Of a DNA stretch of 64,000 bases, positions 1 to 64,000 are shown piece after piece. Positions within the stretch are counted from its first letter, which is position 1. Every line of letters starts with the position of its first letter. The translations under genes were made by a program, and so were the position numbers. The notes under the pieces are model-generated. The model worked only from the letters and a program-made list of their open reading frames with translations, was not told where the DNA came from and ran no database searches. Source of the stretch: Trueperaceae bacterium (GTDB lineage Bacteria; Deinococcota; Deinococci; Deinococcales; Trueperaceae); the NCBI GenBank assembly GCA_965213925.1, contig OZ243927.1, positions 832,001-896,000 of the forward strand, in the 5' to 3' direction.

Positions 1-2
1 TC

Positions 3-1790
3 TTGTGGCTCGAGGGCTTGCCTTTCGAAGCAGGGTCGCGTCACTCGGACGCCCTCACCCTGTTCTTGGAGCGGGCTAGGCGTCACCGGCAGAGGTTTGA
101 ACCCTCATCTTTAGAGGCCGTCACCCGTATCTGCCGCGCGGTAGGGGGCTCACCGTTCGCCACGGAACTCGCGGCGGCCCTCGTCAACACGCTGTCCTGT
201 GAGCAGATTGCCGCGTACCTCGAGCGAGACTTGCTCTCGCTCAGCAGCCGCGCGCGCAACCTGCCCGAACGCTTGAGGAGCGTTCAGGCGGCGCTCGAGT
301 CGACCTGGCGTTTACTCACGGAGGGCGAACGGCGGGCCGTTAAGCAGCTCTCGGTGTTCCGTGGTGGGTTCACCAGAGACGCGGCCTTGCAGGTGGCGGG
401 CGTGGGCCTGTCCCTGCTGGTGACGCTGAGCGACAAAGCGCTCCTGCGCCCGCAGCCGCATGGGCGTTTTGACCGCCACCCGCTCGTGTACGAGTTTACG
501 AAGCAGAAACTTTCGGAGCAGCCTGAGCTGGCTGAGGCCAAGCGGCAGGACCACGCGGGCTACTATACGACCTTTTTAGAAGCGCGTCTCAAACCCGTCC
601 GAGGTGAACAATCCAAGGCTATCCTTCAAGAAATTTCTAGCGACATGGACAACATCCGCGACGCTTGGGCTATTCTGCTCGAGCGGAGCCAAGCTGGCGA
701 ACTAGCCAGAAGCGTCTTCACCCTCGCTTACTTCTTCGAGTTTACCGGCCGCTGTGAGGAGGGGCTGGACCTCTTTTCGAACACGGTCCGGCGTCTCGAC
801 GCCCTACCTGACGTGGTGCCCGACGCGCTCCTCGCCCTCGGCAAGCTGCACTACGCCTCCTCGTGGATGTTTGACCACTTAGGCCAAACGCACCGGGCGC
901 TGCAAGCTGCCGAGGTGGCGCTCGGGCACTACCGCGCGCACGGCGACCCAACACTCATCGCACACGGGCTCAACAACCTCGCCGGATTTGTCGCAGACCG
1001 TAAAGGCGATTATCAAGAGGCCGTGCGGCTGCTCGAGGAAGCCCGCGGGCTGGTCAATCAGGATGACCCCTACTACGAAGCTGTACTCCTCACCAACCTC
1101 GGCATCATGTACCTTTTCGCTGGGGACTATGCAGCCTCGGAGGGCTATCTAAACCGAGGTGAACATCTCCACCGAAAAGTGGATAACCAGATGGGCGTAG
1201 CGGTTTGCCTACAAAACCGAGGAGACCTTTTTACAAACCTGGGAAGGTCCAGCGAAGCGGCGTCTGTTTTAAAAGAGGGTTTGACGCTCTGTGAAGCGCT
1301 CGGCCTCGAGCACTTTGAGCCGTTTTTTCACTGCAGCCTTGCGCGAACCAAAAGGTTGATGGGTGAGGTTGACGAGGCATTTGAGCACATAGCGTCAGCT
1401 CTGGAGCTTGCTCAAGAAATCGACCACCTGCAGGCAATGCCGAACATTTTGGTCGAGTACGCCCGTGTTGCGCTCTCCCGTCAGGACGTAAAGGGCGCCG
1501 TTGGCTCTTTAAGTTGGGCCTTAGCGACCGCCCAACAGGGCGGTATGTTGGCTAAAACGCTGCACGTCTTGACCGGCTTCAGCGAGCACTACTCAGCGCA
1601 AAGGGAAAACGCCCTGGCGCTCGAGCTTGCCTGGTACGTCACGCGGCAGGGGGCGGCGCACGCTTCAGACCGCAGCCTGGCGCAAGCTGTTCTCGACAAG
1701 GCCGTGGCTCGCGGGGCGGAGATGCCCGTACAACCCGAATACGTTTCTCTCGAGGAGCTAATAAACACCCTCCCTATGGCTCAGTCCTGA
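3..1790 (+). CDS. ATP-binding (NB-ARC/STAND) + TPR repeat protein, AfsR/SARP-like regulator, 5' partial
   Basis: ICRAVGGSPFATELAA (GxPLA-like), LSVFRGGFT and HPLVYEF motifs, followed by TPR repeats; ORF open at the window edge. Confidence 0.8.
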   Translation: MWLEGLPFEAGSRHSDALTLFLERARRHRQRFEPSSLEAVTRICRAVGGSPFATELAAALVNTLSCEQIAAYLERDLLSLSSRARNLPERLRSVQAALESTWRLLTEGERRAVKQLSVFRGGFTRDAALQVAGVGLSLLVTLSDKALLRPQPHGRFDRHPLVYEFTKQKLSEQPELAEAKRQDHAGYYTTFLEARLKPVRGEQSKAILQEISSDMDNIRDAWAILLERSQAGELARSVFTLAYFFEFTGRCEEGLDLFSNTVRRLDALPDVVPDALLALGKLHYASSWMFDHLGQTHRALQAAEVALGHYRAHGDPTLIAHGLNNLAGFVADRKGDYQEAVRLLEEARGLVNQDDPYYEAVLLTNLGIMYLFAGDYAASEGYLNRGEHLHRKVDNQMGVAVCLQNRGDLFTNLGRSSEAASVLKEGLTLCEALGLEHFEPFFHCSLARTKRLMGEVDEAFEHIASALELAQEIDHLQAMPNILVEYARVALSRQDVKGAVGSLSWALATAQQGGMLAKTLHVLTGFSEHYSAQRENALALELAWYVTRQGAAHASDRSLAQAVLDKAVARGAEMPVQPEYVSLEELINTLPMAQS

Positions 1791-2616
1791 GCGCTCCATA
1801 CTGCCCCGGCGTCACCCCGACATAGCGCTTAAAGGTCCGCGTGAAGTGCGCCTGGTCCGCAAAGCCGAGGTCGATAGCGACGTGGGCGATGGGCTCACGC
1901 AGCAGCAAACTTTTCGCCTCGCGGACGCGCAGCGACATCCCGAACACAGCTGGCGTGACGCCGACGACCTCCTTAAAAGTCCGGCTCAGGTGAAACTTGC
2001 TCATGTTCACGAGTTCGGCGATTTGGTCGAGGGACAAGGGAGTGGAAAAGTGCTCCGTCAGGTGCGCCTTGACCGCCTCGACCGCGCGCATGGTTCTGGG
2101 CGTCACGGTTTGCGGGTGCGGTGGCCGGTCCTGGTGCCTCGCCAAGACCCGCACCACGGCAACAAGCTTTGCCTCGCTCTCGAGGCTGGGCGCGCCCCGC
2201 GCGAGGCTCGAGAACGCGTCTGTAAAAAGTTCGCCGAGCTTGTGGTTTATCGCCGCGTCCGGGGAGATGGGGACTGTAAAGGGCAGCCGCTCGACACGAG
2301 CCGCCCCGGCGAGGTCTAGCATCAGGTCGGGGCTGACGCGCAGCGTCTGGTAGCCCCAACGCTCGCCCTTTTGGGGCGCGGCGACCAAGGCCTCGCCCGC
2401 CCCGAAGCTCTGGAAGGTACCCCCTTTAAGCGCGTGCTTCTCTCTCCGGTACTGCACGCTCGCGGGTCCCCGCAAACAGAGTGACAGGCAGTAGTCGCCC
2501 AGCAGTTGTGGGGCCACCGGCCGCGCCGTGCGGGGGGTGCGCTCGAGCTCGAGACCGCCAAACCCCTCGGGGTGCCAAAAGGTCGTCTCTGGGGTTTGCG
2601 CAGTAGCTCCCGTCAT
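1774..2616 (-). CDS. AraC family transcriptional regulator
   Basis: C-terminal double HTH: MSKFHLSRTFK...LGFADQAHFTRTFKRYVGVTPGQY. Confidence 0.92.
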   Translation of the reverse strand: MTGATAQTPETTFWHPEGFGGLELERTPRTARPVAPQLLGDYCLSLCLRGPASVQYRREKHALKGGTFQSFGAGEALVAAPQKGERWGYQTLRVSPDLMLDLAGAARVERLPFTVPISPDAAINHKLGELFTDAFSSLARGAPSLESEAKLVAVVRVLARHQDRPPHPQTVTPRTMRAVEAVKAHLTEHFSTPLSLDQIAELVNMSKFHLSRTFKEVVGVTPAVFGMSLRVREAKSLLLREPIAHVAIDLGFADQAHFTRTFKRYVGVTPGQYGALRTEP

Positions 2617-2655
2617 GGTCCGTCTCCTCCCGGAAACAGTCTTGACCGGAGGGGT

Positions 2656-2692
2656 TTACCGGGGCCTTACACGCCTCTTACACGAGCGTTAC
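2656..2692. promoter_or_regulatory. Four TTAC direct repeats with 11-bp period upstream of the AraC gene
   Basis: TTAC at 2656, 2667, 2678 and 2689; helical phasing typical of SARP/OmpR-type binding sites. Confidence 0.45.
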
Positions 2693-2726
2693 TTGGGCGT
2701 TGGTTTGGTGTAACGGCGCGCCAGCC

Positions 2727-4193
2727 TCACCTGCTAAACCTTTCTAGCCCCCTCTCGAGCCCGCCACGACCTCCGCCTGCCTCCTCACCTAAGCGCATAA
2801 AAAGGTTGTTCAGCGACTCATTGTAGGTCGGGTGGGCGAAAACACCGTCGCGCTGGACCGTGTAGGGGGCCCCGCACTGCATCGCCAGCTGCACCAGCGA
2901 CATCACCTCGCCGCCTTCGGTGCCGAGTATGGCGCAGCCCAAAATTTGCTCCGTGTCGGCGTCCACCACCGCTTTCATAAAACCGCGCGTGTCGCCCGTC
3001 TCGACCGCGCGGGCGATACTCTCGCCGGGAAGCTTGGCGACCCTCACGCGGTAGCCCTTGGCGCGCGCCTCCCCCTCGGTGAGATTCACCCGACCGAGTT
3101 GCGGGTCGGTAAAGACCGCGTAGGGCACCACGCGCCCTTCGTTCTTGAGCGCCGCGCCGCCGAGCAGGTTGGCTTTGAGGATGCGGAAGTCGTCGTACGA
3201 AACGTGTGTAAAGGCGGGGCCGCCCTTCACGTCGCCTAGAGCATAGACGCCGGGCGCGCTCGTTTCCAGGCGCGCGTTGACTTCTATAAAGCCGCGCGCG
3301 TCCGTCCGCACTCCGGTGCTCTGCAACTCGAGCGCTTCGGTATCGGGCACCCGCCCGGTGGCGACGAGCAGGTGCGAGCCGCGCAAAACCGCCTCGCCGT
3401 GCGAGTCGCAGACGTGGAGGTCGAGCCCCACTTCGTCGCGTCGGGCGTGAAGGGCTTGGCTGTGTAGGCGCACGTCGACGCCTTCGTCCATAAGAATCTG
3501 GGTCAGCGCGTGAGACACGTCGGGGTCTTCTCGCTCCAAAAGCCGCTCGCCGTGGTGGACAAGCGTGACTTGTGCGCCAAAGCGCCGGAACATCTGCGCG
3601 AACTCCACGCCGACCACCCCGCCGCCTAGCACGATGAGGTGAGCGGGCAGCTCGGATAGCTCCATGATGCTCGTCGAGTCGAGTGCCCCGACCTCGCTCA
3701 ACCCTTCGACGGGCGGCACGCGCGGGCGCAGGCCGGTGTTGATAAAACTACGCTCGGCCTCCAAAGTCAAACCGCCCCCATCATCAAGCGCGACCTCGAG
3801 CCGCCGTTCGCCGCTGAACTGTGCCGTGCCGCGGAGAAAGTCTAGGTTTGGTGTCTCTTCAACCCAGCCCTCGACCCTTGTGCGCGAGTGCGCTACCACC
3901 GCCTCCTTGCGCTCGCGGACGCGTGCCAAGTCGACCTTGACAGGGCCTGTCTCCACCCCGTAGCGGGCCGCCTGTCGCGTGAGGTAGGCGACGCGGGCGC
4001 TCGCCACCATTGTTTTGGTGGGGGTGCAACCGTCGTTGACGCAGGTGCCGCCCAGGGCGCGGCGCTCGACGAGCGCCACCCGCCAGCCCGCGTCTGCGAG
4101 CGCAATGGCGAGGGGAAGCCCCGCTTGCCCCGCGCCGACGACCACGGCGTCGTACCGTCGTTCGTTCATCGTTTCCTCCTGTTTCATGAGCAC
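2727..4193 (-). CDS. Pyridine nucleotide-disulfide oxidoreductase, mercuric reductase/RclA-like
   Basis: GAGQAG FAD motif, GGTCVNDGCTPTK redox disulfide, C-terminal HPT; lacks the MerA C-terminal Cys pair. Confidence 0.85.
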   Translation of the reverse strand: MLMKQEETMNERRYDAVVVGAGQAGLPLAIALADAGWRVALVERRALGGTCVNDGCTPTKTMVASARVAYLTRQAARYGVETGPVKVDLARVRERKEAVVAHSRTRVEGWVEETPNLDFLRGTAQFSGERRLEVALDDGGGLTLEAERSFINTGLRPRVPPVEGLSEVGALDSTSIMELSELPAHLIVLGGGVVGVEFAQMFRRFGAQVTLVHHGERLLEREDPDVSHALTQILMDEGVDVRLHSQALHARRDEVGLDLHVCDSHGEAVLRGSHLLVATGRVPDTEALELQSTGVRTDARGFIEVNARLETSAPGVYALGDVKGGPAFTHVSYDDFRILKANLLGGAALKNEGRVVPYAVFTDPQLGRVNLTEGEARAKGYRVRVAKLPGESIARAVETGDTRGFMKAVVDADTEQILGCAILGTEGGEVMSLVQLAMQCGAPYTVQRDGVFAHPTYNESLNNLFMRLGEEAGGGRGGLERGLERFSR

Positions 4194-4233
4194 AAGATTG
4201 ACCCGTTTCAGCTGCGACGCGGGCGAGCCGCCG

Positions 4234-4749
4234 TCAAAAAGCGGTTTCCAAACTTGCCGTACTAAACACCACGTGAAAGGGTTTGCAGTAGATGACCACG
4301 CTCCGCACGCTCGAGAGGTCAGTACCGCCCGGAACCTCGTAGTTCTGGTTGCCGACGTTGCCTTTTAGGTTTCCCAAGTCAAGATACGCGCCCGAATTCA
4401 CCTCCTCTTGGTCTGCTGGGTCCGGGTGCGAGGAGAGGATGACGTGCAGGTCGGGGCCGTTGGTGACCGTAAAGTTCTCGAGCCGCAAGAAGAGGCGACC
4501 GTCGTCCAGAAGGTAGAGGGTCACCTTGCCGCTGCCCCTATGGAAATCGTCGGCGTCCCGGAACTCCCCCGCGAGAAGCGGAACCGCGTCGGCCTGCACG
4601 AAAATTGGCCCCGGTTTCGGTCGCTCGGTGGGGAAGGGCTCATCTACCGTCCTGTTCAAGAAAAGGGGTGAGCCGAGCCACCAGGCGAGGGCGAGAAGGA
4701 CTATCGCCACAACTGCGATGAGGACACGACGCATCATTCGTCTGGACAT
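4234..4749 (-). CDS. DM13 domain-containing protein
   Basis: N-terminal TM, HRGSG, NGPDLHV, LKGNVGNQNY, VVIYCKPFHVVF. Confidence 0.88.
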   Translation of the reverse strand: MSRRMMRRVLIAVVAIVLLALAWWLGSPLFLNRTVDEPFPTERPKPGPIFVQADAVPLLAGEFRDADDFHRGSGKVTLYLLDDGRLFLRLENFTVTNGPDLHVILSSHPDPADQEEVNSGAYLDLGNLKGNVGNQNYEVPGGTDLSSVRSVVIYCKPFHVVFSTASLETAF

Positions 4750-4752
4750 TGT

Positions 4753-6150
4753 TCACCTCCCGTTACCTGTTTCAAAATACGCAGGGGCGTTCAGCACGCG
4801 CTGCGCCACACACTCACCCTGCGCCATGCCGTTCTCGGCTGAGACGCGGTAATGCACGCCGCCGTAGAGCCGCGACAGGGCGTTTTCCTGAGCGGCGTGG
4901 TGAAACGACTCAAAGGAGCGGGTCATGGCCTCTTGGTCGTGCGCCGCAAAAGCGCCACGCGGATTTTTCACGCCGTAGGCGTCGCTAAAAGAAATTTCAC
5001 CAAAAAAGTGTGTCAACACTTCAGCGGCGGCAGCCCCGACGACGGCGTGTCCTGACGGGTACTCGGGGAAGTTCGGGGTTTGTAAAAGAGGCCGCCAGTC
5101 GGGGTCGAGCGTCTCGCGGAGAAGCGTTTCGGGCCGCACCAGCATCACTTTGTACTTCGACCACCACGCCGAAACGAAGGCGTCGTGCAGCGCGGTGCCG
5201 AGCACGGCGTAAAAGGTGGCGGCGTCACGTAGACTCAACGCTTGCCTCTCGACCATCATCGTGCCGAGCATGAGAAAATGCCCGCCGATGGTGCCCGTTT
5301 CGACGGGCTCGTCATCCCAAAAGTAGGCCGTGTCGCGTTCGGCTTCGCTCAAGGTCTGCGAGGTCTCGTAGACCTCTAAGAGCTGCGTGTGAAAGGCGGA
5401 GCCGGGGGTGAGGTCGAAGGGGATGCCCAGGGGCACGTGGCAGGCGTCAGGTGCGGCCAAGCTCAGCGGCGCAATCTGTCCCCAAAACGGTTGAATCGGG
5501 GTGCGCCCCGCACCGCGCGAGACCCACAGCGAAGCGTCCTCGGCGCGGGCGGCGACGAGGGCGGCGGCGGTGGCGTACATGGCGTCGCGGGCCTCGGCAA
5601 ACCCGTCCGTCTCGGCCCAGGCGAGCACGGCCCGCCCGATGTTCATGCCCAGCTCGAGCGACGCCGACACGACCTCAGCACTCACGCTTTGCTCTCTCAC
5701 CGCAACTTGTTCGGCGTGTAGGGCGGACAGGGCGCGTTTGGTTTCGAGGACGCTTACCGCAAAAGGCTGCCACATGTCGCTGTTCTCTCGCAGCAGCCCC
5801 GTTGTCACCGTGTGGAGCGCAGCGCTCAGGACGGTGAGGGTGTCGTAGGTCGCGTCACCCGCTTGGGGAACGTTAAGCCCCCCCCTTATTCCCTCCGCCA
5901 GCGACGCCGTGTCGCCGAGTACGGCGAGCGTTTCGTTCATGGTGATACCCGTGTAGGCAAATATCCGGGCGGCCACCGGCGGCGTGACGCTCTCACCTTT
6001 GACGCGGGCGTAAAGCAGCGTCATCCAGTCGTTGGCAAAGGCGGCGTCCTGGGCGTGTCCAGAGGACAGGGCGCAAGATAAGGTAAGCAGGGTCAAAAGG
6101 ACGCGTATCCTTCTCGCAGGTCGGTTCATCACGTCTCCTTGTAAAAACAA
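4753..6150 (-). CDS. Secreted vanadium-dependent haloperoxidase / PAP2 superfamily protein
   Basis: Signal peptide; K-x6-RP, PEYPSGH and SRLYGGVHY active-site motifs. Confidence 0.85.
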   Translation of the reverse strand: MFLQGDVMNRPARRIRVLLTLLTLSCALSSGHAQDAAFANDWMTLLYARVKGESVTPPVAARIFAYTGITMNETLAVLGDTASLAEGIRGGLNVPQAGDATYDTLTVLSAALHTVTTGLLRENSDMWQPFAVSVLETKRALSALHAEQVAVREQSVSAEVVSASLELGMNIGRAVLAWAETDGFAEARDAMYATAAALVAARAEDASLWVSRGAGRTPIQPFWGQIAPLSLAAPDACHVPLGIPFDLTPGSAFHTQLLEVYETSQTLSEAERDTAYFWDDEPVETGTIGGHFLMLGTMMVERQALSLRDAATFYAVLGTALHDAFVSAWWSKYKVMLVRPETLLRETLDPDWRPLLQTPNFPEYPSGHAVVGAAAAEVLTHFFGEISFSDAYGVKNPRGAFAAHDQEAMTRSFESFHHAAQENALSRLYGGVHYRVSAENGMAQGECVAQRVLNAPAYFETGNGR

Positions 6151-6195
6151 ACACCCCAGAAACCAAGTTCCAGGGTGTTGAGAGGTTCGTAAGAC

Positions 6196-7380
6196 CTAGA
6201 GGAAGCGGAAGACGATGGGACAGTTGACGATGATGCCGACCGAGCCGTAGGGCTCGCCGCCCGGCCCCGTCAGCCAGCCCTGCTCGGCGAAGCCCAGAAT
6301 CTGGAACTCCTCGATAAGCCGACTCCGGTAGCCCGCGTCAATCGCCTCTTGCGTCCACTCGCCCAAGTTCATGTCCCACAGCGGACTGTAGTCGGTAGCG
6401 ATGGTGGGAATGCCGCCCAGGACGTTAAGCGAACCCCTACCGTCGAGAATGGCGCTGTTCAACCCCTGACGTTGCGGGTTGTCCGCGCCGGTAGGACCGT
6501 TGGTAAAGACGAAAATGCGCTCAACCGCGCTCGTGAAGGAGTCGTCGCGGCCTACGGTGATGTCGTCTAAACCCGGCGCGAGTGTGACCGCTTCCAGAGT
6601 AGCCGCCAGCGGATTGTTCGAGTCCAGACTCAGGTAGAGGTTGGGGCGGGCGAATGAGAAGCCGGGGGTGAGCGCAAGGGTCACCGTCTGCTCCTGGGGG
6701 CAGATACGCACCACTTTGTCATGCACCACACTGTGGTCGGCGTCGGCATTGCAGAAAAGATTCAGTTCTTCGGCGGGCACGTCAAACGCGATGATGGGCG
6801 CGTTGTAGATGTAACCCCCGGCGTTTTCTATCATCACCAGCGGGCTGTAGTTGTCGTCACCGACCGAGCCGGGTTGAAACTCGGCGGGCGGGAAAGCGTT
6901 GGGGGCCTCGCCGGGGGTGAGCATCCGCTCTGGCGAAAAGTCCACCGTGCCCTGCATAAAGGTTAAAGAGGCGTCGGGCTCGAGTCGCGCCGTCCGCGCC
7001 CCACGCCCGACGTTGGCGTAGGTGAGTTTGGGCGAGAAGTTGAGCCCCAGTTGCGCGGCGTTGCCCTCGTCGTCGGTATCGGTCACGACGTACCAAACGT
7101 TTTCACCCGATTCCATCTGGCCGCGGTACAGGGGCAGGGTGACGGTGCCCGCCTCTTGGTCCACGGTGCCCGCCTTGAGCAGGTGATACGGCCCGATGAG
7201 TTCGCGCTGCACCTGCGAGGGGGCCGGGCCAAAGTAGGTCAAGGGAACATCCGCGCCGATGCTTGCAGGCGCGGGGGCGACGTCGTCGTCCGCGCCGCCC
7301 TCTTCCTGAGCAAAGGCGATACCGGCAAGGAAAACGAAGCTGAGGACTAGAAGGGTAAGGCGTTTTAAGGCTAAACTCAT
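6196..7380 (-). CDS. Secreted hypothetical protein
   Basis: Long ORF with signal peptide MSLALKRL...AFAQ; repeated YSPL motifs; start set at ATG 7380. Confidence 0.75.
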   Translation of the reverse strand: MSLALKRLTLLVLSFVFLAGIAFAQEEGGADDDVAPAPASIGADVPLTYFGPAPSQVQRELIGPYHLLKAGTVDQEAGTVTLPLYRGQMESGENVWYVVTDTDDEGNAAQLGLNFSPKLTYANVGRGARTARLEPDASLTFMQGTVDFSPERMLTPGEAPNAFPPAEFQPGSVGDDNYSPLVMIENAGGYIYNAPIIAFDVPAEELNLFCNADADHSVVHDKVVRICPQEQTVTLALTPGFSFARPNLYLSLDSNNPLAATLEAVTLAPGLDDITVGRDDSFTSAVERIFVFTNGPTGADNPQRQGLNSAILDGRGSLNVLGGIPTIATDYSPLWDMNLGEWTQEAIDAGYRSRLIEEFQILGFAEQGWLTGPGGEPYGSVGIIVNCPIVFRFL

Positions 7381-7506
7381 GGTGCTGACTCCTGTTCGCG
7401 TAGGGGCGGCGTGGGCGGTAACCGACAAGCGATGGCACTCGCTGTTGTAGGGTGCCGCCTTTGTTATGGACACAGATAAGGTAAACCTCCTTTGGTCATC
7501 ACGAGC

Positions 7507-7548
7507 AGTTTAGTCACTCGAGCTTGTGGGTTCTTGAATAATCTTGCG
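7507..7548 (-). promoter_or_regulatory. Putative AraC-activated promoter (CGCAAGATTnTTCAAGA box + -10)
   Basis: Box at 7532-7548; -10 TAAACT at 7507-7512. Confidence 0.55.
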
Positions 7549-7659
7549 CGCGTTTGTAACAGCGCCCAGCAAAAAACGCACGGCCGACGCCGCGCGCTTC
7601 CTTTCCTTTTTACAAACTCAAGACTCTAAGCTGTCCCGCCTAAAGCGCCCCGGCGTCGT

Positions 7660-8475
7660 CTACGTGTACGCCTTGAAGGTGCGGGTAAAGTGCGCCTGGT
7701 CGCTGAAGTTAAGCTCGAGCGCCACGTCTACAAGCTCCGCGCCCTGCACCAACCTGTCTTTGGCCCGGTTGACGCGCAAGCCCGTCTGGTACTTGTGCGG
7801 GCTGACGCCCACGTCGCGCTGGAACACACGCGTGAGGTGGTATTTGCTGAGGTTCGTTACACTACCCAAATCGTCCAGGGTGACGTCCAGCTCGGGGTGC
7901 GCGTGTAAAACCTCTTTGACGAGTGAGACGGCCTTGTGCTCCCGACCCAACTTCACCTCGGGAGGTGGGCTGTCAGGGCAGTGTTTGAGGACGGCGTGGA
8001 GGAAACCCAAGAGTTTACATTCGCGCTCAAGATGTGTGGCGGCTTTATCGAAGGACCGAATAGTATCAGTAAGCAACTTGGCGAGTGGATCATTGAGCAC
8101 TTCAGGCGTGCACATATCGGGGATGTAAACCGGGTCCCTGATTCCTACACCGGAAGCAAAACCCATCATCGTTTCAGGTTGTAGGCGTAAAGTCCACGCT
8201 GTTGTCAGCATATCGCTCGAGGCGTGAACGGTACAAACCTCTCCGGGATATTGGGCAAGAACAAGACCCTCAGCCCTGACGTATTCAACGACCTGTTTAC
8301 CGTAGCGTGTCCAACCACTGCCCCAACCCACTGTTATCTCATAGCTTTGGAATATAGAGGGCGTTAATTCGAAGTCTTGTACGTTCTCGAAGATGTCAAC
8401 CTCCACCCCCGCAAACCCCTGCGGCCTCCAAACTTTCACCCTTGGTTCAGGCGCGTTCCCGCTCTCCATACTCAC
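7660..8475 (-). CDS. AraC family regulator with premature stop near the C-terminus
   Basis: HTH LSKYHLTRVF...SDQAHFTRTFKAYT then TAG; reading through gives TTPGRFRRDSLES. Confidence 0.8.
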   Translation of the reverse strand: MSMESGNAPEPRVKVWRPQGFAGVEVDIFENVQDFELTPSIFQSYEITVGWGSGWTRYGKQVVEYVRAEGLVLAQYPGEVCTVHASSDMLTTAWTLRLQPETMMGFASGVGIRDPVYIPDMCTPEVLNDPLAKLLTDTIRSFDKAATHLERECKLLGFLHAVLKHCPDSPPPEVKLGREHKAVSLVKEVLHAHPELDVTLDDLGSVTNLSKYHLTRVFQRDVGVSPHKYQTGLRVNRAKDRLVQGAELVDVALELNFSDQAHFTRTFKAYT

Positions 8476-8514
8476 CTCACTGTTCGTCCTGAGTTGTCAT
8501 GCCCGGTCTCGTTA

Positions 8515-8557
8515 AGGGTAGCACGCAGCTTGAGTCGTTGTTTTGAATAAAGTTGCG
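8515..8557 (-). promoter_or_regulatory. Putative AraC-box promoter
   Basis: CGCAACTTTATTCAAAAC at 8540-8557; -10 TACCCT 19 bp downstream. Confidence 0.5.
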
Positions 8558-8621
8558 CTTTTGCACACGCCCCTCAAATATTCGCTCCTGCCATAACATC
8601 TGGCAGTGCCTTGTACGCCAC

Positions 8622-9311
8622 CTACATTTGAACTTCCTCAGGACGGCTGCGAAACGCCACACCCGTCAGCCCAGGAGCGAGTTGCGAGGTCCTGACGAGG
8701 TAACGGCCTCTCGAGCCCAGCAAGCACCCTTCGCTGCGCAGTTGCTTAAACACACAGGTGACCGTCACACGGGTGACGTTGACCATAATCGCCACGTCGT
8801 CGTGGGTCAGGGCCAGCGCAAGTTCGGCCCAGCCACCCGGATGCGGGACACCGAAGCGCGCGACCAGCCAGTCTAAAAGCCACGCGACCCGCGTTTCGGC
8901 GGGGTAGGTCGAAAACACTACCCGCATTTCTGCGTAAGACAGCTGCTGCGCTACCTGACGAAAGAGGTCCAGGGGTACACCCTTTGAAAACGCGGCGCGC
9001 GGCGTGTAGGTGAGGGCAGCGTTTGGGGCGACGCAAACCGCGTCCGCTGTGTGATGTGCCTCAGGCGTCAAAAAGTTCGGCTCGAGGACGTCGCCAGGTC
9101 CTGCCAGACGTACGGTAATCTCGCGCCCCTGCTCAGTCAGGTGCGTCAACCGCACCAGGCCGGACGCAACCGTCTGAAGCCCTGTCACGCGGTCCCCACA
9201 GTGAAAGATGAGGTCGCCCTTGACGTAGTCGGTGACGAGGCCGGGGGCAACGTAGGCAACCGTGAACGGTGAGGGAGTAAAGTCTTGATTAGACGGCGTC
9301 AAAGTGTTCAC
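8622..9311 (-). CDS. Crp/Fnr family transcriptional regulator
   Basis: cNMP-binding fold (SGLVRL..GREIT..GPGD) and HTH LTHDDVAIMVNVTRVTVT. Confidence 0.85.
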   Translation of the reverse strand: MNTLTPSNQDFTPSPFTVAYVAPGLVTDYVKGDLIFHCGDRVTGLQTVASGLVRLTHLTEQGREITVRLAGPGDVLEPNFLTPEAHHTADAVCVAPNAALTYTPRAAFSKGVPLDLFRQVAQQLSYAEMRVVFSTYPAETRVAWLLDWLVARFGVPHPGGWAELALALTHDDVAIMVNVTRVTVTCVFKQLRSEGCLLGSRGRYLVRTSQLAPGLTGVAFRSRPEEVQM

Positions 9312-9332
9312 AAGCGTACCTCCTTGGCCTCG

Positions 9333-9375
9333 AGGCTAGGTGTTGAGCCAGGCTGCCGTCTTGAAAAATCTTGCG
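9333..9375 (-). promoter_or_regulatory. Putative AraC-box promoter
   Basis: CGCAAGATTTTTCAAGAC at 9358-9375; -10 TAGCCT 19 bp downstream. Confidence 0.55.
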
Positions 9376-9402
9376 CCGCAAAAAGGTGAGTCGTGCCCGT
9401 CC

Positions 9403-9843
9403 TCAAAACCGCCGAATCAGCGTCACGCCGCCCAACAAGAGCACAGCGCCCAAAACGCGCTGCCAGTTGAGGCGGTGCAACTCAAAGTTGAGGAGCCCGT
9501 AATGGTCAATAACGAGTGCCGCGACGAGCTGCCCCGTGATGATGAGCCCGATAAGGATGGCGGCTCCCAAGCGTGGCCCAGCGACGATGGTGCCGACCTG
9601 GTACAAAATCGCCAGCAACGCTGCGCTCCAGGCCCACAGCGGTACGGCGGGGAGGTCGGTAACACGGGGCGCAGGCGAGCGTACGCCCAGCGCGAGCCCC
9701 AACGACAGCGCGAGGCCGAGCGCGAAAATAGCGACCGACACCCAAAAGGGATGCCCGAGAAAGCCGCGCAGGGTCGTGTTGGCGGCGACCTGCACGGGGA
9801 TGGACGCGCCGATGAGCAGGGCGAGTAAGATGAAAGGCACCAT
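9403..9843 (-). CDS. DMT family transporter (YdcZ/DUF606-like)
   Basis: Five TM helices; PVQVAANTTL, PRLGAA, GQLVAALVIDHYG. Confidence 0.85.
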   Translation of the reverse strand: MVPFILLALLIGASIPVQVAANTTLRGFLGHPFWVSVAIFALGLALSLGLALGVRSPAPRVTDLPAVPLWAWSAALLAILYQVGTIVAGPRLGAAILIGLIITGQLVAALVIDHYGLLNFELHRLNWQRVLGAVLLLGGVTLIRRF

Positions 9844-9937
9844 AGCTGACCTCCTTGAACCCGCACAGTTACAGGTAAAGGGTAAAAGACGGTGCCCCAA
9901 CCGTCTTTACCGATGTTCAATACGCGTTCGGCTCGAG

Positions 9938-10651
9938 CTAGTTTACAGGGGTGACGCTCACCCTGACCCACGACTTGTTGAGCGGGTAGATATAGCCGTC
10001 TTTCACGACGCGCACCACCCCGGTTTCGGTCTCACCCGTGTCGGGCCCGCTTTGGCGGGGGGCTTGGTTGGGGCCGCTCGGACCCTCGTTGACCTCGGTA
10101 TCCGCGTCCCAAAGAATAAGGTACGAGGTGATGTCGCCCGAGAGCGGGGTGCCGTCCGGGGCGAAGAGCGGGACGCCTTGCTCGGTCGGCGCGAAGAAGA
10201 GGTCGTTCGAGTCGCCAAACATCGTCGCCAGGGATAAGAGGTCGCCGGGCTCCGCCTGGAAGGAGAATGCGAAGCCGTCGCCGGGCAGCGCCGCCCCTGG
10301 CTCACCGGTGCTGTTCAGCGCGGTGAACGCCGCAGCCGACTTGACCGCGCCGCCCATGCGCGACTCCATCGCGGCGACGAGCGCGGCCAACGCGTCGCCC
10401 AGCTCCGCCGCGAAGCCGTCCTCGGCCACCGCTTCTAAGCCCTCACCGTAGTCGGGCTCTTCGTTTTTGAACAGAGGCGCGGGCGAGGTATGGACGACCC
10501 ACACGCCGGGGGACAAGGCGGGGATAACGTCTCGACCGGAGACTTGGATCATGTCAGAAGGCGAGATGTTCTCAACGGAGACGTTGAAGGTCGTTTGGGC
10601 GAGGCTTAGGCTGAGCAAGACGGTTGTCAAGAGTGTTAAGAGGTATTTCAT
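9938..10651 (-). CDS. Secreted spondin-domain protein
   Basis: Signal peptide; LSPGVWVVH, GLEAVAEDG, ATMFGDSNDLFFA, LWDADTEVNE. Confidence 0.85.
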   Translation of the reverse strand: MKYLLTLLTTVLLSLSLAQTTFNVSVENISPSDMIQVSGRDVIPALSPGVWVVHTSPAPLFKNEEPDYGEGLEAVAEDGFAAELGDALAALVAAMESRMGGAVKSAAAFTALNSTGEPGAALPGDGFAFSFQAEPGDLLSLATMFGDSNDLFFAPTEQGVPLFAPDGTPLSGDITSYLILWDADTEVNEGPSGPNQAPRQSGPDTGETETGVVRVVKDGYIYPLNKSWVRVSVTPVN

Positions 10652-10881
10652 ACCTTTCTCCTTTTTCTTTGCTGAGTGCGTACGTTTAGGTCAAAGCCCT
10701 GTCTTCCCTAGCTTTAAGTATCGGGTCGCGTCGTCTCAGCAGACGATGATGGTCTTGTTCTCCCTCTCGACCTAAAGGATGAGAAGGTGCCTGGGCCGGT
10801 AGCGCTTGCCTTGATAAGTGATGCAGGAGGCGTTCCTTGCTTACGTCCCGCCAATAAAGGCGCACATGTAGACACTGCCTC

Positions 10882-11764
10882 ACCCCAATTCGGAAAAGGG
10901 AAATTCAAAGCTCAAATGCCCCTAAACGGCTGAGTTGGTAAGCGAGCAAGGTGGTGTAAACGTGCAGGATGCAGCCCACCGTCGAGCGGTAGGGTCTGTC
11001 AGAGAGTCCAAGTCTATCCAAGGACGAGAAGACCGACTCAACGATGCGGTGTCCTTGGTAAAGCCTCTGCTCACGCTTGGGCGGGGGTAGCTGGTTGCTG
11101 CGGCGCGGGGTTATAAGGTCAACCGCTTGGGAGGCAACGTCGGCTTTAAGCTCGGAGCTGATATAGCCTTTATCGGCGGTTACAATGGCGTAAGTGAGTT
11201 TGTCTAGTAGGCGAGGCGCGACCTTAACATCATGTTCGTTCGCGCCTCGCAGCAGTACCTCACAGAGTCTGCCTGTATCGTCCACACGCGCATGAAGCCG
11301 AAAGCCATAGAAGGTGGTGTTATGGACGTGGTCACGCCCATAACTGCCCGCAAGCTTGGTCCTTTTAGCACGGGCAAAATCTACTACTTCTAGTTTCTTC
11401 GAGTCGAGGTGCTGTTTCGTCGTGTTATGCCCGGTGCAAAGCTGTTTAACCGCGAGAATAATCTGTCCTATCAGGAGGCGCTTACGCTCACAAAACGTTG
11501 AGGGTACAGGTACGTCCACGCCGAACGATGCAGCAACTTCAAGCATCTTCCGGCTATAGCGAAAACTCGACAGCTTCTGATAGACCGCTAAGGCGATGAT
11601 GAACGAGTCTGGAAAAACAGGAGCACGTCCTTGAGGGGCTTTTCTACGCTTCTTGAGGGGTAAACGTTCGACGGCTTGTATAATCTCTTCGAGGGTTGGG
11701 ATTTTGCGCATACATCATTGCAACCCTCACTTCTCCCGCTGTCAAATCTTTTCCGAATTGGCGT
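10882..11764 (-). mobile_element. Complete IS982-family insertion sequence
   Basis: 17-bp TIRs ACCCCAATTCGGAAAAG / CTTTTCCGAATTGGCGT (16/17 match); 6-bp target duplication TGCCTC at 10876-10881 and 11765-11770. Confidence 0.9.
10905..11711 (-). CDS. IS982 family DDE transposase
   Basis: LDS, FYGFRLH, ANEHD, ADKGY and RIVESVFS motifs. Confidence 0.88.
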   Translation of the reverse strand: MRKIPTLEEIIQAVERLPLKKRRKAPQGRAPVFPDSFIIALAVYQKLSSFRYSRKMLEVAASFGVDVPVPSTFCERKRLLIGQIILAVKQLCTGHNTTKQHLDSKKLEVVDFARAKRTKLAGSYGRDHVHNTTFYGFRLHARVDDTGRLCEVLLRGANEHDVKVAPRLLDKLTYAIVTADKGYISSELKADVASQAVDLITPRRSNQLPPPKREQRLYQGHRIVESVFSSLDRLGLSDRPYRSTVGCILHVYTTLLAYQLSRLGAFEL

Positions 11765-11806
11765 TGCCTCGTCATCTCTCACGTGTCCAGATGCCATATG
11801 TATTTG

Positions 11807-13666
11807 TTAGGGCTCGAGCGGCAGCGTATAGACCGCCGTGCCTGCCGTGATGAAGAGCGTCCGTCCATCCGGCCCGCCAAAGGCGACGTTCGTGCCGACC
11901 TGTGGCAGCGGGACGGTGACCAGAACCTCGGCCTCGGGCGAGAGAACGACCAGGCCGCCGGGTGCGGTAGCGAAAAGGTTGCCTGCGCCGTCCACTTTGA
12001 GCCCGTCCGCGTTGCCTTCTAAAGAAGAGTCGAACTGATGGAACATGTGGCCGTTTAAAAGCGTCCCTTCCTCAGCAACGTCATAAACGTACAGGGCCTG
12101 CGTCGCCGTGTCGCTGACGTAGAGCAACGACGCGTCGGGTGAAAAGGCGAGGCCGTTCGGCGCGGCCAAATCGTCAGCCAAGAGGGTCACGTTGCCGTCC
12201 TCCTCGAGCCGGTAAACGCCGGAGAAGTCGAGCTCGGCCTCCTGCCCTTCGAGGCCGAGGGGCGGACCCAGCAGACCGAAGGTCGGGTCTGTGAAGTAGA
12301 CCCGACCCGAGCAACTCACCACGAGGTCGTTCGGGCTGTTGAGCTTGTCGCCCTCGTAGCCATTCGCCAGGACGTTGAGAGTCTCGCCGTCAACCTTGGA
12401 CACCGCGCGGTCGTGCTGAGCGACGATGATGTCGCCCTCTTCAGTCTGGACGAGGCCGTTCGCGTGACCCGAGGGCTCGAGCCAGACCTCGGCGTTCCCT
12501 TCCGAGACCTCGTAGATGGCGTTCGCGTAGATGTCGCTCACGAGCAAGCCGTCGCCCGTCCACAGCGGGTCTTCGGTAAACTCAAAACCGTCGGCGTAGA
12601 GGACCGGCGTCGCACCTTCGGCCACAGGCGACGGCCTCTGCTCGAGCAACGCCGCCACCGGCACCCCAACCAGCTCGAAGGGCAGCTCGGGCGGCGTATT
12701 TAACGCGCCGTTCTCGTCGTCGATGATGTGGTCGAGCTGGCTGTTGACCGTCCAGAGTCGCCCGTCAAGGACAGCCGACGAGGTCGGGCGGTTGTAGACC
12801 TCTTCAAAGGCGTCGTGAGAGGTCAGCTCGGTGCTCGAGTAATCCTCGGCGAACACAGCGCTGACGACGGACGCGGGCGGCGTCACGTTGACCATCAGCA
12901 GGCTGTCTCCGTGAAAGAACATCCCGTCCGAGCCGCCAAAGGTTTCTACCGCGTCGCCCGAAAGTTCAACGTCCGTGACCTCTTTCGTCTCCAGGTCAAC
13001 GCGCACCAAGCGCCCGCCGCCTTGGTTGATGCGGTCCATCACCGAGGCGATGAGATAATCTCCGCCGGGCGTGAGCGCCAGGCCGTTCAGTCCAAAGGCC
13101 CGCTCCGGGTCGGGGTTCATCAAGAGGTCATCCTGCACGAAGACCTCGACCCCTTGTAGCTCCGGGGCCGCCGTCCAGATGACGGGCGCGGCCGTGTCCG
13201 AGACGTAAACGCGCCCATCATCGGCAATCGCGATCTCGTTAAAAAAGTGCGGGCTGTCGTCCGGGTCGGCCAAAGAGGCGAGAGGTTCGCCCGAAATGAG
13301 GTCATACACCTTGAGATCGCTCGTAAACCCGTCAAAGGAAAAGTTGGCGACCCACAGACGGCTTCTGGTCTCGTCCGCGGCCAAGCCGACCGCGCTCGAG
13401 AGCCCATCCTCGCCTGGCTCCTTGAAGCTCTCGACCTCGCCGCCTGCAACTTTCAAGATGGAGCCGTTGCCGAAGCCGGTGATGAACATGTCGCCGTTCT
13501 CCAGCGCCACGATGCCTTCCGGGTAGAGTGCCTCGCCGGGCAGAGCCAGTGTGGCGACCTCCTGCGCCCTTGCACCCGCCGCTAGCATGAGCACCGTCAG
13601 CGCGAGCAGCGCCACCAAGCCCGGAAGACCGCGACGAGCCGCAGCCCCCAATCCTTTTCGCCTCAT
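11807..13666 (-). CDS. Secreted tandem beta-propeller protein with C-terminal SMP-30/gluconolactonase domain
   Basis: YPEGI, FFNEIA and GLNGLA in the N-terminal propeller; NSPNDL, PNGLAFSPD and ADGLKVD in the C-terminal one; RBS AAGGAG before ATG 13666. Confidence 0.82.
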   Translation of the reverse strand: MRRKGLGAAARRGLPGLVALLALTVLMLAAGARAQEVATLALPGEALYPEGIVALENGDMFITGFGNGSILKVAGGEVESFKEPGEDGLSSAVGLAADETRSRLWVANFSFDGFTSDLKVYDLISGEPLASLADPDDSPHFFNEIAIADDGRVYVSDTAAPVIWTAAPELQGVEVFVQDDLLMNPDPERAFGLNGLALTPGGDYLIASVMDRINQGGGRLVRVDLETKEVTDVELSGDAVETFGGSDGMFFHGDSLLMVNVTPPASVVSAVFAEDYSSTELTSHDAFEEVYNRPTSSAVLDGRLWTVNSQLDHIIDDENGALNTPPELPFELVGVPVAALLEQRPSPVAEGATPVLYADGFEFTEDPLWTGDGLLVSDIYANAIYEVSEGNAEVWLEPSGHANGLVQTEEGDIIVAQHDRAVSKVDGETLNVLANGYEGDKLNSPNDLVVSCSGRVYFTDPTFGLLGPPLGLEGQEAELDFSGVYRLEEDGNVTLLADDLAAPNGLAFSPDASLLYVSDTATQALYVYDVAEEGTLLNGHMFHQFDSSLEGNADGLKVDGAGNLFATAPGGLVVLSPEAEVLVTVPLPQVGTNVAFGGPDGRTLFITAGTAVYTLPLEP

Positions 13667-13722
13667 GTCGTCACTCCTTTCGGCGCCGGTGCTTCGCCTC
13701 GAGGGTGCGCCAGCGCGTATCG

Positions 13723-13765
13723 AGCCTAGAAGCTTTTGGACCATGAAGTCTTGAAGAATCTTGCG
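13723..13765 (-). promoter_or_regulatory. Putative AraC-box promoter
   Basis: CGCAAGATTCTTCAAGAC at 13748-13765; -10 TAGGCT 19 bp downstream. Confidence 0.55.
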
Positions 13766-14283
13766 AGACGATGCGGCGTGACGGGTTCCGGGCTCAATCG
13801 TGACTAGCGGGTTGTGCATTCCCGCCTCACGCCTTCGCCCACCTTCCGCGTTCGCCACGCTTCGGGGAGATTGTTAAAGCGCAGCTCGAGCGCTTCAGGA
13901 AGTGGAGCTTGAACACGCCATAGTCATGCTCGTGCCCGAAACGTCCCCCGTCTGCGCGCACCAGCGTCCTCACCCCGGCGAGCAACAACCTCGAGGAGGG
14001 GCAAGATGACCTGCGCGTTCGCGGCGGGCGGACTGGGTCGCCACCGGGTTCGTTAGCGCGGCGTCGCCGACCTCTGACACCTCGGCTAAAGCCAGAAGAT
14101 GTGACGGGCAGCCCGTCTTTATTAACCTTAGTCAGGTCATGCGGGCGGTTTGTAAACCCCGGTGTATGCAGAATGCCCGTTAAACACTTCGGAGGAGAAA
14201 CGAATGCGTTTGTGTGGCTATGTCAAAACAGCCACGTGAACTGATGTTGAAGAAATTATGGGGAAAGGTGCAGAAGTTCTTAT

Positions 14284-15543
14284 TGGCTCATCCAGTTAAT
14301 TCGACTCAGGACTAAGCTGAGGACCTCACTTTAAGGAGGTCGGTGATGCGTCCTTGCGCCCGTGTTCGTCAGCTAACCGAGGAAGAGTATAGGAACTCAA
14401 GCGTTGGGAACGCTCACGGACGATGGGGCTAGTTCACGGCGGGCACGCACCGTGCTGCAGTCGAACCTAGGGTTGTCGGTACATGAGGTGGGCGAGAAGC
14501 TCGAGCTACACCACCAGACGGTGCGCAAGTGGGTGAACCGCTTCACGAAGCTGGGTATTCCTGGTTTAGAAGAAAGCCCGCGTCACGGGCGACCTCACAT
14601 CTACAAAAGCGAGCATGTCGGCACTGTTATTCAAACGGCTTTAACGAAACCTGATGAGCTAGGTTTACCTTTTGGCGCTTGGACCCTCGACAGGCTGGTC
14701 GTCTACCTCAGTGAAGAGAAGGGCATCATGATGGGACGCAGTCGTATGAGCGAAATCTTCAGGAACGAGGGGCTGAGGTGGCGACAACAAGGAGGGTGGT
14801 ATGGACAAAAGGTGGACCCCGAGTTCGCTGAAAAAAAGGGTGCCACCCTACAGCTCTACACCGACCCACCAGAGAACAGCGTCGTCCTCTGCATAGACGA
14901 GATGGGACCGCTCGCCTCAAGAACATATGAAGGTAAGGAGCTGACCAAAATTCGTGGACCCCCCGCCGGACGCGCGAAAGTCGCGCTTGACTATACACAT
15001 CGCCCGAAAGGTGGTTTCGTCTTCGGCGCATTAGAACCCGCCTCAGGCGCAGTATTCACTGAGATGGTCCCGCGCCGCATCGGCGGGCACTATACCGAGT
15101 TTCTGGGAAAGGTCGAGCAGTGGGTCCCGCCCGAGGTCAAGCACATCTACGCCATCATCGACAATCTCTACATGCACAGCTCTTACGACGTGCTCCTTTT
15201 TAGTCTGGCTCACCCCAGGTGGGAGTTCGTCTTCCAGCCCAAGTACGCTAGGTTACCGACAATACCCGCTTCGCAGGGCACAGGACCGGATTCGCCTAGC
15301 GGCGATCACCTAGGGGTATCTCAACCTCACCGAGCCCTGGTGGAAGACGTTACGCTCTTTAGCTCTCAAAGGCAGGCGCTTCGAGGTCTGGACCGAGATG
15401 GTTGAGCCCATTCGAAGAGCCACTGCCTACTGGAATGACCACAAGCACCCTTACGTTTGGGGCAGAAGAAGACGCCACCGCACGCCGCGTAAGTTTGGCG
15501 TCGCCGCCCTCCCTACCGTGAGCGCTTTTTAATGGACGAACCA
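14284..15543 (+). mobile_element. IS630-family element (disrupted)
   Basis: Imperfect TIRs TGGCTCATCCAGTTAA / TGGTTCGTCCATTAAA (rc); TTAT on both flanks. Confidence 0.85.
14346..15532 (+). pseudogene. IS630 transposase pseudogene
   Basis: HTH (TVRKWVNRF..PRHGRP), CIDEMGP, IIDNL, FQPKYA...YLNLTEPWWK; frameshifts near the 5' end, slippery AAAAAAAG near 14831, about 64 extra bp at 15250-15316. Confidence 0.85.
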
Positions 15544-15547
15544 TTAT

Positions 15548-15650
15548 TGGTGCATCTTTTAAGTCCGCTGCAAGGTGTTTTCTCAGTGGTTTGCGCTGGC
15601 AATACGGAAAGCCACTTCCGAAGCGTGCGCGAGATTAACCGGATGCACCA
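15548..15650. mobile_element. 103-bp MITE (copy A) with IS630-like ends
   Basis: TGGTGCATC...GATGCACCA termini; TTAT flanks; exact reverse-complement copy at 39667-39769. Confidence 0.85.
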
Positions 15651-15682
15651 TTATGCAACGAACCGGGCCGTTCGCGATCTAA
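15651..15682. repeat. 13-6-13 palindromic site, degenerate copy 1
   Basis: TTATGCAACGAAC-CGGGCC-GTTCGCGATCTAA. Confidence 0.55.
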
Positions 15683-15686
15683 AACC

Positions 15687-15718
15687 TTGTGCGTGAGATG
15701 CGCGCGTCTCTTGCAGAA
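15687..15718. repeat. 13-6-13 palindromic site, copy 2
   Basis: TTGTGCGTGAGAT-GCGCGC-GTCTCTTGCAGAA. Confidence 0.9.
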
Positions 15719-15975
15719 GACTTCAGCTATCTGGTCGCCGTAAATATGGTCCGCGCTGCTGAGCAACCGGCCTGACTCGAGCAGGTGCTCCGCCTTCAGC
15801 TACGTACTTGGCGTAGTTTTTGCTCACATAGACGATGTTTTTAAGTTCACACGGTGCAAGTAGCGTCACATCGGAGAGCATCACGGTAAGACCGCTGCGT
15901 TCAACCAGCAAATTTGTTAGAAGATAGACGGTGCTACCCTTCAATTCTCACCAATCCACGCCGTTTTCGTTAACA

Positions 15976-17157
15976 TCAGGTTTCTTCGTCTATAAAAAGT
16001 ACATCGCGCACGAGACTGCGGCTGTCCGCCTGACCGCCAAGCGAACCCGCCAGGGTGCCGAACGCGGAGACGAACAGGCTCAGCTTGATATGGTCGAGCG
16101 TTCGCACCGCCGGGTCTACGGTCGGCCACGTCTCCATAAGTTGGCGCGGAAAAATCGTAGCGACGCCCAAGTAGACGAGCGCGGCGAAGGCGGCAAAAAT
16201 AAACAGCGTCGTCAGCGTAAGACTGAGCAGGATAGCCGCCCCGGTGACGACGCTCGACTCGGCTAAACGTCGGCCCCTGCGCCGGGGTGCGCCGAAAGCG
16301 AAGGCGCGGTAGAGCGCAAACGTTCCCACCGCTACGGACACACCCGCAAACAAGATGAGTTGGTACAGCTCGACGGTGCTTGCTACGTCCCACATCTCCG
16401 GGCTGAAAAACACGACGATGATAACCGACAGCGCTGCGGTAATCAGGGTAGGCAGGCGCGTCGCCAAACGCAGCGGGTTCGCCCTGGCTACAGCGTGAGC
16501 GATACTACGCCAGTCGCTCCGAAGCGTGCGCAGCACGAAACCCCAGCGGTTGCCCTGGCTCGTGCGCTCGTGCGCTTCACGCGGCAGGGCTAGGCGCACG
16601 TGGTTCCGCTGCTCGGGCGTCAGCGTCGCCATCGCGCCCAAATCGTCTACGCTTTCAAAATCGTACATCGCGTTGTGCGCCTCGTCCGAGTGCGGCAAGT
16701 TGAGAAGATGACCGAGCGTATGCAGCAGGAGGTGATTTAGGCGCTGCACGGTGAGCGCCTCGTCCGCTTCTTCCCCCCAAAAAGCGGGCTCGAGCCGCTT
16801 CGTCGAGATGACGCCGATGTTGGTCAGCTGACTCGGCAGGGCGAGGGTGTAAGAAAGTGTGGTGGCGGCGAGGTCGACTTCAGTGACGATGAGGAGAAAG
16901 TCGGCGTTACGCTCGAGTTTTTCGCTCACGCCGAGGCGCAGAAAGTCGAGCGGCGCGTAGGCTCCGGCGGTCGGGGTGAGGTGCGGTCCGTCGAAACGGA
17001 GTAGGTCAACACGCAGCCCTAGTTCGGTGCCAAGCGCCTTGTCAAACGCCGTCACCGCCTCGTTCGCCAGCCTCTCGAAACGCTCCGAGTGCTTGCCCTC
17101 CACGTCTATCGTCATCACACCGACGACGTACTCACGGCTCGAGGGGGTCTTAGACAT
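15976..17157 (-). CDS. Zincin (archaemetzincin-like) domain fused to a 4-TM membrane domain
   Basis: HTLGHLLNLPH..NAMY (HExxH-like with E replaced by T); C-terminal TM helices. Confidence 0.7.
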   Translation of the reverse strand: MSKTPSSREYVVGVMTIDVEGKHSERFERLANEAVTAFDKALGTELGLRVDLLRFDGPHLTPTAGAYAPLDFLRLGVSEKLERNADFLLIVTEVDLAATTLSYTLALPSQLTNIGVISTKRLEPAFWGEEADEALTVQRLNHLLLHTLGHLLNLPHSDEAHNAMYDFESVDDLGAMATLTPEQRNHVRLALPREAHERTSQGNRWGFVLRTLRSDWRSIAHAVARANPLRLATRLPTLITAALSVIIVVFFSPEMWDVASTVELYQLILFAGVSVAVGTFALYRAFAFGAPRRRGRRLAESSVVTGAAILLSLTLTTLFIFAAFAALVYLGVATIFPRQLMETWPTVDPAVRTLDHIKLSLFVSAFGTLAGSLGGQADSRSLVRDVLFIDEET

Positions 17158-17579
17158 GGTTGCTCACTAAGCTGAGTATACGTGACGCGCCTGTGCCAAT
17201 TCGGGACAGTTCCCTCAATCAGAAAATTTCTTACGCTAAGGCAAGCTGCCCCGTTTACAGCATTCGGTTCGTTTTGATCAGTTGTGTCGGGAACGTTCTA
17301 CTTGTGAACTAGACACTCAAACCGTCCGAAGAGCAAAGACAGGGCAGCTACGCTTAGTGCAGCAAAGCTTATTCAGGACTCAACTTATTCGCTTACCGTT
17401 AATTTTTTCCAAGCAGGGAACTACCCCTATTTGCGGTGTCCCTACGCGGAGAGATGTTCACCGAGAACTTGATACGGTGATGGAGCTACAACACGCTTGG
17501 CTGAATGGCGAGCAAGGGCACCGGATTAGCGGTTCAAGGACCACTAGCGCCCTTTTGCTTACTCAAGCTGCATAAGTCC

Positions 17580-17611
17580 TTCTGCGAGAGACGCGCGCGT
17601 CTCTCGCATAC
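17580..17611. repeat. 13-6-13 palindromic site, copy 3
   Basis: TTCTGCGAGAGAC-GCGCGC-GTCTCTCGCATAC; perfect 26-bp palindrome at 17583-17608. Confidence 0.92.
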
Positions 17612-17656
17612 CGCTTATGCAACCCTCGGTCCGTAGTCCTACCTTGTAGATTTCAA

Positions 17657-18187
17657 TCACTCAGCCTGCTGTCGGCTTGGGAACCGCTGCTCGGCGACCT
17701 TACGCAAAAGACGGTGCAGCGTCTCCCGCTCGGTCCCGCTCAAACACCCGTAGGTATCACTATCCGCCGCGTCGATAATGCTCCTACTCTCTTTGAGAAC
17801 GCGCTCACCCCGAGCGGTCAGTACCAGCTCGTAATAGCGTCGGTCATGGGTGCTCTTCACGCGCTGCACGTAACCGAGCGCTTCTAAGTCGTCTACAAGG
17901 CGCACCACGTGGGTGCGGTCCAAGCCTAGGTTCTGACTGATGGCGACCTGTGAGCGATGCTCGCTCTCGGCGATGAGCTTCATCACGCCAAGCTGACGCG
18001 CGTCGATGTGAAGCGGCTCCAACATCTCCTCCAGGACGAGCTGCGCCATCTGCGCGACGTAGCTCAGTACGTACCCCGTCTCCGACGCCAGCGTCTCGGA
18101 GAGGTCGTGAGAGTTGAAGTAGAGGGGCGGCGCGGGCACGCGATTCCGTTTAGGGACTGCTCGAGCATCTTTTGAAGCCTCAGACAT
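17657..18187 (-). CDS. MarR family regulator
   Basis: LGLDRTHVVRLVDDLEALGYVQR...DRR..LTARG. Confidence 0.9.
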   Translation of the reverse strand: MSEASKDARAVPKRNRVPAPPLYFNSHDLSETLASETGYVLSYVAQMAQLVLEEMLEPLHIDARQLGVMKLIAESEHRSQVAISQNLGLDRTHVVRLVDDLEALGYVQRVKSTHDRRYYELVLTARGERVLKESRSIIDAADSDTYGCLSGTERETLHRLLRKVAEQRFPSRQQAE

Positions 18188-18890
18188 GGGCTAGTCTACA
18201 CGTCGTGCGCCGAACCACTCTCATGTGGGTAGCCCTGCGCAGGTACGCGAGCAAGCGGTGCTGCATTTCAAAGGTCTCCAAAAGCACGTCTCGAAAACCC
18301 TTGTCCGTTACCTCGTCGTCGCGGAAATGTCGGATGGTCAGGTACTGGTTGAGCCGCAGCAGGTGAATCGCGGGGTGGTCAGTGCTGTAGCCGCGCGGCG
18401 CGTTTTTAAGGCTGTCCTCATCGTCTAGAACGTCAGAAAACACCTTGCGAAAGGCGTCGTTGTCAACGAGCTGCTCGAGTTCCTCCGGCTTGTCATGGAT
18501 GCACTCGCGAATGGTACTTAGCACCTCGCGCTTAGGCGAATGAAGCCCGCCGCCAGCGACGCTCCCGCCGGGCGTGATGTTGAGGTAGTACCCCGGTTCG
18601 ACCTCCCCTAGAGGCGCAATGACCGCCATGATGTACGTTTTGAGCGGCGCGGCGTTGTCAGGGTGAAAGCGCGTATCGCGGTAGATGCGGGGCAAGCTCA
18701 CGACGCTGCCGCCTCCTAAATCCTTGCGCAGGCGTTCGTCGAAGGGGGCGATGTCGACTGCGACACCCTTGATACTCTGCTCGAAGGCAACTTTCATCGC
18801 CTTATAGTCGTCTTTACGCTCGTTGAACCAGTCCTTGGTGTTGTTTTGCTCGAGCTGGCGGAAGAACTCGAGCAAGGTCGGGTCGATCAT
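18180..18890 (-). CDS. DUF2461 / TIGR02453 family protein
   Basis: FFRQLEQNNTKDWF, RIYRDTRF, LKNAPRGY..DHP. Confidence 0.85.
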   Translation of the reverse strand: MIDPTLLEFFRQLEQNNTKDWFNERKDDYKAMKVAFEQSIKGVAVDIAPFDERLRKDLGGGSVVSLPRIYRDTRFHPDNAAPLKTYIMAVIAPLGEVEPGYYLNITPGGSVAGGGLHSPKREVLSTIRECIHDKPEELEQLVDNDAFRKVFSDVLDDEDSLKNAPRGYSTDHPAIHLLRLNQYLTIRHFRDDEVTDKGFRDVLLETFEMQHRLLAYLRRATHMRVVRRTTCRLAHV

Positions 18891-18900
18891 GCTGCCTCTA

Positions 18901-20184
18901 TCATATTGCGCCTCGGTCGGTATCTCCCCCGCGTAAGTTCAGCATCTTGTCCATAATGACCTCCCCGCGACCAGGTTCACTCCAAGGGCAGACCTCGATA
19001 CAGATCGCGCAGCTCTCGTTGGCGACGAAGTAAGGTGCGCAGCGGTCGAAGTTGATAAACCACCGCTCCTCACCTCGGACCATCTGTTTGGTTTCGAAGA
19101 TGGCTTGCGGCGGGCAGTTGGTCGTGCAAATCTGGCAGGACATGCAGAAATCGTCCACGCCTATGTCGATAGGTACATCGGGTTCCAGGGGCATGTCCGT
19201 AAGTACCGTCGCTAGCCGCACGTTAGAGCCGTAGTCCTTGGTGATCATCGAGTTGTGCTTGCCGAGCTGCCCTAAGCCCGCTGCAATCGCGATGGGCACG
19301 TGTTGCACTTCAGACGTACCGGGCGCGATGTTCGTACACGCTATCGCCGGATAACCCCGACTGCGGATGTATTCGGCAAGACGGATCGCTGCCAAGCCGA
19401 CCTTACGGTAAATGCGAAAGACCTCGGCATGCGTGCGTATCTGGGTCGGGTAGCGCATCTCCTCGCGGTCCATCGGCACAGCGATAGAAATGGCGTACTT
19501 AAACGAAGGCTCGAAACCGTCGAAGAACCACTCATCTTGAGGCTCGGTGATGCCGACTAGAGCCGCGCCGTGCTCCTTGGCAACCGCTTTGACTCGTCCG
19601 CTCATCGCTTTGGGGCTCGTCACCGTCTCCCGCCGCCTCGCGACCGCCCCGACGCGCCGCCGGTCATCCCAGAACAGACGTACAATGACACGGGTAATTC
19701 GCCAAGATGTGAGCGTGAGGAGTACCTGGTGCAAGCCGCCCCAAGCGTAGCTAAAATCGAAGAAGAGGTAGTAGGGCCGACGCTTTTCTGTTTCGTCCAG
19801 ACCGCTTATGACCATACCCGAGACGGGCGGTTTGCGGTAGGCAAAAGGATAGCTGGGCTCCGGGTAGGACGGAAGGGCGACGTCGGGGGACTTGCGGGGC
19901 GGCAAGTCAGTTTTGGGCGACAGGTCCGCGCTGATGTTCGGCAGTGTGTCAAACTGCTGCGTCTCCGCGTCTGGCGGCTTTGGGAGGTCTTCGATCCAGA
20001 TGGTCTCTCCCCTCGAGATTTTCCGCCTGAACTGCCACTTTTGCCACTCACCGACCGTCCAATAGGCGAGTGTTGCCCCGGCGGCAAGCCCGACGCTTCT
20101 CAGCATCCTCCCCGCTATACGGACGTGCTGAGCGAGCTGTTCGGTACAGGTTCGGGGACGTTCAATCTTGACTGCCATCCACAT
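18901..20184 (-). CDS. Reductive dehalogenase/QueG-like 2x[4Fe-4S] protein (paralog 2)
   Basis: AGLGQLGKH, YGSNVRLATVLTDMP, FCMSCQICTTNCP and CAICIEVCPW. Confidence 0.8.
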   Translation of the reverse strand: MWMAVKIERPRTCTEQLAQHVRIAGRMLRSVGLAAGATLAYWTVGEWQKWQFRRKISRGETIWIEDLPKPPDAETQQFDTLPNISADLSPKTDLPPRKSPDVALPSYPEPSYPFAYRKPPVSGMVISGLDETEKRRPYYLFFDFSYAWGGLHQVLLTLTSWRITRVIVRLFWDDRRRVGAVARRRETVTSPKAMSGRVKAVAKEHGAALVGITEPQDEWFFDGFEPSFKYAISIAVPMDREEMRYPTQIRTHAEVFRIYRKVGLAAIRLAEYIRSRGYPAIACTNIAPGTSEVQHVPIAIAAGLGQLGKHNSMITKDYGSNVRLATVLTDMPLEPDVPIDIGVDDFCMSCQICTTNCPPQAIFETKQMVRGEERWFINFDRCAPYFVANESCAICIEVCPWSEPGRGEVIMDKMLNLRGGDTDRGAI

Positions 20185-20256
20185 CTCCTCTAGGTTGGGG
20201 CTTTTTACAAAAAGTCAATACATCTTCGTTACGGTAATGTGACAGGAAAGTCACCT

Positions 20257-21525
20257 TCACGTTTCGGCACTCCCGCGGCGGCTGAGCATCTTGTCCATGA
20301 TGACGTTGCCGCGCCCCGGTTCACTCCACGGGCAGACCTCGATGCAGATGCCGCACCCCTGGTTGGCTGAGAAATAGGGGACGCACTGATCGAAATTGAT
20401 GAACCACCGCTCTTCACCCCGCACCATCTGCTTGGTCTCGAAAATGGCTTGCGGCGGGCAGTTTGTCGTGCAGACCTGGCAGGACATGCAGAAGTCGTCC
20501 ACACCGATGTCCACGAGCTGGTCAATTTCCAAAGGCAGATCAGTCAAGACCGTCGCGAGCCGCACGTTCGCGCCGTAATCCTTTGTGATGATCGAGCCGT
20601 GTTTGCCAAGCTGCCCCAACCCGGCTTCAACCGCAAGGGGAATGTGTAGCACCTCCGTCGTGCCAGGAGAGATGTTCGTGCTAGCCCTGGCGGGATAGCC
20701 TAGGCTGCGGATGTGTTCGGCGAGGCGGATGGCGACGCGCCCCACGTCCTCGTAAATGCGAAAAACCTCCACCATCGCACGCTCGCTCGGCGTGTAGCGC
20801 ATCTCCTCGCGGTCCATTGGCACGGCGACGGAGATGGCATATTTGAATGAGGGCTCGAAGCCCTCGAAGTACCACTCGTCGCGCGGCTCGGTAATACCGA
20901 CTAAAACCGCGCCGCACTCCTTCGCGACCTCTTTGATTCGTGCACTCATCGCCGCTGTATCAGTAACCGGCTGCTGGTCTTTCCAGACCGCCCCGTCACG
21001 CCGCGCGTTATCCCGGAAGATGCGCACGACCGATCGCACGACGCTGAGTGGGATCAGAGTAAAAAACACTTGCGTCAAGCCGCCCCAGGCGTAGCTAAAG
21101 TCGAAGAAGAGGGGGCGAGGTCGGCGCTTCTTTGCCTCGTCTAAGCCGCTGATGACCATGCCCGACACGGGCGGCTGCCGGTAGGCGAAGGGATAGCGGG
21201 GTTCGGGGTAGGACGGCAGGGCGACGTCGGAGGACTTGCGGGGCGACAGGTCGGTTCTCGGTGATAAATCAGCCTGAATATTCGGTAATTCGCCGAACCG
21301 CTGCGTCTCGGCGGAGGGGGGCTTGGGCAGGTCCTCGATCCAGACGGTTTCGCCGCGGGCGCTCGAGCGCGTCAGGTGCCGCTCCTGCCAACGTTTGAGC
21401 GTTCGGCTGGCGAGCGTCACGCCTAGGGCTAAGCTCGTGTTCACTAGCTTGTGCCGCGCGGCGCGAATGCGCTGGGAGAGGTGCTCGGCGCGGGTTTTCG
21501 GATGGTCATTTTTGGGAAGAGTCAT
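20257..21525 (-). CDS. Reductive dehalogenase/QueG-like 2x[4Fe-4S] protein (paralog 1)
   Basis: AGLGQLGKHG, RLATVLTDLP, FCMSCQVCTTNCP and CGICIEVCPW. Confidence 0.8.
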   Translation of the reverse strand: MTLPKNDHPKTRAEHLSQRIRAARHKLVNTSLALGVTLASRTLKRWQERHLTRSSARGETVWIEDLPKPPSAETQRFGELPNIQADLSPRTDLSPRKSSDVALPSYPEPRYPFAYRQPPVSGMVISGLDEAKKRRPRPLFFDFSYAWGGLTQVFFTLIPLSVVRSVVRIFRDNARRDGAVWKDQQPVTDTAAMSARIKEVAKECGAVLVGITEPRDEWYFEGFEPSFKYAISVAVPMDREEMRYTPSERAMVEVFRIYEDVGRVAIRLAEHIRSLGYPARASTNISPGTTEVLHIPLAVEAGLGQLGKHGSIITKDYGANVRLATVLTDLPLEIDQLVDIGVDDFCMSCQVCTTNCPPQAIFETKQMVRGEERWFINFDQCVPYFSANQGCGICIEVCPWSEPGRGNVIMDKMLSRRGSAET

Positions 21526-21540
21526 GGTAGTTTGCGACGG

Positions 21541-22950
21541 TTACGCCGCTCGAGCCTCGCGCTTCACCATGCTAGGCTCGACCTCCGCCGCCTCCAACAT
21601 CGCCTCGACGGATGCGAACTTCGTGCGCCACCGCCTGTTCTGCAAACCCCCTGCACGTCGCTCCGCCCGGTCGATGCGCCGCCAGTCCTCCTTAGTCACG
21701 TAGCGCACATCCTTCTCCTCTAAGAGCCGGTTCACCGCCTCAGGTTCGGGGTTTTGTGCACGGGGCAGGCTCGGCAAGTCTTCGAGAAGATGCCGCACGG
21801 TCTCCTCGGCGTCGGTTTTGTTCGTACCGATGACGCCCGAAGGTCCGCGCCGCACCCAGCCGGAGGTGTATTCACCCGGTACGACCTCACCATCTGAAGT
21901 CGTCACACGCCCACCCTCGTTCGGGATGACGCCGCGCTTATCGTCGAAGGGCACGTCCGGAAGAGGCTGGCTGCGGTAGCCGACCGAACGCAGCAGCAGA
22001 CCGGTATCCAAGTGCTCAAGCTCACCCGTGCTAACAGCCGAGAGGCGGTCGCCCTTGGGCTCGAGCCGGTTCTTTTCCAACTTGAGCCCTTGTACCCGCC
22101 CCTCTCCTAGCACTTCAACCGGCGACCTGAAGAAGTGAATATGGACGCGCTTCTCTGCGCCGGGCTTGCGCTGATCTGCGTATTCGGTAAACAGCGCCAC
22201 GTTTCGCCGGGTCTTCTTCGCTTCTAATTCATTTTTGAACGTGTCCTCTTGGTCGGACTCGAGGTCCGCTGGGTCCACAACCATATCTACATCAGGCAGT
22301 TCACCCACTTCGCGCAGCTCTTTGGGCGTAAAATTCGCCTGCGAGGGTCCGCGCCGCCCTAAGATGTGAACGTCGGTGATGCTCGAGCGTCTAAGCGCGT
22401 CCACCGCATAGCCCGCCATGTCGCTCTCGGCGAGCGCGTCCGGGTCCTTGAGGAGTGCCCGCGTCACGTCCAGCGCGACGTTGCCCATGCCGATGATGGC
22501 GGCGTGCTGCGCATCTAGGGGCGGATTCAACCCTGCGTGGTCCGGGTGCGCGTTGTACCACGCGACGAACTCGGTGGCGGAGAGGCTGCCGGGGAGGTCT
22601 TCGCCAGGGATGCCCAAGGACTTATCGCTGCTCGCGCCGACCGTATAGATGACCGCGTCATAGTGCCGCTTTAGCTCGCCATGCGTGATGTCCTGACCGA
22701 ACGTGACGTTGCCGAAGTAGCGCACCGCCTCGTGCTTCAAGATGAGGTCGAAGGTGACCGACTTGGACTTCACTACGGGGTGGTCGGGCGCGACGCCGTA
22801 GCGAACTAGCCCGTACGGACTCGGCAGGCGTTCGAAGAGGTCCACGGACACCTTGCCCCCATTTTTCAGTAGGGCGTGCGTCGCGTAGAAGCCTGCCGGA
22901 CCTGCGCCGATGATCGCGACGCGCAAAAGGCGTGAGGAATGTTTAGACAT
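21541..22950 (-). CDS. fprA: NADPH-ferredoxin reductase (FprA/adrenodoxin reductase-like)
   Basis: GAGPAGFY, GLVRYGVAPDH, GMGNVALDV, GRRG, GWVRRGPSGVIGTN. Confidence 0.88.
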   Translation of the reverse strand: MSKHSSRLLRVAIIGAGPAGFYATHALLKNGGKVSVDLFERLPSPYGLVRYGVAPDHPVVKSKSVTFDLILKHEAVRYFGNVTFGQDITHGELKRHYDAVIYTVGASSDKSLGIPGEDLPGSLSATEFVAWYNAHPDHAGLNPPLDAQHAAIIGMGNVALDVTRALLKDPDALAESDMAGYAVDALRRSSITDVHILGRRGPSQANFTPKELREVGELPDVDMVVDPADLESDQEDTFKNELEAKKTRRNVALFTEYADQRKPGAEKRVHIHFFRSPVEVLGEGRVQGLKLEKNRLEPKGDRLSAVSTGELEHLDTGLLLRSVGYRSQPLPDVPFDDKRGVIPNEGGRVTTSDGEVVPGEYTSGWVRRGPSGVIGTNKTDAEETVRHLLEDLPSLPRAQNPEPEAVNRLLEEKDVRYVTKEDWRRIDRAERRAGGLQNRRWRTKFASVEAMLEAAEVEPSMVKREARAA

Positions 22951-23294
22951 GGAAACTCTCTTTCATCTAAATTTGCTTCTGAGATACGAGTAATTGCGAA
23001 GCGCCACGGTTGTCTCCTCGAGTTGACAAACAGCAATTCCATTACTCGTTGCTACACCACTGATTGCGTCCATTTCTATTCGCATCCGCTCACACTTTTG
23101 CTTGCTACAGCAAGCAAAAGTGGAAATGCTAAAACAAGTGAAAGGGCGAAAAGGCTTCTTCATCTAAACTAAGTATATTAGGTGATTATTTCATCTATAG
23201 GTATCTTCACTTACATTGTGATAGTGCTTTTGTGAATCCTCCATTTTTGCCTATCGCACAAAGCTCTGGACGTAGCGTCCTTAAACACCTTTGT

Positions 23295-23395
23295 TGGTTC
23301 ATCCAGCAAGTTCATCGTAATTTTTTAGCTCAAGAGTCCTGTTCACAACGTAAAAAGTGATTAGCAAACCTACACGAAATTTAGTGGACGATCCA
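23295..23395. mobile_element. 101-bp MITE with IS630-like ends
   Basis: Ends TGGTTCATCCAGCAAG / TGGATCGTCCACTAAA (rc) resemble the IS at 14284; TTGT on both flanks. Confidence 0.7.
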
Positions 23396-23427
23396 TTGTG
23401 CGGCAGACGCGCGCGTTCGCCGCGTAA
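23396..23427. repeat. 13-6-13 palindromic site, copy 4
   Basis: TTGTGCGGCAGAC-GCGCGC-GTTCGCCGCGTAA. Confidence 0.85.
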
Positions 23428-23666
23428 AACTTTGCCGTAGTTGAGCCGAAGTACCAAAGAGGAGGTACCTGTTTTAGCAGGTGTCCACGCCCTACCTGAT
23501 CCCTCACACCCTTGCCACGTCGCGGCTATAGTGTTCTAAGCAGCCCGCTTAACGCGCCTGAAAGGAGAGGTGAGACGCGCTTGGTCAAGCATCGCAGTTC
23601 TTACACGCGTCAATACAACTTTTTTGGAGACACCACGTTGACTCAAGGTGTTTTCAAGAACTACTT

Positions 23667-24587
23667 ATGAAAGCCGTCGTATACACAGAGTACGGACCCC
23701 CCGAAGTTCTGCACCTCAAAGACGTCCCCAAACCCAAGGCGCGCGGTAACGAGGTGTTGGTCAAAGTTCACGCAACCACCGTCACCGTTGGCGACACCAT
23801 TATGCGCAGCCTCGACATCCCTGGTCCGCTTTGGCAGCGGCTTCTGGCGCGGCTCTACCTGGGCATTCGCAAACCCCAGCGGCAGGTTCTAGGGATGGAA
23901 CTGGCTGGGGAAATCGAAGCCGTAGGCAAGAAGGTGACCCGCTTCAAGCCCGGCGAGGCAGTTTTTGCCTCTACTTTTGCCATCAACTTTGGCGGTTACG
24001 CCGAATACAAGTGCTTGCCTGAAAGTGGCATACTGGCGCACAAACCGACCAACCTCACCTTCGAACAAGCCGCCGCGGTCCCTGGTGCAGGGATGACAGC
24101 TTTGCACTGTCTCAGGAAAGGGAACATCCAACCCGGACAGAACGTGCTAATTTATGGCGCGTCCGGCGCGGTCGGCACGAACGCGGTGCAGCTCGCCAGC
24201 CGTTACTTCGGGGCGGACGTGACCGGGGTGTGCAGCGCCGCCAACCTGGAACTGGTTAAATCCCTGGGCGCAGTCAAAGTCATCGACTACACCCGCAAAG
24301 ACTTTACCCAAAGTGGCGAGCGCTATGATGTCACTTTTGACGTGGTGGGCAAGCTTTCACCCGCGCAGGCGGAAAAGGCGCGTCAACAGGCGGGTACCTA
24401 CCTTGACGTCCACGCCGACTCGAACGGCGGCGACAAAGTTGAAAATCTGCTCTTGCTTAGAGAGATTATCGAGGCGGGCAAGCTAACGCCAGTCATTGAC
24501 CGCGTGTATCCGCTGGAACAGATTACCGAGGCGCACCGGTATGTAGATCAGGGGCACAAAAAGGGAAATGTAGTTGTAACTGTGTGA
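23667..24587 (+). CDS. NAD(P)-dependent MDR alcohol dehydrogenase/quinone reductase-like protein
   Basis: YGPPEVL, LGMELAG, GGYAEY, IYGASGAVG, HKKGNVV. Confidence 0.88.
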   Translation: MKAVVYTEYGPPEVLHLKDVPKPKARGNEVLVKVHATTVTVGDTIMRSLDIPGPLWQRLLARLYLGIRKPQRQVLGMELAGEIEAVGKKVTRFKPGEAVFASTFAINFGGYAEYKCLPESGILAHKPTNLTFEQAAAVPGAGMTALHCLRKGNIQPGQNVLIYGASGAVGTNAVQLASRYFGADVTGVCSAANLELVKSLGAVKVIDYTRKDFTQSGERYDVTFDVVGKLSPAQAEKARQQAGTYLDVHADSNGGDKVENLLLLREIIEAGKLTPVIDRVYPLEQITEAHRYVDQGHKKGNVVVTV

Positions 24588-24598
24588 GCGGTAAAAAA

Positions 24599-24667
24599 GT
24601 TTAACAACGGATCACAAGCGGCGTTGCTCCGCTGCGCTCTGCGACTGCCTGAACTCAACCGTTAGGA
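24599..24667 (+). repeat. attC-like integron cassette site
   Basis: GTTTAAC (RYYYAAC) 11 bp after the ADH stop codon, ending CCTGAACTCAACCGTTAGG (GTTRRR); 69 bp. Confidence 0.55.
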
Positions 24668-24765
24668 GAGACAGACGTGCGCTTCTCTCGGACATTGTTC
24701 TACTTGCACCTGGCGCTGGTTGAGCCAGACCCCTATAGTGGGGCAGGGGCAACGAGGAGATCACG

Positions 24766-25415
24766 ATGCGACATGCCTACGGTCTGGACATCCCGCAAAC
24801 TCTCGAGGAGACGCTCGACCCCCAACGTACCGCCCTCATCGTCTACGACATGCAGGTCGGCATTCTGCAACAACTCGCTCACGGCGCGGAGGTCCTCGAA
24901 AAGGTACGGCAGGTGTTAGGAGCCGCCCGCGCGGCCTCCATGCGCATCTTTTTCATGCGGCACATGTCCTTGCCCAAAGAAGCCGGCGGCGTATTCGGGC
25001 TCCACATGGCGATGCGCTGGCAGCACGTGACAAGTGTAGAGGATGTGCAGCCTTGGTTCCTGCGTAACTCGCCGGGCTTTCACATCACCCCGGAACTCGA
25101 GCCCCGAGCGAGGTCGTCTTCGACAAGATCACGATGTCTGCCTTCGAGGGTACCCCGCTCGACATCGCCCTGCGCGACTGCGGCATCAACAGCTTCGCCA
25201 TCGTAGGCGTCGCCACCGAGATAGGCATTGACCCTACGGTGAGGCACGGCGCGGACCTCGGCTACCTGCCCATCGTCGTGCGCGATGCGTGCGGCGCGGG
25301 GCACCACGAGGCGGGGGAGCGCGCTCTGGAGAACCTCGCCTTCGTGGGGGACGCCCTATTTACCGACACCGCCACAATCACCGACCTGCTCGCTAGGTAC
25401 GTAACGACGGTCTGA
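24766..25415 (+). pseudogene. Isochorismatase/cysteine hydrolase, frameshifted near 25110
   Basis: ALIVYDMQ in one frame; VVFDKITMSAF..GVATEIGI..DACG in another. Confidence 0.8.
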
Positions 25416-25438
25416 CCCTTTACTGAAGTGAAACTGCC

Positions 25439-25470
25439 TTCTGCGTGAGATGCGCGCGTTCGTCGCACAA
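25439..25470. repeat. 13-6-13 palindromic site, copy 5
   Basis: TTCTGCGTGAGAT-GCGCGC-GTTCGTCGCACAA. Confidence 0.9.
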
Positions 25471-25595
25471 AAACACTTCCGTCCGGAACCTCTAAGCTGC
25501 TCTCGCATCAAGGCAGTTGCTTGACAGAAGGCTGAACTCTTCTTGGTAGGTTGCGCTGTTACTTAGCTGCGTTAAGTTTCAATTAGGAGGCGAAC

Positions 25596-27434
25596 ATGGA
25601 GCAGTTCGACCGGCGGACGTTTCTGAAGCGGATGGGCGTGACGAGTTTAGCGTTGGCGACGCCCTATATCCTCACAGCGTGTAGCGAGTTAGAAAGCGTA
25701 CCCGCTTTTAGCGGCGAAGATGAGGATGTCGCGGACGAGTTCGCGGCGCTCCAAAAAGACCGTGATCCGAAAGAAGTTTTTAGCTTGTCGGTAGCTTCGG
25801 GCGACCCCACGCCCTCAGGCGTGATGCTCTGGACACGCATCGACCCAGCGGCCTATAAGAAGAACAAGAAGCTCGCCTTCGAGGTGGCGCGTGACGCGGA
25901 CTTTGAGGACGTCGTGGCGAGAGGTCGCGTCAAGGGCAGTGACATCACGCCGGAGAACGACTACACAGTTAAGTTGCACCTAGACGGCAAGCTACCTCCC
26001 AATACGCGCCTCTACTACCGCTTCGCCTACCGGAAGACGGGCAGCCAAGTCGGGCGTTGTCGCACAGCTCCGGCAAGGGGTGAGGAGACCGAACGCCTCA
26101 AGTTGGGCGTCATCACCTGCCAGGACTACACCAACGGCTATTACGGAGCGTTGGAGCAGCTCGCTCAGGACGACGTGGACTTCGTCGTTCACCTGGGAGA
26201 CTTTATCTACGAGACTTCGGGCGACCCGCGCTTTCAGCGTCAACCTTTTGAGGACCGCACCTTTTCCTTGCCGAGCGGCGGCGAAGCAGCGCTGAACTTA
26301 GAGGACTACCGCTTCATCTACCAGCTCTACCGGAGCGACGCCTTTTTGCAGACGCTCTTGGAGCAGCACACCCTCATCGCCATTTGGGACGACCACGAGA
26401 CCGCTAACGACTGCTACTGGGACTACGCGGACGGCTGCGTAGGCGTGCCCGACCACCCGTACGCGGACGCACCCCGCGAAGTTCGCAACGCCCTCGCCTT
26501 CGACGCGCGGCGGGCTTGGGCGGAGTATCTGCCTGCTAGAGTCACCTTGCAAGAGGACGCTGATGACCCGCGCCAGTTTTTGGACATCCGCCGGACGTTC
26601 GCCTTTGGCACGCTGCTCGAGCTGTTCATGACCGACGAACGCTCCTACCGCGATCCACCCCCTTGCGGCACCGGCGACGCAGGCGAGCGCTACTTCACGC
26701 TGGGCTGTCCCGAGCAGGATGACCCGGAGCGCAGCATGTTAGGGCCGCAGCAGCGTGAGGGACTTCTCAGCGGCATCAAAAATTCCGAGGCGACCTGGAA
26801 GGTATGGGGTAACGAGGTCTTTCAGGGACCTCTCAAAGTCAATCTGGGTGACGGAGCCTCTCTTTACCTCAACCTGGACGCTTGGGACGGCTACGAAGCC
26901 GAACGCGAGCGGATCATGCGAGAGCTGAAAGAGGCTAACGTGAAGAACCTAGTCGTGCTGACGGGCGACCTGCACACCTACATCGCCTCGTACCTCAAGG
27001 TGGACTACGGTAGAGACCCCTTCAACATTGACCCGCGCAACCTTGTCGGGGTGGAATTCATGACGCCAGCGGTCACGTCAGCGAACTTTGCTGAACTCAT
27101 CGGGGTAGGTGGGGACAGAGGTTCGTTCGGCGAGTCGTTCGGAACCCAGAATTTAAGCACGCAGGAGGTCGAGCGGTTGGAGCAGCAAGGGTTAGAAACC
27201 CTCGTGCGCATCACCAACCCCCATATTCAATTCTTCAACTCCGAGGACTGGGGCTACTCCACCGTGGAGTTCACAACCTCTTACTGCGAATACACCGCTT
27301 ACAAGGTGGACAAGTCGAAGCCCGAAGGAGATGACAAAGTGATCTTGAAGCGGCTGCGCGTGCCGGTGAACCGAGTGCGCATCGAGGATACGACCTCAGC
27401 TGGCACAGGTATCTCGCTCGTCACGTCGGCTTAG
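25596..27434 (+). CDS. phoD: Alkaline phosphatase D, Tat-exported lipoprotein
   Basis: DRRTFLK Tat motif, LTAC lipobox, VASGDP, HLGDFIYE, WDDHE, DAWDGY, LTGDLH. Confidence 0.92.
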   Translation: MEQFDRRTFLKRMGVTSLALATPYILTACSELESVPAFSGEDEDVADEFAALQKDRDPKEVFSLSVASGDPTPSGVMLWTRIDPAAYKKNKKLAFEVARDADFEDVVARGRVKGSDITPENDYTVKLHLDGKLPPNTRLYYRFAYRKTGSQVGRCRTAPARGEETERLKLGVITCQDYTNGYYGALEQLAQDDVDFVVHLGDFIYETSGDPRFQRQPFEDRTFSLPSGGEAALNLEDYRFIYQLYRSDAFLQTLLEQHTLIAIWDDHETANDCYWDYADGCVGVPDHPYADAPREVRNALAFDARRAWAEYLPARVTLQEDADDPRQFLDIRRTFAFGTLLELFMTDERSYRDPPPCGTGDAGERYFTLGCPEQDDPERSMLGPQQREGLLSGIKNSEATWKVWGNEVFQGPLKVNLGDGASLYLNLDAWDGYEAERERIMRELKEANVKNLVVLTGDLHTYIASYLKVDYGRDPFNIDPRNLVGVEFMTPAVTSANFAELIGVGGDRGSFGESFGTQNLSTQEVERLEQQGLETLVRITNPHIQFFNSEDWGYSTVEFTTSYCEYTAYKVDKSKPEGDDKVILKRLRVPVNRVRIEDTTSAGTGISLVTSA

Positions 27435-27540
27435 TGCAATTGAACGTAGGCTCACTGCGGGATGGCCGCTGCTACTGAGCGCCATCTCTACGGTGTAAGG
27501 ATGAGCGGTAGTGGCAACTCTCCCTGGGCATGGTTCGCGC

Positions 27541-27573
27541 TTCTGCCACGAACGCGCGCCGTTCGTGGCAGAA
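27541..27573. repeat. Palindromic site, copy 6 (7-bp spacer)
   Basis: TTCTGCCACGAAC-GCGCGCC-GTTCGTGGCAGAA, perfect arms. Confidence 0.85.
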
Positions 27574-27795
27574 GCGTTGCAGTTAGCTGAGGTCACCGAC
27601 AAGGTCAGCAGACGTCTTCACTTGACAAGAGAGGTCCGTAACGCCGAGCGAGTCATCTTCCTAAACGAATCAGGCACAAGGCAACGAACGGCTGACAAAG
27701 GGGTGTTATGAAGGATTATCGGTACGGAGATGTCTTCTTGTAGACAGGTCTCTTCAAAGGGCTGAGCGAGCAAGCAAAACGCACGAGAGGGAGCG

Positions 27796-28797
27796 ATGCA
27801 AACCCTAAAGGTCATGACCTGGAACGTTGAGAACCTCTTCCTGCCAGGTGAGGACGGCGGCGCGGAGGACGAGGCCGCCTTCGCGCAGAAGCTCGCGGGG
27901 CTAGTCGAGACCATTCTGCAGCTAGCCCCCGACGTTTTAGCCGTGCAAGAGGTCGGCAGTGAAGAGGCCTCCCGGGCGCTGCAAGCAGAGTTGAAACGGT
28001 ACCCCTACGGTCAACTTTCCACCTTACCCGACCGACGCGGCATTCGGGTCGGCTTCCTATCGCGGTTACTGATTGAAGGCTATGAAGACTTCGCCGCCTT
28101 CCCCGAGGGGCCGCTTGCAAGCGTCCCCGGTCTGAACGCTTTTGGCGACCCTGAACCGGTCACGCGTATGGGTCGGGGGGCGTTGCGCGTCCTGGTGCGC
28201 CCGCTGCCCGAGCTACCTATCCAGCTCGTCACCGCTCACCTCAAGTCGAAGCTGCTGAGTTTCCCCAGCGACGCGGGGCAGACGCGCTTCTCGCCAAGGG
28301 ACGAAGACGAGCGGGCCTTCGTCGCCGGGCTAGCGCTGCTCAGGAGGACTGCCGAGGCGGTCACCTTACGCGTCAAGGCCAACGACCTGCTCGTCGACCA
28401 AAAAGTTCCACTCATCGTGCTGGGTGACCTGAACGATGTGACCGACGCAGCCACCACGCAGATCCTTCAGGGACCCCCTGGGAGCGAGCTCGGCACGGGC
28501 GGCTTCGACCGTCCGGATAAGGGGGACGACGCCAGGCTCTTTAACCTGGCCCCGCTCATCCCCGAGACGCAGCGCTACTCGCGGGTCTACCGGGGGCAGG
28601 GAGAGCTGATCGACCACATCCTGGTGAGCGAGGAGCTCCTGCCGGGCAGCTCGCGAGCCTGGCCGCTGGTGGACAGCCACGTGGATATCCTGGACGGTCT
28701 CCCTTCGGTTTCGGACGTGCCGAGCGAGCGGCGGAGCGCGCCGCGCTCGGACCACGCGCCCGTGACGGCGACCTTTGACCTCGGGGACGGAACGTAG
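27796..28797 (+). CDS. Endonuclease/exonuclease/phosphatase family protein
   Basis: TWNVENLF, AVQEV, HLKSK, LGDLND, IDHILVS, SDHAPV. Confidence 0.9.
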   Translation: MQTLKVMTWNVENLFLPGEDGGAEDEAAFAQKLAGLVETILQLAPDVLAVQEVGSEEASRALQAELKRYPYGQLSTLPDRRGIRVGFLSRLLIEGYEDFAAFPEGPLASVPGLNAFGDPEPVTRMGRGALRVLVRPLPELPIQLVTAHLKSKLLSFPSDAGQTRFSPRDEDERAFVAGLALLRRTAEAVTLRVKANDLLVDQKVPLIVLGDLNDVTDAATTQILQGPPGSELGTGGFDRPDKGDDARLFNLAPLIPETQRYSRVYRGQGELIDHILVSEELLPGSSRAWPLVDSHVDILDGLPSVSDVPSERRSAPRSDHAPVTATFDLGDGT

Positions 28798-28919
28798 CGC
28801 CTACCTCGAGGAGAGTCACAGCTACCACCTTGCTATGCGGCATCACGCCAGTTTCTTGACAACTTCGGTCCCATGATTCTGGGGTCTCCGATGTCGGGTT
28901 CGCAGCACTGGCTTGAGGG

Positions 28920-28951
28920 TTCTGCAAGAGACGCGCGCGTCTCTCGCACAA
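28920..28951. repeat. 13-6-13 palindromic site, copy 7
   Basis: TTCTGCAAGAGAC-GCGCGC-GTCTCTCGCACAA. Confidence 0.92.
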
Positions 28952-29035
28952 AGCTCGCGCCAATAGGGTTCAGTTTGTTACGTAGAGCCTATGTGACCGG
29001 CGCGAGCGACTCAGATAGCGCCAGCTAAACGAAAG

Positions 29036-29067
29036 GAGGAGGGCCGCACGGTCGTGCGACCCTCCTC
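29036..29067 (-). terminator. Hairpin terminator downstream of 29087..31183
   Basis: GAGGAGGGCCGCAC-GGTC-GTGCGACCCTCCTC; short T tract on the minus strand. Confidence 0.6.
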
Positions 29068-29086
29068 GGAGATAGTGGAGCGTTCG

Positions 29087-31183
29087 CTACTGCGTCGCGG
29101 TTCGGATAGCCTCTACAGGTAGGTTGAAGTTGAACATGAAGACCTGACCGCCCTGGTCCGCGTTCGTTTCGGCTACCGCGCCGCCGGACTCGCCGCTCTG
29201 CTGTACCACGCCGATCATCACGGTCTCGGCTAAGGGCACGCTGCTGTTGACCTCTTGCTCGCCGGTGCCAGCGAGTTCGTCCACGGTGTAGAAGCTGCCG
29301 TCCTCCTTGCGGGTGACGAGCGCGGTCACGTTCCACGAGCCCGAGAATTCAGACGAGGTCGCCTCGCTGAAGGTGCCGCCGTAGGACGAGACCTCGTTTA
29401 AGAAGCGTGGGTTCTCCGAGCCGCCCGCCATCGCCAGGAAGTAGCCGGTATTCGCTTGGGCAAGCTCGAGCGTCTCAGGATTGAGGGGAAGCGCGTACTT
29501 ACGTTCGCCATATTGATTGCCCGAGTCCTCGTCGAGGACCAGAACATCGGCGTCGGCGGTCTTGATCCACATCAAGCCGTCGTTGCCTACGATCTTCTCA
29601 CTGCCGTCTTCCCAGACGGCGTGGGTGCCCTCGCCGCCGTGCTTGACGCCCTTATCGGCGACCTCGAGCCTCAGGACGCCGTCGTAACCGCCAACGATGC
29701 GGCGAGCCGTCGCGGGGATGATCTCGGGAAGGTCGCCGCCGAGTTCGGCAAAGGCGTCGCCCAAACCGTCGAAGTCCACCGCGAGTATCGCGCCCGTGTT
29801 GGTCAGGTTCTGGATGTAGCGCTGCTTGCTGATATCGGGGTCGACCGCTGGGTGCTCGGTTTTGGTGTTGGCGACGAAGAAGGTGTGACCCTCGGGCTGC
29901 TCGCTCTCCTGCGTCCAGAGGCTGATCTCGGTCTCGCCGACCGATACGGGCGCGTCCCAGCCGCTCCACTGATAGCTCGTCGGCGCGTAGACGACCTCGA
30001 AGGTGGCGGGCGCGTCCGGGTTGCTTACGTAGGTATCCAACATCTCGGCGCTCAGGTCGATGGTGTCGATGCCGAGTTCGGCGAACGTCTCGTTGGCGAG
30101 CGCCATGCCGTAAATCTTGCCGTGGAGGAGGCCGTTGCGAGCTAAAAACTGGTCGCGCTCGGGCGCGTCAGAGGCGAGCGGCTGACCGCTCACGTCCAGA
30201 CCCTTACGACCGACGTAGATTTTGAGCGGCGCACGTTCGTAATCGTGGTTGTAGCCCGCGAGCACGAAGACGACGTAGTCGGGGTGACCGGGGTTGATGG
30301 GCAGGATTTTCTCGTAGCCCGACTGCCCGAGCGCGGGCACGGTATAGGCCGTCTCGTTGGCGATGTCGACGACGACCGAGGCGAGGCCCATCGTGTCGTT
30401 CGTGTCGATAAGCGACTCGGTCGTGTCGCCGTTCTCATCAGTAACGTCGAACATCTCCTGGATGTTCCACTCCTCGGCGGCCAGCCAAACGTCGTCCGCT
30501 AAACCGACGCCGTACTTATTCGCCCTCTCGTAGTAAGCACCGCAGAACGACTGGAAGAAGAAGTCACCTTGGGAGAGCTGGAAGTCCGGCGCGAAGTTGA
30601 CGAGCGTGCGGTCGGGCAAGGTCTGGTTACCCCAGAGCCCGCCTTGGTCTTTCGGCGTCACCTCGTCGCCGAAGACGTTATAGACCCTATTGAAGAGGTG
30701 ACCTGAGGCTGTGACCATCTCGCTGGCCGCTTCGTCGTTACTCAGAAACTCAGCAAAGCCTTCGCGGCCATAGTCGATGGTGTGGATGTGCGAGCCGGTG
30801 AAGGCGACGCCGCTGTCCATAGGCCACGGATACGTCTCGCTGCTCATCGTCGCGTAGGATTCCGACTGGTACGCCACGCGCACGGTGTCGTTGTCGGCGA
30901 GCCAGGCGGCGTGGCCGTCAGGGTAGCCAGTCAAGGCTTGACCGGTGGTCGCGTCCACTTCGCCCACCGTCGCCAGCGCTTTAAGCTCACCCATGAAGGG
31001 GTAGGCAGTGTCACCCTCGACGCCGTCGATGCAGCACTCGGACCTCTCGTCGGCGGTGCTGGCTTCGGCCATCTCCGCGTCGACCTGACCGATGGTTTTG
31101 AATTCCTGATCCTGCGCGTGAACTGTTAGTAAGGTGCACAGCAGCACGCTAAAGGAGATACGTAGAAACGAGGACACGTTCAT
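29087..31183 (-). CDS. Secreted acidic beta-propeller protein, possibly a PhoX-like phosphatase
   Basis: Signal peptide; TGYPDG, SFCG, AEEW, KTEH, DEDSG and SEFSG motifs reminiscent of PhoX; phosphatase gene context. Confidence 0.55.
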   Translation of the reverse strand: MNVSSFLRISFSVLLCTLLTVHAQDQEFKTIGQVDAEMAEASTADERSECCIDGVEGDTAYPFMGELKALATVGEVDATTGQALTGYPDGHAAWLADNDTVRVAYQSESYATMSSETYPWPMDSGVAFTGSHIHTIDYGREGFAEFLSNDEAASEMVTASGHLFNRVYNVFGDEVTPKDQGGLWGNQTLPDRTLVNFAPDFQLSQGDFFFQSFCGAYYERANKYGVGLADDVWLAAEEWNIQEMFDVTDENGDTTESLIDTNDTMGLASVVVDIANETAYTVPALGQSGYEKILPINPGHPDYVVFVLAGYNHDYERAPLKIYVGRKGLDVSGQPLASDAPERDQFLARNGLLHGKIYGMALANETFAELGIDTIDLSAEMLDTYVSNPDAPATFEVVYAPTSYQWSGWDAPVSVGETEISLWTQESEQPEGHTFFVANTKTEHPAVDPDISKQRYIQNLTNTGAILAVDFDGLGDAFAELGGDLPEIIPATARRIVGGYDGVLRLEVADKGVKHGGEGTHAVWEDGSEKIVGNDGLMWIKTADADVLVLDEDSGNQYGERKYALPLNPETLELAQANTGYFLAMAGGSENPRFLNEVSSYGGTFSEATSSEFSGSWNVTALVTRKEDGSFYTVDELAGTGEQEVNSSVPLAETVMIGVVQQSGESGGAVAETNADQGGQVFMFNFNLPVEAIRTATQ

Positions 31184-31476
31184 AGTTGATCCCTCCCAGA
31201 GATCATATGGCGGCCTGACCCTCCGGCCCTTGCTCCGGTTCGCTTCTATACCGAACGTCTACTTGATGATGAACCTCTGTAAACTTAAACCGGCTACGTC
31301 ATCGCTGTGTCATTGTGAGAGAATCCTCGAGCAACTTCATACAGCCCTTGTTTTAGAAACCTGCTGTCAGTTACCAGCCCTGGGACAGACAGGTGCTCGA
31401 GGAACCCCTTCTCGTCCTTGTTTGCGCCAGACGTTCACGTCTGGCGCTACTGAACCGAGCGTCGTTGTGCTAAAGC

Positions 31477-33123
31477 TCAGTCTGCCACCTCAAAGACCTG
31501 CGAGGCTTCCGAGACTTGTCCATAAGGGTCGGTAGAGCGCACCGTCACGGTGTGGACACCAGGCTCGAGGTTGTCGGGCAGGTCAGCCACCCAGATGTGC
31601 GACGAGGGATTCGGCGTCGAAACCTCTTCGTCTGTACCTAGGTAGCGCAAATAGCGGTCCTCCATAAAGGGGTCGGTGCGCAGGGTGTGCTCCATCGGTT
31701 GGTAGTCGCCATCGTCGAGTCGGTACGCCACCTGATGCTGCTCTCCGCCGTCGAAGACGTTGACCACAAGTTGCGGCGCTTGCCACGCGGCGACCTCGAA
31801 CTGGTCAGGGCTGAGCTGGTTTCGGCTCGCGCCCTCTTGCTCCAGCATAATGCGCATCTGGTAGTCTTCGGGCTCGCCCGCCGCCTTGAAGCGCGTGCTG
31901 TAGTCGTCCCCTTCAAACGAGAGGATGTAGTAGCCGTTAGGGTTGCCGTCTTCCATCGTAGTCGCCGGGAGGCCATGCTCGTTCTTGGGTCCGCTCCAGC
32001 CGTTGCCTCTGACTTCGGCCAGAATCTGATGGTGTAGCGGCTCGGGGCCGTTCCAGCCGTGCTCTTGGTCCAAGTACATCTGCCAACTGTTGCTGGTGTC
32101 GTGACCCGAGAGGGTGTAGAGGTGTTCGCGTCCCTCTAAGACGGCGAGTAGGTCGGAAAAATTGACGGTAATAAGGCGCTCGGTCTGATCTACCGCGTCA
32201 GTGGTGAGAGGGATATGGGTGGCGATAACGACGAGCTTGTCGTTAGGGACGAAGCGCAAGTCGTTCTCGAGCCATGTGATCTGCTCCTGGGAGATGAAGC
32301 CCCGGTAGCCCCCCTCGACCTCTCCTAAGTAGTCCACGTTGTCGAGCGCCACGAAGTGCACCTGTCCGTAATCGAACGAATAGTAGGTCGGGCCAAAGAC
32401 GCGCTTGAAAGTATCCGTGGCGTGCTCGTCGGTGAGCGCATCGAAGTTGACGTCGTGGTTGCCCGGTAAGTTCCACCAGGGGATGCCAATCTGCGAGACT
32501 AAGGCGTTATGCCGCTCATAGAGGGCGAGGTTGTCGTTCACCACGTCGCCGACGGTGAGGCCGAAGAGGGCGCTCGAGCCGATCAGTTCGGCGATGACGT
32601 CGTCGCGCAGATAGCTCAACTCTTCGTCGGTGGTCGTCTGCGTGTCGGCGAAGGCGACAGCGTCGAACTGGTTTTGCACCTCAGCAGGAAGAAGCGGAAA
32701 ATCGACCGGCTCTGGCAGAGAACCCGTCGGTTCTATACCGCTAAACTCCAGCTCCGGCGAGCCTTCAGGGTAGTGCAGATAGTAGAACTGGGGAAGTTGG
32801 GCATCGTTGACGGGGACTTCGTAGTTGTTGGGCTTGCTGACGAAAAGGATCATATCGTCTCGAGCAGGCAATTCGTAGCGCCCTTCACCGTCCGTTTGGA
32901 CGACCTCTAAGCCGTTCGAGACTGCGACACCCTCGACGCCAGGCTCACCGTCATCACGCTCGCCGTTCTGGTTCTGATCTTCAAAGACGACGCCCCGAGC
33001 AATCGCTTCACTCGCGCCGCCCGTTGTGTCACCGCCTGTAGCACCGCCAGTCGATTGAGCCTGAACGGTCGCAAGGGTTCCTAAGCTCAACATGCCTACG
33101 GTGATCCATCTCGATAAACTCAT
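31477..33123 (-). CDS. Secreted calcineurin-like metallophosphoesterase (MetallophosN/C)
   Basis: GVVFEDQNQNG..GVAVSNG, ADTQ, VGDVV, PGNHD, HIP, SGH. Confidence 0.88.
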   Translation of the reverse strand: MSLSRWITVGMLSLGTLATVQAQSTGGATGGDTTGGASEAIARGVVFEDQNQNGERDDGEPGVEGVAVSNGLEVVQTDGEGRYELPARDDMILFVSKPNNYEVPVNDAQLPQFYYLHYPEGSPELEFSGIEPTGSLPEPVDFPLLPAEVQNQFDAVAFADTQTTTDEELSYLRDDVIAELIGSSALFGLTVGDVVNDNLALYERHNALVSQIGIPWWNLPGNHDVNFDALTDEHATDTFKRVFGPTYYSFDYGQVHFVALDNVDYLGEVEGGYRGFISQEQITWLENDLRFVPNDKLVVIATHIPLTTDAVDQTERLITVNFSDLLAVLEGREHLYTLSGHDTSNSWQMYLDQEHGWNGPEPLHHQILAEVRGNGWSGPKNEHGLPATTMEDGNPNGYYILSFEGDDYSTRFKAAGEPEDYQMRIMLEQEGASRNQLSPDQFEVAAWQAPQLVVNVFDGGEQHQVAYRLDDGDYQPMEHTLRTDPFMEDRYLRYLGTDEEVSTPNPSSHIWVADLPDNLEPGVHTVTVRSTDPYGQVSEASQVFEVAD

Positions 33124-33143
33124 TTTAGTCTCCTTGGGCGAGG

Positions 33144-34211
33144 TCAGTTCTGAGCGCTCACTTGCACCGCTTGAAGCTCGCTCAGCCGCACGGTGTTCTG
33201 CATGATGAGGTCACCGTCCACCGCTCGAATCTCCATTGTGACCTCGGGGTCAGGCGCGTCCCAGTCGATCGTTAAGAGCCCGTAGTTGTCGAAGTAGTAG
33301 ACGCCGCCCAAGCGGTTTGCGTCGGGCGGGATGATCTCCCAGTTCTCGGTCAGCCCGCTCGAGTTGACCTCCCAGAGCGGATAGGGCGCGTTCTCGGTGC
33401 GCTTGGAGAACTGCGCCCAGTGCGTGTCGCCGGTGATGAAGAGCGTGCCGTTCGCTCCCGTTTCGCGGATGAGGTCCACCATGCGTTCGCGTTCATCGGG
33501 GAAGTTTGCCCAGGTCTCCCAACCCGTCCCGTCTTGCAAAAAGGGGATGCTCGTGCCGATGATGCGCAGCTCGGCAGGTTCGCGGAGCGTTTCTTCCAAC
33601 CACGTCCACTGCGCTTCACTGAGCATCCTTGCGTCGGGTCCGGTCGTCGCCGTGTAGGGTCCCGCGCCGACCTCTTGCCGCTGCTCGTACTCGGTGTCGC
33701 TTACCTCATTGATAGGCGAACGTGCCCAGCGCGTGTCTAAGAGGATGACCTGGACGCGCTGTCCCGCTGGTCCATACGTGTACGACGTGTAGATACCACC
33801 GTCACGGCTGCGGCGTTCGCTGTTTTCGGGCTCATTGAAGAAATCTAGGAAAATCTCTTTGGACTGCTCTTTCATAGGGTACTCGCGCCCTGCGTCGTTC
33901 TCGCCGTAGTCGTGGTCGTCCCAGGTGGCGATGACTCGGGTCTCACTCAGAAGTTGCTGGTAGCCAGGATTCTCCGAAAGCAGCGCGTACGCCTGGCGGA
34001 GTTCGGCGGGGTCTTCGGTGTCGCCGTAGACGTTGTCACCTAAAAAGACGAACACGTCGGGGTTGCTGTCAATTACCGCGTCCCAGATCGCTTGGGGGCT
34101 GGTCTGCTCGGCGCAGGAGCCGAAGGCGATGCGTGTTAGAGGGGTTTCTTGAGTGAATACTGAACCCAAGAGCAGACTTGCGACGAGCACGCTGCCGATC
34201 AACCGCTTCAC
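33144..34211 (-). CDS. phoD: PhoD-family phosphatase (short type)
   Basis: [35 protein letters not shown] start overlaps the upstream stop. Confidence 0.85.
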
Positions 34212-35032
34212 TGTTGCCCCCGCGAGCGCAAGAAAGCTTCTAAGCCTGCCAAATCGTCTGTGTTGATGTGATCCACGCCGACCTCGTTCAAGACGCGCCA
34301 TACCGCCTCACGTGCCGGGCCGGGCTCGTCCGGCGAAGCCCAAAACCGCACCGTCTGACCGTTTTCATGCGCGGTGCTGACGATGCGCTCCAGCTCCCGG
34401 CGTTCAGAAGCGGGCATCTCACCCTCACCCGTCCAAGTAAAGACGTTCGTCCAGTTGTCGCTGATGAGCGGAATGAAGCTGGCGGGCGTGTCCGAGCCCA
34501 AGTCCTCCATGCGTCCGTCATAGCCCGCGTAGCGTATCTCTTGCGCTTGCATCAGCTCGCGTGGGCGGTTGCCGGAGATAATGGCGGTGACAGGACCTTG
34601 TTGAGCACCGTTCTCACCATAAGCTGTGAGGATATCTTCGTAAGACGCCAGTACCTCGTGAAGCGCTCTGTAGGTCGCCTCCTCGTCCGTCTTAATATCG
34701 ATAAGGAGCGTCAGCGACTCATCGCTACCTTCGTAGACCGAGCCGCTATTCTGCTCGATACGCGCCCGCAGCGGGTCCAGGTAGAGCGATTCTAAAGTCC
34801 TTCCCAAGCGCAACTCGTGTGCGTCGTGCCCGACAAACAGTTCGCCGAACACGAGAAAGATATCGGCCTCCACGCTAGTGAAGCCGTAGCTGAGCGCGTC
34901 ATAGAGCGGGCGCTCATGCTCGTAGTCGTTGTGGGCGTGCGCTTGCTCTAAAGGCACAACAGACTGGGCAACAGCGAGGGGAACGGTGAAGAGTAGAAGA
35001 GCTGCTGCGAGGTGAAAAGCTTGGCGCATCAT
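34208..35032 (-). CDS. Secreted PI-PLC/glycerophosphodiester phosphodiesterase-like protein
   Basis: HAHNDY, SVEADI, LLIDIK, VRFWA, INTDDL. Confidence 0.85.
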
Positions 35033-35149
35033 GCAACCTCCCGTGTGGTGCTTGTTGAGGGTTGCCCAGGGCATCTTTCTTTATAGACGCTCGAGGTCAG
35101 CGCAAGGTCAGCGGTTAAATAAGGGATTTAGCCCATACAGAAGTAGCGC

Positions 35150-35181
35150 TTCTGCGTGAGACGCGCGCGTCTGTTGCAGAA
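35150..35181. repeat. 13-6-13 palindromic site, copy 8
   Basis: TTCTGCGTGAGAC-GCGCGC-GTCTGTTGCAGAA. Confidence 0.92.
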
Positions 35182-35223
35182 GCCCTGTTAAGTCTCGTCT
35201 ATAGATAGACGCATATAATACAG

Positions 35224-35914
35224 GAGGGTGATCGGGTATTCAGTGAGTTTTAAGGAAGAAAGGGTACTGGTGGGATGTGATAGACTACCAGTACCTGCTA
35301 GAAAGCATACCCGTTGAATTAGATGAAGTCGTTAGCAACATCAAGGTGTCCGAGACCCGAGCCGGTCCCGGTCAACCGCGCAGCTACAGCAATAGCTCGC
35401 TGATTCGCTTTCATGTTTACCGCTTTGCCAAAGGCGGGTGGTCGGTTAGGCAGATGCAGCGTGAACTGAGGCGGCAGCCCGCGCTGCTGTCACTTAGGAC
35501 GCGAACTTCTCAAGCGCTTACCTAAAGCGAGAGGCGTTGCTTTAGCTGACGCTGCTTATGACGCAGCGGCCAACTTCCGCACCGCTCTGGCACGAGGTTA
35601 CCATCTACTCACCTCGACCAACCCACGCCGGGGTGAGACACAAGCAGCACCCAGGCAGCTCAACCAGCAAACTAGGCGACGCCTTGAGATGAAAGCTCTA
35701 CTCAAGAAACGACTCGGCATCGGGCGCGTCTTCAGCGTCTGTAAAGAGATTTTAGGCCTTGCAAAAGTGCGCGTCCAGGGCTTCGCCGCTGTTAAGCGTC
35801 ACGCGCTCGCAGCAGTGACTACCTTTAGTGTCTTAGCTCAAGCGCTTACACAAAGAGGTCGCTCCATGCTCGAGATTGCCCAGGTCGCCGCCTGATGAAT
35901 AACCGATCACCCTC
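35224..35914 (+). mobile_element. Internally deleted IS (IS4/IS5-like DDE remnant)
   Basis: 19-bp TIRs GAGGGTGATCGGGTATTCA / TGAATAACCGATCACCCTC (18/19); transposase fragments GQPRSYS, ALADAAYD, RLGIGRVFS. Confidence 0.8.
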
Positions 35915-36173
35915 ATCAAAACAAATAGCGTTGCCCTCGCACGGCTCAGCGGCCCGCGCTACACCAAAGTTTCAACCCTCTTCACTCACAACCTGACAAA
36001 ACTGTGAAGCCTCTCCGTTAAGTTGACAGCAGGTTACAGCGACTTCTCCTAACATCACGCCACCCTCTGCGCGCTCCGACATCCGTTTCGCGTGGCTCAC
36101 GTTGTCTCGTTCTTCTACTTGTGTCTCGAGCAGGCCGCTGCCAACCCAAATTCAGCACGGCGGAGGTCAACAT

Positions 36174-37901
36174 ATGCGGCGAGTAGGGGTTCTTATCTGT
36201 TTAGCGCTCTTCTGGGGCGCAGCGGCCCAGGACACGGACGGTGACGAAACGGGCGGCAACGTGACAGGCGGCGCAATGAACTCGGGCGGCGATACCTTTA
36301 CGGGCATCGTCTTTGAAGATACCAACGAGAACGGCGCGCGCGACGAGGGCGAGGCGGGCGTCTCGGGCGTGTCGGTCTCGAATGGCGTCCAGGTCATGCA
36401 GACCGGCGAAGACGGTGCGTACGAGTTGCCCATGCGTGAACGTATGATCGTTACCGTGAGCAAGCCGCAGGGCTACATGGTTCCAGTAGACGACAATAAG
36501 GTGCCACAGTTTTTCTATATCCATCAGCCTGAAGGCTCACCCGAAGTCATCCAGGAGTACCGGGGCTTGGAGCCGACCGGCCCGCTGCCTGAATCCGTGG
36601 ACTTCCCCCTCCTCCAAGCCGACGAGCCTGACGCCTTCCGCTTCGTCGTGCTCGGCGACACACAGGTCACGACCCAGGAAGAGCTGACCTGGATGCGCGA
36701 CACGGCCATCGCGGAACTCGGCAGCAGCGAAGCCCTTTTCGGCGTCGCGGTGGGCGACCTCGTCAACGACCCCTTAGGCCTCTACCCGCGCTACCAAGAG
36801 GTGATGGGCGGGTTGCCGTTTCCGGTCTTCTACCTACCGGGCAACCACGACCTCAACTTCGACTCGCCCGACGACCAATATCACTTGGAAACCTACAAGC
36901 GTTACTTCGGCGCGCCGTACTACTCCTTCGACTACGGACAGATGCACTTCGTGGTGTTCGACAACGTGCGCTACAACGTGGACGAGGGCTTCGAGGGAAC
37001 CTACAACGGGCGCATCAGCGACGAGCAGCTCGAGTGGTTCCGCAACGACCTTCAGTTTGTGGACCCCGATAAGCTCATCGTCTTAGGGATGCACATCGCG
37101 CTCACGAACTACGTGGACCGCGACGCCGAAAAGCACCAGGAGACGAACCGCCAAGAGGTCTACCGCATCTTGGAAGAGGGCGGCTTCGAGAACGTGATTT
37201 CGCTGGCTGGGCACTCCCACACCGTCGAGCGCTTCCGCGAGGGCGAGACGTACGACCCCGGCATGGTGACGAACGACGACGGCGAAGAGGTCGAGTCGTT
37301 CGGCTGGGGTACGGTGCCCTTCCCTCAGTTCGTGGCGGGTGCGGTCTGCGGCTCGTGGTGGAGCGGCACCGAAGACGAGTTCGGCATCCCGACGAGCTAC
37401 CAGCGCTGCGGCGCGCCTAAAGGCTACATGGTCTTCGACGTGGAGGGCAACCAGTTCAGCGAACATTGGAAGGTCTCGGGCTCGGACGACGCCATGCACA
37501 TCAGCTTCGACTTCCCGCAAACCGGCTTCAGCGCAGATGGCGGGACACTCAGCGACATGGGCATCATCACGACGGGCGAGCTAGATAACGTCACCGTCGT
37601 CGCCAACGTCTACGCGGGCAGCCGCGACACGCAAGTCGAGATGAGCATCGGCGGCGAGACAATGGAGATGACCTGGAACCAGGACCAGCGCGACCCGCTC
37701 GCCATCAGTTTCCAGCCGCAGGACATGGACTGGCGCTTGACGACGGCGGGCAAGTCATATCACATCTACACGGCCACGCTGCCCGACAACCTAGAGCCGG
37801 GCGTCCACACCATCACGGTGCGCGCGACCGACCCCTACGGTCAGGAGTTTGTGGGCACGAAGGTCTTCGATGTGTGGGCGGACTCGAGCGCCAGCCGCTA
37901 G
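36174..37901 (+). CDS. Secreted calcineurin-like metallophosphoesterase (paralog of 31477..33123)
   Basis: GIVFEDTNENG, GDTQ, VGDLV, PGNHD, AGHSH, GAVCGSWWSG. Confidence 0.88.
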   Translation: MRRVGVLICLALFWGAAAQDTDGDETGGNVTGGAMNSGGDTFTGIVFEDTNENGARDEGEAGVSGVSVSNGVQVMQTGEDGAYELPMRERMIVTVSKPQGYMVPVDDNKVPQFFYIHQPEGSPEVIQEYRGLEPTGPLPESVDFPLLQADEPDAFRFVVLGDTQVTTQEELTWMRDTAIAELGSSEALFGVAVGDLVNDPLGLYPRYQEVMGGLPFPVFYLPGNHDLNFDSPDDQYHLETYKRYFGAPYYSFDYGQMHFVVFDNVRYNVDEGFEGTYNGRISDEQLEWFRNDLQFVDPDKLIVLGMHIALTNYVDRDAEKHQETNRQEVYRILEEGGFENVISLAGHSHTVERFREGETYDPGMVTNDDGEEVESFGWGTVPFPQFVAGAVCGSWWSGTEDEFGIPTSYQRCGAPKGYMVFDVEGNQFSEHWKVSGSDDAMHISFDFPQTGFSADGGTLSDMGIITTGELDNVTVVANVYAGSRDTQVEMSIGGETMEMTWNQDQRDPLAISFQPQDMDWRLTTAGKSYHIYTATLPDNLEPGVHTITVRATDPYGQEFVGTKVFDVWADSSASR

Positions 37902-37914
37902 GTTTTCATGTGTC

Positions 37915-38009
37915 GTAAGGGCGGATTTCAAACCAGTCCCTGCGCTGCACAATCCCTCACCCATATAGCCCGCACCGCTCGGTAGGGGCGCTTCATGAAT
38001 CGCCCCTAC
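37915..38009. repeat. Pair of GTAG-class REP palindromes
   Basis: GTAGGGGCG-CTTCATGAAT-CGCCCCTAC (37982-38009) and degenerate GTAAGGGCGGATTTCAAACCAGTCCCTGC (37915-37943). Confidence 0.7.
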
Positions 38010-38049
38010 GCCGCACATCTCTTCTATATTTATCTCGAGGTGACTCCCT

Positions 38050-39063
38050 ATGACGTACACGAAATGCTTGCCAATTCTATGTCTTTTCTTCTTCGCTTTC
38101 ACCACCCACGCCCACGACGAACACGGACCTACTCGCGTAGTCGCGCCCGCCTCGGCGGACTACCTACTCTCGCTGCCCTCGAGTTGGTACGACTCGCGCC
38201 GCTTCGACCAGCCCTTGCCCGACGAGGGCGATAAGCTCTACATCGCCGAGACCGAGGTGATGTTCGAGGCGTGGCGGCGCGGCGAGGTGCTGGGGCCGGT
38301 ATTACAGGTGCTGAGTTCGCCTGCTCCTGAAGGGGAGGAAGATGAGGTACTGCGTCAAGGTCTCGGCCTGCCGATAGCGGAGAAGCAAATTAAGCCTCAC
38401 ACCGTGAACGGCTACCCGGCACTGAGCGCTCGCGGCTTCCCCTACCGCGGCGCACCCGAAACCGGCCTCACCGTACTTCTCGCTGGAGGCACGCTCTACC
38501 ACTTCCTCTACGCTGCCGACCGTCCCGCGCACCTTCACGAGGTCGAGGAAATTGTGGATAGCTTTGCGCTCCAAGCTGACGCCGCCGAGCGTGACGAGGT
38601 GCAGATTGCCGCCTCGAGCGACCTATCCGGCCTCATCGGCAAGCCTGCCCCGGACTTCGAAGCAGCAGTCATGGGTACAGACCTCCAAGAGCGCGTGACC
38701 CTGAGCGACCTGCGCGGCAAGACCGTCGTGCTGACCTTCTGGGCGACGATGTGCTTTAGCTGCCAATTAGAACTGCCTATGCTCGCACGCGCCGCCGCCG
38801 AGCGTGGCGACGTGGAGGTCTACGCCATCAACTGGCGCGAGGCCCCCGGCGTCATCCGGCAGTTCACGGACCAGCTCGAGACCTCGCCCACCGTCCTCTT
38901 AGACCGCGCCGGGCTCATTACCGACCGCTACGGCGTGAGCGTCCTACCCGCCACGCTGATTATCGACTCGCAGGGCATTGTGCGGGCTGCGCCGCAGTTC
39001 AAGATGGAGACGACCTTGGAAGAGGTGAAGGGGTGGCTCGAGGTTGCCACGGCGTCCAACTGA
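38050..39063 (+). CDS. Secreted protein with C-terminal TlpA/ResA redoxin domain
   Basis: GKPAPDF, LSDLRGK..FWATMCFSC..ELP, PATLIID. Confidence 0.85.
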   Translation: MTYTKCLPILCLFFFAFTTHAHDEHGPTRVVAPASADYLLSLPSSWYDSRRFDQPLPDEGDKLYIAETEVMFEAWRRGEVLGPVLQVLSSPAPEGEEDEVLRQGLGLPIAEKQIKPHTVNGYPALSARGFPYRGAPETGLTVLLAGGTLYHFLYAADRPAHLHEVEEIVDSFALQADAAERDEVQIAASSDLSGLIGKPAPDFEAAVMGTDLQERVTLSDLRGKTVVLTFWATMCFSCQLELPMLARAAAERGDVEVYAINWREAPGVIRQFTDQLETSPTVLLDRAGLITDRYGVSVLPATLIIDSQGIVRAAPQFKMETTLEEVKGWLEVATASN

Positions 39064-39099
39064 GCTTCAAGTATCGCTCGTAGCGTTCTGTGGCAGACA

Positions 39100-39605
39100 T
39101 TAGATCGGCCCCGGTCCGACCGCGCAGTCGTAGGTTAAAAGCACGCCGCCCTGTTGCACGCCCGTCTCGGCGCCCGCGAAGAGCAGTTTGTTTCCCCAGT
39201 AGGACTTTTGGAACGCCGCACGACCGTACACAGGGTGTCGAGTGAGCGCCGCGCGGTCCGCAGGCGCGCTGCTCTGTTCGTCCCGCCACCACATATAGTC
39301 GAAGTAGACGAGATGGTCATGCGGCGGGCTGCCGTAGAGCCTGGTCAGCTGGGCGAGGACGGCTTCTTCGCGCTGGCCGGGCTCACCTGAACTTTGGGAC
39401 GACGCGAAGAATCCCTTGATAGCGCCGACCCGCGCGCCGTCTGGGCTAACGTCGTGCAGCTCGCCCAACGGACCCCTATAGCTCACAGCGAAGCCGGGCA
39501 ACCCCTCGTCGCGCCAGAAGGGTCTCTCGAAAACGACGACGGCTTTCGCCGAGCCGCCCATCCAGGTCGGCGTCGCGCGCTGAGCGCTCTGCAGCGCGTC
39601 AGGGA
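39100..39605 (-). pseudogene. Flavin amine oxidase C-terminal fragment
   Basis: TPTWMGGSAK..FERPFWR, LLFAGAET; no N-terminal FAD-binding region. Confidence 0.7.
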
Positions 39606-39666
39606 GATAGAGTTAGAGTTGCCCTTTACGGTCTCGAGTATCTCCGTCCCCTAACGCGCCTCTTCT

Positions 39667-39769
39667 TGGTGCATCCGGTTAATCTCGCGCACGCTTCGGA
39701 AGTGGCTTTCCGTATTGCCAGCGCAAACCACTGAGAAAACACCTTGCAGCGGACTTAAAAGATGCACCA
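39667..39769. mobile_element. 103-bp MITE (copy B)
   Basis: Exact reverse complement of 15548-15650; TTCT on both flanks. Confidence 0.85.
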
Positions 39770-39801
39770 TTCTGCAGGAGACGCGCGCGTTCGCCGCAGA
39801 G
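39770..39801. repeat. 13-6-13 palindromic site, copy 9
   Basis: TTCTGCAGGAGAC-GCGCGC-GTTCGCCGCAGAG. Confidence 0.9.
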
Positions 39802-39895
39802 GACCTCGGTTAGAAGGAGGTCTCGAAATACATGACAAAAGCTCCACTCGGGTTGCCGTAACACATTGATGTGCATCAATGGATATACTGCGTTC

Positions 39896-40219
39896 ATGAA
39901 CCACCAGGAGATGGTTAACAAGCTCAAGGCGCTCGCCGATCCGAGCCGCCTCGCCATTCTCGAGTTTCTGCTCCACCCTATCCAGAGCTGCTGTAGCCGC
40001 GAAGAGGGCATCTGCGCCTGCGACCTGGAAGACTTTCTCGGTCTCACCCAGCCGACGGTGAGCCACCACATGAAGCTGCTCATTCAAGCAGGCTTCATCA
40101 CGGCAGAGAAGCGCGGGCGCTGGGTGTACTACGACCTGGTTCCTGAAACTTTCGAAGCGGTGCGGGCTGCGCTGGCAGCGTTTGCAGCGTGCCAAGTGAC
40201 AACTAAGGCGGACGTGTAG
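39896..40219 (+). CDS. arsR: ArsR family metalloregulator
   Basis: KALADPSRL, CC..ICACDL, QPTVSHHMK; heads the ars operon. Confidence 0.88.
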   Translation: MNHQEMVNKLKALADPSRLAILEFLLHPIQSCCSREEGICACDLEDFLGLTQPTVSHHMKLLIQAGFITAEKRGRWVYYDLVPETFEAVRAALAAFAACQVTTKADV

Positions 40220-40680
40220 TGCGCCTACTCGTACTTTGCACCCACAACTCCGCCCGCTCGCAAATGGCGGAAGGGTGGCTGAGGTACCACGCGCGAGAAG
40301 CCGGGTTGAACGCCGAGGTCCTTTCCGCTGGCACCGAGCAAACGAGGGTCAAGCCGGACGCGGTCACCGTCATGCGGGAGGTGGGCATCGACGTTTCAGG
40401 TCACACCTCTAAAACGCTCTTCGACCTCCCCGACCCCTGGACCTTCGACGTAGTTGTCACAGTTTGCGACAGCGCGAACGAGGCGTGTCCCAGCTATCCC
40501 GCCGAAACGACGCGCCTTCATGTCGCCTTCCCCGACCCCTCCGATCAACCGCTTGAGAGGTGGCGTGAGGTTAGAGACCTGCTTGGCGAAATGAGCGAGC
40601 AGCTTATCCGAGTTTTGAAAAGAGGCGAGGCACCGACTGAGGAACTTATCCGCCCGAAAACGCTCAACACGCTTCCATGA
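40219..40680 (+). CDS. arsC: Arsenate reductase, LMW-PTP type
   Basis: CTHNSARSQMAE, TVCDSANEACP, FPDP. Confidence 0.88.
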   Translation: MRLLVLCTHNSARSQMAEGWLRYHAREAGLNAEVLSAGTEQTRVKPDAVTVMREVGIDVSGHTSKTLFDLPDPWTFDVVVTVCDSANEACPSYPAETTRLHVAFPDPSDQPLERWREVRDLLGEMSEQLIRVLKRGEAPTEELIRPKTLNTLP

Positions 40681-41393
40681 GAATCTGGCTCGCTGAGTTC
40701 ATCGGCACCTTCGCGTTGGTATTCGTCGGTATTGGCACGATTGCTTCAGGGATCAGTCCAGTTGGCGTCGCGCTCGCCTTCGGCTTCGTCGTAGCAGTGA
40801 TGATCTCGGCGGTCGGTCCCATCTCGGCGGCGCATTTCAACCCGGCGGTCACAGTTGGCTTTTTCGTCATGCGGCGTATCACCTTGCCGCAGCTCTTCCT
40901 CTACTGGAGCGCTGAACTCTCCGGTGCGGTCATTGCCATGCTGACGCTAAACGCTTGGTACGGCGAGGAGCGCCTTAGTTCGGTCCGTTTCGGCACGACC
41001 CAACTTGCTCCTACTGTCACACCGTGGATCGGTATCGGCGTCGAGGCGGTCCTGACCTTCTTTTTGATGTTTGTCATCGCCACCATCGTTATTCAAAAAC
41101 ACGCGCTCGATGGTCTCTACATCGGGCTCACTGTAGCGTTAGGGGCTCTGGCAGGCGGAGCGTTGACGGGGGCGTCGATGAACCCGGCACGCAGCTTCGG
41201 ACCCGCACTCATTGGCAACGTCTGGACCTTGCACTGGGTCTACTGGCTCGGACCACTGCTCGGTGCGGTCGCCGCGTCGCTCACGGCGCAGTATCTCTGG
41301 CAGGCGGACGACGACCCGTTTAAGCAGGGCGAGCCCGAGCGAAGTGCGCAGGCGCGTAAGCATATCCTAGAGAAAGGAGCCAAGGAGGGATGA
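40677..41393 (+). CDS. MIP/aquaporin channel, probable arsenite efflux
   Basis: Two NPA motifs (HFNPAVT, SMNPARSFGP); ars operon context. Confidence 0.88.
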   Translation: MRIWLAEFIGTFALVFVGIGTIASGISPVGVALAFGFVVAVMISAVGPISAAHFNPAVTVGFFVMRRITLPQLFLYWSAELSGAVIAMLTLNAWYGEERLSSVRFGTTQLAPTVTPWIGIGVEAVLTFFLMFVIATIVIQKHALDGLYIGLTVALGALAGGALTGASMNPARSFGPALIGNVWTLHWVYWLGPLLGAVAASLTAQYLWQADDDPFKQGEPERSAQARKHILEKGAKEG

Positions 41394-42760
41394 AGCTACT
41401 CATCATCGGCGGCAGCGACGCGGGCATCAGCGCCGCGCTCCGTGCCCAAGAGGTCAACCCGGGCGCGGAGGTGACGGTCGCGTTGGCGGACTACTACCCT
41501 AACTACAGCATCTGCGGCATCCCCTTTTGGCTCGGCGGCGAGGTCGCGGACTATCACGACCTGGCACACCGGACGAAAGAGGACATCGAGGCGAAGGGAA
41601 TTGAGCTGTTGGTAGGGCACACTGCCACCTATGTTTACTCCGAAGCCCATCAAGTTGAAGTGCGCACGGATGAAGAGATCAAAACGCTCGAGTACGACGC
41701 GCTCATTCTCGGTACAGGTGCGAAGCCGATGGAACCGCCCATTAGAGGGTTAGATTTGCCGGGTGTCTACCTCTTGAGAACAATGGGGGACAGCTTCAAG
41801 ATTCATGCGCACTTGATGGAGAAGCAACCTAAACGCGCTGTGATCGTCGGCGCGGGTTACATCGGGCTGGAGATGGCGGAGGCGTTTCGGCACCGGAGGT
41901 TAGAAACGAGCTTGGTCGAGCTGACCAAAAGTGTGATGCCGAGTATCGACGCGGAGCTTGGGAAGGTGCTGGAGCAGACCCTTACTGAAAATGGTGTTGA
42001 GGTGAGCATTAACACAGCGGTCGAGCGGATCGAGCAGGCGGGTGATGCTCTTTTAGTGATAGGTTCGGACGGTTTGCGGCTCGAGACAGATTTGGTTGTG
42101 GTCGCTACGGGCGTCGTTCCAAATACGACCTTAGCTGAAACAGCGGGCGTCTTACTTGGCGTCAGTAACGCCCTCAATGTCAACGAGAAGATGAAGACGA
42201 ACGTAGAGGGCATCTACGCGGCGGGCGACTGCGTGCAGACCTATCACCGCTTATTTGAGCGCTACACCTACACACCTCTTGGCACAACGGCGCATAAGCA
42301 GGGCTATGTAGCCGGGGAGAATGCAGTAGGAGGCGACGCCACCTTTGCGGGCTCGCTCGGAACGCAAACCGTCAAGCTCTTTGACCTTGTGGTCGCCCGC
42401 ACAGGATTGCGCGATGCCGAAGCGAGAGAAGCAGGCTTCGACCCGCTCACCGTCAGCCTCACCGCAGACGACCACAAAGCCTACTACCCTGATGCGACGC
42501 CCTTGCACCTTCGTTTAACCGGAGACCGGACGAGCGGTACCCTCTTAGGTCTTCAGATGGTTGGGCACCGCTCGGCGGAGGTGAGTAAGCGCGTGGATAT
42601 AGTCGCCACCGCGCTTTACCACGGGATGACCGTGAAGTGCCTTCTAGACCTCGACCTCTCCTATGCACCACCACTAAGCAGCCCCTGGGACCCCGTGCAG
42701 ATAATAGCGCGGGCGTGGGAACGCGCCGCGGCGAAGGGACAAGTGGTGGTAGTCACCTAA
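41390..42760 (+). CDS. CoA-disulfide reductase/NADH oxidase-like flavoprotein
   Basis: GGSDAG, NYSICGIP single Cys, GAGYIGLE, DLSYAPP. Confidence 0.85.
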   Translation: MKLLIIGGSDAGISAALRAQEVNPGAEVTVALADYYPNYSICGIPFWLGGEVADYHDLAHRTKEDIEAKGIELLVGHTATYVYSEAHQVEVRTDEEIKTLEYDALILGTGAKPMEPPIRGLDLPGVYLLRTMGDSFKIHAHLMEKQPKRAVIVGAGYIGLEMAEAFRHRRLETSLVELTKSVMPSIDAELGKVLEQTLTENGVEVSINTAVERIEQAGDALLVIGSDGLRLETDLVVVATGVVPNTTLAETAGVLLGVSNALNVNEKMKTNVEGIYAAGDCVQTYHRLFERYTYTPLGTTAHKQGYVAGENAVGGDATFAGSLGTQTVKLFDLVVARTGLRDAEAREAGFDPLTVSLTADDHKAYYPDATPLHLRLTGDRTSGTLLGLQMVGHRSAEVSKRVDIVATALYHGMTVKCLLDLDLSYAPPLSSPWDPVQIIARAWERAAAKGQVVVVT

Positions 42761-43060
42761 CCGAGTACGCATCGAAGTTCAGTCAGAAGCGCCCGTTTCG
42801 ACCATACGCTTTGTGTCCTGTTCGCTGAAGTCAACCTTGCGCGTTCAAGACTCGTCATCACCAGCGCTTTTCCGCGAGCGGATAGGGTATCAGCCAGAGG
42901 TAGTAATGCATTCGAGAGGGACGGTCCTACAGATTTACAGCTTAGGCAGTACGACGCAAGCAGTGGGTCAATAGTCCCAGAGCGACCGAATATTCCGCAA
43001 AGCCACGTCTTGACAAAACACTGACGCCGGTCCCTAAAACTGAGCGCGGAGGTCTCACCC

Positions 43061-44635
43061 ATGTATAAGCGAATCCTTCTTTTGCTTTTCACCTCTCTTC
43101 TCTTCTACACCTTCGCCCAAACCCCCGAACCGAGCGGCGCACTGCGCCTAGAACGCCTCGCCACCTACACCACAGGCGCGTTCGACGAGGGCGCAGCGGA
43201 GATCGTCGCGTTCGACTCCAGCTCGCAGCGGCTCTTCATCGTCAACTCGAACGCAGTCACACTGGATATTTTGGATATCAGTGACCCCGCGAACCCTGCA
43301 CCGAGAGAGCCCCTCGACATGACGCAGTACGGCGCGGCGGCGAACAGCGTGGACGTGTTTGAAGGTACGGTGGCTGTTGCCATTGAAAACGAGACCGTCA
43401 CCGAACCCGGCACGGTCGTCTTCCTTACTCCAGAGGGTGCACTTATTAGCCAAGTCACGGTGGGTGCACTGCCCGACATGCTCACCTTTACGCCAGACGG
43501 AAGCAAGGTCGTCGTGGCGAACGAAGGCGAGCCCTCAGACGACTACAGCACCGATCCTGAAGGCTCGGTCAGCATCATCGATATGTCTGGCGGTACCGAG
43601 AACTTGACGCAGGAAGACGTGACCGAGGTCGGTTTCTCGAGCTTTAACGATGCCGAACTCGACGAGGGCGTCCGCATCTTCGGTCCTGACGCGAGCGTGG
43701 CGCAGGATTTGGAGCCCGAGTATGTCGCGGTTGCGCCCGACTCCGCTTCGGCCTGGGTCGCGCTGCAGGAGAACAACGCCTTAGCGCAAATTGATTTGGC
43801 TGCGGGCGAAGTGACCGACCTTATCGGCTTGGGCTTCAAAGACCACAGCGCAGAGGAGAACGCCTTCGACCCTTCTGACGAAGACGGCGGCATCAACATC
43901 GGCACGCACCCCGTCTTCGGCATGTACCAACCCGACGCGATTGCTACCTTTGAGGTGAACGGTGAAACGTACATCGTCACCGCCAACGAGGGCGACGGGC
44001 GCGATTACGACGGCTTCAGCGAGGAGGCGCGACTCGGTGACGACGAATACACGCTCGCCGAAGACGCCTTTCCGAACGCTGCCGAACTCAAAGAAGCACT
44101 AGGACGCTTGACCGTCACGACGGCGACGGGGGACACGGACGGTGACGGTGAATTCGAAGAGATTTACGCCTTCGGCGGGCGCTCGTTCTCCATCTGGAAC
44201 GCCTCGGGGGAGCTTATCTTCGACAGCGGCGACGCCTTGGAGCGCATCACCGCCGAGGCGTATCCCGACTACTTCAACGCGAACAACGACGAGAATGGCG
44301 CGGAGACCTTCGAGAGCAGGAGCGATAACAAAGGACCGGAGCCCGAAGGGATTGTGACCGGAGAGGTCGGCGGCAGCGTCTACGCCTTCATCGGCTTAGA
44401 ACGCATCGGCGGCGTAGTCACCTATGATGTGAGCGATCCCGAGAACCCGCAGTTCGTGGACTATACGAACCACCGCGACTTCAGCGCCGACATCGAGTCG
44501 GAAGAGGCGGGCGACTTAGGACCGGAAGGACTCCTCTTTATCTCCGCCGAGGAGAGCCCGAACGGGACGCCACTCATCGTTGTCGGCAACGAGGTGAGCG
44601 GGTCAACGAGTATCTATGCGGTAGAGCAGGAGTAG
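43061..44635 (+). CDS. Secreted choice-of-anchor I / alkaline phosphatase-like protein
   Basis: AAEIVAF, GALPDM, ANEGEP, DLEPEY, MYQPD, RSDNKGPEPE, NEVSG. Confidence 0.85.
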   Translation: MYKRILLLLFTSLLFYTFAQTPEPSGALRLERLATYTTGAFDEGAAEIVAFDSSSQRLFIVNSNAVTLDILDISDPANPAPREPLDMTQYGAAANSVDVFEGTVAVAIENETVTEPGTVVFLTPEGALISQVTVGALPDMLTFTPDGSKVVVANEGEPSDDYSTDPEGSVSIIDMSGGTENLTQEDVTEVGFSSFNDAELDEGVRIFGPDASVAQDLEPEYVAVAPDSASAWVALQENNALAQIDLAAGEVTDLIGLGFKDHSAEENAFDPSDEDGGINIGTHPVFGMYQPDAIATFEVNGETYIVTANEGDGRDYDGFSEEARLGDDEYTLAEDAFPNAAELKEALGRLTVTTATGDTDGDGEFEEIYAFGGRSFSIWNASGELIFDSGDALERITAEAYPDYFNANNDENGAETFESRSDNKGPEPEGIVTGEVGGSVYAFIGLERIGGVVTYDVSDPENPQFVDYTNHRDFSADIESEEAGDLGPEGLLFISAEESPNGTPLIVVGNEVSGSTSIYAVEQE

Positions 44636-44762
44636 GGGTGGGGCAGGTAAGCGGGGGCTCACCTCGACATGCTTGCTGAGTAACGATAGTCGAAGCTGAA
44701 GGTGCGTGCCTGGCTCGGTGAGCAGTCACGTCGCCAGGGTGCTACCGAATTTCGTGCTGGTC

Positions 44763-44794
44763 TTCTGCGGCTAACGCGCGCATCTTACGCGTAG
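44763..44794. repeat. 13-6-13 palindromic site, copy 10
   Basis: TTCTGCGGCTAAC-GCGCGC-ATCTTACGCGTAG. Confidence 0.8.
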
Positions 44795-44862
44795 CATTCC
44801 CGAACCGAAGTTCTCGAGATCACGGCTGCAAATGAGGGTCAAGCACGACGCCTGCCTTAAAG

Positions 44863-45543
44863 TTAGAGTCTGACGCCGAACGCCTCTTTTAGACCCACGA
44901 GGCCGCCCGGCGTCAGGTGAACCGCGCGGGTCCCCTCCAGCCGTACCAGCCACTTACGCTGCAGGAGTTGTGCAGTGAGCGCCGCCCCGAGCGCACCCGA
45001 CACATGATAGCGCCGCTCCGTCCAATCCACGCACGGCTTAGCTAGAGGACGCCGTTGCTGATCGAGCGCACATAAGTCAACATCAAGTTCGGTGAAAGCC
45101 CGCTCCCCGGCAGATGTGATGTGGTAGCGATCCGCCGCTAGCTCGAGGAGGCCGCTCGCTAACAAGGCGTCGGCAAGGGCGACAGCTACCTTGCCTGCAA
45201 GGTGGTCATAGCAGGTGCGGGCGAAGAGCAGGGGTTTGTCAGAAGAGCTACTTCGTTCGTCAGAGGGGACCGCAGTTAGGTTCTGTAAGGATTCGACCAC
45301 ATTAGCTACGTCGGGTCCGGCGAGACGGTAGTAACGGTAACGCCCATGACGTTCGACCGCCAGCAGACCACCTCGCTGCAGCTTGGCGAGGTGAGAACTG
45401 GCTGTCTGAGGCGAGACGCGGGCAAGGCGTGCCAGCTCCGAAGCAGGACGAACCCGACTGCCCATCAAGGACAGCAGCATCCGTGCGCGCGCCGGGTCAC
45501 CCATAAGCGCTGCAACTGAGGCGAGATCTATCGCTTGCTCCAT
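44863..45543 (-). CDS. ArsR/SmtB family regulator (long type)
   Basis: DPARARML, PQTASSHLAKL, ARTCYDHLAG, CVDWTERR. Confidence 0.88.
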   Translation of the reverse strand: MEQAIDLASVAALMGDPARARMLLSLMGSRVRPASELARLARVSPQTASSHLAKLQRGGLLAVERHGRYRYYRLAGPDVANVVESLQNLTAVPSDERSSSSDKPLLFARTCYDHLAGKVAVALADALLASGLLELAADRYHITSAGERAFTELDVDLCALDQQRRPLAKPCVDWTERRYHVSGALGAALTAQLLQRKWLVRLEGTRAVHLTPGGLVGLKEAFGVRL

Positions 45544-45639
45544 GTTCCCATTTTAGGGTACAACCGTTCTTGGACGCTTCGACGGCGGTGGAAACGACCG
45601 CTCGGCTTCTCACGGTAGCCTCTTTTAAGGAGGCACAAG

Positions 45640-46098
45640 ATGAAGCTCATAGAAAACCTTACGCGTGCCCTTACAGACCACCGAGATGACATGGCGCGTC
45701 GCCGCTGTTACCGACGCGCCTTGAAAGACGCCCTCGCAGCCTTTGAGACCGATCACCGCCTCTGGGTTGAAACACATTTCGACCTCAAATTCTTGACCGG
45801 GCGAGGCGCAGAGGCGCTCGAAGCGAATGATGCACAAGCGCTTGCCCAAGCCTGGACCTCGCAGTTCCGTTACCGGGATGAAGCTCGGCGCGGCGATGAT
45901 GTGCGCCGCCTCGTCCTGGCAGCGGCGACCTTCCTCGAGCTGTTCAAGCGGGCCGAGGCGACGTGTGCAGATGGTTTGAGGCAACAGCAAACTTCAGAGC
46001 TTAACGTTCGTACTTTCTGGAATTCATTCAGTGCTTCCGCGAGACGAAGCGGGCTTAACCCAAGCACCCGTGACAAGGGATGCAAACGTCAGGGGTAA
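45640..46098 (+). CDS. Hypothetical protein
   Basis: RBS AAGGAGG; divergent from the ArsR gene. Confidence 0.6.
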   Translation: MKLIENLTRALTDHRDDMARRRCYRRALKDALAAFETDHRLWVETHFDLKFLTGRGAEALEANDAQALAQAWTSQFRYRDEARRGDDVRRLVLAAATFLELFKRAEATCADGLRQQQTSELNVRTFWNSFSASARRSGLNPSTRDKGCKRQG

Positions 46099-46120
46099 GA
46101 GATGTGAGCCTGGCAGGACC

Positions 46121-46152
46121 TTCTGTGCGAGTTGCGCGCATCTCGCGCAGAA
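46121..46152. repeat. 13-6-13 palindromic site, copy 11
   Basis: TTCTGTGCGAGTT-GCGCGC-ATCTCGCGCAGAA. Confidence 0.85.
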
Positions 46153-46188
46153 GCCATTTGTGAAGCAAGCGGTAACAAGGAAAACGCT

Positions 46189-47127
46189 TTACTGAACCCG
46201 GTCTCGCAACCAATCCGCCAGGTTGCGCCCGATAGCTTCGGGCTGGTCCTCCTGAATAAAGTGAAGCCCTTGGCCAATAAAGCGCGTTTCAATGTTCGCG
46301 TAGTGCTCACCAATCCAGGCGGCGGCTTCAGGCGGAAGGCCCAGACCGGGCGAAGCGTAGAGCAAGAGTTTGGGTTGTTCCGCTGTTTTGAGCCAATCGC
46401 CAATCGTCTCAATCACTGAAACGTTGCGTTCAGGTTCGCCCCCGATAGGTACTTCGTTCGGCCAGACGAGCAGAGGCTTTCTCGAGGCGGGCTCCAAAAA
46501 AGGTGCGCGGTAGGCATCCATCTCCGCGTCGCTCAGCGTCCGCATGACAGTTTGCGGCAAAAACTGCTCGATAAAGACGTTGTCCTCGACGATCATCTGC
46601 GGACCCATGATGGGGTCGCGAAAGGCGCGGAATGTCTCGCGAACTTCCTCGGGGATGGCGTCGTAGGACGGGATCGGGAAGACGGGCGGCACGTTCGCTT
46701 CCATCATGGCAACGGCTCTAACGTTGTCTGAGTGCTGCGCCGCGTAGTAGAGCCCGAGCGCAGACCCCCAGTCGTGGACGACCAAGGTAACGTCTTCCAG
46801 CTCGAGTGCCCCGATAAACCCTTCTACGTAACGGTAGTGGTCCTGAAAGGTGTAGTTGATGTCGGGTTTGTCCGACTGGCCCATGCCGATGAGGTCAAGG
46901 GCGAGGGTACGGCCAAGCGGCTGGGCGTAGGGCATGATGTTGCGCCAGAGGTAGGACGAGGTCGGATTGCCGTGAAGAAAGAGGATGGGAGAACCCTCAC
47001 CCGCTTCGGCGTAGGCGAGGTTAGAGCCGTGTACTCTGGCGTAGTTGTAGGGATAGGGAAAGGCGGCGCTACCGTCACGCTGCCCGAGGACGCTGCCGCC
47101 TTCACTAGAATTATTCATATCGTGCAA
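46189..47127 (-). CDS. dhaA: Haloalkane dehalogenase (HLD-II, DhaA-like)
   Basis: HGNPTSSYLWRNI, DLIGMG.SDKP, VHDWGS nucleophile, MEA, GLHFIQED. Confidence 0.88.
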   Translation of the reverse strand: MHDMNNSSEGGSVLGQRDGSAAFPYPYNYARVHGSNLAYAEAGEGSPILFLHGNPTSSYLWRNIMPYAQPLGRTLALDLIGMGQSDKPDINYTFQDHYRYVEGFIGALELEDVTLVVHDWGSALGLYYAAQHSDNVRAVAMMEANVPPVFPIPSYDAIPEEVRETFRAFRDPIMGPQMIVEDNVFIEQFLPQTVMRTLSDAEMDAYRAPFLEPASRKPLLVWPNEVPIGGEPERNVSVIETIGDWLKTAEQPKLLLYASPGLGLPPEAAAWIGEHYANIETRFIGQGLHFIQEDQPEAIGRNLADWLRDRVQ

Positions 47128-47145
47128 CCCTCGTTTTCCTGGACT

Positions 47146-48081
47146 TCAAGCATTTTGCTGAAGCGCGGACGCGGACAGATAGCGGTACGATCCACGCCGA
47201 AACTCTTCGATGATGGATGGGCGGCGCGGCTGCCAGCCGAACGTATCTCTCGCGAGCGCCCCTGACACCCGCATGTTTATAGTGAGGTAGTAGCCGAGGA
47301 AGCCGAACGAGGACATCGTGACTTCATTCGTGACTTGGTCCAATTCCTCCCCGACACCTGCGGCGACCCCGGCAGCAGCCATGACCTCTTTGGAGAGCAA
47401 GGTGTCGCCCGCACCGATAACGAGGGGGAGTCTACCGTCACGCTCGAGCACCAGAAGGAAGAGGTCAGCGAGGTCGTCCACGTGGACGAGGGTGATGACG
47501 CGGTCCCCCTGGACATAACCTGCTCGCCCTCGCGTCTCGATACCCGCCAAGCTGCCGAGAACCGGCGGGCTTGCGGCGCGACCGTAAACCAGAGCGGGGC
47601 GTACGATGGAGGCGTGCGGCTTTTTCAAAACGCTTAGCTCGGCGGCGGCGAGTGCGCCGAAGGGACTCTGCGCTGGCACCGCTGTGTCCTCGTCAGCGGT
47701 GCTCTCCCCCGTATCTCCGTAGATGCCCGTTCCGCTCGTTGAGATGAAGCGAAGCGACCTCGAGGCCGTCGCTTCTGCGAGAAACTGCAGTGTCACCGCA
47801 GCCTTGTCTGTAGCCTCCTCCACGCTCGCGTTCGGCGTAGGGGTTTCGTGCGTTGTCGCCGTGTGCACGACCGCGTCGACCTCACCCAACGCCTGCTCCA
47901 AGGCATCAGTATCGTTGAGGTCGGCGCGCACTGGTACAACACCTCGCTTCGCGGCACGCTCCGCTGAGGCATCCGAGCGCACGAGGCCGTGAACGGTGTA
48001 GCCTGACGCGAGCAGTCGCTCGGCGATGACCGAGCCTATGTAACCTGTTGCGCCTGTAAGTAGGATGGTCTTGCCCATCAC
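47146..48081 (-). CDS. NAD-dependent epimerase/dehydratase (atypical SDR)
   Basis: TGATGYIG, STSGTGIYGD, RPALVYG, VHVDDLA. Confidence 0.85.
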   Translation of the reverse strand: MMGKTILLTGATGYIGSVIAERLLASGYTVHGLVRSDASAERAAKRGVVPVRADLNDTDALEQALGEVDAVVHTATTHETPTPNASVEEATDKAAVTLQFLAEATASRSLRFISTSGTGIYGDTGESTADEDTAVPAQSPFGALAAAELSVLKKPHASIVRPALVYGRAASPPVLGSLAGIETRGRAGYVQGDRVITLVHVDDLADLFLLVLERDGRLPLVIGAGDTLLSKEVMAAAGVAAGVGEELDQVTNEVTMSSFGFLGYYLTINMRVSGALARDTFGWQPRRPSIIEEFRRGSYRYLSASALQQNA

Positions 48082-48929
48082 GCCTTCGCCATTCCAAAAG
48101 CGGAGAGGAGCTGCTGTTGCACCTCGCGAGCCGCCTCGTTCATCACTTCGACGGGCTGCTTCATATCTGCACCGATGGGCTGACGTAAACCCTGCACCTT
48201 GCCCTCGACTGCGTCCACGATCACGCGAACGACCTCTTGCGAGTCACCTTGTTCCATCGCGCCAAAGCTCGCCATGAACCCTTCGAACATCTCCTTGACG
48301 AGCCCGTAGGTTTCCATTCGCGCTTCGTCTACGCCTAGACTCAGATTCGCGCCGAAGTCCGTGCCATACGCGCCTGGTTGGACGATGAAGCTGCGGATGC
48401 CCAAGGGCTCGAGTTCGTAAGATGCGGCTTCAGCGAGCGCCTCTAGCGCGAATTTCGAGGCGGCATAGAGCCCACCGAAGGGCGTGACGAGCCGACCCAC
48501 CGCGCTGCTCAGGTAGATGACGAGCCCGCTTCCTTGCTCACGCATATAGGGTAGCACCGCACGGTTTACGCGCAAGACGCCCATCACGTTCACGTCGAAG
48601 AGCTGCTGCGCCTGCTCCGGTGTAACCGTTTCCTGGATGCCCATCACGCCGATACCGGCGTTATTGACGAGCACGTCGAGCCTGCCTGCCTCGGCAACCG
48701 CCCTCGAGACCGCTTGCTCCACGGAAGCGTCGTCTGTAACGTCGAGGTCCATAACCTGCAACGCTAAATTCTCTTGCTCAGCTAACTCACGCAAGTCTCG
48801 GGCGACCTCTGCGTTCTTATCCTCCATCCCTCGCATCGTCGCGAATACGGTATGACCGCGCTTCGCTAACTCAACTGCTGTTCCTTTCCCAAACCCGCTG
48901 CTCGCACCTGTAATGAGAACGCTTGCCAT
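48078..48929 (-). CDS. SDR family oxidoreductase
   Basis: TGASSGFG, NNAG, YAASK. Confidence 0.92.
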   Translation of the reverse strand: MASVLITGASSGFGKGTAVELAKRGHTVFATMRGMEDKNAEVARDLRELAEQENLALQVMDLDVTDDASVEQAVSRAVAEAGRLDVLVNNAGIGVMGIQETVTPEQAQQLFDVNVMGVLRVNRAVLPYMREQGSGLVIYLSSAVGRLVTPFGGLYAASKFALEALAEAASYELEPLGIRSFIVQPGAYGTDFGANLSLGVDEARMETYGLVKEMFEGFMASFGAMEQGDSQEVVRVIVDAVEGKVQGLRQPIGADMKQPVEVMNEAAREVQQQLLSAFGMAKA

Positions 48930-48991
48930 ACGTGACTCCCTTCGAGCCGTTCGTTAGGGTGACCTGCTATGATTTGTCCTAACAAGGACGG

Positions 48992-49030
48992 TATGTCACC
49001 ACTGTTGACAGTGTAAACAGTGGTGACATA
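48992..49030. promoter_or_regulatory. Probable TetR operator
   Basis: Perfect 15-bp arms TATGTCACCACTGTT...AACAGTGGTGACATA between the divergent SDR and TetR genes. Confidence 0.75.
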
Positions 49031-49065
49031 AGCTGTCAAGGGGATTAGCGTATGGGCGAACAGAT

Positions 49066-49662
49066 ATGACGAAACAGAGCTATCATCACGGCAGCCTGCG
49101 CGAAGCGCTTATAGATACAGCGCTGGAGAGTTTAACGTACCAGCGGGCGGGCGAGATCAGTCTGCGTAAGCTGGCAAGCAAACTCGATGTGGACCACACT
49201 GCCGTGTACCGCCATTTCAAGAACCGTGATGCGCTCCTGGCGGCGATGATCGAAGCGGGCTACCGCGACCTCAATAAGGCAATGGTGCAGGCGTGGCAGA
49301 CCGACGCGCCCTGGCGTGAGCGTGTCAAGCTCGTGGTCAAGGCGTACGCCGAGTACGCACGGGCTAACCCCAACCTCTTCGAGATCATGTTTGGCGGCGC
49401 GCTGGATGAATCGAAATACCCGGCCCTGCAGCAGCTCTCTGTCGAGAGCACGAACATGTTCGTCACCTACATCGAGCAGGCGCAAGCGGACGGGGTGTTG
49501 ACAGGTGATGCGCCGGACCAGGTCGCTCTGAACGTCTGTATGTTGTGTCACGGGCTCGCGCAGATGGTGGTGGGCAACCAGTTCAACGGTCCCTTCGCCA
49601 AGGCGGACGAGGACCTAGACGGACTGGCTGAGGGTGTAGTGGCGGGTATGAATTTGCAGTGA
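49066..49662 (+). CDS. TetR family regulator (WHG type)
   Basis: YHHGSLR, ISLRKLA..AVYRHF, LCHG. Confidence 0.9.
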   Translation: MTKQSYHHGSLREALIDTALESLTYQRAGEISLRKLASKLDVDHTAVYRHFKNRDALLAAMIEAGYRDLNKAMVQAWQTDAPWRERVKLVVKAYAEYARANPNLFEIMFGGALDESKYPALQQLSVESTNMFVTYIEQAQADGVLTGDAPDQVALNVCMLCHGLAQMVVGNQFNGPFAKADEDLDGLAEGVVAGMNLQ

Positions 49663-49724
49663 GCGGGTCCAATTAAGAAAGCTTTTTGAGTTCGCAGGAA
49701 GTTCTAACGACACTTACCTTGGTT

Positions 49725-49767
49725 TTCTGCAAGAGACGTGTGCGAGACGCGCGCAACTCTCGCAGAG
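49725..49767. repeat. Palindromic site, copy 12, with internal 11-bp duplication
   Basis: TTCTGCAA-GAGACGTGTGC-GAGACGCGCGC-AACTCTCGCAGAG. Confidence 0.8.
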
Positions 49768-49892
49768 CGCTTAGGTGAGCTTTGGCTCGGTTCATCACAC
49801 AGCCACCTGTTCTAAATCTATATCGTTTGACAAATAAACGTTTATTTGCTATACATTTATCTGATGAACTTCTTGATTTGGAGGATAGGTGT

Positions 49893-50384
49893 ATGACAGA
49901 CGTGCAAGAGAGATTGGAGAACATTCAGGTCGACTGGGAACCGCTGCCCGAGGCGCTAACCGGCATTACCGGCTTCATGCTCTACTGGGTCACTGGGTTA
50001 GCGGGGCAATTCTACGCGCAAGCCGTTGCTACCGTAGGGCTGGAGCCGCAGCAGGTTGCCACCTTGCAGCTCTTGACGATCGAGGGGCCGATAGTTCAGG
50101 CGCGCTTGGCTGAACGGTTGCGCATCAACAAAGCAACGATGGTGGGTATTCTCAATAGCCTTGAAGAACAGGAGCTGGTCGAGCGACGACCTTATGCAGG
50201 AGATAAGCGAGCACTCGAGATTCACCCGACGAACGCAGGCAGGGAAAAAGCCAGGGAACTCGAACGGGTCAACCGCGAGGCGGACCGCCTCTTCTTCGCG
50301 TCTCTAAGCAGTGAGGAGCGCGAAACTTTCCACGCATTGCTTGCCAAGCTCGCTACCGCTCAGCCTCAGGGGAGGTCGGCGTGA
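49893..50384 (+). CDS. MarR family regulator
   Basis: QARLAERLRINKATMV..LEEQELVER..DKR; RBS GGAGG. Confidence 0.88.
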   Translation: MTDVQERLENIQVDWEPLPEALTGITGFMLYWVTGLAGQFYAQAVATVGLEPQQVATLQLLTIEGPIVQARLAERLRINKATMVGILNSLEEQELVERRPYAGDKRALEIHPTNAGREKARELERVNREADRLFFASLSSEERETFHALLAKLATAQPQGRSA

Positions 50385-50830
50385 GCTTAGCCATTTTCAT
50401 CCTGCTACTCGTCGCGCTCACCACGTTTTTCAATGCCGGCCTGCAGTACTACACTACGGTCTCGACCTACCCGCTCTTCAGCGAGGTAGATGAGGCGAAC
50501 TTCGTGCGCTTCCACAAGGCGTACGAGGGCAAGCTACCGCTGTCGATCTACATTCCCTATTCGCTCTGGATGCTCAGCACATTGGCGCTTCTCTTCGTGC
50601 GCCCTGATGGGGTCACGCTGCTATGGATCGTGCTGCTCCTGGTACTCAACGGCTCCATCATGGTAATAAGCCTTGCCTTCGCCGCACCGGTGCATACAAA
50701 GTTAGACCGTGAAGGCAAGAGTGCAAGCGACCTCGCCAGGCTGCGCCGCTACAACCTGCCGCGCCTGCTCGCGGTTGCTGCAAGCAGCATGGTCGCGCTA
50801 TATCTATTGGCGATCAGCCTCACAAGCTAA
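50381..50830 (+). CDS. Four-TM membrane protein
   Basis: Hydrophobic helices, YPLF..V..F..FH; coupled to the MarR gene. Confidence 0.7.
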   Translation: MSLAIFILLLVALTTFFNAGLQYYTTVSTYPLFSEVDEANFVRFHKAYEGKLPLSIYIPYSLWMLSTLALLFVRPDGVTLLWIVLLLVLNGSIMVISLAFAAPVHTKLDREGKSASDLARLRRYNLPRLLAVAASSMVALYLLAISLTS

Positions 50831-50884
50831 CCCCTCGAAAAGACATGTTCTTGTAGGGACCTTTACGACCCCGAAAGGACCGCT

Positions 50885-51649
50885 ATGGCTATACGATCTG
50901 CAAACGCGCCTAGAAACACGTTCCTAACGGGCTGGACCGCGCCGCTGTTTATCATGCTCGTGCGCTGGCCGCTCTTGCTGGCGGGTTACGCGCTCGTCGC
51001 CCTGCTCTTTCAGGGGCAGGGGTTGGACCGGGTGTGGCAGCGAGCGGCGCTGCACAACTACGTCATCGTCAGCCTGTTCGCCGACCTCGGGTGCCTGCTA
51101 CTCCTTGCCTGGCTGATGCGGCGCGAAGGGGGGCGACTCGTGGACCTACTCAACTTGGAGCGAGGCAAGGTTGGGCGAGACGTCCTCATCGGTATAGCGC
51201 TCTTTTTCGTCATGGCTGCCGCGTTTTACCTCAGCCCGCTCGTAAGCGCCTTTCTCGTCACCGGTCGCCTCGACGCGAGCGCGGCTTGGGGCACGAACCC
51301 CTTCGTCGTCCCGCTCTGGGTCCACGTCTGGAACATGACTATCTTCCCGGTCACGACCAGTATCACCGAGGAGATGGTCTACCGGGGCTACGCCTTGCCG
51401 CGTATTGAGCGGCTCACCGGGCGGGTGTGGCTGGCGGTGCTCATCCCCGCCACTGCCTTCGGGCTTGCCCACCTCACGCCGCCCTTCACGGGTATAGAGA
51501 GCGTAACCCTCCGCTTCCTTACGCTTTTCTTCGTCGGGGCGGTGCTCGAGCTACTCTACTTACGCTACCGCAGGCTCCTGCCGCTCATCGTCGGGCACTA
51601 CCTCATTGATCTGATCTTTCTGGGAGTCTTGCCGTTCGCCCTTAGCTGA
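50885..51649 (+). CDS. CPBP (CAAX protease/Abi) intramembrane metalloprotease
   Basis: EEMVYRGY, FGLAH, GHYLID. Confidence 0.88.
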   Translation: MAIRSANAPRNTFLTGWTAPLFIMLVRWPLLLAGYALVALLFQGQGLDRVWQRAALHNYVIVSLFADLGCLLLLAWLMRREGGRLVDLLNLERGKVGRDVLIGIALFFVMAAAFYLSPLVSAFLVTGRLDASAAWGTNPFVVPLWVHVWNMTIFPVTTSITEEMVYRGYALPRIERLTGRVWLAVLIPATAFGLAHLTPPFTGIESVTLRFLTLFFVGAVLELLYLRYRRLLPLIVGHYLIDLIFLGVLPFALS

Positions 51650-51693
51650 GGGGTTAAAGGTTTATAGGTGCAGTCATAACCTCCATACCTACC

Positions 51694-51725
51694 GTGTGCG
51701 ACAGTAGCGCGCGTTCGTCGCAGAA
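51694..51725. repeat. 13-6-13 palindromic site, copy 13 (next to the recombinase)
   Basis: GTGTGCGACAGTA-GCGCGC-GTTCGTCGCAGAA. Confidence 0.85.
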
Positions 51726-51815
51726 CACCCACTGCCCTTCAAAAACGATTCAAAGCAGACCTCCGTGCAGACTACAGCTCGGAGGTTTTTTATGGACGAA
51801 TAAGAGACACTCATA

Positions 51816-52682
51816 TTGACAAATTGTGTTGAGGAATACCTGAAAGCTCGTAATCTGGACGGCTACAGTGACAAAACGCTCTATTCCTACAGGCTGCATC
51901 TAAATCGTTTGACCGCAGATTTGGGCAATGCCACTCCTATCGACATTATCAAGCTCGAACATCTACGTTCTCACCTCACCAGCCTGACGCATCTGCAAAC
52001 CTCAAGTTTGGCGAACAAGGTCCGCGCCCTTAAAGCCTTTTTCAAGTGGCTCTACGAGGAGGAGATATTGGAGCGCAACCCCGCACTGAAGCTGAGGGAG
52101 CCGCGCTTACCCGCGAGAATCCCTAAAGCGCTTTCGGTTGAAGAAGTTGAGCTGCTGCGTGACGCCTGTGAGAGTTTATTGGAGCACGCCTTAGTCGAGT
52201 TCTTCTTCGCCACCGGCTGCCGTGTGAGCGAAATTCACCAACTGGACCGCATCGACCTCGACTGGGTGCGGCGCAGCGCAGTCGTGCTGGGCAAGGGTAA
52301 TAAGGAGCGCGAGGTGTACTTCGGAGCAAAAGCCGCGCTGTGGCTCAAACGATATCTCGACAGCCGAACGGATAGCTCTTTGGCGCTATTCGTTACGAAG
52401 CGACGAAGACGCCAGCATAGCGGGGCTTTAGAGCATCAGCGTCTCAGCACGTCGCAGATACAACGCATCTTTAAGCGTGTGGCGCGGCGGTGCGGCTTGG
52501 AGGAGAAAGTAACCCCTCACGTGCTGCGCCACACGCTCGCAACTCTTCTGCTAAACCAAGGTGCACCGATCGCTGCCGTGCAGTCCATCCTCGGGCACGC
52601 CTCGCCCACCACAACACAGCTCTATGTCAACCTCTCCGGTGAGTCGCGGCAGATGCTCTACAAAAGGCATTTCCCGCAGTAA
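51816..52682 (+). CDS. Tyrosine recombinase (XerD-like, not IntI)
   Basis: N-terminal SAM-like domain; complete catalytic set TGCRVSE, GKGNKER, HVLRH, LGH, TTQLY. Confidence 0.92.
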   Translation: MTNCVEEYLKARNLDGYSDKTLYSYRLHLNRLTADLGNATPIDIIKLEHLRSHLTSLTHLQTSSLANKVRALKAFFKWLYEEEILERNPALKLREPRLPARIPKALSVEEVELLRDACESLLEHALVEFFFATGCRVSEIHQLDRIDLDWVRRSAVVLGKGNKEREVYFGAKAALWLKRYLDSRTDSSLALFVTKRRRRQHSGALEHQRLSTSQIQRIFKRVARRCGLEEKVTPHVLRHTLATLLLNQGAPIAAVQSILGHASPTTTQLYVNLSGESRQMLYKRHFPQ

Positions 52683-52730
52683 GGAAAGGTTGTTCTTTTG
52701 TCAGCGAAAGGGAAGCTGTATAATACAGCT

Positions 52731-52955
52731 ATGGCTGACAGCAATTTTGAGCGCACCTTCGCGGCTTTACCTCCCGACCTCAAGCAAGAGGTCCAAGACT
52801 TTGCTGAGTTTCTCCTTTCCAAGCGATCAACGCAAGATAGAGCTGTGAGTGACGCTCACCCGCTCGCGAGCTTAGCGGGCGCATGGCGCGACGAGCCGCT
52901 CTCGGACGAAGACCTCTTGCCTGAACGAACGCTCGGACGCGGCGTCGATCTCTAA
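52731..52955 (+). CDS. DUF2281-like antitoxin
   Basis: LPPDLKQEVQDFAEFL...LAGAW; precedes a PIN toxin; TATAAT 6 bp before ATG (leaderless). Confidence 0.75.
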   Translation: MADSNFERTFAALPPDLKQEVQDFAEFLLSKRSTQDRAVSDAHPLASLAGAWRDEPLSDEDLLPERTLGRGVDL

Positions 52956-52962
52956 ATTCTAG

Positions 52963-53364
52963 GTGCTTTATCTTCTCGACACGGATACGCTTGTTTTCTA
53001 CTTGCGGGGACGCTCCGAGGTGAGACAGAAAATTCTCAGCGTCCCTACGGATGATCTCTGCACTAGCGCTATGTGCATCGGCGAGCTTTATTATGGTGCG
53101 GAGAAATCTCAGAAGCAAGTGGAGCGAAAAGCCGAGGTCGACCGCTTGCGTGCGGCGCTGATGAGCATCCCTCTGCAAGGGGCGGTGATGGAGCGCTTCG
53201 GTCAGTTGAAGGCGTCGCTCGAGAAGCAAGGCGAGCGGCTAGCTGACGCCGACTTACTGATCGCGGCGACAGCTCTGGAAAACAACCTCACGCTCGTCAC
53301 GGGCAACCTCAAGCACTTCCAGCGTGTGCAGGGGCTGAAGATGGAGAGTTGGATCAAGCGCTGA
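52963..53364 (+). CDS. vapC: VapC PIN-domain toxin
   Basis: YLLDTD, GELYYGA, DLLIAATA, LVTGNLKHF. Confidence 0.92.
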   Translation: MLYLLDTDTLVFYLRGRSEVRQKILSVPTDDLCTSAMCIGELYYGAEKSQKQVERKAEVDRLRAALMSIPLQGAVMERFGQLKASLEKQGERLADADLLIAATALENNLTLVTGNLKHFQRVQGLKMESWIKR

Positions 53365-53385
53365 AACGTCAGAAGGGCTGAGCCA

Positions 53386-53417
53386 TTATGCGTGAGACGC
53401 GCGCGTCTCTTGCAGAA
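53386..53417. repeat. 13-6-13 palindromic site, copy 14
   Basis: TTATGCGTGAGAC-GCGCGC-GTCTCTTGCAGAA. Confidence 0.92.
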
Positions 53418-53438
53418 GAAATCAGCAAGTATAACTCT

Positions 53439-53873
53439 TTAAGAGGTGGTTGCATCCTTCGGAGGGTAACGCCCTATTGCCTGCAAAACCTCCCGCTCCA
53501 GCAGCCTTTCGCGGACGTTGAACTGGAGCAGGCGTTCGGTGACGCGGGCGATATCGGTGAGCGGCATGATCTTCACCTGGTCGAGTTCGAAATGCTCAGC
53601 CCACAGGTCCACTCGCGGATTGTAAAAGCGCGCGAACGCCTCTGTCTTCCAGTCGATCGAGCCGATGTCGCTTCCCTTAGCGCGATTACAGACCACGCAG
53701 GCGAGTGCTAGGTTGTCCTCTTCGGTCCGCCCGCCGTGTTTCTCGCTGATGATGTGATCGATTTGCATTGCGTAGTAGCTGTCGTCTTCGTGGATCAAGC
53801 AGTATTCGCAGCATCTATTCGCCTTAGCTAAAACGCGCTGGCGCAGGTCCGCCGGGATATACGTTTTACTCAC
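53439..53873 (-). CDS. HNH endonuclease
   Basis: CEYC, IDHII..HGG, NLALACVVCNRAKG. Confidence 0.9.
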   Translation of the reverse strand: MSKTYIPADLRQRVLAKANRCCEYCLIHEDDSYYAMQIDHIISEKHGGRTEEDNLALACVVCNRAKGSDIGSIDWKTEAFARFYNPRVDLWAEHFELDQVKIMPLTDIARVTERLLQFNVRERLLEREVLQAIGRYPPKDATTS

Positions 53874-54099
53874 TCAGCAATTGCCTAGCTTTGGCTTTCG
53901 CTAAGCGCATAACGTGCTCGAGCTGCATATACTGGTCGAGCTCGCGACGCTCGTCCTGGGATAACCCCTGCGCCTTCTCTTGTTCGATAAGTTCGGCGAC
54001 CCGTGCTTGTGCGCCCTCAGAGGGGCGGAAGGAGACAACCCCAGAGGGATTTGCACCTGCGATCAGGTCAACGATTTCTTGGTAAGCGAGGGTTGCCAT
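53866..54099 (-). CDS. Small helical protein, putative antitoxin for the HNH
   Basis: FRPS..AQARV..L..K...ELD.Y..LEH; overlaps the HNH gene; leaderless TATAAT at 54106-54111. Confidence 0.7.
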   Translation of the reverse strand: MATLAYQEIVDLIAGANPSGVVSFRPSEGAQARVAELIEQEKAQGLSQDERRELDQYMQLEHVMRLAKAKARQLLSE

Positions 54100-54131
54100 A
54101 ACGCTATTATACCTCAGCTTGAGAAATGGGA

Positions 54132-54163
54132 TTCTGCGTGTGATGCGCGCGTTCGCCGCACAA
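54132..54163. repeat. 13-6-13 palindromic site, copy 15
   Basis: TTCTGCGTGTGAT-GCGCGC-GTTCGCCGCACAA. Confidence 0.9.
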
Positions 54164-54216
54164 AATTATCGAAGAGAACAAACGATGCGATGAGAAACTA
54201 CTTTGTGCCCCAACAT

Positions 54217-54678
54217 CTACCGTTTGAGCAGTCGCGGGTCATAGTTGAACGCTTGCGCCTCGCCGATCTCTACTCGCCCAGCATCGGGATGGTTCGGATT
54301 AAAAAGGTAGTTCCGTTCCGCCGCGACCACACGGCTCGGCACCGCGAGGAGCACCGACGCGTTACGCTTGACCCAAGCGTCCCCGATCGCTTGAGTGGTA
54401 GGTAGACCTTCAGGCTCAGCCCAGTTCTCGGACAAGCTCTCAGGCGACACGTTCAGTAGAAGCGTTTCGCCAAAGGTAATTGGAATAGCTGTATAAGGCT
54501 CAAGCGCACGCTCGTAGTCGATGTGGACGAGTAGCTCCAAAGCTGCGAGGGCTAAACTGCTCGCTAGATAAACGACTGCCGTGCCCGCTGAGTTCCAGCG
54601 ACCTCCGTAACGCCGCGCCCCCTCACCGTCGAATGCGGATGCAGCCCATTTAGGCGCGACGAGCCGCCAGGCTTTCAG
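54217..54678 (-). CDS. RES-domain NAD+ phosphorylase toxin
   Basis: AWRL..FDGEGARRYGGRWNS..YLASSLALAALE..VPS..ERNYLFNPNHP; start extended to CTG overlapping the antitoxin stop. Confidence 0.88.
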   Translation of the reverse strand: MKAWRLVAPKWAASAFDGEGARRYGGRWNSAGTAVVYLASSLALAALELLVHIDYERALEPYTAIPITFGETLLLNVSPESLSENWAEPEGLPTTQAIGDAWVKRNASVLLAVPSRVVAAERNYLFNPNHPDAGRVEIGEAQAFNYDPRLLKR

Positions 54679-55124
54679 TAGAACACTCCATGCTCAACAC
54701 GGTGTAGTAGATGCTCGACCTCGCGCGCTCCCAGCTCACTATGGGCGAGTTCGAAAGGCGTTTGTCCGCCAAAAACTGGGCGCGGTGTCTGCATCCAACG
54801 CCGAGCTAAATCTTTGTCTCCAATGACCTGAGTCGCTAGAGCATAGAGTTCGGCAAAGCGCACCAACCGCTCGGATGGGCTGGACTCGAGTGGCGCACCC
54901 GCCTCTTCACGCCGCTGAACTGTGCGTAAGGAGAGACCAACTGCCTTCGCGAGGTCCTCGCGGGCAATACCTGCAGTCTTGCTGAACTGATCAAAGGCAG
55001 CAGCCGATAAACCTGAGCGCACCGTGCGGATACGCTCGAGCGGGGTACTCTGCGCCAGACCTAAAGCTGCATCCCAGATGCTCTGCTCCGCCGGGGGTGG
55101 GGTGAAATCGAAAACAGCATCCAT
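54675..55124 (-). CDS. Xre/MbcA/ParS antitoxin
   Basis: GLSLRTVQRR..SERLVR..ARRWMQTP..FGGQTP..G.REVE..L.RVEHGVF. Confidence 0.88.
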   Translation of the reverse strand: MDAVFDFTPPPAEQSIWDAALGLAQSTPLERIRTVRSGLSAAAFDQFSKTAGIAREDLAKAVGLSLRTVQRREEAGAPLESSPSERLVRFAELYALATQVIGDKDLARRWMQTPRPVFGGQTPFELAHSELGAREVEHLLHRVEHGVFY

Positions 55125-55265
55125 AGCTAACCTCCAGACTACTGTCAATAATTATACGACAGAAGTCGCGTCAAGGCAGACTATTTATCGACATGTATGG
55201 TCAGTACACCTAACTGTCTTGAGGGGCTGATGTAGCGTATGCATGACCGCCCAGCCTACGCCTCG

Positions 55266-55297
55266 TTCTGCGGTGAACGCGCGCGTTTGGCACACAC
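55266..55297. repeat. 13-6-13 palindromic site, copy 16
   Basis: TTCTGCGGTGAAC-GCGCGC-GTTTGGCACACAC. Confidence 0.8.
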
Positions 55298-55352
55298 GGG
55301 TCACAACAACCCTCGAAGCCTTGTTTATAACTCGAAATGGGTTAGTCAGCGA

Positions 55353-56734
55353 TTACTCCTTCACTGTGTCCAAACCCGCCGCCCGCCACGCTTTCATACT
55401 TCCTAGAACGTTCGTCACTCCAAAACCGCGCCGTTCAAGCAGACTCACCGCGATGCTCGCCCGGTAGCCGCTGCCGCAGTAAACCGTCACTGGTCTCTCT
55501 TGGTCCAACGTCTCTAGGTGTTCAGCCAGAAAGTGCAGGAAGACGTGCTGCGCACCGGGGATGAACCCCGCTTGCCACTCGTCCTCGCGCCGCACGTCGA
55601 GGAGCTGACCGACGTCGCCTGCTGCTATCTTGCGGTTCAGGTCGTGGACGCTCATACGTCCGGACGTTTCAAGTTCACGTCCCGCTTCGGTTCAGGTACG
55701 CATCCCGCCCCGCAAGTAGCCTATGACCTTGTCGAAACCGGTTCGCAGCAGGTGGGTTTGCGCCCTGGCCGCCGTCGCGCTGTCCTCACTGATGAGCACC
55801 AGCCGCTGCTCTGGGTCCAGCATCCAGCCGCACCAGATGGGGAAGGACGAGCGCAGCGCGATGTTGAGGCTGCCTTCAATGTGCGCTCCCGCGAAGGGTC
55901 GATCTCGCGGGTGTCGAGGAGCAATACGTCCTCTCGCCGTCGCAGGTCGTCCACCCGGTCCGGCGACAAGGCGCTCAGGTGGGGGCGCGGGCCTAGCGGT
56001 TCGGGACCCTGGGTATTCAGCCTTTTCATCCGGGGGTAGTAGCGCGGCTCCGGCGACAGCTCCGCCAAGACCTGTTCGGTAAATTTGGCTTCGCTGTTGA
56101 GTTGCAGCTTGGCGTTATGCGCCTTTTCATACCCCAAGGTTGTGCGGTCTCTCACCCCAATGCTGCCGCCGCAGGGTGAGCCCTCGCCGTGGGCGGGATA
56201 GACCTCGAGCGTCTCCGGTAGGCTGAGTAACTTTTGAAGCGAGCCGTAGAGGTCGCGGGCTAGCGCTTCTTCGCTCTTGCCCGTGGCGAGGTGGGGCGGC
56301 CCCACCTCGCTAGCGAAAAGGGTATCGCCTGTAAAGACTGCCCAGGGTTCCTCCGCTCCTTTACCGCCGCCGCGCACCACAAAGCAGACGTGCTCCGGGG
56401 AGTGCCCCGGCGTGTGCAGCACCTCGAGGGTGAAGGGGCCGACAGAGAGCGTGTCACCCTCCTTGAGCGCTTCGATCTCGAAGCCGTAGTCGCCTGCACC
56501 CACATAAATCGTTGCACCTGTCCGTGCAGCGAGTTCACGGCTGCCCGAGACGAAGTCGGCGTGGATGTGGGTCTCTAAAACGTGTGTGATGCGCAGTTGA
56601 TGACGCTGGGCTAGCCCCAGATAAACCTCAATGTCGCGGCGTGGGTCGATCACCGTGCAGACGCCCGCACCACTATTCCCCAAGAGGTAGGAGAGGTGCG
56701 CGAGCCCATCCGACTTGATAGTTTCTAAGATCAC
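55353..56734 (-). pseudogene. MBL-fold persulfide dioxygenase-rhodanese fusion, frameshifted near 55897
   Basis: THIHADFVSG, HTPGH, TGD, PAHG; rhodanese domains (AHIEGSLNI, YCGSGYR) continue in another frame. Confidence 0.8.
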
Positions 56735-56787
56735 GGTTTTCCTCCATCTGTCAGAGCTTCGGGCGCACCCTGGCTACTCCTATAAGT

Positions 56788-57780
56788 GCGACCGGCGCGG
56801 GAACAGATGGAACTCGACGCCCGCGACGTGTGGCGCGCGCCAACTATCAAGAGGTGAAAGAGGGGCGCGGCACCGAGGCGGGCGGCGTGTTCCTAGACAT
56901 TTCACATAGGGACGCCGACTTCAAGAGGGGAGCGCCTCGGCACCGAGGCGGGTTCAAAGACGGCGTGTTCCTAGACATTTCACATAGGGACGCCGACTTT
57001 ATCCGGGAGCGCCTCCCTAAGATCGTTCGCCAGTTCAAAGAGCAGGGCGTGGACATCACCGCTGAGCCGATGGAGGTCGCCCCGACCGCGCACTACGCGA
57101 TGGGCGGCATCAAGATAGATTTCGGGACGGGCGAGACGGACGTGCCGGGGCTCTTCGCCTGCGGCGAGGCCACCTCGGGGGTGCATGGCGCGAACCGCTT
57201 AGGGGGTAACTCGCTCTGCGAGACGGTGGTCTTCGGGAAGGTTGTCGGCGCACATGTGGCGGGCGAGATAGGCGCGCTGCCCGAGCCGAACGTTGACGAG
57301 GACGAGGTGGACGCCGAACTCGCTCGGCTCCGCGACCTGAGCGAGGCAGATGGAGATACAGAACCCGACGCGCTGATAGACGAACTCGGCAACCTGCTCT
57401 GGGACCGCGCGGGGATCGTCCGCAACCAGGTGGGGCTCGAGCAAGGGCTAGAGGAGCTGGCTACGTTGCGCGAACGCGCTCAAAACCTCCGCGTCGAAGG
57501 GGGCGTGACGGGTCACGACTTCGAGTTCGCCAACAACTTACAGTTCATGCTGCTCGCAGCCGAAGCTATCCTGCGCGGCGCGCTCATGCGGGACGAGTCG
57601 CGCGGCGCGCACCACCGCGACGACGCCCCGGAGGAGAAAGAGGAGTGGCAACAGAACATCCTCTACCGCAAAGAAGGCGGGCAGATGGCGCTGACGACCG
57701 AGGCGGTCGGTGAAGTACCCGAAGGGATTCAGCACGCCATAGAGGAGGGGCACACGCTCGAGTATCATCACCTGGAGTAG
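56788..57780 (+). pseudogene. 5'-truncated SdhA/FrdA/NadB-family flavoprotein fragment
   Basis: PTAHYAMGG, HGANRLGGNSL, RDESRGAH; N-terminal half missing; internal duplication. Confidence 0.8.
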
Positions 57781-60488
57781 TCGTTCCCCTCAACCCTCTC
57801 TTTCAGCGCCGCCACCCTCTCTTTCAGCGCTGCCGCGACCCGCGCGTGAGGTCGTTCGTCCGCTTCGCCAACGTCCGGGTTTTCTGCTAGGTCTTCTAGG
57901 TCTCCCGCCCTCTGCGGCTCTCCGAAAACGACTGTGACGCGGGCTGGTCGGGGCAGGGAACCCGGCGGCATCGCGTGTTGTGTACCGGCGATGTAGACGG
58001 GCACGGCGGGCACGTGCACGTCAGCGTGAGTCAGGAGCAGGCCGATGCCGGGGCGGAAGCGCTGCAGCTCGCCGGTCGGCGAGCGCTGCCCCTCGGGGAA
58101 CCAGACGAGAGAGTGGCCGCGCCTGAGCGCCGCCGCCCCGACCGCCAAGCTCGCCGTCGCCGCGCGGTCGCTGATCGGCACCGCTCGGGCTAAGCGCGTG
58201 AAACCTCGGTTGATGAGGTTGTGCGTGATGACCTGCTCCGAGCCCACCCAGAAGGTGTTGCCAAGTCTGCTTGCGCCGAGCGCCGCCGCCAGAACGAAGG
58301 GGTCTAAATAGCTCGCGTGGTTGGGCGTTAAGATAACGGGACCCTCGTCAGGCACGTGCTCGAGCCCCACCACCTCGAGCCTGAAAAAGGTGCGCATGAG
58401 CCCACCGTTGAGTGCCCAAAGAGGCCGCGCCAGCGCCCGCTGCCACGCGCTCAGCGGCGTGAGCCGGGCGCGCTGTTCATCGCTCAGAGATGCTTCGGGG
58501 TCGTCCAGAGGGTCAGCCCTTTCGCCCCCGGTTTCGCCCTCGGCCCGCTCCCCCACCTCGCGGAGCAGGTCGCGCACCGTGTCGAGCCGCCCGGCGGTCT
58601 CTTCGTCTAGCTCGACCCCGGCCCGCTCGCTGATCTCCAAGGTGAGGTTGACCCACTCGAGCGAATCGATGCCCAGCTCGAGCTGCAAGTCCGTTTCCGG
58701 CGCGAGGCGCTGCCCTTCGTAGCGCGACGCTAAAAAGTCCCAGACTGAGTGCGCCGCCCGGTTGTCCAGGAGCCGCTGGTCCTCTTCCGCCATCTCCCCT
58801 ATAGGGACCGGCTGAGCCTCTTCCTCACCGCCCGCCTGCACCTCGTCAAAGCGTTCCTCCAACAGGTGACGGCGCAGCTTGCCGAGCCGCGTACGGGGCA
58901 GCGGCTTCGCTGAGAGCGCGAAGTCGGCGAGGCGGGCGTAGGAGGGCAGTTCTTTCGACCGCTCCTTGATCGCCTCGGAGACCGCCTGCTCGGTCCAGGC
59001 GGTAGTCGAGAGGTGGCTGCTTTCGGCCCTCTGCCGCGCTTCGCCCCGCTCGGGCACGATCACGCCGACCAGGTCGCGCCCCTTTTTAAGCACGCCGACC
59101 TCCCGGATGACGGGGCTCTCTTCATACGCCGCCTCGACCCGGTCCGGCTGGAGGTTTTCGCCCCCTCGGGTGACGATTAGCGTCGAGACGCGCCCCGTGA
59201 TGAAGAGGTGCTCGTCCTCGAAATAGCCTAAGTCGCCCGTGCGAAACCAACCCGCCCCTAGCACCTCTTCGGTCTTGTCGGGGAGGTTGCGGTAGCCCGA
59301 GAAGACGCTGGGACCTCGCGCTAAAACCTCGCCCTCCCCCTCGCGCTCCCCGGACGCCTTCGCCTCGTCGAGGCGCAGCTCCACGCTCTCGACCGGCCTA
59401 CCGACGCTACCCAACCTCAGGTCGTCCGGCGCTTTGATGGTCAAGAGCGGCGAGGTCTCGGTGAGGCCGTAGCCGATGGCGAGGGGCCAGCCGAGCCCCT
59501 CGAGCTGCCAGGCCAACTCGGGGTCTAGTGCCGAGCCCCCCGAGGCGAGCAGGCGCACCTCGGGACCGAAGCGTGCGTGTAGGGGCGCGAGCAGGCGTTT
59601 GCCGAGCTGCCAACCGAAGCGGCGGCGCAAGGAGGTACTGAGCGTCAACGCCCCGCGCAGCAGCGGCGCGCTCGGCCAGCCTTGCGCGTCAATCCGCGAA
59701 CGAATCCCCTCGAAGAGCGCTTCGTAGAGGCGTGGCACGCCGAGGATGGCGCTCACCTCACCCTCGTTTAAGGCGCGTACCAGTTCGGGCCCGGTCCGCG
59801 CGGCGGGCAGTACGATGGGCGCGCCGACCGCTAGCGGTAAGAGCATCCCGATGACAAAGGGATAGACGTGGTGGAGCGGCAGGGGGAGGAGCAGAGTGTC
59901 GTCTGAGCGAAACAGCTCTGTCTCTATGATCGTCTCGAGCTGACTGGCGAGGTTACGGTGGCTGAGCGGCACGCCTTTGGGCGCACCTGTCGTGCCGGAG
60001 GTGTAAAAGAGGGCGGCAGTGTCCTCGGGCTCCGGTTTGGCTGCGTCGCCCGGCTCGCCTAATACGCGCCGCCAGCTACGCGCGTCGTCTTCAGTGTCGA
60101 AGAGGATGGGTTGAACCTCTACATCTTGAAGCCGCTCCAGCTCGTCGGACGTGGTGAAAACGAGGTGCGCACCGCTGTCTTTAAGCACGTGCCCGAGTTC
60201 TTCCCCCGACAGTTGCGCGTCAATCGGCACGACCACCGCGCCGGAGCGCAAGACTGCTAAGCAGGCGGCGATCCAAAGCGGCGTGTTGGCGGCGTAGAGT
60301 GCGACCGCATCACCCCGCTCGACCCCCTGCGCCCGGAGTCCACCGGAGAGCTGCGCGGCGGTGTCGGCTAGCTCTCCGTACGACCAGCGCTCGACCTCGT
60401 CTTTCCGAAAAGCCAAAAGCGCCGTGCGTTCCTGACGCTCGTGGAGCGACGCGATAAGTGACGGTATAGCGTGAACCTGCGACATCAA
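57768..60488 (-). CDS. Fatty acyl ligase-ACP-PlsC acyltransferase fusion
   Basis: YTSGTTGAPKG, GYGLTE, FRTGD; LGIDSL (phosphopantetheine Ser); NHASYLD, FPEG. Confidence 0.9.
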   Translation of the reverse strand: MMSQVHAIPSLIASLHERQERTALLAFRKDEVERWSYGELADTAAQLSGGLRAQGVERGDAVALYAANTPLWIAACLAVLRSGAVVVPIDAQLSGEELGHVLKDSGAHLVFTTSDELERLQDVEVQPILFDTEDDARSWRRVLGEPGDAAKPEPEDTAALFYTSGTTGAPKGVPLSHRNLASQLETIIETELFRSDDTLLLPLPLHHVYPFVIGMLLPLAVGAPIVLPAARTGPELVRALNEGEVSAILGVPRLYEALFEGIRSRIDAQGWPSAPLLRGALTLSTSLRRRFGWQLGKRLLAPLHARFGPEVRLLASGGSALDPELAWQLEGLGWPLAIGYGLTETSPLLTIKAPDDLRLGSVGRPVESVELRLDEAKASGEREGEGEVLARGPSVFSGYRNLPDKTEEVLGAGWFRTGDLGYFEDEHLFITGRVSTLIVTRGGENLQPDRVEAAYEESPVIREVGVLKKGRDLVGVIVPERGEARQRAESSHLSTTAWTEQAVSEAIKERSKELPSYARLADFALSAKPLPRTRLGKLRRHLLEERFDEVQAGGEEEAQPVPIGEMAEEDQRLLDNRAAHSVWDFLASRYEGQRLAPETDLQLELGIDSLEWVNLTLEISERAGVELDEETAGRLDTVRDLLREVGERAEGETGGERADPLDDPEASLSDEQRARLTPLSAWQRALARPLWALNGGLMRTFFRLEVVGLEHVPDEGPVILTPNHASYLDPFVLAAALGASRLGNTFWVGSEQVITHNLINRGFTRLARAVPISDRAATASLAVGAAALRRGHSLVWFPEGQRSPTGELQRFRPGIGLLLTHADVHVPAVPVYIAGTQHAMPPGSLPRPARVTVVFGEPQRAGDLEDLAENPDVGEADERPHARVAAALKERVAALKERVEGNDYSR

Positions 60489-60680
60489 TTCCCCCTAGCA
60501 GCGTGGTGACGAAAGCTACGGTTCAGTTTAGCAGGTGGTCGGCTAAACGGTTCTCCCCCGAGTTAAGAGTAGACGGGCGTACTTTCGCGCCTATCCCGTT
60601 CCTCTACGCTGGACGGGTCGAAGGGGCAGGGTGCATCTCGGTATCTCACTCCTGACAACTTCAACCTAGGGGGAGTAGCG

Positions 60681-61469
60681 ATGAGGATAGGAGTAAGCAT
60701 TGTAACGTTGGCGGCGCTTTTGCCGCTCGGCTTGGCGCAGGAAACAGGCGGGTCACAGACGGGCGGCTCACAGGAGGTCTACAACGTCTCCACCGTGTCG
60801 GAGACCTTCGGGCTCTTCACGATGGGGCTGCAAAGGGTCTCAGCGCAGGCCGCCGTGCAGAACATCCAAGGCTGGCAGGCGCGTTTAGAGGCCACGGAAG
60901 ACGAGCAGTTCGTGAGCTTGTCCGACGAGCTAGGGAGCCTCGCCGAGGCGCTGCAAACCTCCTCGCCCGACACTGCCGCCATCGCTGAACAGCTCGTCGG
61001 TCTGGGCGAGCGGACGGATGAAATCGCTACGAATGTGGACGACGAAGACCTCGCCAGGCGTCTCTCGACGCTCAGCTACGTCCTTCAAGAGGTCGGACAG
61101 ACGGTCCAGCAGCAGCCGCAAGTTGACCTCTCTAACCTCATCCCGGTAGTGCCGCCCGTGCTCGGTCGGACGGCCCAGTTTCTGCAGGGCGACCTGAATA
61201 ACGCCTCCTTAGCGGCGGCGCTCCTTAATATCGAGGCGTGGCAGGGGCGCATCCTGACTAACATCGAGGGCGACGCGGCGGAGCAGCTCGTGGAAGACTT
61301 GGAGGAGTTGCAAAACACCTTGCAGATGGAGCAGCCCGACCAGGCGCAGTTGGGTGAGACTTTCAGCTCACTCGCCGAAAGCACACGCGGGGTAGCCGAA
61401 GAGGTGGACCCGGCTTTGCAGAACGCCTTGGAGGGCTTTGCCGGGGTGCTCGAGTCGGTGGGGCAGTAG
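60681..61469 (+). CDS. Secreted helical hypothetical protein with internal two-fold repeat
   Basis: Signal peptide, QETGGSQTGGSQ; AAVQNIQGWQ and AALLNIEAWQ halves. Confidence 0.75.
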   Translation: MRIGVSIVTLAALLPLGLAQETGGSQTGGSQEVYNVSTVSETFGLFTMGLQRVSAQAAVQNIQGWQARLEATEDEQFVSLSDELGSLAEALQTSSPDTAAIAEQLVGLGERTDEIATNVDDEDLARRLSTLSYVLQEVGQTVQQQPQVDLSNLIPVVPPVLGRTAQFLQGDLNNASLAAALLNIEAWQGRILTNIEGDAAEQLVEDLEELQNTLQMEQPDQAQLGETFSSLAESTRGVAEEVDPALQNALEGFAGVLESVGQ

Positions 61470-61494
61470 CTCACCGGTCAGCGATTGCTGTCAG

Positions 61495-61524
61495 GTTCAG
61501 GGGGAGGCGCACCTCCCCCTGAAC
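61495..61524 (+). terminator. Hairpin terminator
   Basis: GTTCAGGGGGAGG-CGCA-CCTCCCCCTGAAC. Confidence 0.65.
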
Positions 61525-61660
61525 TATTGTTGACCCTGCTGTTAACTCCGTCAAAGACAGCCGTAGTCTTCGAACAGGGCTGCGTATCAAACTGTAGTGG
61601 GTGCGTTCGTAGCACCGTCTCGAGCGCAATCTGCGCCGCTCAATCTCGAAAGCAGCGTTT

Positions 61661-61777
61661 ATGTCACCTCTTAAATTACTCGTCCCTTTAGACGGCACTG
61701 ACTTCAGCCAACGCATCATCCCTCACCTCACGCGCCTTTTTCGCCCTGAGGATATCCAGGTGCACCTCCTCCCCTGA
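61661..61777 (+). pseudogene. Universal stress protein N-terminal remnant
   Basis: MSPLKLLVPLDGTDFSQR then early stop. Confidence 0.6.
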
Positions 61778-62007
61778 TCCAACCGCTTAAAGGCGAAGTC
61801 TGACCACGTCGTGCTCAACGCCGCCTAGCTTGTCGCGCTCCTAGAGCCGATGCACACTAGCACGCGGACCTGCTGGGACAGGTGCCGCTTTCAGAACGGA
61901 GAAGTCAAATTCTCCTATAACGATCGCCGTATCTGCGTACGTTCTGCTTCACGCGTGAACGCGTTTTAGGCCGAAATGCGTGGTCAATGACTGGCCTCCG
62001 CCTCCTT

Positions 62008-62517
62008 TCAAGACTTGCGCGTGGCGGCTCTTCGTATGTACACAGTCCACCCTCGCCGCCGGACCGGAACACCGGGCAGGCTGGGGATCAGCCGATCAGC
62101 GACGACACCGGTGACGACCGCGTAAACGGCTTTGTGCAGCAGGTCGATCGCCTGCTCGTCCAGCGGCCACGTCCACGGCGGTGCGACGACGCCCGTGGCG
62201 TTTTCCAGGGTTTGGTCGTTGAGCAAGCGCAGATTCAGAAACAGGAACGACCCGACCGGGCCGCGCAGCCCCCGCTCAGCCATCAGCCCGCGCGCCGCAC
62301 CCAGAAGGATGCCCTGACCCCAGTGCATGCCTCGGTTCAGCCATAGGCGTTCCTCGTCGGGCTTCTGTGCGAGCCCTAACAGCCGTTCTAGCGTGTGGGC
62401 TGGCACGTACGAATCCGGTCGGCGGGTGATCGCCTGCTCGAGCTTCTCAGCGGCGGTCATCGCCGCGACCCCGACCAGACCCGCCGCTAGTCCGCGCAGC
62501 GCCGCGTTCTTCATCAC
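62008..62517 (-). CDS. Membrane hypothetical protein
   Basis: GLAAGLVGVAAMT..EKLEQ, MHWGQG, LLHKAVYA; RBS GGAGG. Confidence 0.7.
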   Translation of the reverse strand: MMKNAALRGLAAGLVGVAAMTAAEKLEQAITRRPDSYVPAHTLERLLGLAQKPDEERLWLNRGMHWGQGILLGAARGLMAERGLRGPVGSFLFLNLRLLNDQTLENATGVVAPPWTWPLDEQAIDLLHKAVYAVVTGVVADRLIPSLPGVPVRRRGWTVYIRRAATRKS

Positions 62518-62875
62518 CTTACCTCCGCTCTACCGGTGTAGTAGTAGAGGTCCTTTTTCCGTATCGCCAGGTTGATATACAAAGTCAAAGCCGCCTCCCC
62601 CTTCTTTCGCTCATGATACGCAAGGGGCGTTCTCTGGACCTTGCGCCACAACCCATAGTCCGGCGGTTCAATCAATGGTGCAGAGAGTCCGAAGCAAGGG
62701 GATTGGTCCCGTTGGACACAATTAGAAGACATAGACATGGTTGGGGAGAGGATGGGGAGAAGGCAACCGCGTGCGACATCGGCAAGCGTCCTTTCCACGG
62801 TCAGTTCGCCGACATCTTGTCCGTGTTCAAAATCTTTAGGCGTGGGAACGGACCAAAGGCTGCCTAGGCTCTAGC

Positions 62876-62907
62876 GCAGGAGTTTAACGCGCGCGTTCGC
62901 TGCACAG
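62876..62907. repeat. Palindromic site, copy 17 (left arm degenerate)
   Basis: GCAGGAGTTTAAC-GCGCGC-GTTCGCTGCACAG. Confidence 0.65.
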
Positions 62908-63133
62908 GCCATTAGCAACCTCGCGAGAGGTATTGGAAGGGCTAAATGGACGAGCAAGGTGACGGCGAGCTTGCATGGAGCTTAGATACCTCTGCTTCTC
63001 GCTTAGCGACGGGCTGTGAATCAGGAGTAACAACTGAAGCTAAAAACACGGCTCCCACGAAAACCGCCCAGCGCATCGCCTAAATTGTGACACACCCCCA
63101 ACGGCTTACCGCCTCCACCTGAAAAAGTAAGGC

Positions 63134-64000
63134 GTGCTCAGGTCATCTCGCTCAGAGCCTCGCTGGGCAGCCCTGCTGCCCCTGCTACACTGCACAGCCC
63201 TAGCGCTTTCTATCCTTGCGGGTTGTAGTCCGGCGGCTACGCTTGAGCCGACGACACTTACGCAGCCCCTCCAAAACGTGCGGGGCAGGCCGATAGATCG
63301 GCTCGTTGCTCCTAGCGCCCTGCCGAGCGCGCGGCTTCTGAATCCCGAGGTCATCCTCTCGGGGCGCGGTGGTGCGCTGCTCGTCTCAAACGACCCGGAG
63401 TACCTCGCCGAGCCTGCCGCGCTGCCCCGTGCGCTCTACCGGGACGAGGTATCGGGCAGCTTCCGCGTCTTTTACCACCACACCAACCATACGAGGACAG
63501 ACCTCACCTTCGCTACCGCTGTCACTAACACGCACACCAGGCCGGTGCTGCTCTTTGGGCGAGGCTCAGGTCAGGGCACCAACCTCTATCCCGACATAGC
63601 AGGCCAAGTGGCCCTTAACGGCTACCTAAGGACGCGCTACCAAACAGCCCGCCTCGCCAGACTGGCTCCTGGCGAAAGCATATTCGTCACCCCCCACACC
63701 GCCGGGCCAAACGACACGGCGAGTGCCTTAGAGGAGTTTATCGCCCTCACGCCGTCCTCGGGAAGAGCTGCGCACGCGAACCGGTCCACCTTCTCAGCGC
63801 GCTTCTCGCCAGCTACCGTTACGCTCACCGTTCTGGCCTATAGAGGGGCCGCGCCGCGAGCGCCGCAGTCGCTCTCCGTCCTACCCGGCAGCCCCTTAGA
63901 GCGAGTTGACAAGACGCCCTATTATCTCCTGAAGCGGGGGACGTTCCCGTTCTTTGACCGCTACGCCGAGGTCGCCCTTTCGCCCGACACTGCCACCAAG
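63134..64000 (+). CDS. Putative lipoprotein, 3' partial
   Basis: Frame open to the window end (translated by hand); LAGC lipobox; LLVSNDPE..LYRD..FRVFYHH. Confidence 0.7.
   Translation, partial: MLRSSRSEPRWAALLPLLHCTALALSILAGCSPAATLEPTTLTQPLQNVRGRPIDRLVAPSALPSARLLNPEVILSGRGGALLVSNDPEYLAEPAALPRALYRDEVSGSFRVFYHHTNHTRTDLTFATAVTNTHTRPVLLFGRGSGQGTNLYPDIAGQVALNGYLRTRYQTARLARLAPGESIFVTPHTAGPNDTASALEEFIALTPSSGRAAHANRSTFSARFSPATVTLTVLAYRGAAPRAPQSLSVLPGSPLERVDKTPYYLLKRGTFPFFDRYAEVALSPDTATK

Follow-up and report, generated by a model that had tools for sequence, protein, structure and literature searches.

Members of the IS630/Tc1/mariner superfamily are classically recognised by the duplication of a TA dinucleotide at the target. 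The ISY100 study (PMC2170065) reports insertion almost only at TA, which is duplicated (34 of 39), and a cut-and-paste process in which the 5' ends are cleaved two bases within the element. Another kind of preference is described for the ISAba32/ISAjo2 subgroup of the IS1202 family, whose members are called 'dif site hunters' in bioRxiv 10.1101/2022.12.17.520857 and PMC10132070, where the mechanism of targeting is left open. Here, we analyzed a stretch of 64,000 nucleotides of a Trueperaceae genome (hereafter the window), in which an IS630-family element and MITEs lie at the edges of palindromic sites.

Junctions, sites, and a candidate recombinase in the window

The original prediction described three junctions where such elements abut a palindromic site. 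They were reproduced exactly, base by base and with the same coordinates: TTAT-[14284-15543]-TTAT-[15548-15650]-TTAT, a stack of IS and MITE in the left part of the window, and the single-MITE junctions TTGT-[23295-23395]-TTGT and TTCT-[39667-39769]-TTCT. The TGG start and CCA end ascribed to the four elements are present in all of them, and the three insertion points are intergenic. The MITEs 15548-15650 and 39667-39769 are 100% identical and inverted relative to each other. The first of these likely arrived after the IS, since it is the site-proximal element of the stack. The features are the following:

14280..14283, + strand: TTAT, distal 4-bp target duplication of the IS (from the sequence)
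14284..15543, + strand: IS630-family IS of 1260 bp, non-autonomous (NCBIfam NF033545 match)
14346..15532, + strand: transposase pseudogene (HTH region and DD35E catalytic domain)
15250..15313, no strand: 64-bp micro-insert disrupting the catalytic domain
15544..15547, + strand: TTAT common to the IS (proximal duplication) and the MITE (distal duplication), stacked insertions
15548..15650, + strand: 103-bp MITE, site-proximal
15651..15682, no strand: degenerate accessory 13-6-13 site with a CGGGCC spacer, its first four bases (TTAT) duplicated
15687..15718, no strand: canonical 32-bp site, both edges without element
17580..17611, no strand: canonical site, empty
23291..23294, + strand: TTGT, distal duplication
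23295..23395, + strand: 101-bp MITE of a divergent subfamily
23396..23427, no strand: canonical site, its first four bases (TTGT) duplicated
25439..25470, no strand: canonical site, empty
28920..28951, no strand: canonical site, empty
35150..35181, no strand: canonical site, empty
39663..39666, + strand: TTCT, distal duplication
39667..39769, - strand: 103-bp MITE, exact reverse complement of 15548-15650, with its own duplication TTCT
39770..39801, no strand: canonical site, its first four bases (TTCT) duplicated
51694..51725, no strand: site 90 bp ahead of the recombinase match
51792..52682, + strand: gene of a XerC/D-like tyrosine recombinase, a candidate for acting on the sites

The sites span 32 bp, with inverted arms of 13 bp around a 6-bp spacer (13-6-13) that is canonically GCGCGC. 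There are 90 of them in the window's genome (4.75 Mb), clustered in islands, and an arms-only scan of this genome gave few additional sites over background. A second class has a GCGCTC spacer and is also used by MITEs. Two claims of the original prediction need refinement at this point. The duplicated tetramer does consist of the first bases of the site, in the sense that they open the arm, but TTNT is merely the arm consensus. Similarly, the first stack does abut the edge of a palindromic site, but this is the degenerate accessory copy, and the canonical GCGCGC site lies 36 bp further, at 15687. In another sample, the arm at 15651 is followed by the canonical GCGCGC spacer.

The joints between modules fall at the 6-bp spacer, as in tyrosine-recombinase crossover sites. 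For instance, a sister species has the module 15700-17610 at 98% identity, with the spacer as the left joint. In the candidate recombinase gene, codon 4 is a stop and the frame stays open after a TTG at 51816; a second copy (C1:3232342-3233205) lacks this stop. The profile scores of the recombinase are under the cut-offs of both XerC and XerD. Six of the seven loci with a homologue have a site at the 90-bp spacing, and recombinase and site pattern co-occur in the same 4 of 41 genomes. Judging from these sequence patterns, the sites are likely the crossover points of a Xer-like recombinase.

The IS630 element, its relatives, and its MITEs

IS630 transposases typically have 35 residues from the second D to the E of the catalytic triad. 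In the window, the triad is encoded at 14896 and 15160 (D) and 15332 (E), and the D-E spacing agrees with DD35E once the 64-bp insert is subtracted; D276 and E312 are invariant in the transposase alignment (A2). The N-terminal region has Pfam HTH matches, and NF033545 (cut-off 100) scores the window fragment at 137 bits and the full-length P0002 at 179 bits, which bears out the predicted assignment to IS630. IS630 is the best profile for this transposase (ISNCY scores 19 for a cut-off of 250), and the window IS was not among the matches of a Pfam DDE_3 search of the genome. Mos1 takes the first four places in a Foldseek search (E 1.5e-5 to 1e-4), with TM-scores of ~0.2 for a model of pLDDT 67.

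The terminal inverted repeats are imperfect, ~15 bp long (TGG...CCA). A TTAT belonging to the left end of the IS was ruled out, as other copies have ACAA or TTCT there. The transposase is frameshifted near 14390-14435, has seven A instead of six in an A6G slippery run near 14831, and carries the micro-insert, which is absent from alleles in public contigs. Among related loci, L037, L081, and L297 have two ORFs and the A6G run, and L045 has one ORF. L037 and L297 (the latter on the Deinococcus grandis plasmid AP021851.1) belong to the 4-bp clade and look intact, with both ORFs clean; ORFs such as P0021 and P0064 are candidates for an intact homologue from the branch of the window IS. No intact transposase of this lineage was found in the window's genome, where all five IS copies are damaged and four have unmatched or missing flanks; one of the four two-ended full-length copies keeps a perfect duplication.

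The transposase falls in a subgroup that spans several phyla, has TGG...CCA ends, and duplicates 5 bp at CTWAG, with CTAAG or CTTAG in 82 of 112 flanks on the left and 79 of 112 on the right. Eight matched rare pentamers (e.g., CTTAC/CTTAC, GTTAG/GTTAG) rule out, for this subgroup, that 3 bp are duplicated next to G...C ends, as a hand calculation assuming independent flanks gives an expectation of ~0.5. Loci of the 4-bp type form one nested clade (support 96/91), whose members in other bacteria insert at the inner ends of Tn3 inverted repeats. Terminal repeats of the Tn3 family are 38 bp long, with consensus GGGG...CTAAG, and adjoin a Tn3 transposase gene. In genomes G175 and G145, the distance between an element-free repeat of this type and a PF01526 match is ~90 and ~180 bp, and in G025 it is 2.5 kb, on the same contig. 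On the basis of these sequences, the 4-bp targeting of sites and ends appears to be a derived trait within the CTWAG-duplicating subgroup. L133 and L129, which form a distant branch, are flanked by TA. One tree, with 50-65% protein identity, holds 5-bp, 4-bp, and possibly TA duplicators. Hence, the determinants of stagger and target could be mapped by swapping close homologues.

The lineage studied here departs from insertion into TA and its duplication, as its repeats are of 4 bp and many contain no TA. Its empty alleles, and the 5-bp repeats of the wider subgroup, likewise contradict a TA duplication, and the element is thus IS630 by ancestry and a variant in target rule. The original prediction was right in calling this duplication atypical for IS630, but the non-TA rule is not peculiar to the window element, since relatives across the subgroup make 5-bp duplications at CTWAG. 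The literature searched has no description of a non-TA IS630 subgroup with these targets; as ISfinder and most subscription papers were outside this search, catalogued members may exist.

The MITEs are non-coding, with the terminal repeats and duplication length of the IS, to which their similarity is confined to the first 13-19 bases. Identical copies occur at different sites, i.e., the MITE moves as a unit; the one at 15548-15650 has three 100% identical copies in the genome. A loose MITE pattern matched 27 of 128 genomes of the family, single matches being at control level, and only G000 (the window's genome), G001, G002, G140, and G143 were followed further; a stricter pattern run on 363 genomes of the order added only G025. 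In the genus g43, five of seven MITEs are at a site with the GCGCTC spacer and five of seven have a perfect 4-bp repeat.

Insertion at site edges with a 4-bp duplication, in either orientation and at either arm

To search the genome independently of the sites, we used an end profile made from transposon ends alone, without site information. The 4.75-Mb genome yielded 17 paired-end hits with this profile, and the reversed main contig yielded 3. Eleven of the 17 are exactly at the edge of one of the 90 sites and 14 are linked to a site, the other three of these being at the accessory site, stacked on a site-abutting MITE, and off by one base. Of the three without a site, two are 117-119 bp long and probably occurred by chance. 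In a hand census of the same genome, 21 of 25 elements are at a site or stacked on one and four are elsewhere, both element orientations and either arm being used. The predicted edge targeting by IS and MITEs, and the stacking, are thus recovered across the genome.

Among two-ended elements, 13 of 24 have a perfect 4-bp repeat and five more match at three of four bases; the 11 without a perfect repeat include three of the four full-length IS copies. Perfect duplications other than TTNT are CTGC, CTAT, CTTT, TCAT, TACG, and TAAC. The motif TT.TGC[AG] is insufficient by itself for targeting: it occurs 4610 times in the genome, 108 of them at site edges, and 578 times away from sites and outside long ORFs. 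All 13 occupied arms scoring at least 10.3 are within full sites (p ~2e-4, for a background of 126 isolated arms of that score outside ORFs and 134 site arms), a value that is optimistic because the grouping of sites in islands and the inheritance of elements together with modules make the counts non-independent.

Other genomes and samples show the same arrangement. At least six further junctions between an element end and a site edge were found, among the matches listed, in contigs of three other runs. Site-edge insertions are also present in G142 (99% complete) and G140 (91%), where we found no recombinase homologue at E<=1e-25. Three identical, and hence recent, G142 copies each duplicate three of four bases, and two of them are at an arm without recognisable partner arm, with the 10 bases TTATGCAGTT in common. 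Among relatives there are also misfits: L033, which has no site, L031, L266, L268, the G001 copy L002 with flanks ATAAG/GTAAG, and a G144 MITE flanked by TAG/TAG with no repeat nearby.

Alleles without the element give the duplication length directly. In a public contig, 23291 and 23398 are separated by a single base, a net loss of 105 (101+4), as expected from the 4-bp duplication originally proposed. Contig C6 has an empty paralogue of this insertion, and G025 has an exact empty/filled pair at a Tn3 repeat. Among the matches listed, there was no exact empty allele for the stack 14280-15654 or for the MITE at 39667; the orthologues of both loci cease to align ahead of the junction. Three species share one MITE-bearing module at 94-95% identity as far as the spacer, beyond which it has three unrelated partners, one per species. 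Therefore, sites still recombine after an insertion, in agreement with the claim that they are left intact, and at least one insertion has been inherited across three species.

Recognition of the site and comparison with known systems

Our preferred reading, with a probability of about one half, is that an IS630 lineage and its 101-103-bp MITEs hit the outer edge of 13-6-13 sites, which are likely Xer-like crossovers, and that the arm's first four bases become duplicated. We infer that the transposase likely recognises the whole dyad, probably occupied by the recombinase, and not the tetramer. The chemistry would be cut-and-paste, as in ISY100/Mos1, with a stagger of 4 nt, and the landing pad would combine the edge of protein-bound DNA with an inherited local preference for TT-N-K. 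Unmatched bases beside the left end would be explained if cleavage there fell outside the element. The element would be seated just inside the module, leaving arm and spacer whole, which would keep it out of genes and let it move along with the module; the sites may in this way be the 'safe havens' that the original prediction saw in them. A newcomer would enter between the arm and the earlier element, shifting older elements outward. The nested 4-bp clade would use the bound side of protein-binding ends, Tn3 repeats elsewhere and these sites in this family. Modelling the transposase fragment in complex with the recombinase gave a score of 0.01, which we count neither for nor against binding.

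It is quite possible, if tentative, that the same geometry arises with the transposase reading the DNA itself, as an arm plus spacer or as both arms. A bound recombinase would be unnecessary and specificity would have drifted from CTWAG to TTAGCG (Tn3 ends) and then to TTNTGCG (site arms). The wider subgroup is already sequence-specific, as its CTAAG and CTTAG flanks indicate, the recent G142 copies are at TTATGCRGT arms in a genome without detected recombinase, some of them at the partnerless arms described above, and the DNA-binding domain could read both the arms and the arm-like 13-mer that element ends hold at positions 16-28. Against this, there are no insertions at isolated good arms in the window's genome, weak arms and TACG, TAAC, and CTGC are used where the remaining site is good, and insertion is at one edge of the dyad rather than at its centre. 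Moreover, the two targets of the clade share few bases, yet both are protein-binding ends.

A broader scenario seems doubtful to us: an undescribed IS630 subfamily dropped the TA rule for 5-bp CTWAG, one clade came to hunt protein-bound ends with a 4-bp stagger and switched from Tn3 repeats to new recombinase cassette sites, and half-site mimics in the MITEs (positions 16-28) let the recombinase deliver them to module edges. If true, this would be a natural, re-targetable transposase of Tc1/mariner type with partner-protein guidance. Tethering by itself, in which the recombinase binds half-sites in the ends, synapses with a genomic site, and delivers the transpososome, is decidedly unlikely. 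In its favour, the arm profile fits 34 MITE ends best exactly at position 16, one end contains a perfect arm, and the arm score at positions 20-28 is -4.4, compared with -14.9 inside the MITEs and -13.2 at 226 ends of other taxa, although this test is overstated because the ends are related. However, many ends score poorly, including the right end of the IS and both ends of the G001 IS, and there are insertions in genomes without detected recombinase.

That targeting is absent, with loose TTNT insertions of which survivors at module edges were selected and spread with modules, is very improbable and disfavoured. The intergenic position of all three window insertions, the islands of sites, and the insertion inherited across three species would suit it, but 11 of 17 blind hits are on the same site base despite the 578 free motifs outside long ORFs, new junctions from other samples fall on that base too, and identical MITE copies are at different sites with different tetramers. 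Finally, an ordinary TA duplication with ends misplaced by one or two bases, to which TTAT, the TA-flanked L133 and L129, and the commoner A at position 3 of occupied edges (6/17 vs 21/161, p=0.026) might point, is rejected with hardly any residual doubt, since empty alleles lack the element plus four bases (unless the contigs are artefacts), TTGT, TTCT, CTGC, and CTTT contain no TA, and the same MITE has TTAT at one place and AGAA at another.

Under the preferred reading, a parasite exploits a cassette system, with elements inside module edges that are reshuffled along with the modules. With a dedicated candidate recombinase, two site classes, and Tn3 ends as alternative target, the system is suited to comparisons of partner dependence, and targeted insertion could profit from a mariner-type enzyme whose landing site has 32 bp.

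With canonical elements such as ISY100 and Mos1, the lineage shares HTH and DD35E domains, terminal inverted repeats, and MITE derivatives, and Mos1 is the nearest match of its predicted fold at a TM-score of only ~0.2; unlike in ISY100 (PMC2170065), duplications in the subgroup are 5 bp (CTWAG) or 4 bp long and TA is unnecessary. IS4321/IS5075 (at Tn21-type 38-bp repeats) and IS1111-attC elements (PMC11187229) also seek out other mobile systems, at their ends or recombination sites, and sister members of the 4-bp clade strike Tn3-family repeats as IS4321/IS5075 do. However, these are RNA-guided DEDD recombinases of IS1111/IS110, whereas ours is a DDE transposase with target duplication, and its insertions are at the repeat's inner end or the arm's outer edge. 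The modules resemble Acinetobacter dif modules (pdif, XerC/XerD) in their arm-spacer-arm boundaries and in joints at the 6-bp spacer, and differ from them in the symmetric 32-bp sites with palindromic GCGCGC, the ~90 chromosomal copies, and a candidate recombinase below the XerC/XerD cut-offs.

The closest parallel is ISAba32/ISAjo2, where a DDE IS also takes a fixed position beside tyrosine-recombinase sites that bound modules, leaves the site intact, stacks in tandem, tolerates varied spacers, and sometimes lacks the duplication. The ISAba32 transposase is IS481/IS3-like, with 441-457 aa and TGT ends, whereas the one described here is IS630, with ~375 aa and TGG ends. ISAba32 duplicates 5-6 bp outside the site, on the XerC side and in one orientation, its left end always facing the XerC arm, and its targets are 11-6-11 dif/pdif sites of the host XerCD. 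In the present system, 4 bp of the arm itself are duplicated, the site is symmetric and used at either arm in both orientations, its format is 13-6-13 with a dedicated candidate recombinase gene, and a MITE family takes part. IS1202-like behaviour with an unrelated transposase is convergent, and recombination-site hunting has an independent origin beside IS1202.

Sites and elements in the window

The original prediction placed an IS630-family element (IS) and three of its ~102-bp miniatures (MITEs) precisely at the edges of a palindromic site, and these four elements and their flanks match that description exactly. The site is a 32-bp dyad in which two 13-bp arms flank GCGCGC, and is the likely crossover point of a candidate XerC/D-like recombinase. 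A profile scan of the main contig of this 4.75-Mb genome (G000) found 88 copies at a score of at least 16, grouped in a few islands, and none in the reversed control. The predicted stacking of elements beside a site stands, but what adjoins the first stack (15651-15682) is a degenerate copy of the site whose spacer reads CGGGCC and which precedes a canonical site by 36 bp. Two further degenerate/canonical pairs occur in G000 at a 35-bp pitch, and in another sample the MITE and arm of the first stack are followed by the canonical spacer.

Features of the window (C1:832001-896000) and related copies (C1, main contig of G000)
14284-15543: IS
15250-15313: micro-insert; C1 copies at 2897648, 3228876, 3235962 and 3490220
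15548-15650: MITE
15651-15718: accessory degenerate site (15651-15682) and the canonical site that follows it; other accessory sites at C1:2674026 and C1:3424395; 35-36 bp from canonical sites
23295-23395: MITE
39667-39769: MITE
51792-52682 (+): candidate recombinase

The accessory degenerate sites, possibly regulatory or resolution sites, have a GGCCCG/CGGGCC spacer in two of three cases; a lone GGCCCG site lies on the 128-kb contig (C2:106868). The window also holds a separate dispersed repeat of ~100 bp with inverted ends that is not tied to sites (23030-23132; about 10 copies in G000, about 30 in the sister species G002), a tandem pair of paralogous ORFs that are 74-83% identical and spaced by 1344 bp (18901-21525), and a perfect 39-bp direct repeat with 78-bp spacing (56883-56999).

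The transposase passes the IS630 model and has the DD35E triad, and the best structural matches to a moderate-quality model of a full-length homologue (P0002) are to Mos1, at TM-scores of about 0.2. All five IS copies in G000 are damaged by frameshifts, truncation, or micro-inserts of 64-66 bp. Near-identical copies (at least 99.4% over the parts they share), together with three identical MITEs, indicate recent movement. The micro-inserts have related ends and occupy two fixed spots inside the transposase; alleles without the first one occur in public contigs. The micro-insert is a parasite of the IS. MITEs of 100-104 bp are found in both orientations and share with the IS only the terminal 13-19 bases; with nearest-neighbour identities of 0.61-1.00, they form an old family. 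Positions 16-28 of their ends resemble the site arm, a lead towards shared DNA recognition or recombinase tethering. MITE lengths in the IS630 branch that duplicates 4 bp are 91 bp (L289/L293, relative G025), 100-104 bp (G000), and 113 bp (L287/L294, relative G144), and these steps of about 11 bp suggest that the two ends must pair in helical phase.

Targeting and survival of the site

A blind scan, with a profile derived from transposon ends only, gave 17 paired-end matches in G000 against 3 in the reversed contig. Eleven lie exactly at a site edge and one at the edge of the accessory site; another is stacked, another misses the edge by one base, and the remaining three are at no site. We also compiled by hand a census of 25 elements (20 MITEs, four two-ended IS copies, one truncated IS), which is not blind since some were found by inspecting site flanks. 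Most copies lie where predicted: 21 of the 25 lie at a site or in a stack beside one, and the other four do not. The motif alone is insufficient, because TT.TGC[AG] occurs 4610 times, with 108 occurrences at site edges; 578 lie away from sites and outside ORFs of at least 100 codons. Occupied arms scoring at least 10.3 are all within full sites (13/13), with 126 isolated arms outside ORFs and 134 site arms available at that score (p about 2e-4, which is optimistic because insertions are inherited).

In two sister species, five of seven MITE-pattern matches abut a full site (two being orthologous to a G000 insertion), one runs into a contig end, and one lacks a site. In genus g43, sites of a second class have the spacer GCGCTC; five of seven MITEs abut them, always on the variable arm (5/5). 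Contigs of three other runs provided six more junctions between element end and site edge. The module to the left of the window MITE at 23295 has an orthologue (L349, G002:C2:1910500-1911300) in which this edge of the site bears a MITE distinct from the one in the window, which is repeated independent targeting of one edge. Both edges of one site are occupied in the sister species G001 (L016/L031, C2:15234-15265), the left by an IS end and the right by a MITE.

Shared modules start or stop at the site spacer. G000, G001, and G002 share a module that contains a MITE, at 94-95% identity over about 1335 bp; the shared stretch takes in MITE, arm, and spacer, and beyond the site its neighbours are unrelated in all three pairwise comparisons. 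The same module with three unrelated partners implies that the site recombined after insertion and that the MITE moved along with the module. The candidate Xer-like recombinase falls below the XerC and XerD cut-offs. It is present in 7 of 128 family genomes, and its gene lies 90 bp from a site in six of seven loci. Among 41 genomes, the same four contain both the recombinase and the site pattern. We found no homologue at E<=1e-25 in the genomes G140 and G142, both of which carry insertions and variant sites, nor at E<=1e-60 in the genome G054, where sites are present. In the window copy codon 4 is a stop, which the copy at C1:3233205 lacks, and a hairpin conserved in homologues lies just 5' of the gene start (51726-51803). 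A VapC-like toxin gene (52731-53364; NCBIfam matches below cut-off), with a short ORF upstream, lies in the same module as the recombinase, between sites 51694 and 53386.

The duplication and its phylogenetic setting

Among 24 two-ended elements of G000, the 4-bp repeat is perfect in 13, matches at three of four bases in five, and at fewer in six. Repeats such as CTGC, CTAT, CTTT, TCAT, TACG, and TAAC show that all four positions are copied and that TA is not needed. The search for an empty site revealed a public contig lacking exactly 105 bases (101+4) at the second MITE of the window, the remaining tetramer differing by one base; a paralogue on contig C6, 97% identical, joins the flank of this MITE directly to a site arm. 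The flanks do not match in three of the four full-length IS copies. Of these three, two have no site on either side and would fit rearrangement between copies, which the IS1202 preprint proposes for its own misfits (bioRxiv 10.1101/2022.12.17.520857). One unmatched copy is flanked by TTAT, against TTGT in a paralogous module that is identical over 1.1 kb. Three identical copies in G142 (L270-L272) all match at three of four bases, with A beside the left end. IS left-end neighbours are off the expected target at C1:2898711, 3230207, and 3237293 (TTAT for TTGT or TTCT) and in L270-L272 (A for T or C); these bases could be one or two donor bases carried over, or gene conversion.

We collected relatives from the wider subgroup (the 80 best of 259 genome loci and the 80 best of 585 metagenome loci), spanning at least seven phyla according to their record titles. 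Both ends, TGG...CCA, and flanks were available for 112 of the 160. A perfect 5-bp repeat flanks 46 (38 CTWAG, eight rarer variants), a count weakened by the large unmatched share (66/112, 28 being CTAAG/CTTAG swaps); a perfect 4-bp repeat flanks none of the 112, and some loci are redundant. Rearrangement or chimeric assembly may account for the unmatched share, and the eight matched rare pentamers argue for a 5-bp duplication. In a tree of 45 rows (P0002 and 44 of 132 non-redundant loci: 10 of 4-bp type, eight chosen, 26 random), a branch supported at 96/91 (FastTree 0.90, 129 rows) sets the 4-bp-type loci and P0002 apart, next to a 5-bp Deinococcus element; the tree is rooted at its midpoint only. 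TA stands beside the ends in one subgroup branch (L133, L129), and a single tree may thus hold 2-, 4-, and 5-bp duplicators together.

The order of the host is Deinococcales, judging from the sequence match of two relatives with named records. Outside the host family Trueperaceae, members of the clade sit against the inner end of Tn3-type repeats, clearly so for L037, L123, L125, two G025 MITEs, and the D. grandis copy, and partially for L036 and L081; one G144 MITE of the clade has no such repeat. Among other loci, only four elements have a strict Tn3-like flank (8/255 flanks overall). Element-free repeats of the same type were found beside Tn3 transposase genes, and G025 has an exact empty/filled pair with the 4-bp duplication on the Tn3-repeat side. 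L040, L123, L135, L037, and L289 have a pair of Tn3-type inverted repeats with nothing but an IS630 or its MITE between them. Either the element inserted into a mini element derived from Tn3, or the interior of a Tn3 was lost by deletion between two IS copies.

Mechanism and known systems

Our results establish the position of the insertions, their 4-bp duplication, their stacking, the survival of the site, and the phylogenetic nesting of the elements. The elements would move by cut-and-paste like that described for ISY100 (PMC2170065), but with a wider stagger. We favour, with a probability of roughly 0.52, a model in which the transposase recognizes a protein-occupied end from one side. Direct reading of the DNA by the transposase is a possible but less probable explanation: the G142 copies argue for it, but no isolated arm is used in G000, weak arms do serve as targets, and the two targets of the clade share little sequence while both are binding sites of other mobile systems. 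The last three observations favour recognition of a protein-occupied end.

No description of the subgroup was found in the open-access literature searched. By ancestry the G000 element belongs to the IS630 family, but it fails the family's TA rule. The dif/pdif hunters ISAba32/ISAjo2 work alike (bioRxiv 10.1101/2022.12.17.520857; PMC10132070), although the G000 element is not a member of that group, and IS4321/IS5075 and the IS1111-attC elements are further analogues (PMC11187229).

Follow-up and report, generated by a model that had tools for sequence, protein, structure and literature searches.

The DNA analysed here (the window) is a 64,000-nucleotide stretch of the genome of a Trueperaceae bacterium, in which genes and operons are punctuated by a 32-bp imperfect palindrome. 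The original prediction counted about 17 copies: a related sequence is indeed present at 17 of the 17 coordinates, but 13 are clean sites with two 13-bp arms around a central GCGCGC (13-6-13), while three are damaged and one belongs to another class. The clean ones, here called main sites, lie at 15687..15718 (46 bits), 17580..17611 (46), 23396..23427 (38), 25439..25470 (44), 28920..28951 (48), 35150..35181, 39770..39801 (40), 44763..44794, 46121..46152 (38), 51694..51725 (36), 53386..53417 (47), 54132..54163 (40) and 55266..55297 (33); their scores (31-48 bits) are circular, as the matrix was trained on these same 13 sites. The damaged copies comprise 27541..27573, with a one-base insertion beside the spacer, where homology to the related genome G056 stops; 49725..49767, where two sites overlap (49725/49736) and a companion dyad of the second class described below comes next, at 49771; and the half-decayed 62876..62907, which retains the spacer and right arm only. 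The dyad at 15651..15682 (minus strand), 36 bp from the site at 15687, has the spacer GGCCCG: it is a member of a second class with this polar spacer, found 35-36 bp away from some main sites, and no degenerate copy of the main site. As had been claimed, the sites are intergenic: no Pfam-supported gene overlaps any of those in the window.

The contents of the modules between the sites agree with those previously listed, with one exception. On the minus strand are an archaemetzincin-like gene (15976..17157; NF033823 E=2.5e-14, below the cut-off) and a module with a MarR gene, a DUF2461 gene, two reductive-dehalogenase-like genes and a flavoprotein gene (17657..22950), of which a 91.5% identical copy lies on contig C6. 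A PhoD module on the plus strand (25596..27434) recurs in G056 between two sites with other neighbours. An operon of ArsR, arsenate reductase and MIP genes occupies 39866-42760. The exception is the module at 44776..46139, described as an ArsR pair: an ArsR-like gene is present, but its partner is an unassigned ORF. This entire module is inverted in G035, with the same length of 1358 bp and with ends no more than 3 bp from the site centres. It is followed by a hydrolase/epimerase/SDR operon with a TetR gene (46189..49662), which has a 92% copy between two G056 sites. The sites at 51694 and 53386 delimit, to the left and right, a module in which a XerA/XerD-like tyrosine recombinase gene (51792..52682, plus strand) is accompanied by a VapBC-like DUF2281-PIN pair (52731..53364, plus strand). 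Beyond it, on the minus strand, are a 746-bp module of an HNH gene with a small partner (53439..54099), whose ends are matched in G038 and G003, and an Xre-RES toxin-antitoxin module (54217..55148), both ends of which correspond to a single inverted module of G038 (L103:9030-10161).

Insertion elements abut the site edges. An IS630-family element (14284..15543, plus strand; transposase ORF 14404-15405, NCBIfam NF033545 136 bits against a cut-off of 100) has a 4-bp duplication identical to the first four bases of the arm, and adjoins a 103-bp MITE with similar ends (15548..15650) at the edge of the 15651 dyad. Identical copies of the MITE are found at C1:3413527 and at 39667..39769, the latter at the outer edge of the site at 39770 with a TTCT duplication.

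A scan of the whole genome recovered 82 sites scoring at least 15 bits, as against one in the reversed genome (none at 20 bits or more); hence, the repeat is not a product of chance. Most fall into seven chromosomal clusters, of which the window array is one; it begins outside the window and comprises 20 sites over C1:801775-896514. The proposed clustering is borne out: 64 of 79 gaps are at most 12 kb, whereas 5000 uniform simulations averaged 14.9 such gaps and never exceeded 26. The clusters occupy 8% of the chromosome, which does not fit an even, REP-like spread between core genes, and have a host-like GC content of 58-60%. ORFs of at least 150 aa make up 82% of the chromosome, and only 8/80 site centres lie inside them. 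Several clusters are situated near tRNA-linked integrases.

The recombinase had been described as adjacent to the array, which understates the arrangement: the gene is carried within one of the modules, and copies are missing from five of the seven chromosomal clusters. Its product shows the catalytic set R-K-HxxR-H/W-Y (PF00589 E=4e-39), with R136, K160, H235, R238 and H261 invariant and Y270 present. Apart from a short insertion it can be aligned with XerD and archaeal XerA, while scoring below the cut-offs of the XerC, XerD and XerA profiles; the IntI profile TIGR02249 gives 112 bits (cut-off 265) in two stretches, and the best-matching stretch with IntI4 covers only residues 203-273. In the window copy, the fourth codon counted from the ATG start conserved in relatives is an in-frame stop, which leaves an open frame of 288 aa from a TTG at 51816 (relatives, 296 aa); no listed piece of the contigs from four of ten sequencing runs settled this codon. 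Because of the stop, the copy may not be today's active source. The second copy in the genome (C1:3232342-3233205, 88.5% identical) has a Gly to Asp change in the invariant LGH motif, and thus, judged from their sequences, both copies look impaired. Upstream, a leader hairpin that would pair the GGAGG ribosome-binding site (51758..51787, plus strand) is predicted with the same stem in five of five Trueperaceae copies folded (z -0.4 to -2.5). The gene neighbours of the recombinase vary between genomes: a toxin-antitoxin pair is clear beside both copies here and in L005, an HNH gene lies by one G035 copy and the other five copies examined showed no Pfam match.

Among 61 genomes of the family, the recombinase is found in five, all with sites, and in none of the 50 genomes without sites; in 5/5 Trueperaceae loci sites occur within 2.3 kb of its 3' end. 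G038 (12 sites) and G032 (5 sites) have no copy at E<=1e-10. Homologous 13-6-13 sites also flank Bacillaceae relatives of the recombinase with 43-45% identity, and a matrix built from those sites detects the Trueperaceae sites (96 matches, 0 reversed). The Bacillaceae sites have polar spacers and co-oriented genes, whereas those of Trueperaceae combine a palindromic spacer with random orientation: flanking genes at 79 sites are convergent in 30 cases, tandem in 39 and divergent in 10. All 12 recombinase loci with at least two sites belong to one clade of 24 rows (0/43 outside it), of which eight Alicyclobacillus/Sulfobacillus rows have 0-1 strict sites; their weaker ones are near background (40 matches against 29 reversed over 34 loci). 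In Bacillales, sites are present in 70/121 sampled genomes and in 49/98 genomes without the gene. At Bacillus loci 22/26 flank pairs are one-sided, mostly at distant recombinase ends, and arm complementarity slightly exceeds that of permuted sites (8.56 versus 8.23, p=0.002), perhaps from the pooling of species. Plasmids yielded 17 records with relatives of 36-44% identity, 14 from Bacillaceae or Sporosarcina and none from Deinococcota. With respect to transfer routes, there is one weak coupling-protein match at C1:2644430 and a comEC gene at C1:787260; a comparison with viral contigs gave one exact match.

Taken together, it is very probable that the palindrome serves a dedicated Xer-like tyrosine recombinase as crossover site in a system for recombining gene modules. 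The assignment of the sites to the recombinase at 51816, as originally proposed, is by linkage: the sites track one recombinase clade in both Trueperaceae and Bacillaceae. An alternative is that another enzyme, the host Xer or an island integrase, acts at these crossover points and that the linked recombinase is a passenger. The orphan arrays, the impaired look of both local copies and the tRNA-linked integrases near several clusters would accord with this, and host XerC/XerD acting on pdif sites provide a precedent. Nevertheless, we regard it as unlikely: site and gene co-occur across two phyla within one tree clade, and the arms are unlike the dif arms printed in PMC10132070. The host Xer in particular looks a poor candidate: this genome has just one further Xer-sized gene, found in 0/60 relatives.

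Comparison of genomes shows how the modules are exchanged. Homology continues across the site in 0/121 homologous site-flank pairs (191 sites). In the same arrays, neighbours conserved with relatives number 0/63 at sites and 40/83 at control gene junctions, with the qualification that 43/83 controls are also broken, that synteny among these genomes is generally poor and that neither the compared pairs nor the genomes are independent of one another. For 19 near-identical pairs, the arm beside the shared module (near arm) agrees at 7.3 of 8 variable positions, as against 3.3 for the far arm (3.75 expected at random); identity drops between positions 13 and 20, i.e. at the spacer. Thus, the expected breaks at GCGCGC are seen, and 11 of 17 such pairs fit directly, with breakpoints at positions 9-15; of the others, four already differ inside the near arm (24-25) and two keep nearly all or all of the far arm. 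For instance, the left flank and left arm of the site at 44763 recur 99.6% identical at C1:3216246 with a different right arm, while the site at 35150 resembles G035 and G056 on its left side and another G056 cluster on its right. Nine whole modules recur from site to site, eight of them within 8 bp of the same length and five inverted, in line with the prediction of either orientation. These patterns show that the 13-bp arm at each end belongs to the module and that modules are swapped at the 6-bp spacer, both inside one genome and from one genome to another. A global parity test for hidden polarity, of the C/D-alternation kind, gave conflicts in 2/18 to 12/38 cycles under both models; it is a weak test that includes trivial cycles, and missed decayed sites can create conflicts. 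Contigs of four of ten sequencing runs over 36500-56400 include long pieces that match the window across several sites, with no clear skip between site centres among the 15 joints listed of 38.

The breakpoints also bear on a reading in which the palindrome has some other primary role, such as a regulator box or nucleoid-protein site, the shuffling proceeds by RecA-dependent recombination or single-strand annealing through short repeats, and the link to the recombinase is historical. Six of the 17 breakpoints lie outside the spacer zone, in some cases with the inner arm replaced as a block; rearrangement is general in these genomes, and Deinococcota have strong repair systems. Yet the arms, differing at about half of their variable positions, offer poor homology, most breakpoints nonetheless fall at the 6-bp centre, the spacer is the most conserved part of the site (GCGCGC in 74/82) and convergent 3' ends outnumber divergent promoters by 30 to 10; hence, we give this reading little credence. 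A DdrO-type regulator box was likewise dropped, as it explains neither the central breakpoints nor the Bacillus homologues.

Within single sites the arms show no covariation (7.87 versus 7.80 permuted, p=0.26), arm classes with a single consensus combine in all six pairings and 7/8 sites tested fold no better than shuffles. With no covariation between arms and folding mostly absent, the sites are crossover points in double-stranded DNA, not attC or REP hairpins; together with the 13-6-13 geometry, this upholds the view that they are unlike attC or canonical dif. A REP- or attC-like hairpin moving or recombining as folded single-stranded DNA is most improbable, despite the palindromic consensus, the well-folding exception at 17580 (z -4.2) and the IS630 elements and MITEs at site edges, as IS target REPs, for the sites are moreover clustered and are divided between modules instead of moving as a unit, the IntI insertion is missing from the enzyme and an Rfam search gave no match.

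We return to the dedicated tyrosine recombinase. In such enzymes the protein binds the arms as double-stranded DNA and four monomers synapse two sites. By analogy, one protein would bind both arms of the palindrome, and four monomers would pair two sites and swap strands over the 6-bp overlap. Since GCGCGC is self-complementary and common to nearly all sites, any site could pair with any other in either orientation, such that one enzyme could excise, insert, invert or relocate multi-gene modules one at a time, needing neither attI nor a cassette promoter nor an alternation rule. The recombinase itself probably travels as a module, often with a toxin-antitoxin pair, its leader might hide the ribosome-binding site, and it would act in trans on all clusters and be prone to decay, after which orphan arrays remain. 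The system seems to descend from a Bacillota relative with polar-spacer sites. We lean, with some reserve, towards its being a branch of a widespread and undescribed class of gene-capture arrays, marked by a single recombinase clade together with a double-strand site of 13-6-13 form and distinct from integrons and dif modules: the polar spacers of Bacillales would keep small cassettes co-oriented, while after transfer to Trueperaceae the GCGCGC spacer would have produced an any-to-any operon shuffler, with a toxin-antitoxin-guarded recombinase module that passes through bursts and then decays. We found no description of such a system in the literature.

According to the textbooks, accessory genes are captured and shuffled site-specifically by integrons and by the dif modules of Acinetobacter; the present system would add another route, with an enzyme clade and a site of its own. 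Here it organises about 8% of a chromosome, with modules for dehalogenation, phosphate scavenging, arsenic handling and toxin-antitoxin functions. Homologous sites are found in over half of the Bacillales genomes sampled, and there it would give hypervariable regions an explanation that can be tested. Side by side, polar spacers in Bacillus and palindromic ones in Trueperaceae constitute a natural experiment on spacer symmetry setting directionality, and a single-protein recombinase of 296 aa with a symmetric, degenerate site could serve as a genome-engineering tool.

It is neither an integron nor a dif module nor a rAID. Integrons are characterized by an insertion in IntI between the catalytic Lys and the HxxR motif, folding attC sites, an attI, and co-oriented cassettes with a cassette promoter. 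Sedentary chromosomal integrons and CALINs included, they share with the present system arrays of exchangeable cargo, a linked tyrosine recombinase, toxin-antitoxin cassettes and enzyme-less arrays; however, we see no IntI insertion, folding attC, attI or common orientation, the cargo consists of whole operons with their own regulators and the recombinase itself is carried as cargo, where integrons have a fixed platform. REP/RAYT elements are dispersed hairpins moved whole, whereas the sites described here are clustered, split between modules and mostly non-folding. A closer formal parallel is loxPsym, the engineered symmetric Cre/loxP variant with an 8-bp spacer used for synthetic yeast genome scrambling: in both, one recombinase acts on two 13-bp arms with a palindromic spacer that abolishes directionality, but the present site is natural, with a 6-bp spacer, degenerate arms and a Xer-type enzyme.

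The dif modules of Acinetobacter, as far as described in the portions of the reports consulted, depend on pdif sites and the host XerC/XerD; the 28-bp sites are 11-6-11, with distinct C and D arms and spacers that vary but have to match, and because C and D must alternate, single modules cannot excise (PMC13141974, PMC10132070). Common features are multi-gene accessory modules including toxin-antitoxin pairs, sites made of two arms around a 6-bp spacer, crossover within that spacer, both orientations and an IS at the site edge. In contrast, and by eye against the pdif tables of these reports, the sites here are 13-6-13, with one kind of arm combining at random and one palindromic spacer, and form chromosomal arrays with a dedicated non-core recombinase carried in a module. 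In the rAID-1 islands, too, a XerD-like recombinase goes together with conserved motifs in the intergenic stretches that separate acquired genes. In the parts of the sources available, they are described from Bacteroidales only, with a 5' recombinase followed by at least two co-oriented genes, a GC content of at most 41% and immunity genes (10.1101/471110, 10.1101/2025.05.03.651265), and membership calls for more than 44% identity to BF9343_RS08045. A link to them was set aside, as the best Bacteroidota matches to our recombinase (33-38% identity) lie in type I restriction-modification hsdS loci. The recombinases of these loci are the nearest relatives outside the clade and sit between hsdS genes in 4/4 loci scanned; they are about 330 aa long and confined to a single locus without 13-6-13 site arrays. 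By these descriptions, the Trueperaceae system is set apart from rAID-1 by its mixed cargo, both orientations and host-like GC of 58-60%.

Sequence related to the 32-bp palindrome (two 13-bp arms around a 6-bp GCGCGC spacer) is present at all 17 window positions of the original prediction, which had taken them for copies of a single palindrome. This holds for 13 clean 13-6-13 sites; those at 49725/49736, 27541 and 62876 are damaged, and the one at 15651 belongs to a different class, a companion dyad whose spacer, GGCCCG, is polar. Such dyads were matched seven times among 346 scanned site ends, always at offset 35, and relaxed rules placed 13 of 17 matches at offsets 35-36, with dyads beside 5 of the 82 sites of this genome. 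These 82 sites, 80 on the chromosome and two on another contig (C6), were recovered with a matrix built from the 13 clean window sites, which found one site at equal score in the reversed genome; the GCGCGC spacer is present in 74 of them. The chromosomal sites form seven clusters and two singletons covering 8% of the chromosome: 64 of 79 gaps are at most 12 kb, against a mean of 14.9 and a maximum of 26 such gaps under uniform placement. Of the 80 chromosomal site centres, 8 fall within long ORFs.

We compared the 250-nt flanks of sites from this genome and from parts of six other genomes (G056, G035, G003, G038, G032 and G054) and one further locus (L002). Homology on the opposite side of the site was seen in none of the 106 homologous flank pairs from 173 sites and in none of the 121 from 191 sites, the pairs not being independent of one another and some representing IS ends. 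Since the compared genomes are generally rearranged, gene junctions within the same modules were used as a control: conservation on both sides was seen in 0 of 63 matches at site junctions versus 40 of 83 at gene junctions. In 19 pairs with flanks at least 97% identical, the near arm agrees at 7.3 of 8 variable positions (perfectly in 14 of the 19) and the far arm at 3.3 of 8, random pairs agreeing at 3.75; the identity steps down at the spacer. Among 17 pairs with 200-nt flanks, the first difference falls at positions 9-15 in 11, at 24-25 in four, and at position 3 and just outside the site in the remaining two. In diverged pairs, moreover, the inner arm turns over faster. Both this and the six off-spacer breakpoints may reflect gene conversion from site to site or the action of IS elements at site edges. 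Nine whole modules recur from site to site, five of them inverted, the window module 44763-46121 in G035 being one of these; and the hydrolase, PhoD and Xre-RES modules are found again between sites with different neighbours. Module inversion and breaks at GCGCGC, for which the original prediction proposed to compare strains, are thus both seen, the breaks in most of the pairs. Taken together, these comparisons give good support to the view that modules are very probably exchanged at the site centre.

The outer edge of the arm is an insertion target for an IS630-family element and for 103-bp MITEs (window:14284-15650 and 39667-39769; chromosome:825903, 2896416, 3228876, 3413527, 3417357 and 3490220). 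Insertion duplicates the first four bases of the arm, where IS630 elements usually duplicate TA. Of 15 elements counted from 28 ends, a count biased by seeds taken from site-adjacent copies, 11 abut a site or companion dyad, two are stacked against such an element and two lie elsewhere. ISAjo2 likewise occurs at the pdif sites of Acinetobacter (PMC10132070).

The sites appear to be double-stranded and non-polar. Arm complementarity within a site does not exceed that of permuted arms (7.87 versus 7.80, p=0.26) and seven of eight sites fold no better than shuffles, in which they differ from attC and REP sequences. Arm classes are paired in every combination. Genes beside 79 sites are convergent in 30, tandem in 39 and divergent in 10 cases, close to the roughly 31, 37 and 11 that simple arithmetic gives for ends joined at random, in agreement with the original prediction of modules in either orientation.

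The tyrosine recombinase at window:51816 has a complete catalytic set but no IntI insertion, and its nearest solved structures are XerA and XerD. Its gene and a VapBC-like pair lie together in one module bounded by sites; a second copy (chromosome:3232342-3233205) has a site just upstream and Xre-RES next after the gene. Close relatives (80-89%) belong to Trueperaceae. Of 61 genomes of this family, 5 were found to carry the gene, and each of the 5 also has sites (67, 54, 31, 15 and 2); the 50 genomes that lack sites yielded no copy. Sites but no copy of the gene were found in G038 and G032. The other Xer-like gene of this genome was found in none of 60 relatives. On this linkage and co-distribution, it is likely that the linked recombinase runs the exchange. 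A conserved leader stem pairing the ribosome-binding site (window:51758-51787) is predicted in 5 of 5 Trueperaceae leaders folded, with no Rfam match. Many copies are damaged: that at 51816 has a stop at codon 4, the second a Gly to Asp change in its LGH motif, the G056 copy has lost the tyrosine end, and one in G035 is interrupted by a stop. Such damage would fit counter-selection of an enzyme that has 80 targets compatible with one another.

The cargo includes an operon of two tandem reductive-dehalogenase-like genes with MarR and DUF2461 (window:17657-22950), with three related copies in the genome (the others at C6:1001-6578 and chromosome:2967011-2971228) and two in G056 arrays; such genes are notable in a Deinococcota lineage. 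Phosphatase modules (window:25596-37901) encode PhoD twice, EEP, two calcineurin-like phosphoesterases and GDPD, and an alkaline phosphatase adjoins the second recombinase; the cargo tends towards phosphate scavenging. Several ORFs, one of them of 698 aa and the rest smaller (window:29087-31183, 60681-61469 and 62008-62798), matched nothing in Pfam and nothing convincing in NCBIfam. A truncated fumarate-reductase-flavoprotein-like ORF (56830-57780) begins with two identical 39-bp repeats that are 78 bp apart (window:56883-56999). Core-side synteny within the genus is very poor, and at synteny breaks outside the arrays there are further abundant intergenic repeats, of which G035 and G056 hold dozens of copies (loci L118:2880-3190 and 9300-9500; L119:19000-19240).

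De novo searches recovered 32-bp palindrome families beside Bacillaceae relatives of the recombinase. A matrix from 21 of these palindromes gave 96 matches in 80 loci, five of them in Trueperaceae loci, and none in reversed sequence. The Bacillaceae spacers are polar (GCACCC, CTGCCC, GCCCCC, GCGCCC) and co-oriented, with flanking genes in line with the polarity in 101 of 128 cases; we consider these Bacillus sites putative spacer crossover points. In the order, the site occurs in 70 and the gene in 23 of 121 genomes, the site being present in 21 of 23 gene-bearing and 49 of 98 gene-free genomes. Repeat catalogues, such as those of bcr1-bcr18, Bant-1 and Bhal-1, may already contain the Bacillus site; passages of two repeat surveys give no sequences (PMC2267715; PMC3184786). 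Arrays of L075 (Gottfriedia), L117 (24 sites within 21 kb of plasmid) and G063 combine palindromic GCATGC spacers with polar CTGCCA or GCATCA ones, frequently in tandem pairs spaced 45-72 bp, possibly a transitional form between those of Bacillus and Trueperaceae. A quick tree was built from 71 rows, namely loci with a listed start and at least 250 aa ahead of any stop. In it, all 12 loci with at least two sites fall inside one 24-row clade (SH-aLRT 94), with none of 43 outside, and the seven Trueperaceae rows cluster with Alicyclobacillus and Sulfobacillus (93); the tree suggests transfer from Bacillota into Trueperaceae. A Bacillota-wide class of such arrays, whose polar spacers gave way to a symmetric one, is a possible wider reading. 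The rows outside the clade include hsdS-locus recombinases and one neighbour of a prophage tail. The former (L048-L080, Bacteroidota and others) are 330-aa relatives flanked by hsdS genes of opposite orientation in type I restriction-modification loci, which are probably shufflons for specificity; the latter, in Paenibacillus brevis (L026), has a beta-helix gene on one side and a prophage tail gene on the other, and no sites of the 13-6-13 kind occur in the clade of 17 rows to which it belongs. A 7.3-kb IMG/VR contig holds a single exact match to the site pattern (L113:3001-3032).

Integrons work in a similar way, but the Trueperaceae system departs from them in defining features. A literature search at abstract level, with subscription papers mostly outside its reach, returned no description of a 13-6-13 module system. 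The system does not match the descriptions of rAID (10.1101/471110; 10.1101/2025.05.03.651265). Dif modules too are similar in their working (PMC13141974), yet the Trueperaceae system differs from them in features that define them.

Follow-up and report, generated by a model that had tools for sequence, protein, structure and literature searches.

What divides about 40 kb of the chromosome of a Trueperaceae bacterium into a string of self-contained gene modules separated by copies of one short palindrome, and is the tyrosine recombinase gene lying among them responsible? The window that we analysed, a stretch of 64,000 nucleotides, had been read in a first-pass annotation as an array of recombinase sites with about 17 copies of the palindrome. 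This reading is supported by the present analysis, in which we infer binding and catalysis by the recombinase from the sequence.

15651..15682: degenerate site, arms recognisable, centre CGGGCC instead of GCGCGC; missed by the PWM
15687..15718: 13-6-13 site, centre GCGCGC; half-site pattern and PWM (22.0 + 23.1 bits)
17580..17611: site; half-site pattern and PWM
23396..23427: site whose arms differ (..CAGAC / GTTCG..); half-site pattern and PWM
25439..25470: site whose arms differ, bounding the PhoD module upstream; half-site pattern and PWM
27541..27573: variant site whose centre has 7 nt, GCGCGCC; a good palindrome; downstream boundary of the PhoD module
28920..28951: site; half-site pattern and PWM
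35150..35181: site; half-site pattern and PWM
39770..39801: site with a MITE at its outer edge; half-site pattern and PWM
44763..44794: site; PWM; homology of the ArsR pair to a relative begins at its centre, 44771 or 44776
46121..46152: site on the opposite side of the ArsR-pair module; PWM and homology
49725..49767: site at 49736-49767; an additional duplicated half arm, 49725-49735, stands before it; sequence and PWM
51694..51725: site next to the recombinase gene, whose conserved ATG follows after about 65 nt; PWM; homology among recombinase loci starts here
53386..53417: site closing the recombinase module; half-site pattern and PWM
54132..54163: site with unlike arms; half-site pattern and PWM
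55266..55297: site, right arm weaker; half-site pattern and PWM
62876..62907: half site, centre and right arm alone; PWM 1.5 and 15.4 bits

Thirteen of the 17 copies first counted are full 13-6-13 sites at the start given for them; the others are the 7-nt-centre variant at 27541, the copy placed at 49725 with its true start at 49736, the half site at 62876, possibly the edge of the array or a decayed copy, and the degenerate copy at 15651. We count 15 full sites in the window, plus the variant and the degenerate copy. With up to three mismatches on both strands, the half-site pattern gave 19 matches, against a mean of 0.05 and a maximum of 1 in 100 dinucleotide-preserving shuffles; the two-half-site PWM gave every full site at least 26 bits, whereas 20 shuffled versions of the window reached 10.3 at most. 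Sites are absent from 1-15650, and past 55297 there is just the half site.

The arms of 13 bp, with a conserved outer TTSTGC and an inner A-Y, surround a 6-bp GCGCGC centre that is present in 43 of 44 sites from the window and its relatives; conservation is limited to these 32 bp, the flanks carrying about 0.1 bit per position. No polarity is detectable in the sites, and arm variants of the GAGAC-, CGAAC-, CTAAC- and GAGTT- types combine freely, with no alternating class. Within a site the arms are statistically independent: their complementarity reaches 3.68 of 7 variable positions, compared with 3.66 in shuffled pairs (2353 of 5000 shuffles attain the observed value), which argues against a hairpin role, and none of the 44 sites is a perfect palindrome over the 13-nt arms. 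Such complementarity at shuffled level, together with the length of 32 bp, agrees with the earlier statement that the sites are unlike attC.

How far do the sites extend beyond the window? A strict motif, which detects 8 of the 16 window sites, 6 of the 24 CBDBZX sites and 3 of the 5 OZ243956 sites, was scanned against 185,579 species genomes, one per species, and it matches more than once in just two of them, both Trueperaceae MAGs. All six strict matches in CBDBZX lie inside 67 kb of one 783-kb contig, and all three in OZ243956.1, a complete chromosome of 4.50 Mb, form two small clusters. With the PWM, 68 kb taken from CBDBZX yields 24 distinct sites, an array of at least that many, and OZ243956 yields five; in other taxa (31 loci, 426,509 nt) its hits are confined to the seeded match. 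Judged from the strict matches across genomes, the motif is not a genome-wide REP, and the even spread that the first-pass annotation had set against its own reading is not seen. A REP/RAYT system was rejected on the three strict matches in two clusters of the 4.50-Mb chromosome, the lack of hairpin excess and the lack of a Y1 transposase, no IS200/Y1-type family being listed for 74 window proteins and 122 proteins of relatives.

The same evidence bears on a looser alternative, namely that the sites are REP-like repeats without a dedicated recombinase, that homologous or microhomology recombination reshuffles the modules and that the recombinase gene is mere cargo. The clustering of strict matches, the ordinary complementarity of the arms and the lack of an IS200/Y1-type transposase among those proteins speak against it, as does the position of 4 of the 16 window sites in divergent promoter regions (6 lie between convergent and 6 between tandem genes). 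It would suit the intergenic position of every copy, which had been claimed before and holds true: all copies lie between Pfam-supported genes, and 54132 overlaps just one family-less ORF, 53980-54405. It would also suit the following insertions.

15548..15650, plus strand: MITE-like element of 103 nt, its terminal inverted repeats 9 bp long, its duplication 4 bp (TTAT); adjoins the outer edge of the degenerate site
39667..39769, minus strand: second MITE copy, 100% identical in opposite orientation, 4-bp duplication TTCT; adjoins the outer edge of site 39770

IS elements target REPs, and both MITE copies (2 of 2) stand exactly at the outer edge of a site. This position equally parallels that of IS1202-family elements, described as targeting pdif sites (PMC10132070).

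What do the sites separate? The roughly 15 modules have one to five genes each, on both strands, and a median length of about 2 kb.

15719..51693: eleven modules between successive sites (window protein family searches), comprising an archaemetzincin-like gene; MarR, DUF2461, two reductive-dehalogenase-like genes and a flavoprotein; Zn-ADH and a split isochorismatase; PhoD, between sites 25439 and 27541; an EEP nuclease/phosphatase; a phosphoesterase cluster of four genes; a metallophosphoesterase and a redoxin; ArsR, LMW phosphatase, MIP channel, oxidoreductase and choice-of-anchor protein; an ArsR-like pair, between sites 44763 and 46121; hydrolase, epimerase, SDR and TetR; MarR and a CAAX protease
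52698..53364, plus strand: toxin-antitoxin pair of VapB-like (DUF2281) and VapC (PIN) type, in the same module as the recombinase
53418..55265: two small modules, one with an HNH endonuclease, the other with an Xre antitoxin and an interrupted RES toxin

In the window and its relatives, many modules have a MarR, ArsR, TetR or LysR regulator of their own, hence presumably their own promoters, and no regulator is common to all modules among these proteins. This matters for the notion that the sites are operators, insulators or terminator-like elements of some regulator, placed at the ends of transcription units, with their link to module boundaries as a mere consequence. Strong dyad symmetry is typical of targets of dimeric DNA-binding proteins, and the sites do lie at the edges of transcription units; but the arms do not co-vary, no T-run follows the sites, and the site has no match in Rfam. 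Since such regulation would also leave unexplained the constant association with a recombinase and the exact central break of a 99.9% identical duplicate, both considered below, we regard it as very improbable.

The recombinase gene is preceded by a conserved element.

51759..51786, plus strand: invariant 28-nt block upstream of the ATG, identical in 4 of 4 recombinase loci
51792..52682, plus strand: Xer-like tyrosine recombinase gene; conserved ATG at 51792, open frame from TTG 51816 (288 aa)

The block is predicted to form a hairpin pairing the Shine-Dalgarno GGAGG. Previously the recombinase had been placed at 51816, from which the frame is indeed open, but the conserved ATG lies at 51792 and, by comparison with the 296-aa family, codon 4 is an in-frame TAA (51801-51803); the catalytic motifs are kept. 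The protein is listed on a 4.58-Mb contig. Homologues with 87-88% amino acid identity are present in all four clusters examined (the window, L011, L015 and L034), each of which has a site some 65 nt before the ATG (a degenerate one in L015), so the proposed clustering near recombinase homologues applies to every cluster. The chromosome OZ243956.1 has two copies of the gene, and its L034 locus is a minimal recombinase module of 2.1 kb with two sites, an arrangement that fits poorly with mere cargo among REP-like repeats.

By Pfam the protein combines Phage_int_SAM_4/1 and Phage_integrase, a SAM-like N-domain plus a catalytic domain, and among proteins of solved structure it matches XerD (1a0p) and XerA (4a8e) best in sequence. 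Alignment to XerD 1a0p reveals the R-K-H-R-H-Y motifs RvSE, GKGxKER (GKGsKER), HvLRH and LGH...Y; the window, L015 and L034 copies retain every one of them, but L011 has lost them and is devoid of the C-terminal tyrosine region. The gene is damaged in both large arrays and intact just in the small OZ243956 clusters. Its scores remain under the NCBIfam cut-offs for XerC (207 vs 335), XerD (200 vs 330), XerA (197 vs 220) and XerS (96 vs 267); these scores, and the fact that a chromosome has tens of sites and two copies of the gene, led us to reject an orthologue of XerC, XerD, XerA or XerS for dimer resolution. The integron-integrase model TIGR02249 gives 112 bits (cut-off 265), over C-terminal stretches alone, and PRK15417 gives 65 (cut-off 435), so that the XerC and XerD models (207 and 200 bits) score higher than the integron-integrase model.

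Could another enzyme act on these sites? They might be real tyrosine-recombinase sites served by host XerC/XerD, as in a true dif-module system, or by a paralogue, with the adjacent Xer-like gene inactive or acting on its own module only. The 13-6-13 geometry is compatible with this, the recombinases of the big arrays are defective, yet CBDBZX contains a recent duplication, and in Acinetobacter dif modules a module-borne recombinase is described as not needed (PMC13141974). However, a single arm consensus suits one recombinase and not a XerC/XerD pair, about 65 nt separate the gene from a site at all four loci, and no second recombinase gene was found among the 196 proteins scanned (74 from the window and 122 from relatives). 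We therefore deem this explanation quite unlikely.

A further line of evidence comes from modules shared by the window and the CBDBZX array. Three of them, each bounded by sites, namely PhoD (95.6% amino acid identity), MarR-DUF2461 (82-85%) and the ArsR pair, recur there in other order and orientation, as expected from the earlier claim that modules stand in either orientation. The ArsR pair has two copies in CBDBZX that are 99.91% identical over 1108 bp, hence recently duplicated, and their identity stops exactly past the last base of GCGCGC; on the inner side of this breakpoint the two arms agree at all 13 positions, on the outer side at 6 of 13. Homology of the PhoD region to the relative ends at the last base of site 27541..27573. 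In orthologous modules the inner arms are not better conserved than the outer ones, both being near the background of 8.05 ± 2.08 of 13.

The anticipated coincidence of synteny breaks with sites is thus borne out in part: shared blocks between genomes end mostly at sites, once exactly at GCGCGC, while some breakpoints lie elsewhere. Recombinase blocks end at the stop codon, followed by differing partner genes with no site between; the choice-of-anchor block begins at 43127, far from sites; an ArsR paralogue in L018 has no site at one end; and the PhoD and MarR blocks fall 57-204 nt short of a site on one side. These several breakpoints favour REP-like repeats reshuffled by general recombination, as do the damaged recombinases of both large arrays; and the central break, falling in ACGCGCGCGT, the longest stretch common to all copies, could also be explained by homologous recombination. 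Set against the clustering and the constant neighbour gene, we nonetheless find this explanation unlikely.

The reading that we prefer is that the 32-bp elements are probably core recombination sites of a dedicated, single Xer-like recombinase of 296 aa, which is itself a module of the array. The 13-bp arms would be its binding arms and GCGCGC an invariant palindromic crossover region, bound and cut by the enzyme. Given a centre common to all sites and one arm consensus, any two sites could synapse in either alignment: intervening modules would then be excised as circles with one site, circles would be re-inserted at any other site, or the segment would be inverted. Repeated over time, such events would build and reshuffle a chromosomal array of self-contained modules, which toxin-antitoxin modules may stabilise. 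The positions of cleavage, the circular intermediates and activity at the present day are likewise presumed.

How does such an array compare with known systems? To call it integron-like or dif-module-like, as the first-pass annotation did, is apt in that it works like both, but it is neither by defining features. Like Acinetobacter dif modules as described in PMC13141974, it has discrete, self-contained accessory modules (a regulator with an enzyme or transporter; toxin-antitoxin pairs) separated by tyrosine-recombinase-type sites of about 30 bp with a 6-bp spacer, and the order and orientation of modules vary; rearrangements of dif modules are reported to rely on identical spacers (PMC13141974). 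Distinct XerC and XerD arms around the spacer characterise dif modules, whereas both arms here follow one consensus and the centre is an invariant palindrome, which implies no C/D polarity and no alternation rule. The Acinetobacter system, whose modules sit on Rep_3/OrfX plasmids and are moved by host XerC/XerD, was rejected: the alternation of C and D modules, with neighbouring sites inverted, is not seen, the arrays number from 16 to at least 24 sites and belong to chromosomes of Trueperaceae (Deinococcota), where a Rep_3/OrfX backbone is absent, and every cluster includes a dedicated Xer-like recombinase gene with an adjacent site. The pdif sites also resemble the dif of their host; a search for a Deinococcota dif sequence to compare with our sites found none.

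With sedentary chromosomal integrons the array shares a tyrosine recombinase gene linked to a long series of exchangeable units with imperfect palindromes, toxin-antitoxin units among them, and content that differs between relatives. However, attC sites are folded and measure 57-141 bp, whereas ours are 32-bp sites of duplex type with arms that do not co-vary; the modules comprise several genes, regulators among them, and occur in either orientation; and the recombinase is an internal module, in contrast to an integrase at one end facing attI/Pc. An integron was rejected on these grounds, with the IntI model score below cut-off, attC pairing absent and cassettes not of the promoterless, single-ORF, one-orientation type. 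REP/BIME elements with RAYT are likewise short, intergenic, imperfect palindromes in many copies targeted by mobile elements, with hundreds of REPs scattered over a whole genome, but here the copies are clustered, without selection for hairpin pairing, and tied to a tyrosine recombinase.

XerS/difSL, XerH/difH and XerA/dif resemble our system in using one Xer-like enzyme and a nearly symmetric site, which lies directly beside the recombinase gene at all four loci, though degenerate at L015; single-recombinase Xer genes are described as typically adjoining their own site, gene and site forming one genetic module (PMC5357621). Those systems have one site per replicon for dimer resolution, in contrast to the tens of sites arrayed here. 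Altogether, the comparison points to a gene-shuffling platform distinct from integrons and Acinetobacter dif modules. Whether it constitutes a third independent platform of bacterial gene capture beside these two seems to us an evenly balanced question: it would be a chromosomal array of Deinococcota with a single Xer-like recombinase, itself carried by a module, that moves promoter-bearing, multi-gene modules by excision, insertion and inversion at polarity-free 13-6-13 duplex sites with invariant GCGCGC, and the module of recombinase and toxin-antitoxin genes would be a mobile seed of new arrays, as the two-site element in OZ243956.1 may exemplify.

Scanning of both strands of the window returned 19 half-site matches at up to three mismatches, against 0.05 expected from shuffles, and a PWM built from two half sites scores the sites at 26 bits or more, the largest value in 20 window shuffles being 10.3. 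Among the 17 copies listed by the first-pass annotation, 13 are full sites of 13-6-13 form, two 13-nt arms around the centre GCGCGC, exactly where it had placed them; the other four deviate as follows.

27541: site variant with a 7-nt centre
49736-49767: site, earlier placed at 49725, with an extra 11-nt duplicated half arm (from 49725) before the left arm
62876: half site, centre and right arm only
15651: degenerate site, arms recognisable, centre CGGGCC replacing GCGCGC

The duplicated half arm at 49725-49767 may be the scar of an aberrant exchange. In the PWM scan of the window, positions 1-15650 hold no site, and beyond 55297 the half site at 62876 is the sole match. All copies sit between Pfam-supported genes, which bears out their earlier description as intergenic throughout; the gene context of 16 window sites is convergent in six cases, tandem in six and divergent in four. 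The window has no tRNA genes, and so none as an integration target.

The anatomy of the site becomes clearer when 44 copies are pooled: 15 from the window (its copy with a 7-nt centre and its degenerate copy set aside), 24 from contig CBDBZX010000008.1 of a Trueperaceae MAG (CBDBZX) and five from the complete Trueperaceae chromosome OZ243956.1. Conservation is concentrated in the outer TTSTGC, the inner A-Y and the centre, which reads GCGCGC in 43 of the 44, while seven mid-arm positions of each arm vary. Outside the 32 bp the flanks carry about 0.1 bit per position, conservation ending at the site edges; it is therefore not a longer element that ends here. No pooled site is a perfect palindrome, most having 3-6 mismatches over the 13 arm positions. 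Moreover, the two arms of a site match each other at 3.68 of 7 positions, as compared with 3.66 for random pairing, a value reached by 2353 of 5000 shuffles; since the arms are no more complementary than random pairs, hairpin formation is not under selection. Individual arms behave as independent half sites, or else arms get reassorted. A role of the site as hairpin, RNA or terminator was rejected, given this shuffled level of complementarity, the lack of a T-run after the sites and the lack of any Rfam family in the window. The stretch ACGCGCGCGT forms an alternating purine-pyrimidine run, and from such a composition we suggest that it could adopt an unusual DNA structure.

How widely is this site distributed? 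A strict 21-nt pattern, run over a collection of 185,579 species, returned 41 loci, 31 of which have one match each and belong to unrelated taxa rich in GC; the PWM, applied to 426,509 nt of these 31 loci, found nothing apart from the seeded match. More than one strict match occurs in two genomes only, both of Trueperaceae (Deinococcota). In the CBDBZX contig, all six strict matches lie at 30.7-97.5 kb of 783 kb, and all three in OZ243956.1 (4.50 Mb) are confined to two small clusters. Different site spacings show that the genome of the window lies outside the scanned collection. With the PWM, the count rises to 24 sites in 68 kb fetched from CBDBZX, a figure that leaves out contig 63-82 kb and everything beyond 107.5 kb, and to 3 + 2 in OZ243956.1; sites are spaced at a median of about 1.9-2.0 kb. 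The strict pattern, the only one used genome-wide, catches 8 of 16 sites in the window, 6 of 24 in CBDBZX and 3 of 5 in OZ243956.1. The first-pass annotation had named a genome-wide REP as the alternative; as far as the strict pattern goes, the matches are clustered, the opposite of a REP-like spread.

The modules between successive sites are self-contained accessory units, among them a regulator (MarR, ArsR, TetR or LysR) with an enzyme or transporter. Their contents include phosphatases and phosphoesterases, an arsenic-type gene set, two reductive-dehalogenase-like paralogues, IS fragments and numerous toxin-antitoxin or nuclease units such as VapBC and HNH, with RES-Xre present in the window, CBDBZX and OZ243956.1. 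The dehalogenase-like paralogues stand in tandem (18901-20184 and 20257-21525, 74-83% DNA identity) and share their module with MarR, DUF2461 and a flavoprotein; the one that was scanned scores 142 bits with the reductive-dehalogenase model, against a cut-off of 160. Two metallophosphoesterase paralogues, 31477-33123 (minus strand) and 36102-37901 (plus strand), occupy modules on either side of the site at 35150 in inverted orientation, with 74-77% DNA identity over stretches of 114-143 nt. An isochorismatase domain is divided over the overlapping ORFs 24766-25206 and 25134-25415, in different frames, and is probably a frameshifted gene. The RES toxin gene at 54217-54678, downstream of its Xre antitoxin, matches profile positions 47-157 only and has a stop codon in the upstream frame, so that the toxin is probably inactivated. 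A 39-nt perfect direct repeat (56883-56921 and 56961-56999, 78 nt apart) lies inside an ORF whose match to a succinate-dehydrogenase or fumarate-reductase flavoprotein is limited to C-terminal parts.

Comparison of the window with three clusters of its relatives reveals that the window and CBDBZX arrays have modules in common, in changed order and orientation. The PhoD module (95.6% amino acid identity) is flanked by sites on both sides in both genomes, among unlike neighbours; the ArsR-like pair has one copy in the window and two in CBDBZX; MarR-DUF2461 (82-85% amino acid identity) follows a site in both genomes, and the MarR module is inverted between them when PhoD and the ArsR pair are taken as reference. 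Several homology blocks break at sites. The PhoD block ends at the last base of site 27541, and the ArsR block runs from the centre of site 44763 (44771 or 44776) to position 46149, which falls within site 46121. The two CBDBZX copies of ArsR, 99.91% identical over 1108 bp, diverge exactly after the last base of GCGCGC, their inner arms being alike at 13 of 13 positions and their outer arms at 6 of 13. Other borders lie elsewhere: on their 5' sides the PhoD and MarR blocks end 57-204 nt before the site is reached, where the upstream or downstream spacers have diverged; the choice-of-anchor block begins at 43127, remote from any site; and in L018, the fetched locus concerned, the ArsR paralogue lacks a site at its other end. 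The idea that inner arms travel with their module was rejected as a general rule, because in orthologous modules inner and outer arms are both near background (8.05 +/- 2.08 of 13); the effect is seen in the recent paralogue pair only.

Two insertions within the window also respect the edges of sites.

15548-15650 and 39667-39769, in opposite orientations: MITE of 103 nt with 9-bp terminal inverted repeats, the copies 100% identical

The two MITE copies have separate 4-bp duplications, TTAT and TTCT, and both lie flush against the outer edge of a site, at 15651 in one case and at 39770 in the other, a coincidence that is far from chance. PMC10132070 describes IS1202-family elements that insert beside pdif sites, which is comparable. 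In the window, the 9-bp terminal repeat is exact only at the two MITE copies and no parent IS is present; none of the 41 fetched loci contains a MITE copy. Transposase genes of the IS982 family (10905-11711) and IS630 family (14404-15405) are found immediately beyond the left end of the array, and one of IS6/IS240 type (4440-5177 of the fetched locus L012) stands just ahead of the first site of the CBDBZX array.

The constant companion of the sites is a recombinase gene, with a conserved upstream block.

51816-52682: recombinase open reading frame with SAM-like and Phage_integrase domains
51759-51786: 28-nt block between site and ATG, with counterparts at 4286-4313 in L011 (CBDBZX) and at 2593-2620 in L015 and 12074-12101 in L034 (the two clusters of OZ243956.1)

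The best profile scores of the recombinase are with XerC, XerD and XerA, yet under every curated cut-off, and it falls far under the cut-off for integron integrases; it can be aligned to XerD (1a0p) and XerA (4a8e), with complete catalytic motifs. About 40 protein clusters are 72-97% identical to it, nearly all of 296 aa, and the next relatives, at 50-59% identity, include some from Alicyclobacillus and Sulfobacillus. Among plasmid homologues the best match has 43% identity, on Bacillus-type plasmids, and offers no usable context. The 196 scanned proteins include no second recombinase or Y1 transposase. Homologues with 87-88% identity occur in all four site clusters examined (window, L011, L015 and L034), in line with the clustering near recombinase genes of relatives for which the first-pass annotation had proposed a PWM search. 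In all four loci the conserved ATG is preceded at ~65 nt by a site, degenerate in L015, and it is at this ATG-proximal site that homology among the loci begins (in the window, with the initial bases of site 51694). The 28-nt block is identical in the four loci, as against ~78% identity of the surrounding DNA, and is predicted to fold as a hairpin pairing the Shine-Dalgarno GGAGG; an auto-regulatory half site within it was discarded, the best arm score being -1.4 bits versus a median of 14.6 for true arms.

The window recombinase has TAA at codon 4 (CAA in L015), its frame reopening at an in-frame TTG (51792-51816), and that of L011 (3438-3520) is devoid of the C-terminal tyrosine region; both OZ243956.1 copies are intact, with 296 aa. 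Since the gene is damaged in both large arrays, an intact copy elsewhere, a host enzyme or past activity must be assumed. A minimal module of 2.1 kb, enclosed by two sites, occurs in L034 and consists of the recombinase with a YhcG-type nuclease gene. The homology shared by the recombinase loci stops at the stop codon (window 52682/52698, L015 3516/3539, L034 11181/11179, L011 3438/3421); which gene comes next varies with the locus, being VapBC, RES-Xre, YhcG nuclease or Xre-RES, and no site intervenes. That the 3' end of the gene might hide a cryptic site was considered and dismissed: the best half-site, of 8.2 bits, is found in the window only, within coding sequence. Hence, the site model leaves the varying downstream partners of the recombinase unexplained.

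The association of gene and site and the pattern across genomes are directly observed, and a mechanism may be proposed for them: one Xer-like recombinase would bind both arms of the site and exchange strands across the invariant 6-bp centre. Given a palindromic centre common to all sites and a single arm consensus, any two sites could recombine in either alignment, leading to excision as one-site circles, to insertion at any site or to inversion. Such a mechanism would account for four observations: arm variants that mix freely, altered order and orientation of modules, a break exactly at the centre and a gene constantly linked to a site. Binding by the recombinase, cleavage positions, circles and current activity are what we infer from this; binding, cuts at the GCGCGC borders and one-site circles are the predictions of the comparative evidence. 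If true, the model would account for a hypervariable Trueperaceae region with phosphatases, metal and arsenic functions, dehalogenase-like genes and toxin-antitoxin pairs, and it would provide a compact pair of recombinase and 32-bp site, directly testable in vitro.

To our knowledge, two bacterial systems store and shuffle accessory-gene units bounded by tyrosine-recombinase sites: integrons and the dif modules of Acinetobacter. The Trueperaceae array works like dif modules and chromosomal integrons, but without their defining features. Unlike in integrons, the recombinase is not IntI and the sites are not attC-like; in contrast with Acinetobacter dif modules, both arms fit one consensus, apparently without a division into XerC and XerD arms, and C/D alternation and a Rep_3 plasmid backbone are lacking. 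The first-pass annotation had likewise described the sites as unlike attC or canonical dif. Portions of PMC13141974 call the dif-module system unique to Acinetobacter. The arrangement of gene beside site is shared with single-recombinase Xer systems, as presented in parts of PMC5357621, whereas here there are tens of sites. A dif sequence of Deinococcota was found neither in PMC3025954, which has no mention, nor in passages of PMC9764985, and full-text searches of the literature, outside supplementary files and subscription journals, yielded no account of arrays of this kind in the phylum. Should our interpretation be true, the same architecture would have evolved repeatedly, and its form in this unrelated phylum would have a recombinase of its own, sites with an invariant centre and no polarity, and entire regulated operons as its units.

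Follow-up and report, generated by a model that had tools for sequence, protein, structure and literature searches.

Two-arm sites with a self-complementary spacer as probable recombination points between gene modules in Trueperaceae

Systems that exchange gene modules

Integrons (IntI, attI, attC) hold exchangeable accessory gene arrays served by a tyrosine recombinase, and both traits recur at the locus described here. A further role known in the recombinase family concerned is that of the type I restriction hsdS shufflon invertases. The dif modules of Acinetobacter, whose pdif sites are served by host XerC/XerD, also resemble this locus. Their accessory modules are described as separated by two-arm sites, each with a 6-bp spacer and an internal crossover point, and as undergoing inversion, excision and extensive shuffling (PMC13141974). 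The pdif sites are described as targets of IS1202-family elements (PMC10132070). In the synthetic yeast system loxPsym/SCRaMbLE, many symmetric-spacer sites are likewise present on one chromosome, and pairs are reported to recombine in either orientation (PMC4691749). The TnpI system of Tn4430 is similar in using one tyrosine recombinase on inverted core motifs cleaved 6 bp apart; symmetrised cores are reported to give deletion, inversion and head-to-head joins, with nearby accessory motifs restoring direction (PMC2847244). In the rAID-1 arrays of Bacteroidales, as described in a preprint, an XerD-like recombinase similarly accompanies intergenic motifs that recur between the variable genes (bioRxiv 10.1101/471110).

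Here we describe a family of sites in a 64,000-nucleotide stretch of DNA (the window) from a Trueperaceae bacterium. Judged from sequence, the sites are very probably recombination points separating mobile gene modules. Our main reading, to which we give a probability of roughly 0.85, is that they would be double-stranded recombination sites of a dedicated Xer-like tyrosine recombinase, with crossover in the spacer shuffling the modules. Full-text searches, covering mainly open-access main texts, returned no description of such a system.

The site family and its probable recombinase

A profile scan of the genome gave 90 matches above 14 bits, compared with 0 in the reversed genome; in the window there were 16 matches above 5 bits and 0 in the reversed sequence. 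Each site consists of a 13-bp arm, a GCGCGC spacer and a second 13-bp arm. The roughly 90 copies mostly cluster, in chromosomal arrays that span approximately 320 kb of contig C1, with a GC content of 50-65% across the array. The GC skew of the genome located no terminus. After removal of one overlapping match, 89 sites remained, among which the spacer is GCGCGC in 78; pooled across Trueperaceae the figure is 156 of 174. The near-invariant spacer proposed by an earlier sequence-only reading is therefore borne out, with the 7-nt spacer at 27541 as an exception. Positions 13 and 20 vary independently among the 89 sites, and the overlap is therefore 6 bp. All 15 window sites scored for location are intergenic, and the site pattern was found in 5 of 61 genomes.

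The ten palindromic sites first claimed are all present at the start positions then given. The features of the window are as follows, with a strand only where one was assigned ("new" marks sites added by this analysis, "missed" those overlooked by the earlier reading).

14284..15545, + strand: IS630-family element (NF033545, 136 bits, cut-off 100); adjoins a MITE and a secondary dyad
15548..15650: 103-bp MITE; adjoins the outer end of dyad 15651
15651..15682, + strand: secondary dyad with asymmetric spacer CGGGCC, 36 bp ahead of primary site 15687; missed
15687..15718: primary site (13+6+13); its right-hand module recurs in genome G001, starting with the first spacer base
17580..17611: primary site; inner arms form a perfect palindrome
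23396..23427: primary site, new; an IS-like end adjoins its left end
25439..25470: primary site
27541..27573: variant site; 7-nt spacer between perfect 13-bp arms
28920..28951: primary site
35150..35181: primary site, new; flanking modules lie at separate places in G001 and G002
39667..39769: identical copy of the 103-bp MITE, inverted; adjoins site 39770
39770..39801: primary site; directly adjoined by the 103-bp MITE
44763..44794: primary site
46121..46152: primary site, new
49736..49767: primary site, new; overlapped by a partial copy at 49725, with a degenerate secondary dyad at about 49771-49802
51694..51725: primary site, new; recombinase gene directly downstream
51792..52682, + strand: Xer-like tyrosine recombinase gene; in-frame stop at codon 4 (51801-51803), after a conserved ATG
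53386..53417: primary site
54132..54163: primary site
55266..55297: primary site
62876..62907: half-site, missed; left arm lost, spacer and right arm intact

The variant site at 27541 probably could not recombine with 6-bp-spacer sites. Secondary CGGGCC dyads lie 34-37 bp from primary sites and may impose direction at some module ends, a role possibly like that of the TnpI accessory motifs.

From its sequence, the product of the gene at 51792 is a member of the tyrosine recombinase superfamily. The open frame from TTG 51816 encodes 288 aa with a complete catalytic set (R136, K160, H235, R238, H261 and Y270), a PF00589 domain and a SAM-like N domain, and its best PDB matches are 4a8e, 1a0p and 5hxy. 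Its scores fall below the cut-offs for XerC (207/335), XerD (200/330) and XerA (197/220), and an Atlas search gave only generic integrase clusters. The gene sits within the array, inside a module, and no fixed integrase-attI head was seen; in 5 of the 7 Trueperaceae copies examined, a primary site lies approximately 120 bp upstream. In this genome's second copy of the gene, the last catalytic His is preceded by Asp in place of the conserved Gly. Given this replacement and the stop at codon 4 of the window copy, activity of the system in this strain may be weak or absent. A clade placed more distantly in the protein family occurs among hsdS segments (L048).

The module-borne recombinase is likely the enzyme that acts at the sites. 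Alternatively, the same sites and crossover could be served by a different enzyme, a housekeeping Xer-like protein or a phage integrase, with the module-borne gene a passenger. The genome has 10 Pfam PF00589 matches, the window gene is interrupted early, and two queries found no close recombinase in the site-bearing genome G034, all of which would suit such an enzyme. Against it, the recombinase is present in 4 of the 5 site-bearing genomes and in 0 of the other 56, and the association spans phyla: in a survey of 80 recombinase loci, for which a trained profile replaced a strict palindrome scan that was too insensitive, a site lay nearby in 14 of 18 Bacillota rows of the short recombinase clade versus 1 of 17 in its sister clade. 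We consider a different enzyme improbable.

Arms, spacer and module junctions

The sequence-only reading had described two arm types, A and B, shuffled around the spacer. These labels fit eight of its ten sites well, and 55266 and 44763 only roughly; as a description of the family, two types are too simple, since the 178 arms comprise 132 distinct sequences, with inner triplets AAC (60), GAC (55), GTT (36), GAT (14) and others (13). A-B and B-A denote one site, read from opposite strands. A single arm profile covers both sides of the sites, and arm classes pair approximately at random (AAC/GAC 31, 35.1 expected), with GAC/GAC somewhat above expectation (25 vs 17.7).

Left and right arms do not covary, either in the 89 sites of this genome (670 vs 677±15 shuffled) or in the 174 Trueperaceae sites (1343 vs 1344±21 shuffled). 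In the latter set, mutual information is high within arms and close to null between them. This check had been proposed at the outset, and the preference then expressed, for crossover over selection for an RNA hairpin, stands. Covariation also bears on an integron-like alternative, in which the site would recombine as a folded single strand, as an attC-like hairpin. The palindromic form of the sites, an excess of perfect inner palindromes (12/174, 3.7 expected) and the 4 of 14 window sites that fold better than nearly all shuffles are in its favour, whereas the independence of the arms, the 10 sites that fold no better than shuffles, and the integron integrase model TIGR02249 (112 bits vs a cut-off of 265, with the IntI4 match confined to residues 203-273) argue against it. 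Folded-strand recombination is thus very unlikely.

Modules have a median length of about 2 kb and are often multi-gene. They have been duplicated and relocated, both between clusters and between genomes, and entire modules match spacer to spacer between genomes. For example, window 15700-17610 is 98% identical to G001:C4:1526442-1528352, and module 44776-46139 is matched spacer to spacer, inverted, in G001. Site 44763 shares its left flank, left arm and spacer with a second copy at C1:3214494-3216268 (99.9%), where another right arm and another neighbour follow. The neighbour is never kept: among 86 homologous module-end pairs from 57 families, in which neither pairs nor genomes are independent, none has the far flank in common. 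Thirteen pairs have flanks that match at 99% or more. Between the two members, all 13 of these pairs have identical spacers, 11 have identical adjoining arms and 1 has identical far arms; the inner identity of the far arm (0.505) is at background (0.486). Arms thus follow the adjacent module rather than the partner arm, as the earlier reading had anticipated. This retention of the adjoining arm and spacer, with a far arm no more alike than background, supports crossover in the spacer; the rewriting of inner arms is a part that such crossover leaves unexplained. Not every breakpoint lies in the spacer, as two near-identical pairs retain the far arm as well (13/13 and 12/13).

In contigs from another study, X3 matches end at sites (54146-55272 and 50837-51714), and joins occur near sites in X2 (46149 to 51759, 49766 to 51742) and X3 (53414 to 49801). 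At 88% likeness these may come from other strains, and the joins are therefore no demonstration of ongoing recombination. Recombination itself we infer from assembled contigs.

That the sites are RNA hairpins, terminators, REP-like repeats or protein-binding sites, with modules moved by IS or homologous recombination, would suit their intergenic position and the IS or MITE ends that adjoin 19 of 348 site sides, yet homology also ends at the spacer in pairs without an IS end, compensatory change is absent, Rfam has no match to the sites and 0 of 9 terminator-like predictions in 39500-55500 coincide with one, so that this scarcely credible account is already largely refuted by the junction data. 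A hairpin or terminator function of the sites was rejected on covariation, Rfam, folding and terminator predictions alike.

In the adjoining arm, the seven inner bases show 39 mismatches where the flank would lead one to expect 6.1, roughly a sixfold faster rate of change. At site 17580, 4 of 7 inner left-arm bases differ from the G001 homologue although the flank is 98.7% identical. Copying of the present partner arm finds no support as the cause, since differing bases match their own partner in 92 cases vs 85 expected, although perfect inner palindromes are in excess. A second process may rewrite the inner arms and so produce arm "types", either repair as the junction migrates into the arms, or partner-arm copying.

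Orientation, proposed mechanism and comparison with known systems

Sister recombinases in Bacillota adjoin homologous 13+6+13 sites with asymmetric spacers, and these sites are co-oriented in 78 of 83 adjacent pairs. Matches to this directional relative occur in 44 of the 67 genomes from one bacillus family; the literature searched gave no description of it. Of the Trueperaceae junctions, 57 are head-tail, 27 head-head and 26 tail-tail; in 15 of 35 pairs a given module end has partners of opposite polarity, and adjacent modules have the same orientation in 56 cases and opposite in 52. Consecutive polar sites are opposed, by eye, in about 8 of 22 cases in Gottfriedia arrays vs about 2 of 52 in G062/G065.

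The earlier proposal that a self-complementary spacer accounts for mixed orientation gains support from the contrast with Bacillota in site strand and from the TnpI and loxPsym experiments; for TnpI, symmetric cores are reported to give deletion and inversion alike (PMC2847244). Gene-flip counts, from crude longest-ORF calls, do not add to it: symmetric and asymmetric sites gave 56/52 vs 35/19 (p=0.13), and further comparisons 57/53 vs 18/15 (p=0.84) and 15/6 vs 18/15 (p=0.26). With its symmetric centre, a site probably allows modules to join in either direction.

In the proposed mechanism, one recombinase subunit would bind each 13-bp arm, and a tetramer of a single protein would act on double-stranded DNA, with strand exchange across the 6-bp spacer. 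Each module would have one arm per end and, since the spacer is common to all, any module end could join any other. Because a self-complementary spacer removes the orientation constraint, excision, integration and inversion would all be open, with circles as presumed intermediates and the symmetric spacer the presumed cause of inversions.

A wider reading, which we favour by a little over even odds, joins these observations. The short Xer-like clade and the 13+6+13 sites would define a cassette system whose site is unrelated to that of integrons, directional and widespread in Bacillota. The spacer would have turned self-complementary twice independently, once in the Trueperaceae lineage and once in a Gottfriedia genome. 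The roughly 90 chromosomal sites would then form a natural SCRaMbLE-like system in which ends join either way; recombinase inactivation and secondary polar dyads would damp it, and site-seeking IS630 elements would be its parasites.

If true, this would be a further natural route for building and reshuffling accessory-gene arrays, alongside integrons and dif modules, and a natural counterpart of engineered genome scrambling in a relative of Deinococcus. So many orientation-free sites on a natural chromosome raise the question of how lethal deletions and inversions are avoided. An enzyme-site pair that apparently tolerates varied arms and needs a fixed 6-bp spacer could become a new orthogonal recombinase tool.

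Among known systems, loxPsym/SCRaMbLE is described as engineered, with identical 34-bp sites and Cre (PMC4691749), whereas the sites here occur naturally, differ in their arms and have a 6-bp spacer, and modules have apparently moved between genomes too. TnpI, as described, resolves a transposon cointegrate, with one site per element and no arrays (PMC2847244), and the likeness drawn here is one of mechanism. The rAID-1 preprint describes co-directional, low-GC, immunity-enriched genes downstream of a 5' recombinase (bioRxiv 10.1101/471110), which is not so here, with a recombinase inside the array, mixed orientation and a GC content of 50-65%. The hsdS-associated relatives, at about 330 aa, act at a single locus, and a trained profile found no 13+6+13 sites near them; shufflons and invertons invert in place at one locus, whereas modules here are duplicated and relocated.

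Integrons have an IntI-specific domain, a conserved attC hairpin and co-oriented cassettes behind attI/Pc, none of which is seen here, where modules often hold several genes and both orientations occur. The pdif sites are described as polar, with distinct 11-bp XerC/XerD arms, variable spacers and alternating C and D modules (PMC13141974). Two arms, a 6-bp spacer and apparent crossover within the site are shared with them; the two 13-bp arms here belong to a single class, arm classes lack the pdif alternation, the self-complementary spacer is constant, the arrays are chromosomal, and the presumably dedicated recombinase is module-borne. This is a probable two-arm recombination system that resembles Acinetobacter dif modules and integrons, yet belongs to neither class.

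Palindromic sites and their modules

All ten palindromic sites proposed for the window by the sequence-only reading are present. Each has two inverted 13-bp arms around a 6-bp GCGCGC spacer, which is one base longer at site 27541. In total the window contains 14 sites with a six-base spacer and the longer 27541 variant; there is also a half-site at 62876 and, at 15651, a variant dyad. The 15 full sites are all intergenic, and are separated by modules of one to five genes. A profile trained on the window sites (cut-off 14 bits) gave 90 matches across the 4.75 Mb genome and 0 in the reversed genome, with those on contig C1 falling into seven clusters over 320 kb and three singletons.

Mobile-element stretches and cargo modules in the window

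14284-15650 and 39667-39769: IS630-family / MITE stretches
17657-23292: five-gene module (MarR, DUF2461, two 4Fe-4S paralogues, ferredoxin-reductase-like)
25596-37901: run of phosphatase/phosphoesterase modules (two PhoD, two calcineurin-like, GDPD-like, exo/endo-phosphatase)
Within 39866-42760 and 52700-55148: arsenic-resistance-like operon (ArsR, low-molecular-weight phosphatase/ArsC-like, aquaporin)
Within the same two intervals: PIN toxin-antitoxin-like pair in the recombinase module; HNH module; RES-Xre pair

The five-gene module has a 91% copy on contig C6 and two copies in another site-bearing genome (G002). The 698-aa protein encoded at 29087-31183 has no Pfam or NCBIfam match. An exact 39-bp direct repeat with 78-bp spacing (56883-56999) lies inside a fumarate-reductase-like fragment, and is either an in-frame duplication or an assembly artefact.

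Probable arm exchange at the spacer

If crossover within the spacer shuffles the arms, each arm should travel with its adjacent module. The 150 bases beside each arm were compared at 348 site sides, taken from the source genome and from fetched parts of four others (G001, G002, G005, G034) and loci L002 and L004. This gave 86 homologous module-end pairs in 57 families, none of which had DNA in common beyond the site. The adjoining arm was a better match than the far arm in 42 of the 51 in-register pairs, equal in 3 and worse in 6. Where flanks were at least 99% identical (13 pairs), 11 pairs had the same adjoining arm, all 13 the same spacer and 1 the same far arm. Arms therefore co-segregate with the adjacent module rather than with the partner arm.

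Window 43011-44785 matches C1:3214494-3216268 at 99.9%; the match runs across the left arm of site 44763 and its spacer, and the right arm differs. The module at 44776-46139 has an exact, inverted spacer-to-spacer match in G001, and the match of 15700-17610 to G001 begins at the first spacer base. Two further modules have a second, 100% identical copy in the genome, and their ends fall at or beside spacers. In two near-identical pairs the far arm is retained as well (13/13 and 12/13), an exception to pure spacer crossover. G034 (L099, L100), a genome that has a few sites elsewhere, carries homologues of two window modules, and in the regions fetched these have no flanking sites.

The rival explanation is selection for an RNA hairpin, which would leave compensatory covariation between the arms of one site. 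Left-right complementarity equals that of shuffled pairs in this genome (670 vs 677±15) and across 174 pooled sites (1343 vs 1344±21), and for 10 of 14 window sites folding is no better than in shuffled sequences, so this evidence against spacer crossover was not found. Mutual information is 0.15-0.40 bits between neighbouring positions within an arm and 0.01-0.05 bits between arms (null 95% level 0.03). We consider the feature real and the crossover mechanism supported, with a probability of roughly 0.85; the crossover step is firmer than the inversion step.

The arms fall into four or more common inner classes rather than the two types originally described. In each arm the outer six positions are largely conserved, and the inner seven vary as linked blocks. 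Across 32 close pairs, the rate of difference is about 3% in flank and outer arm and 17% in the inner seven positions (39 differences vs 6.1 expected), with three or more inner changes in 8 pairs (0.06 expected). These figures indicate block-wise overwriting of the inner arms, which probably generates the arm types. Overwriting could occur by junction migration with repair, or by copying from one arm to the other and later reshuffling. Perfect inner palindromes are more frequent than expected (12 vs 3.7, p=0.0007), and changed inner bases are not preferentially matched to the present partner arm (92 vs 85).

Spacer symmetry and module orientation

The proposal that a self-complementary spacer yields mixed orientations has mixed support. 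Junctions in Trueperaceae comprise 57 head-tail, 27 head-head and 26 tail-tail cases, and 15 of 35 homologous module-end pairs are joined to partners of opposite polarity. In contrast, adjacent asymmetric sites in Bacillota point the same way in 78 of 83 pairs, and 52 of 61 modules there have their main gene in one direction with respect to the site. Gene-flip counts from crude ORF calls, however, did not differ significantly between symmetric and asymmetric sites. A Gottfriedia genome (G063; L075, L101-L111) has another self-complementary spacer, probably of independent origin, at 38 of the roughly 80 sites scanned. Its remaining polar sites face both ways in some arrays; counted by eye, about 8 of 22 consecutive pairs are opposed, against about 2 of 52 in G062 and G065, two comparison genomes. 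Bacillaceae arrays also carry short doublets of two spacer classes.

In experiments, symmetric TnpI cores gave deletion, inversion and head-to-head products, with selectivity restored by accessory motifs (PMC2847244), and loxPsym permits either orientation (PMC4691749). In the present system, secondary dyads of the CGGGCC type are located 34-37 bp away from primary sites at about 15 of 348 sides (including window 15651 and ~49771). Of these 15, 13 adjoin the tail of the longest ORF in the module. By analogy, the dyads could be accessory elements like those of TnpI. At C6:11209 a perfect 32-bp palindromic site has a secondary dyad on either side, forming a tail-to-tail junction.

The recombinase and related systems

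An Xer-like tyrosine recombinase gene directly follows site 51694. It has all six catalytic residues and XerA and XerD as best structural relatives, and scores under the XerC, XerD, XerA and IntI model cut-offs. Of 61 genomes searched, 5 contain the site pattern; the recombinase is present in 4 of these 5 and in 0 of the other 56. An 88% paralogue follows another site in the same genome. Codon 4 of the window copy (51801-51803), after a conserved start, is a stop, which could instead be an assembly error. In the genome's second copy (C1:3232339-3233229) Asp replaces a conserved Gly. Interrupted copies are common among relatives (one in G001, others in G062 and G063), and interruption possibly reflects selection to damp shuffling.

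The closest relatives are from Trueperaceae, followed by Bacillota (42-61%). A profile iteratively trained on the latter's loci found 123 sites in 24 of 47 loci (reversed control 1), whose arms resemble those of Trueperaceae in profile and whose spacers are asymmetric and rich in C; arm covariation showed at most a weak excess (870 vs 844±14, p=0.04). Trees of 70-71 rows (quick IQ-TREE and FastTree) left out 12 loci whose ORFs were short, interrupted or misassigned. In these trees, 25 short enzymes fall into a single group (support 89 and 96), made up of all 7 rows from Trueperaceae and 18 from Bacillota; 14 of the Bacillota rows have a site nearby. The sister group (~330 aa) has one weak site match in 17 rows, and its single checked locus is phage-like. 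Another group, of 28 rows, has no site, and the one locus checked in it is an hsdS locus. The Bacillaceae site pattern occurs in 44 of 67 genomes of one family (control 0).

No description of the system was found among the main texts open to full-text search, which take in few subscription papers. It is not an integron. The present arrays do not have the layout of rAID-1 (10.1101/471110). IS630-family and MITE ends (TGG..CAT type) abut the outer site end at 19 of 348 sides (background 3.7e-4 per position), which suggests site-seeking transposition like that of IS1202 at pdif (PMC10132070). The dif modules of Acinetobacter (PMC13141974) work in a similar way, IS elements at site ends included, but the sites here are without distinct XerC and XerD arms.
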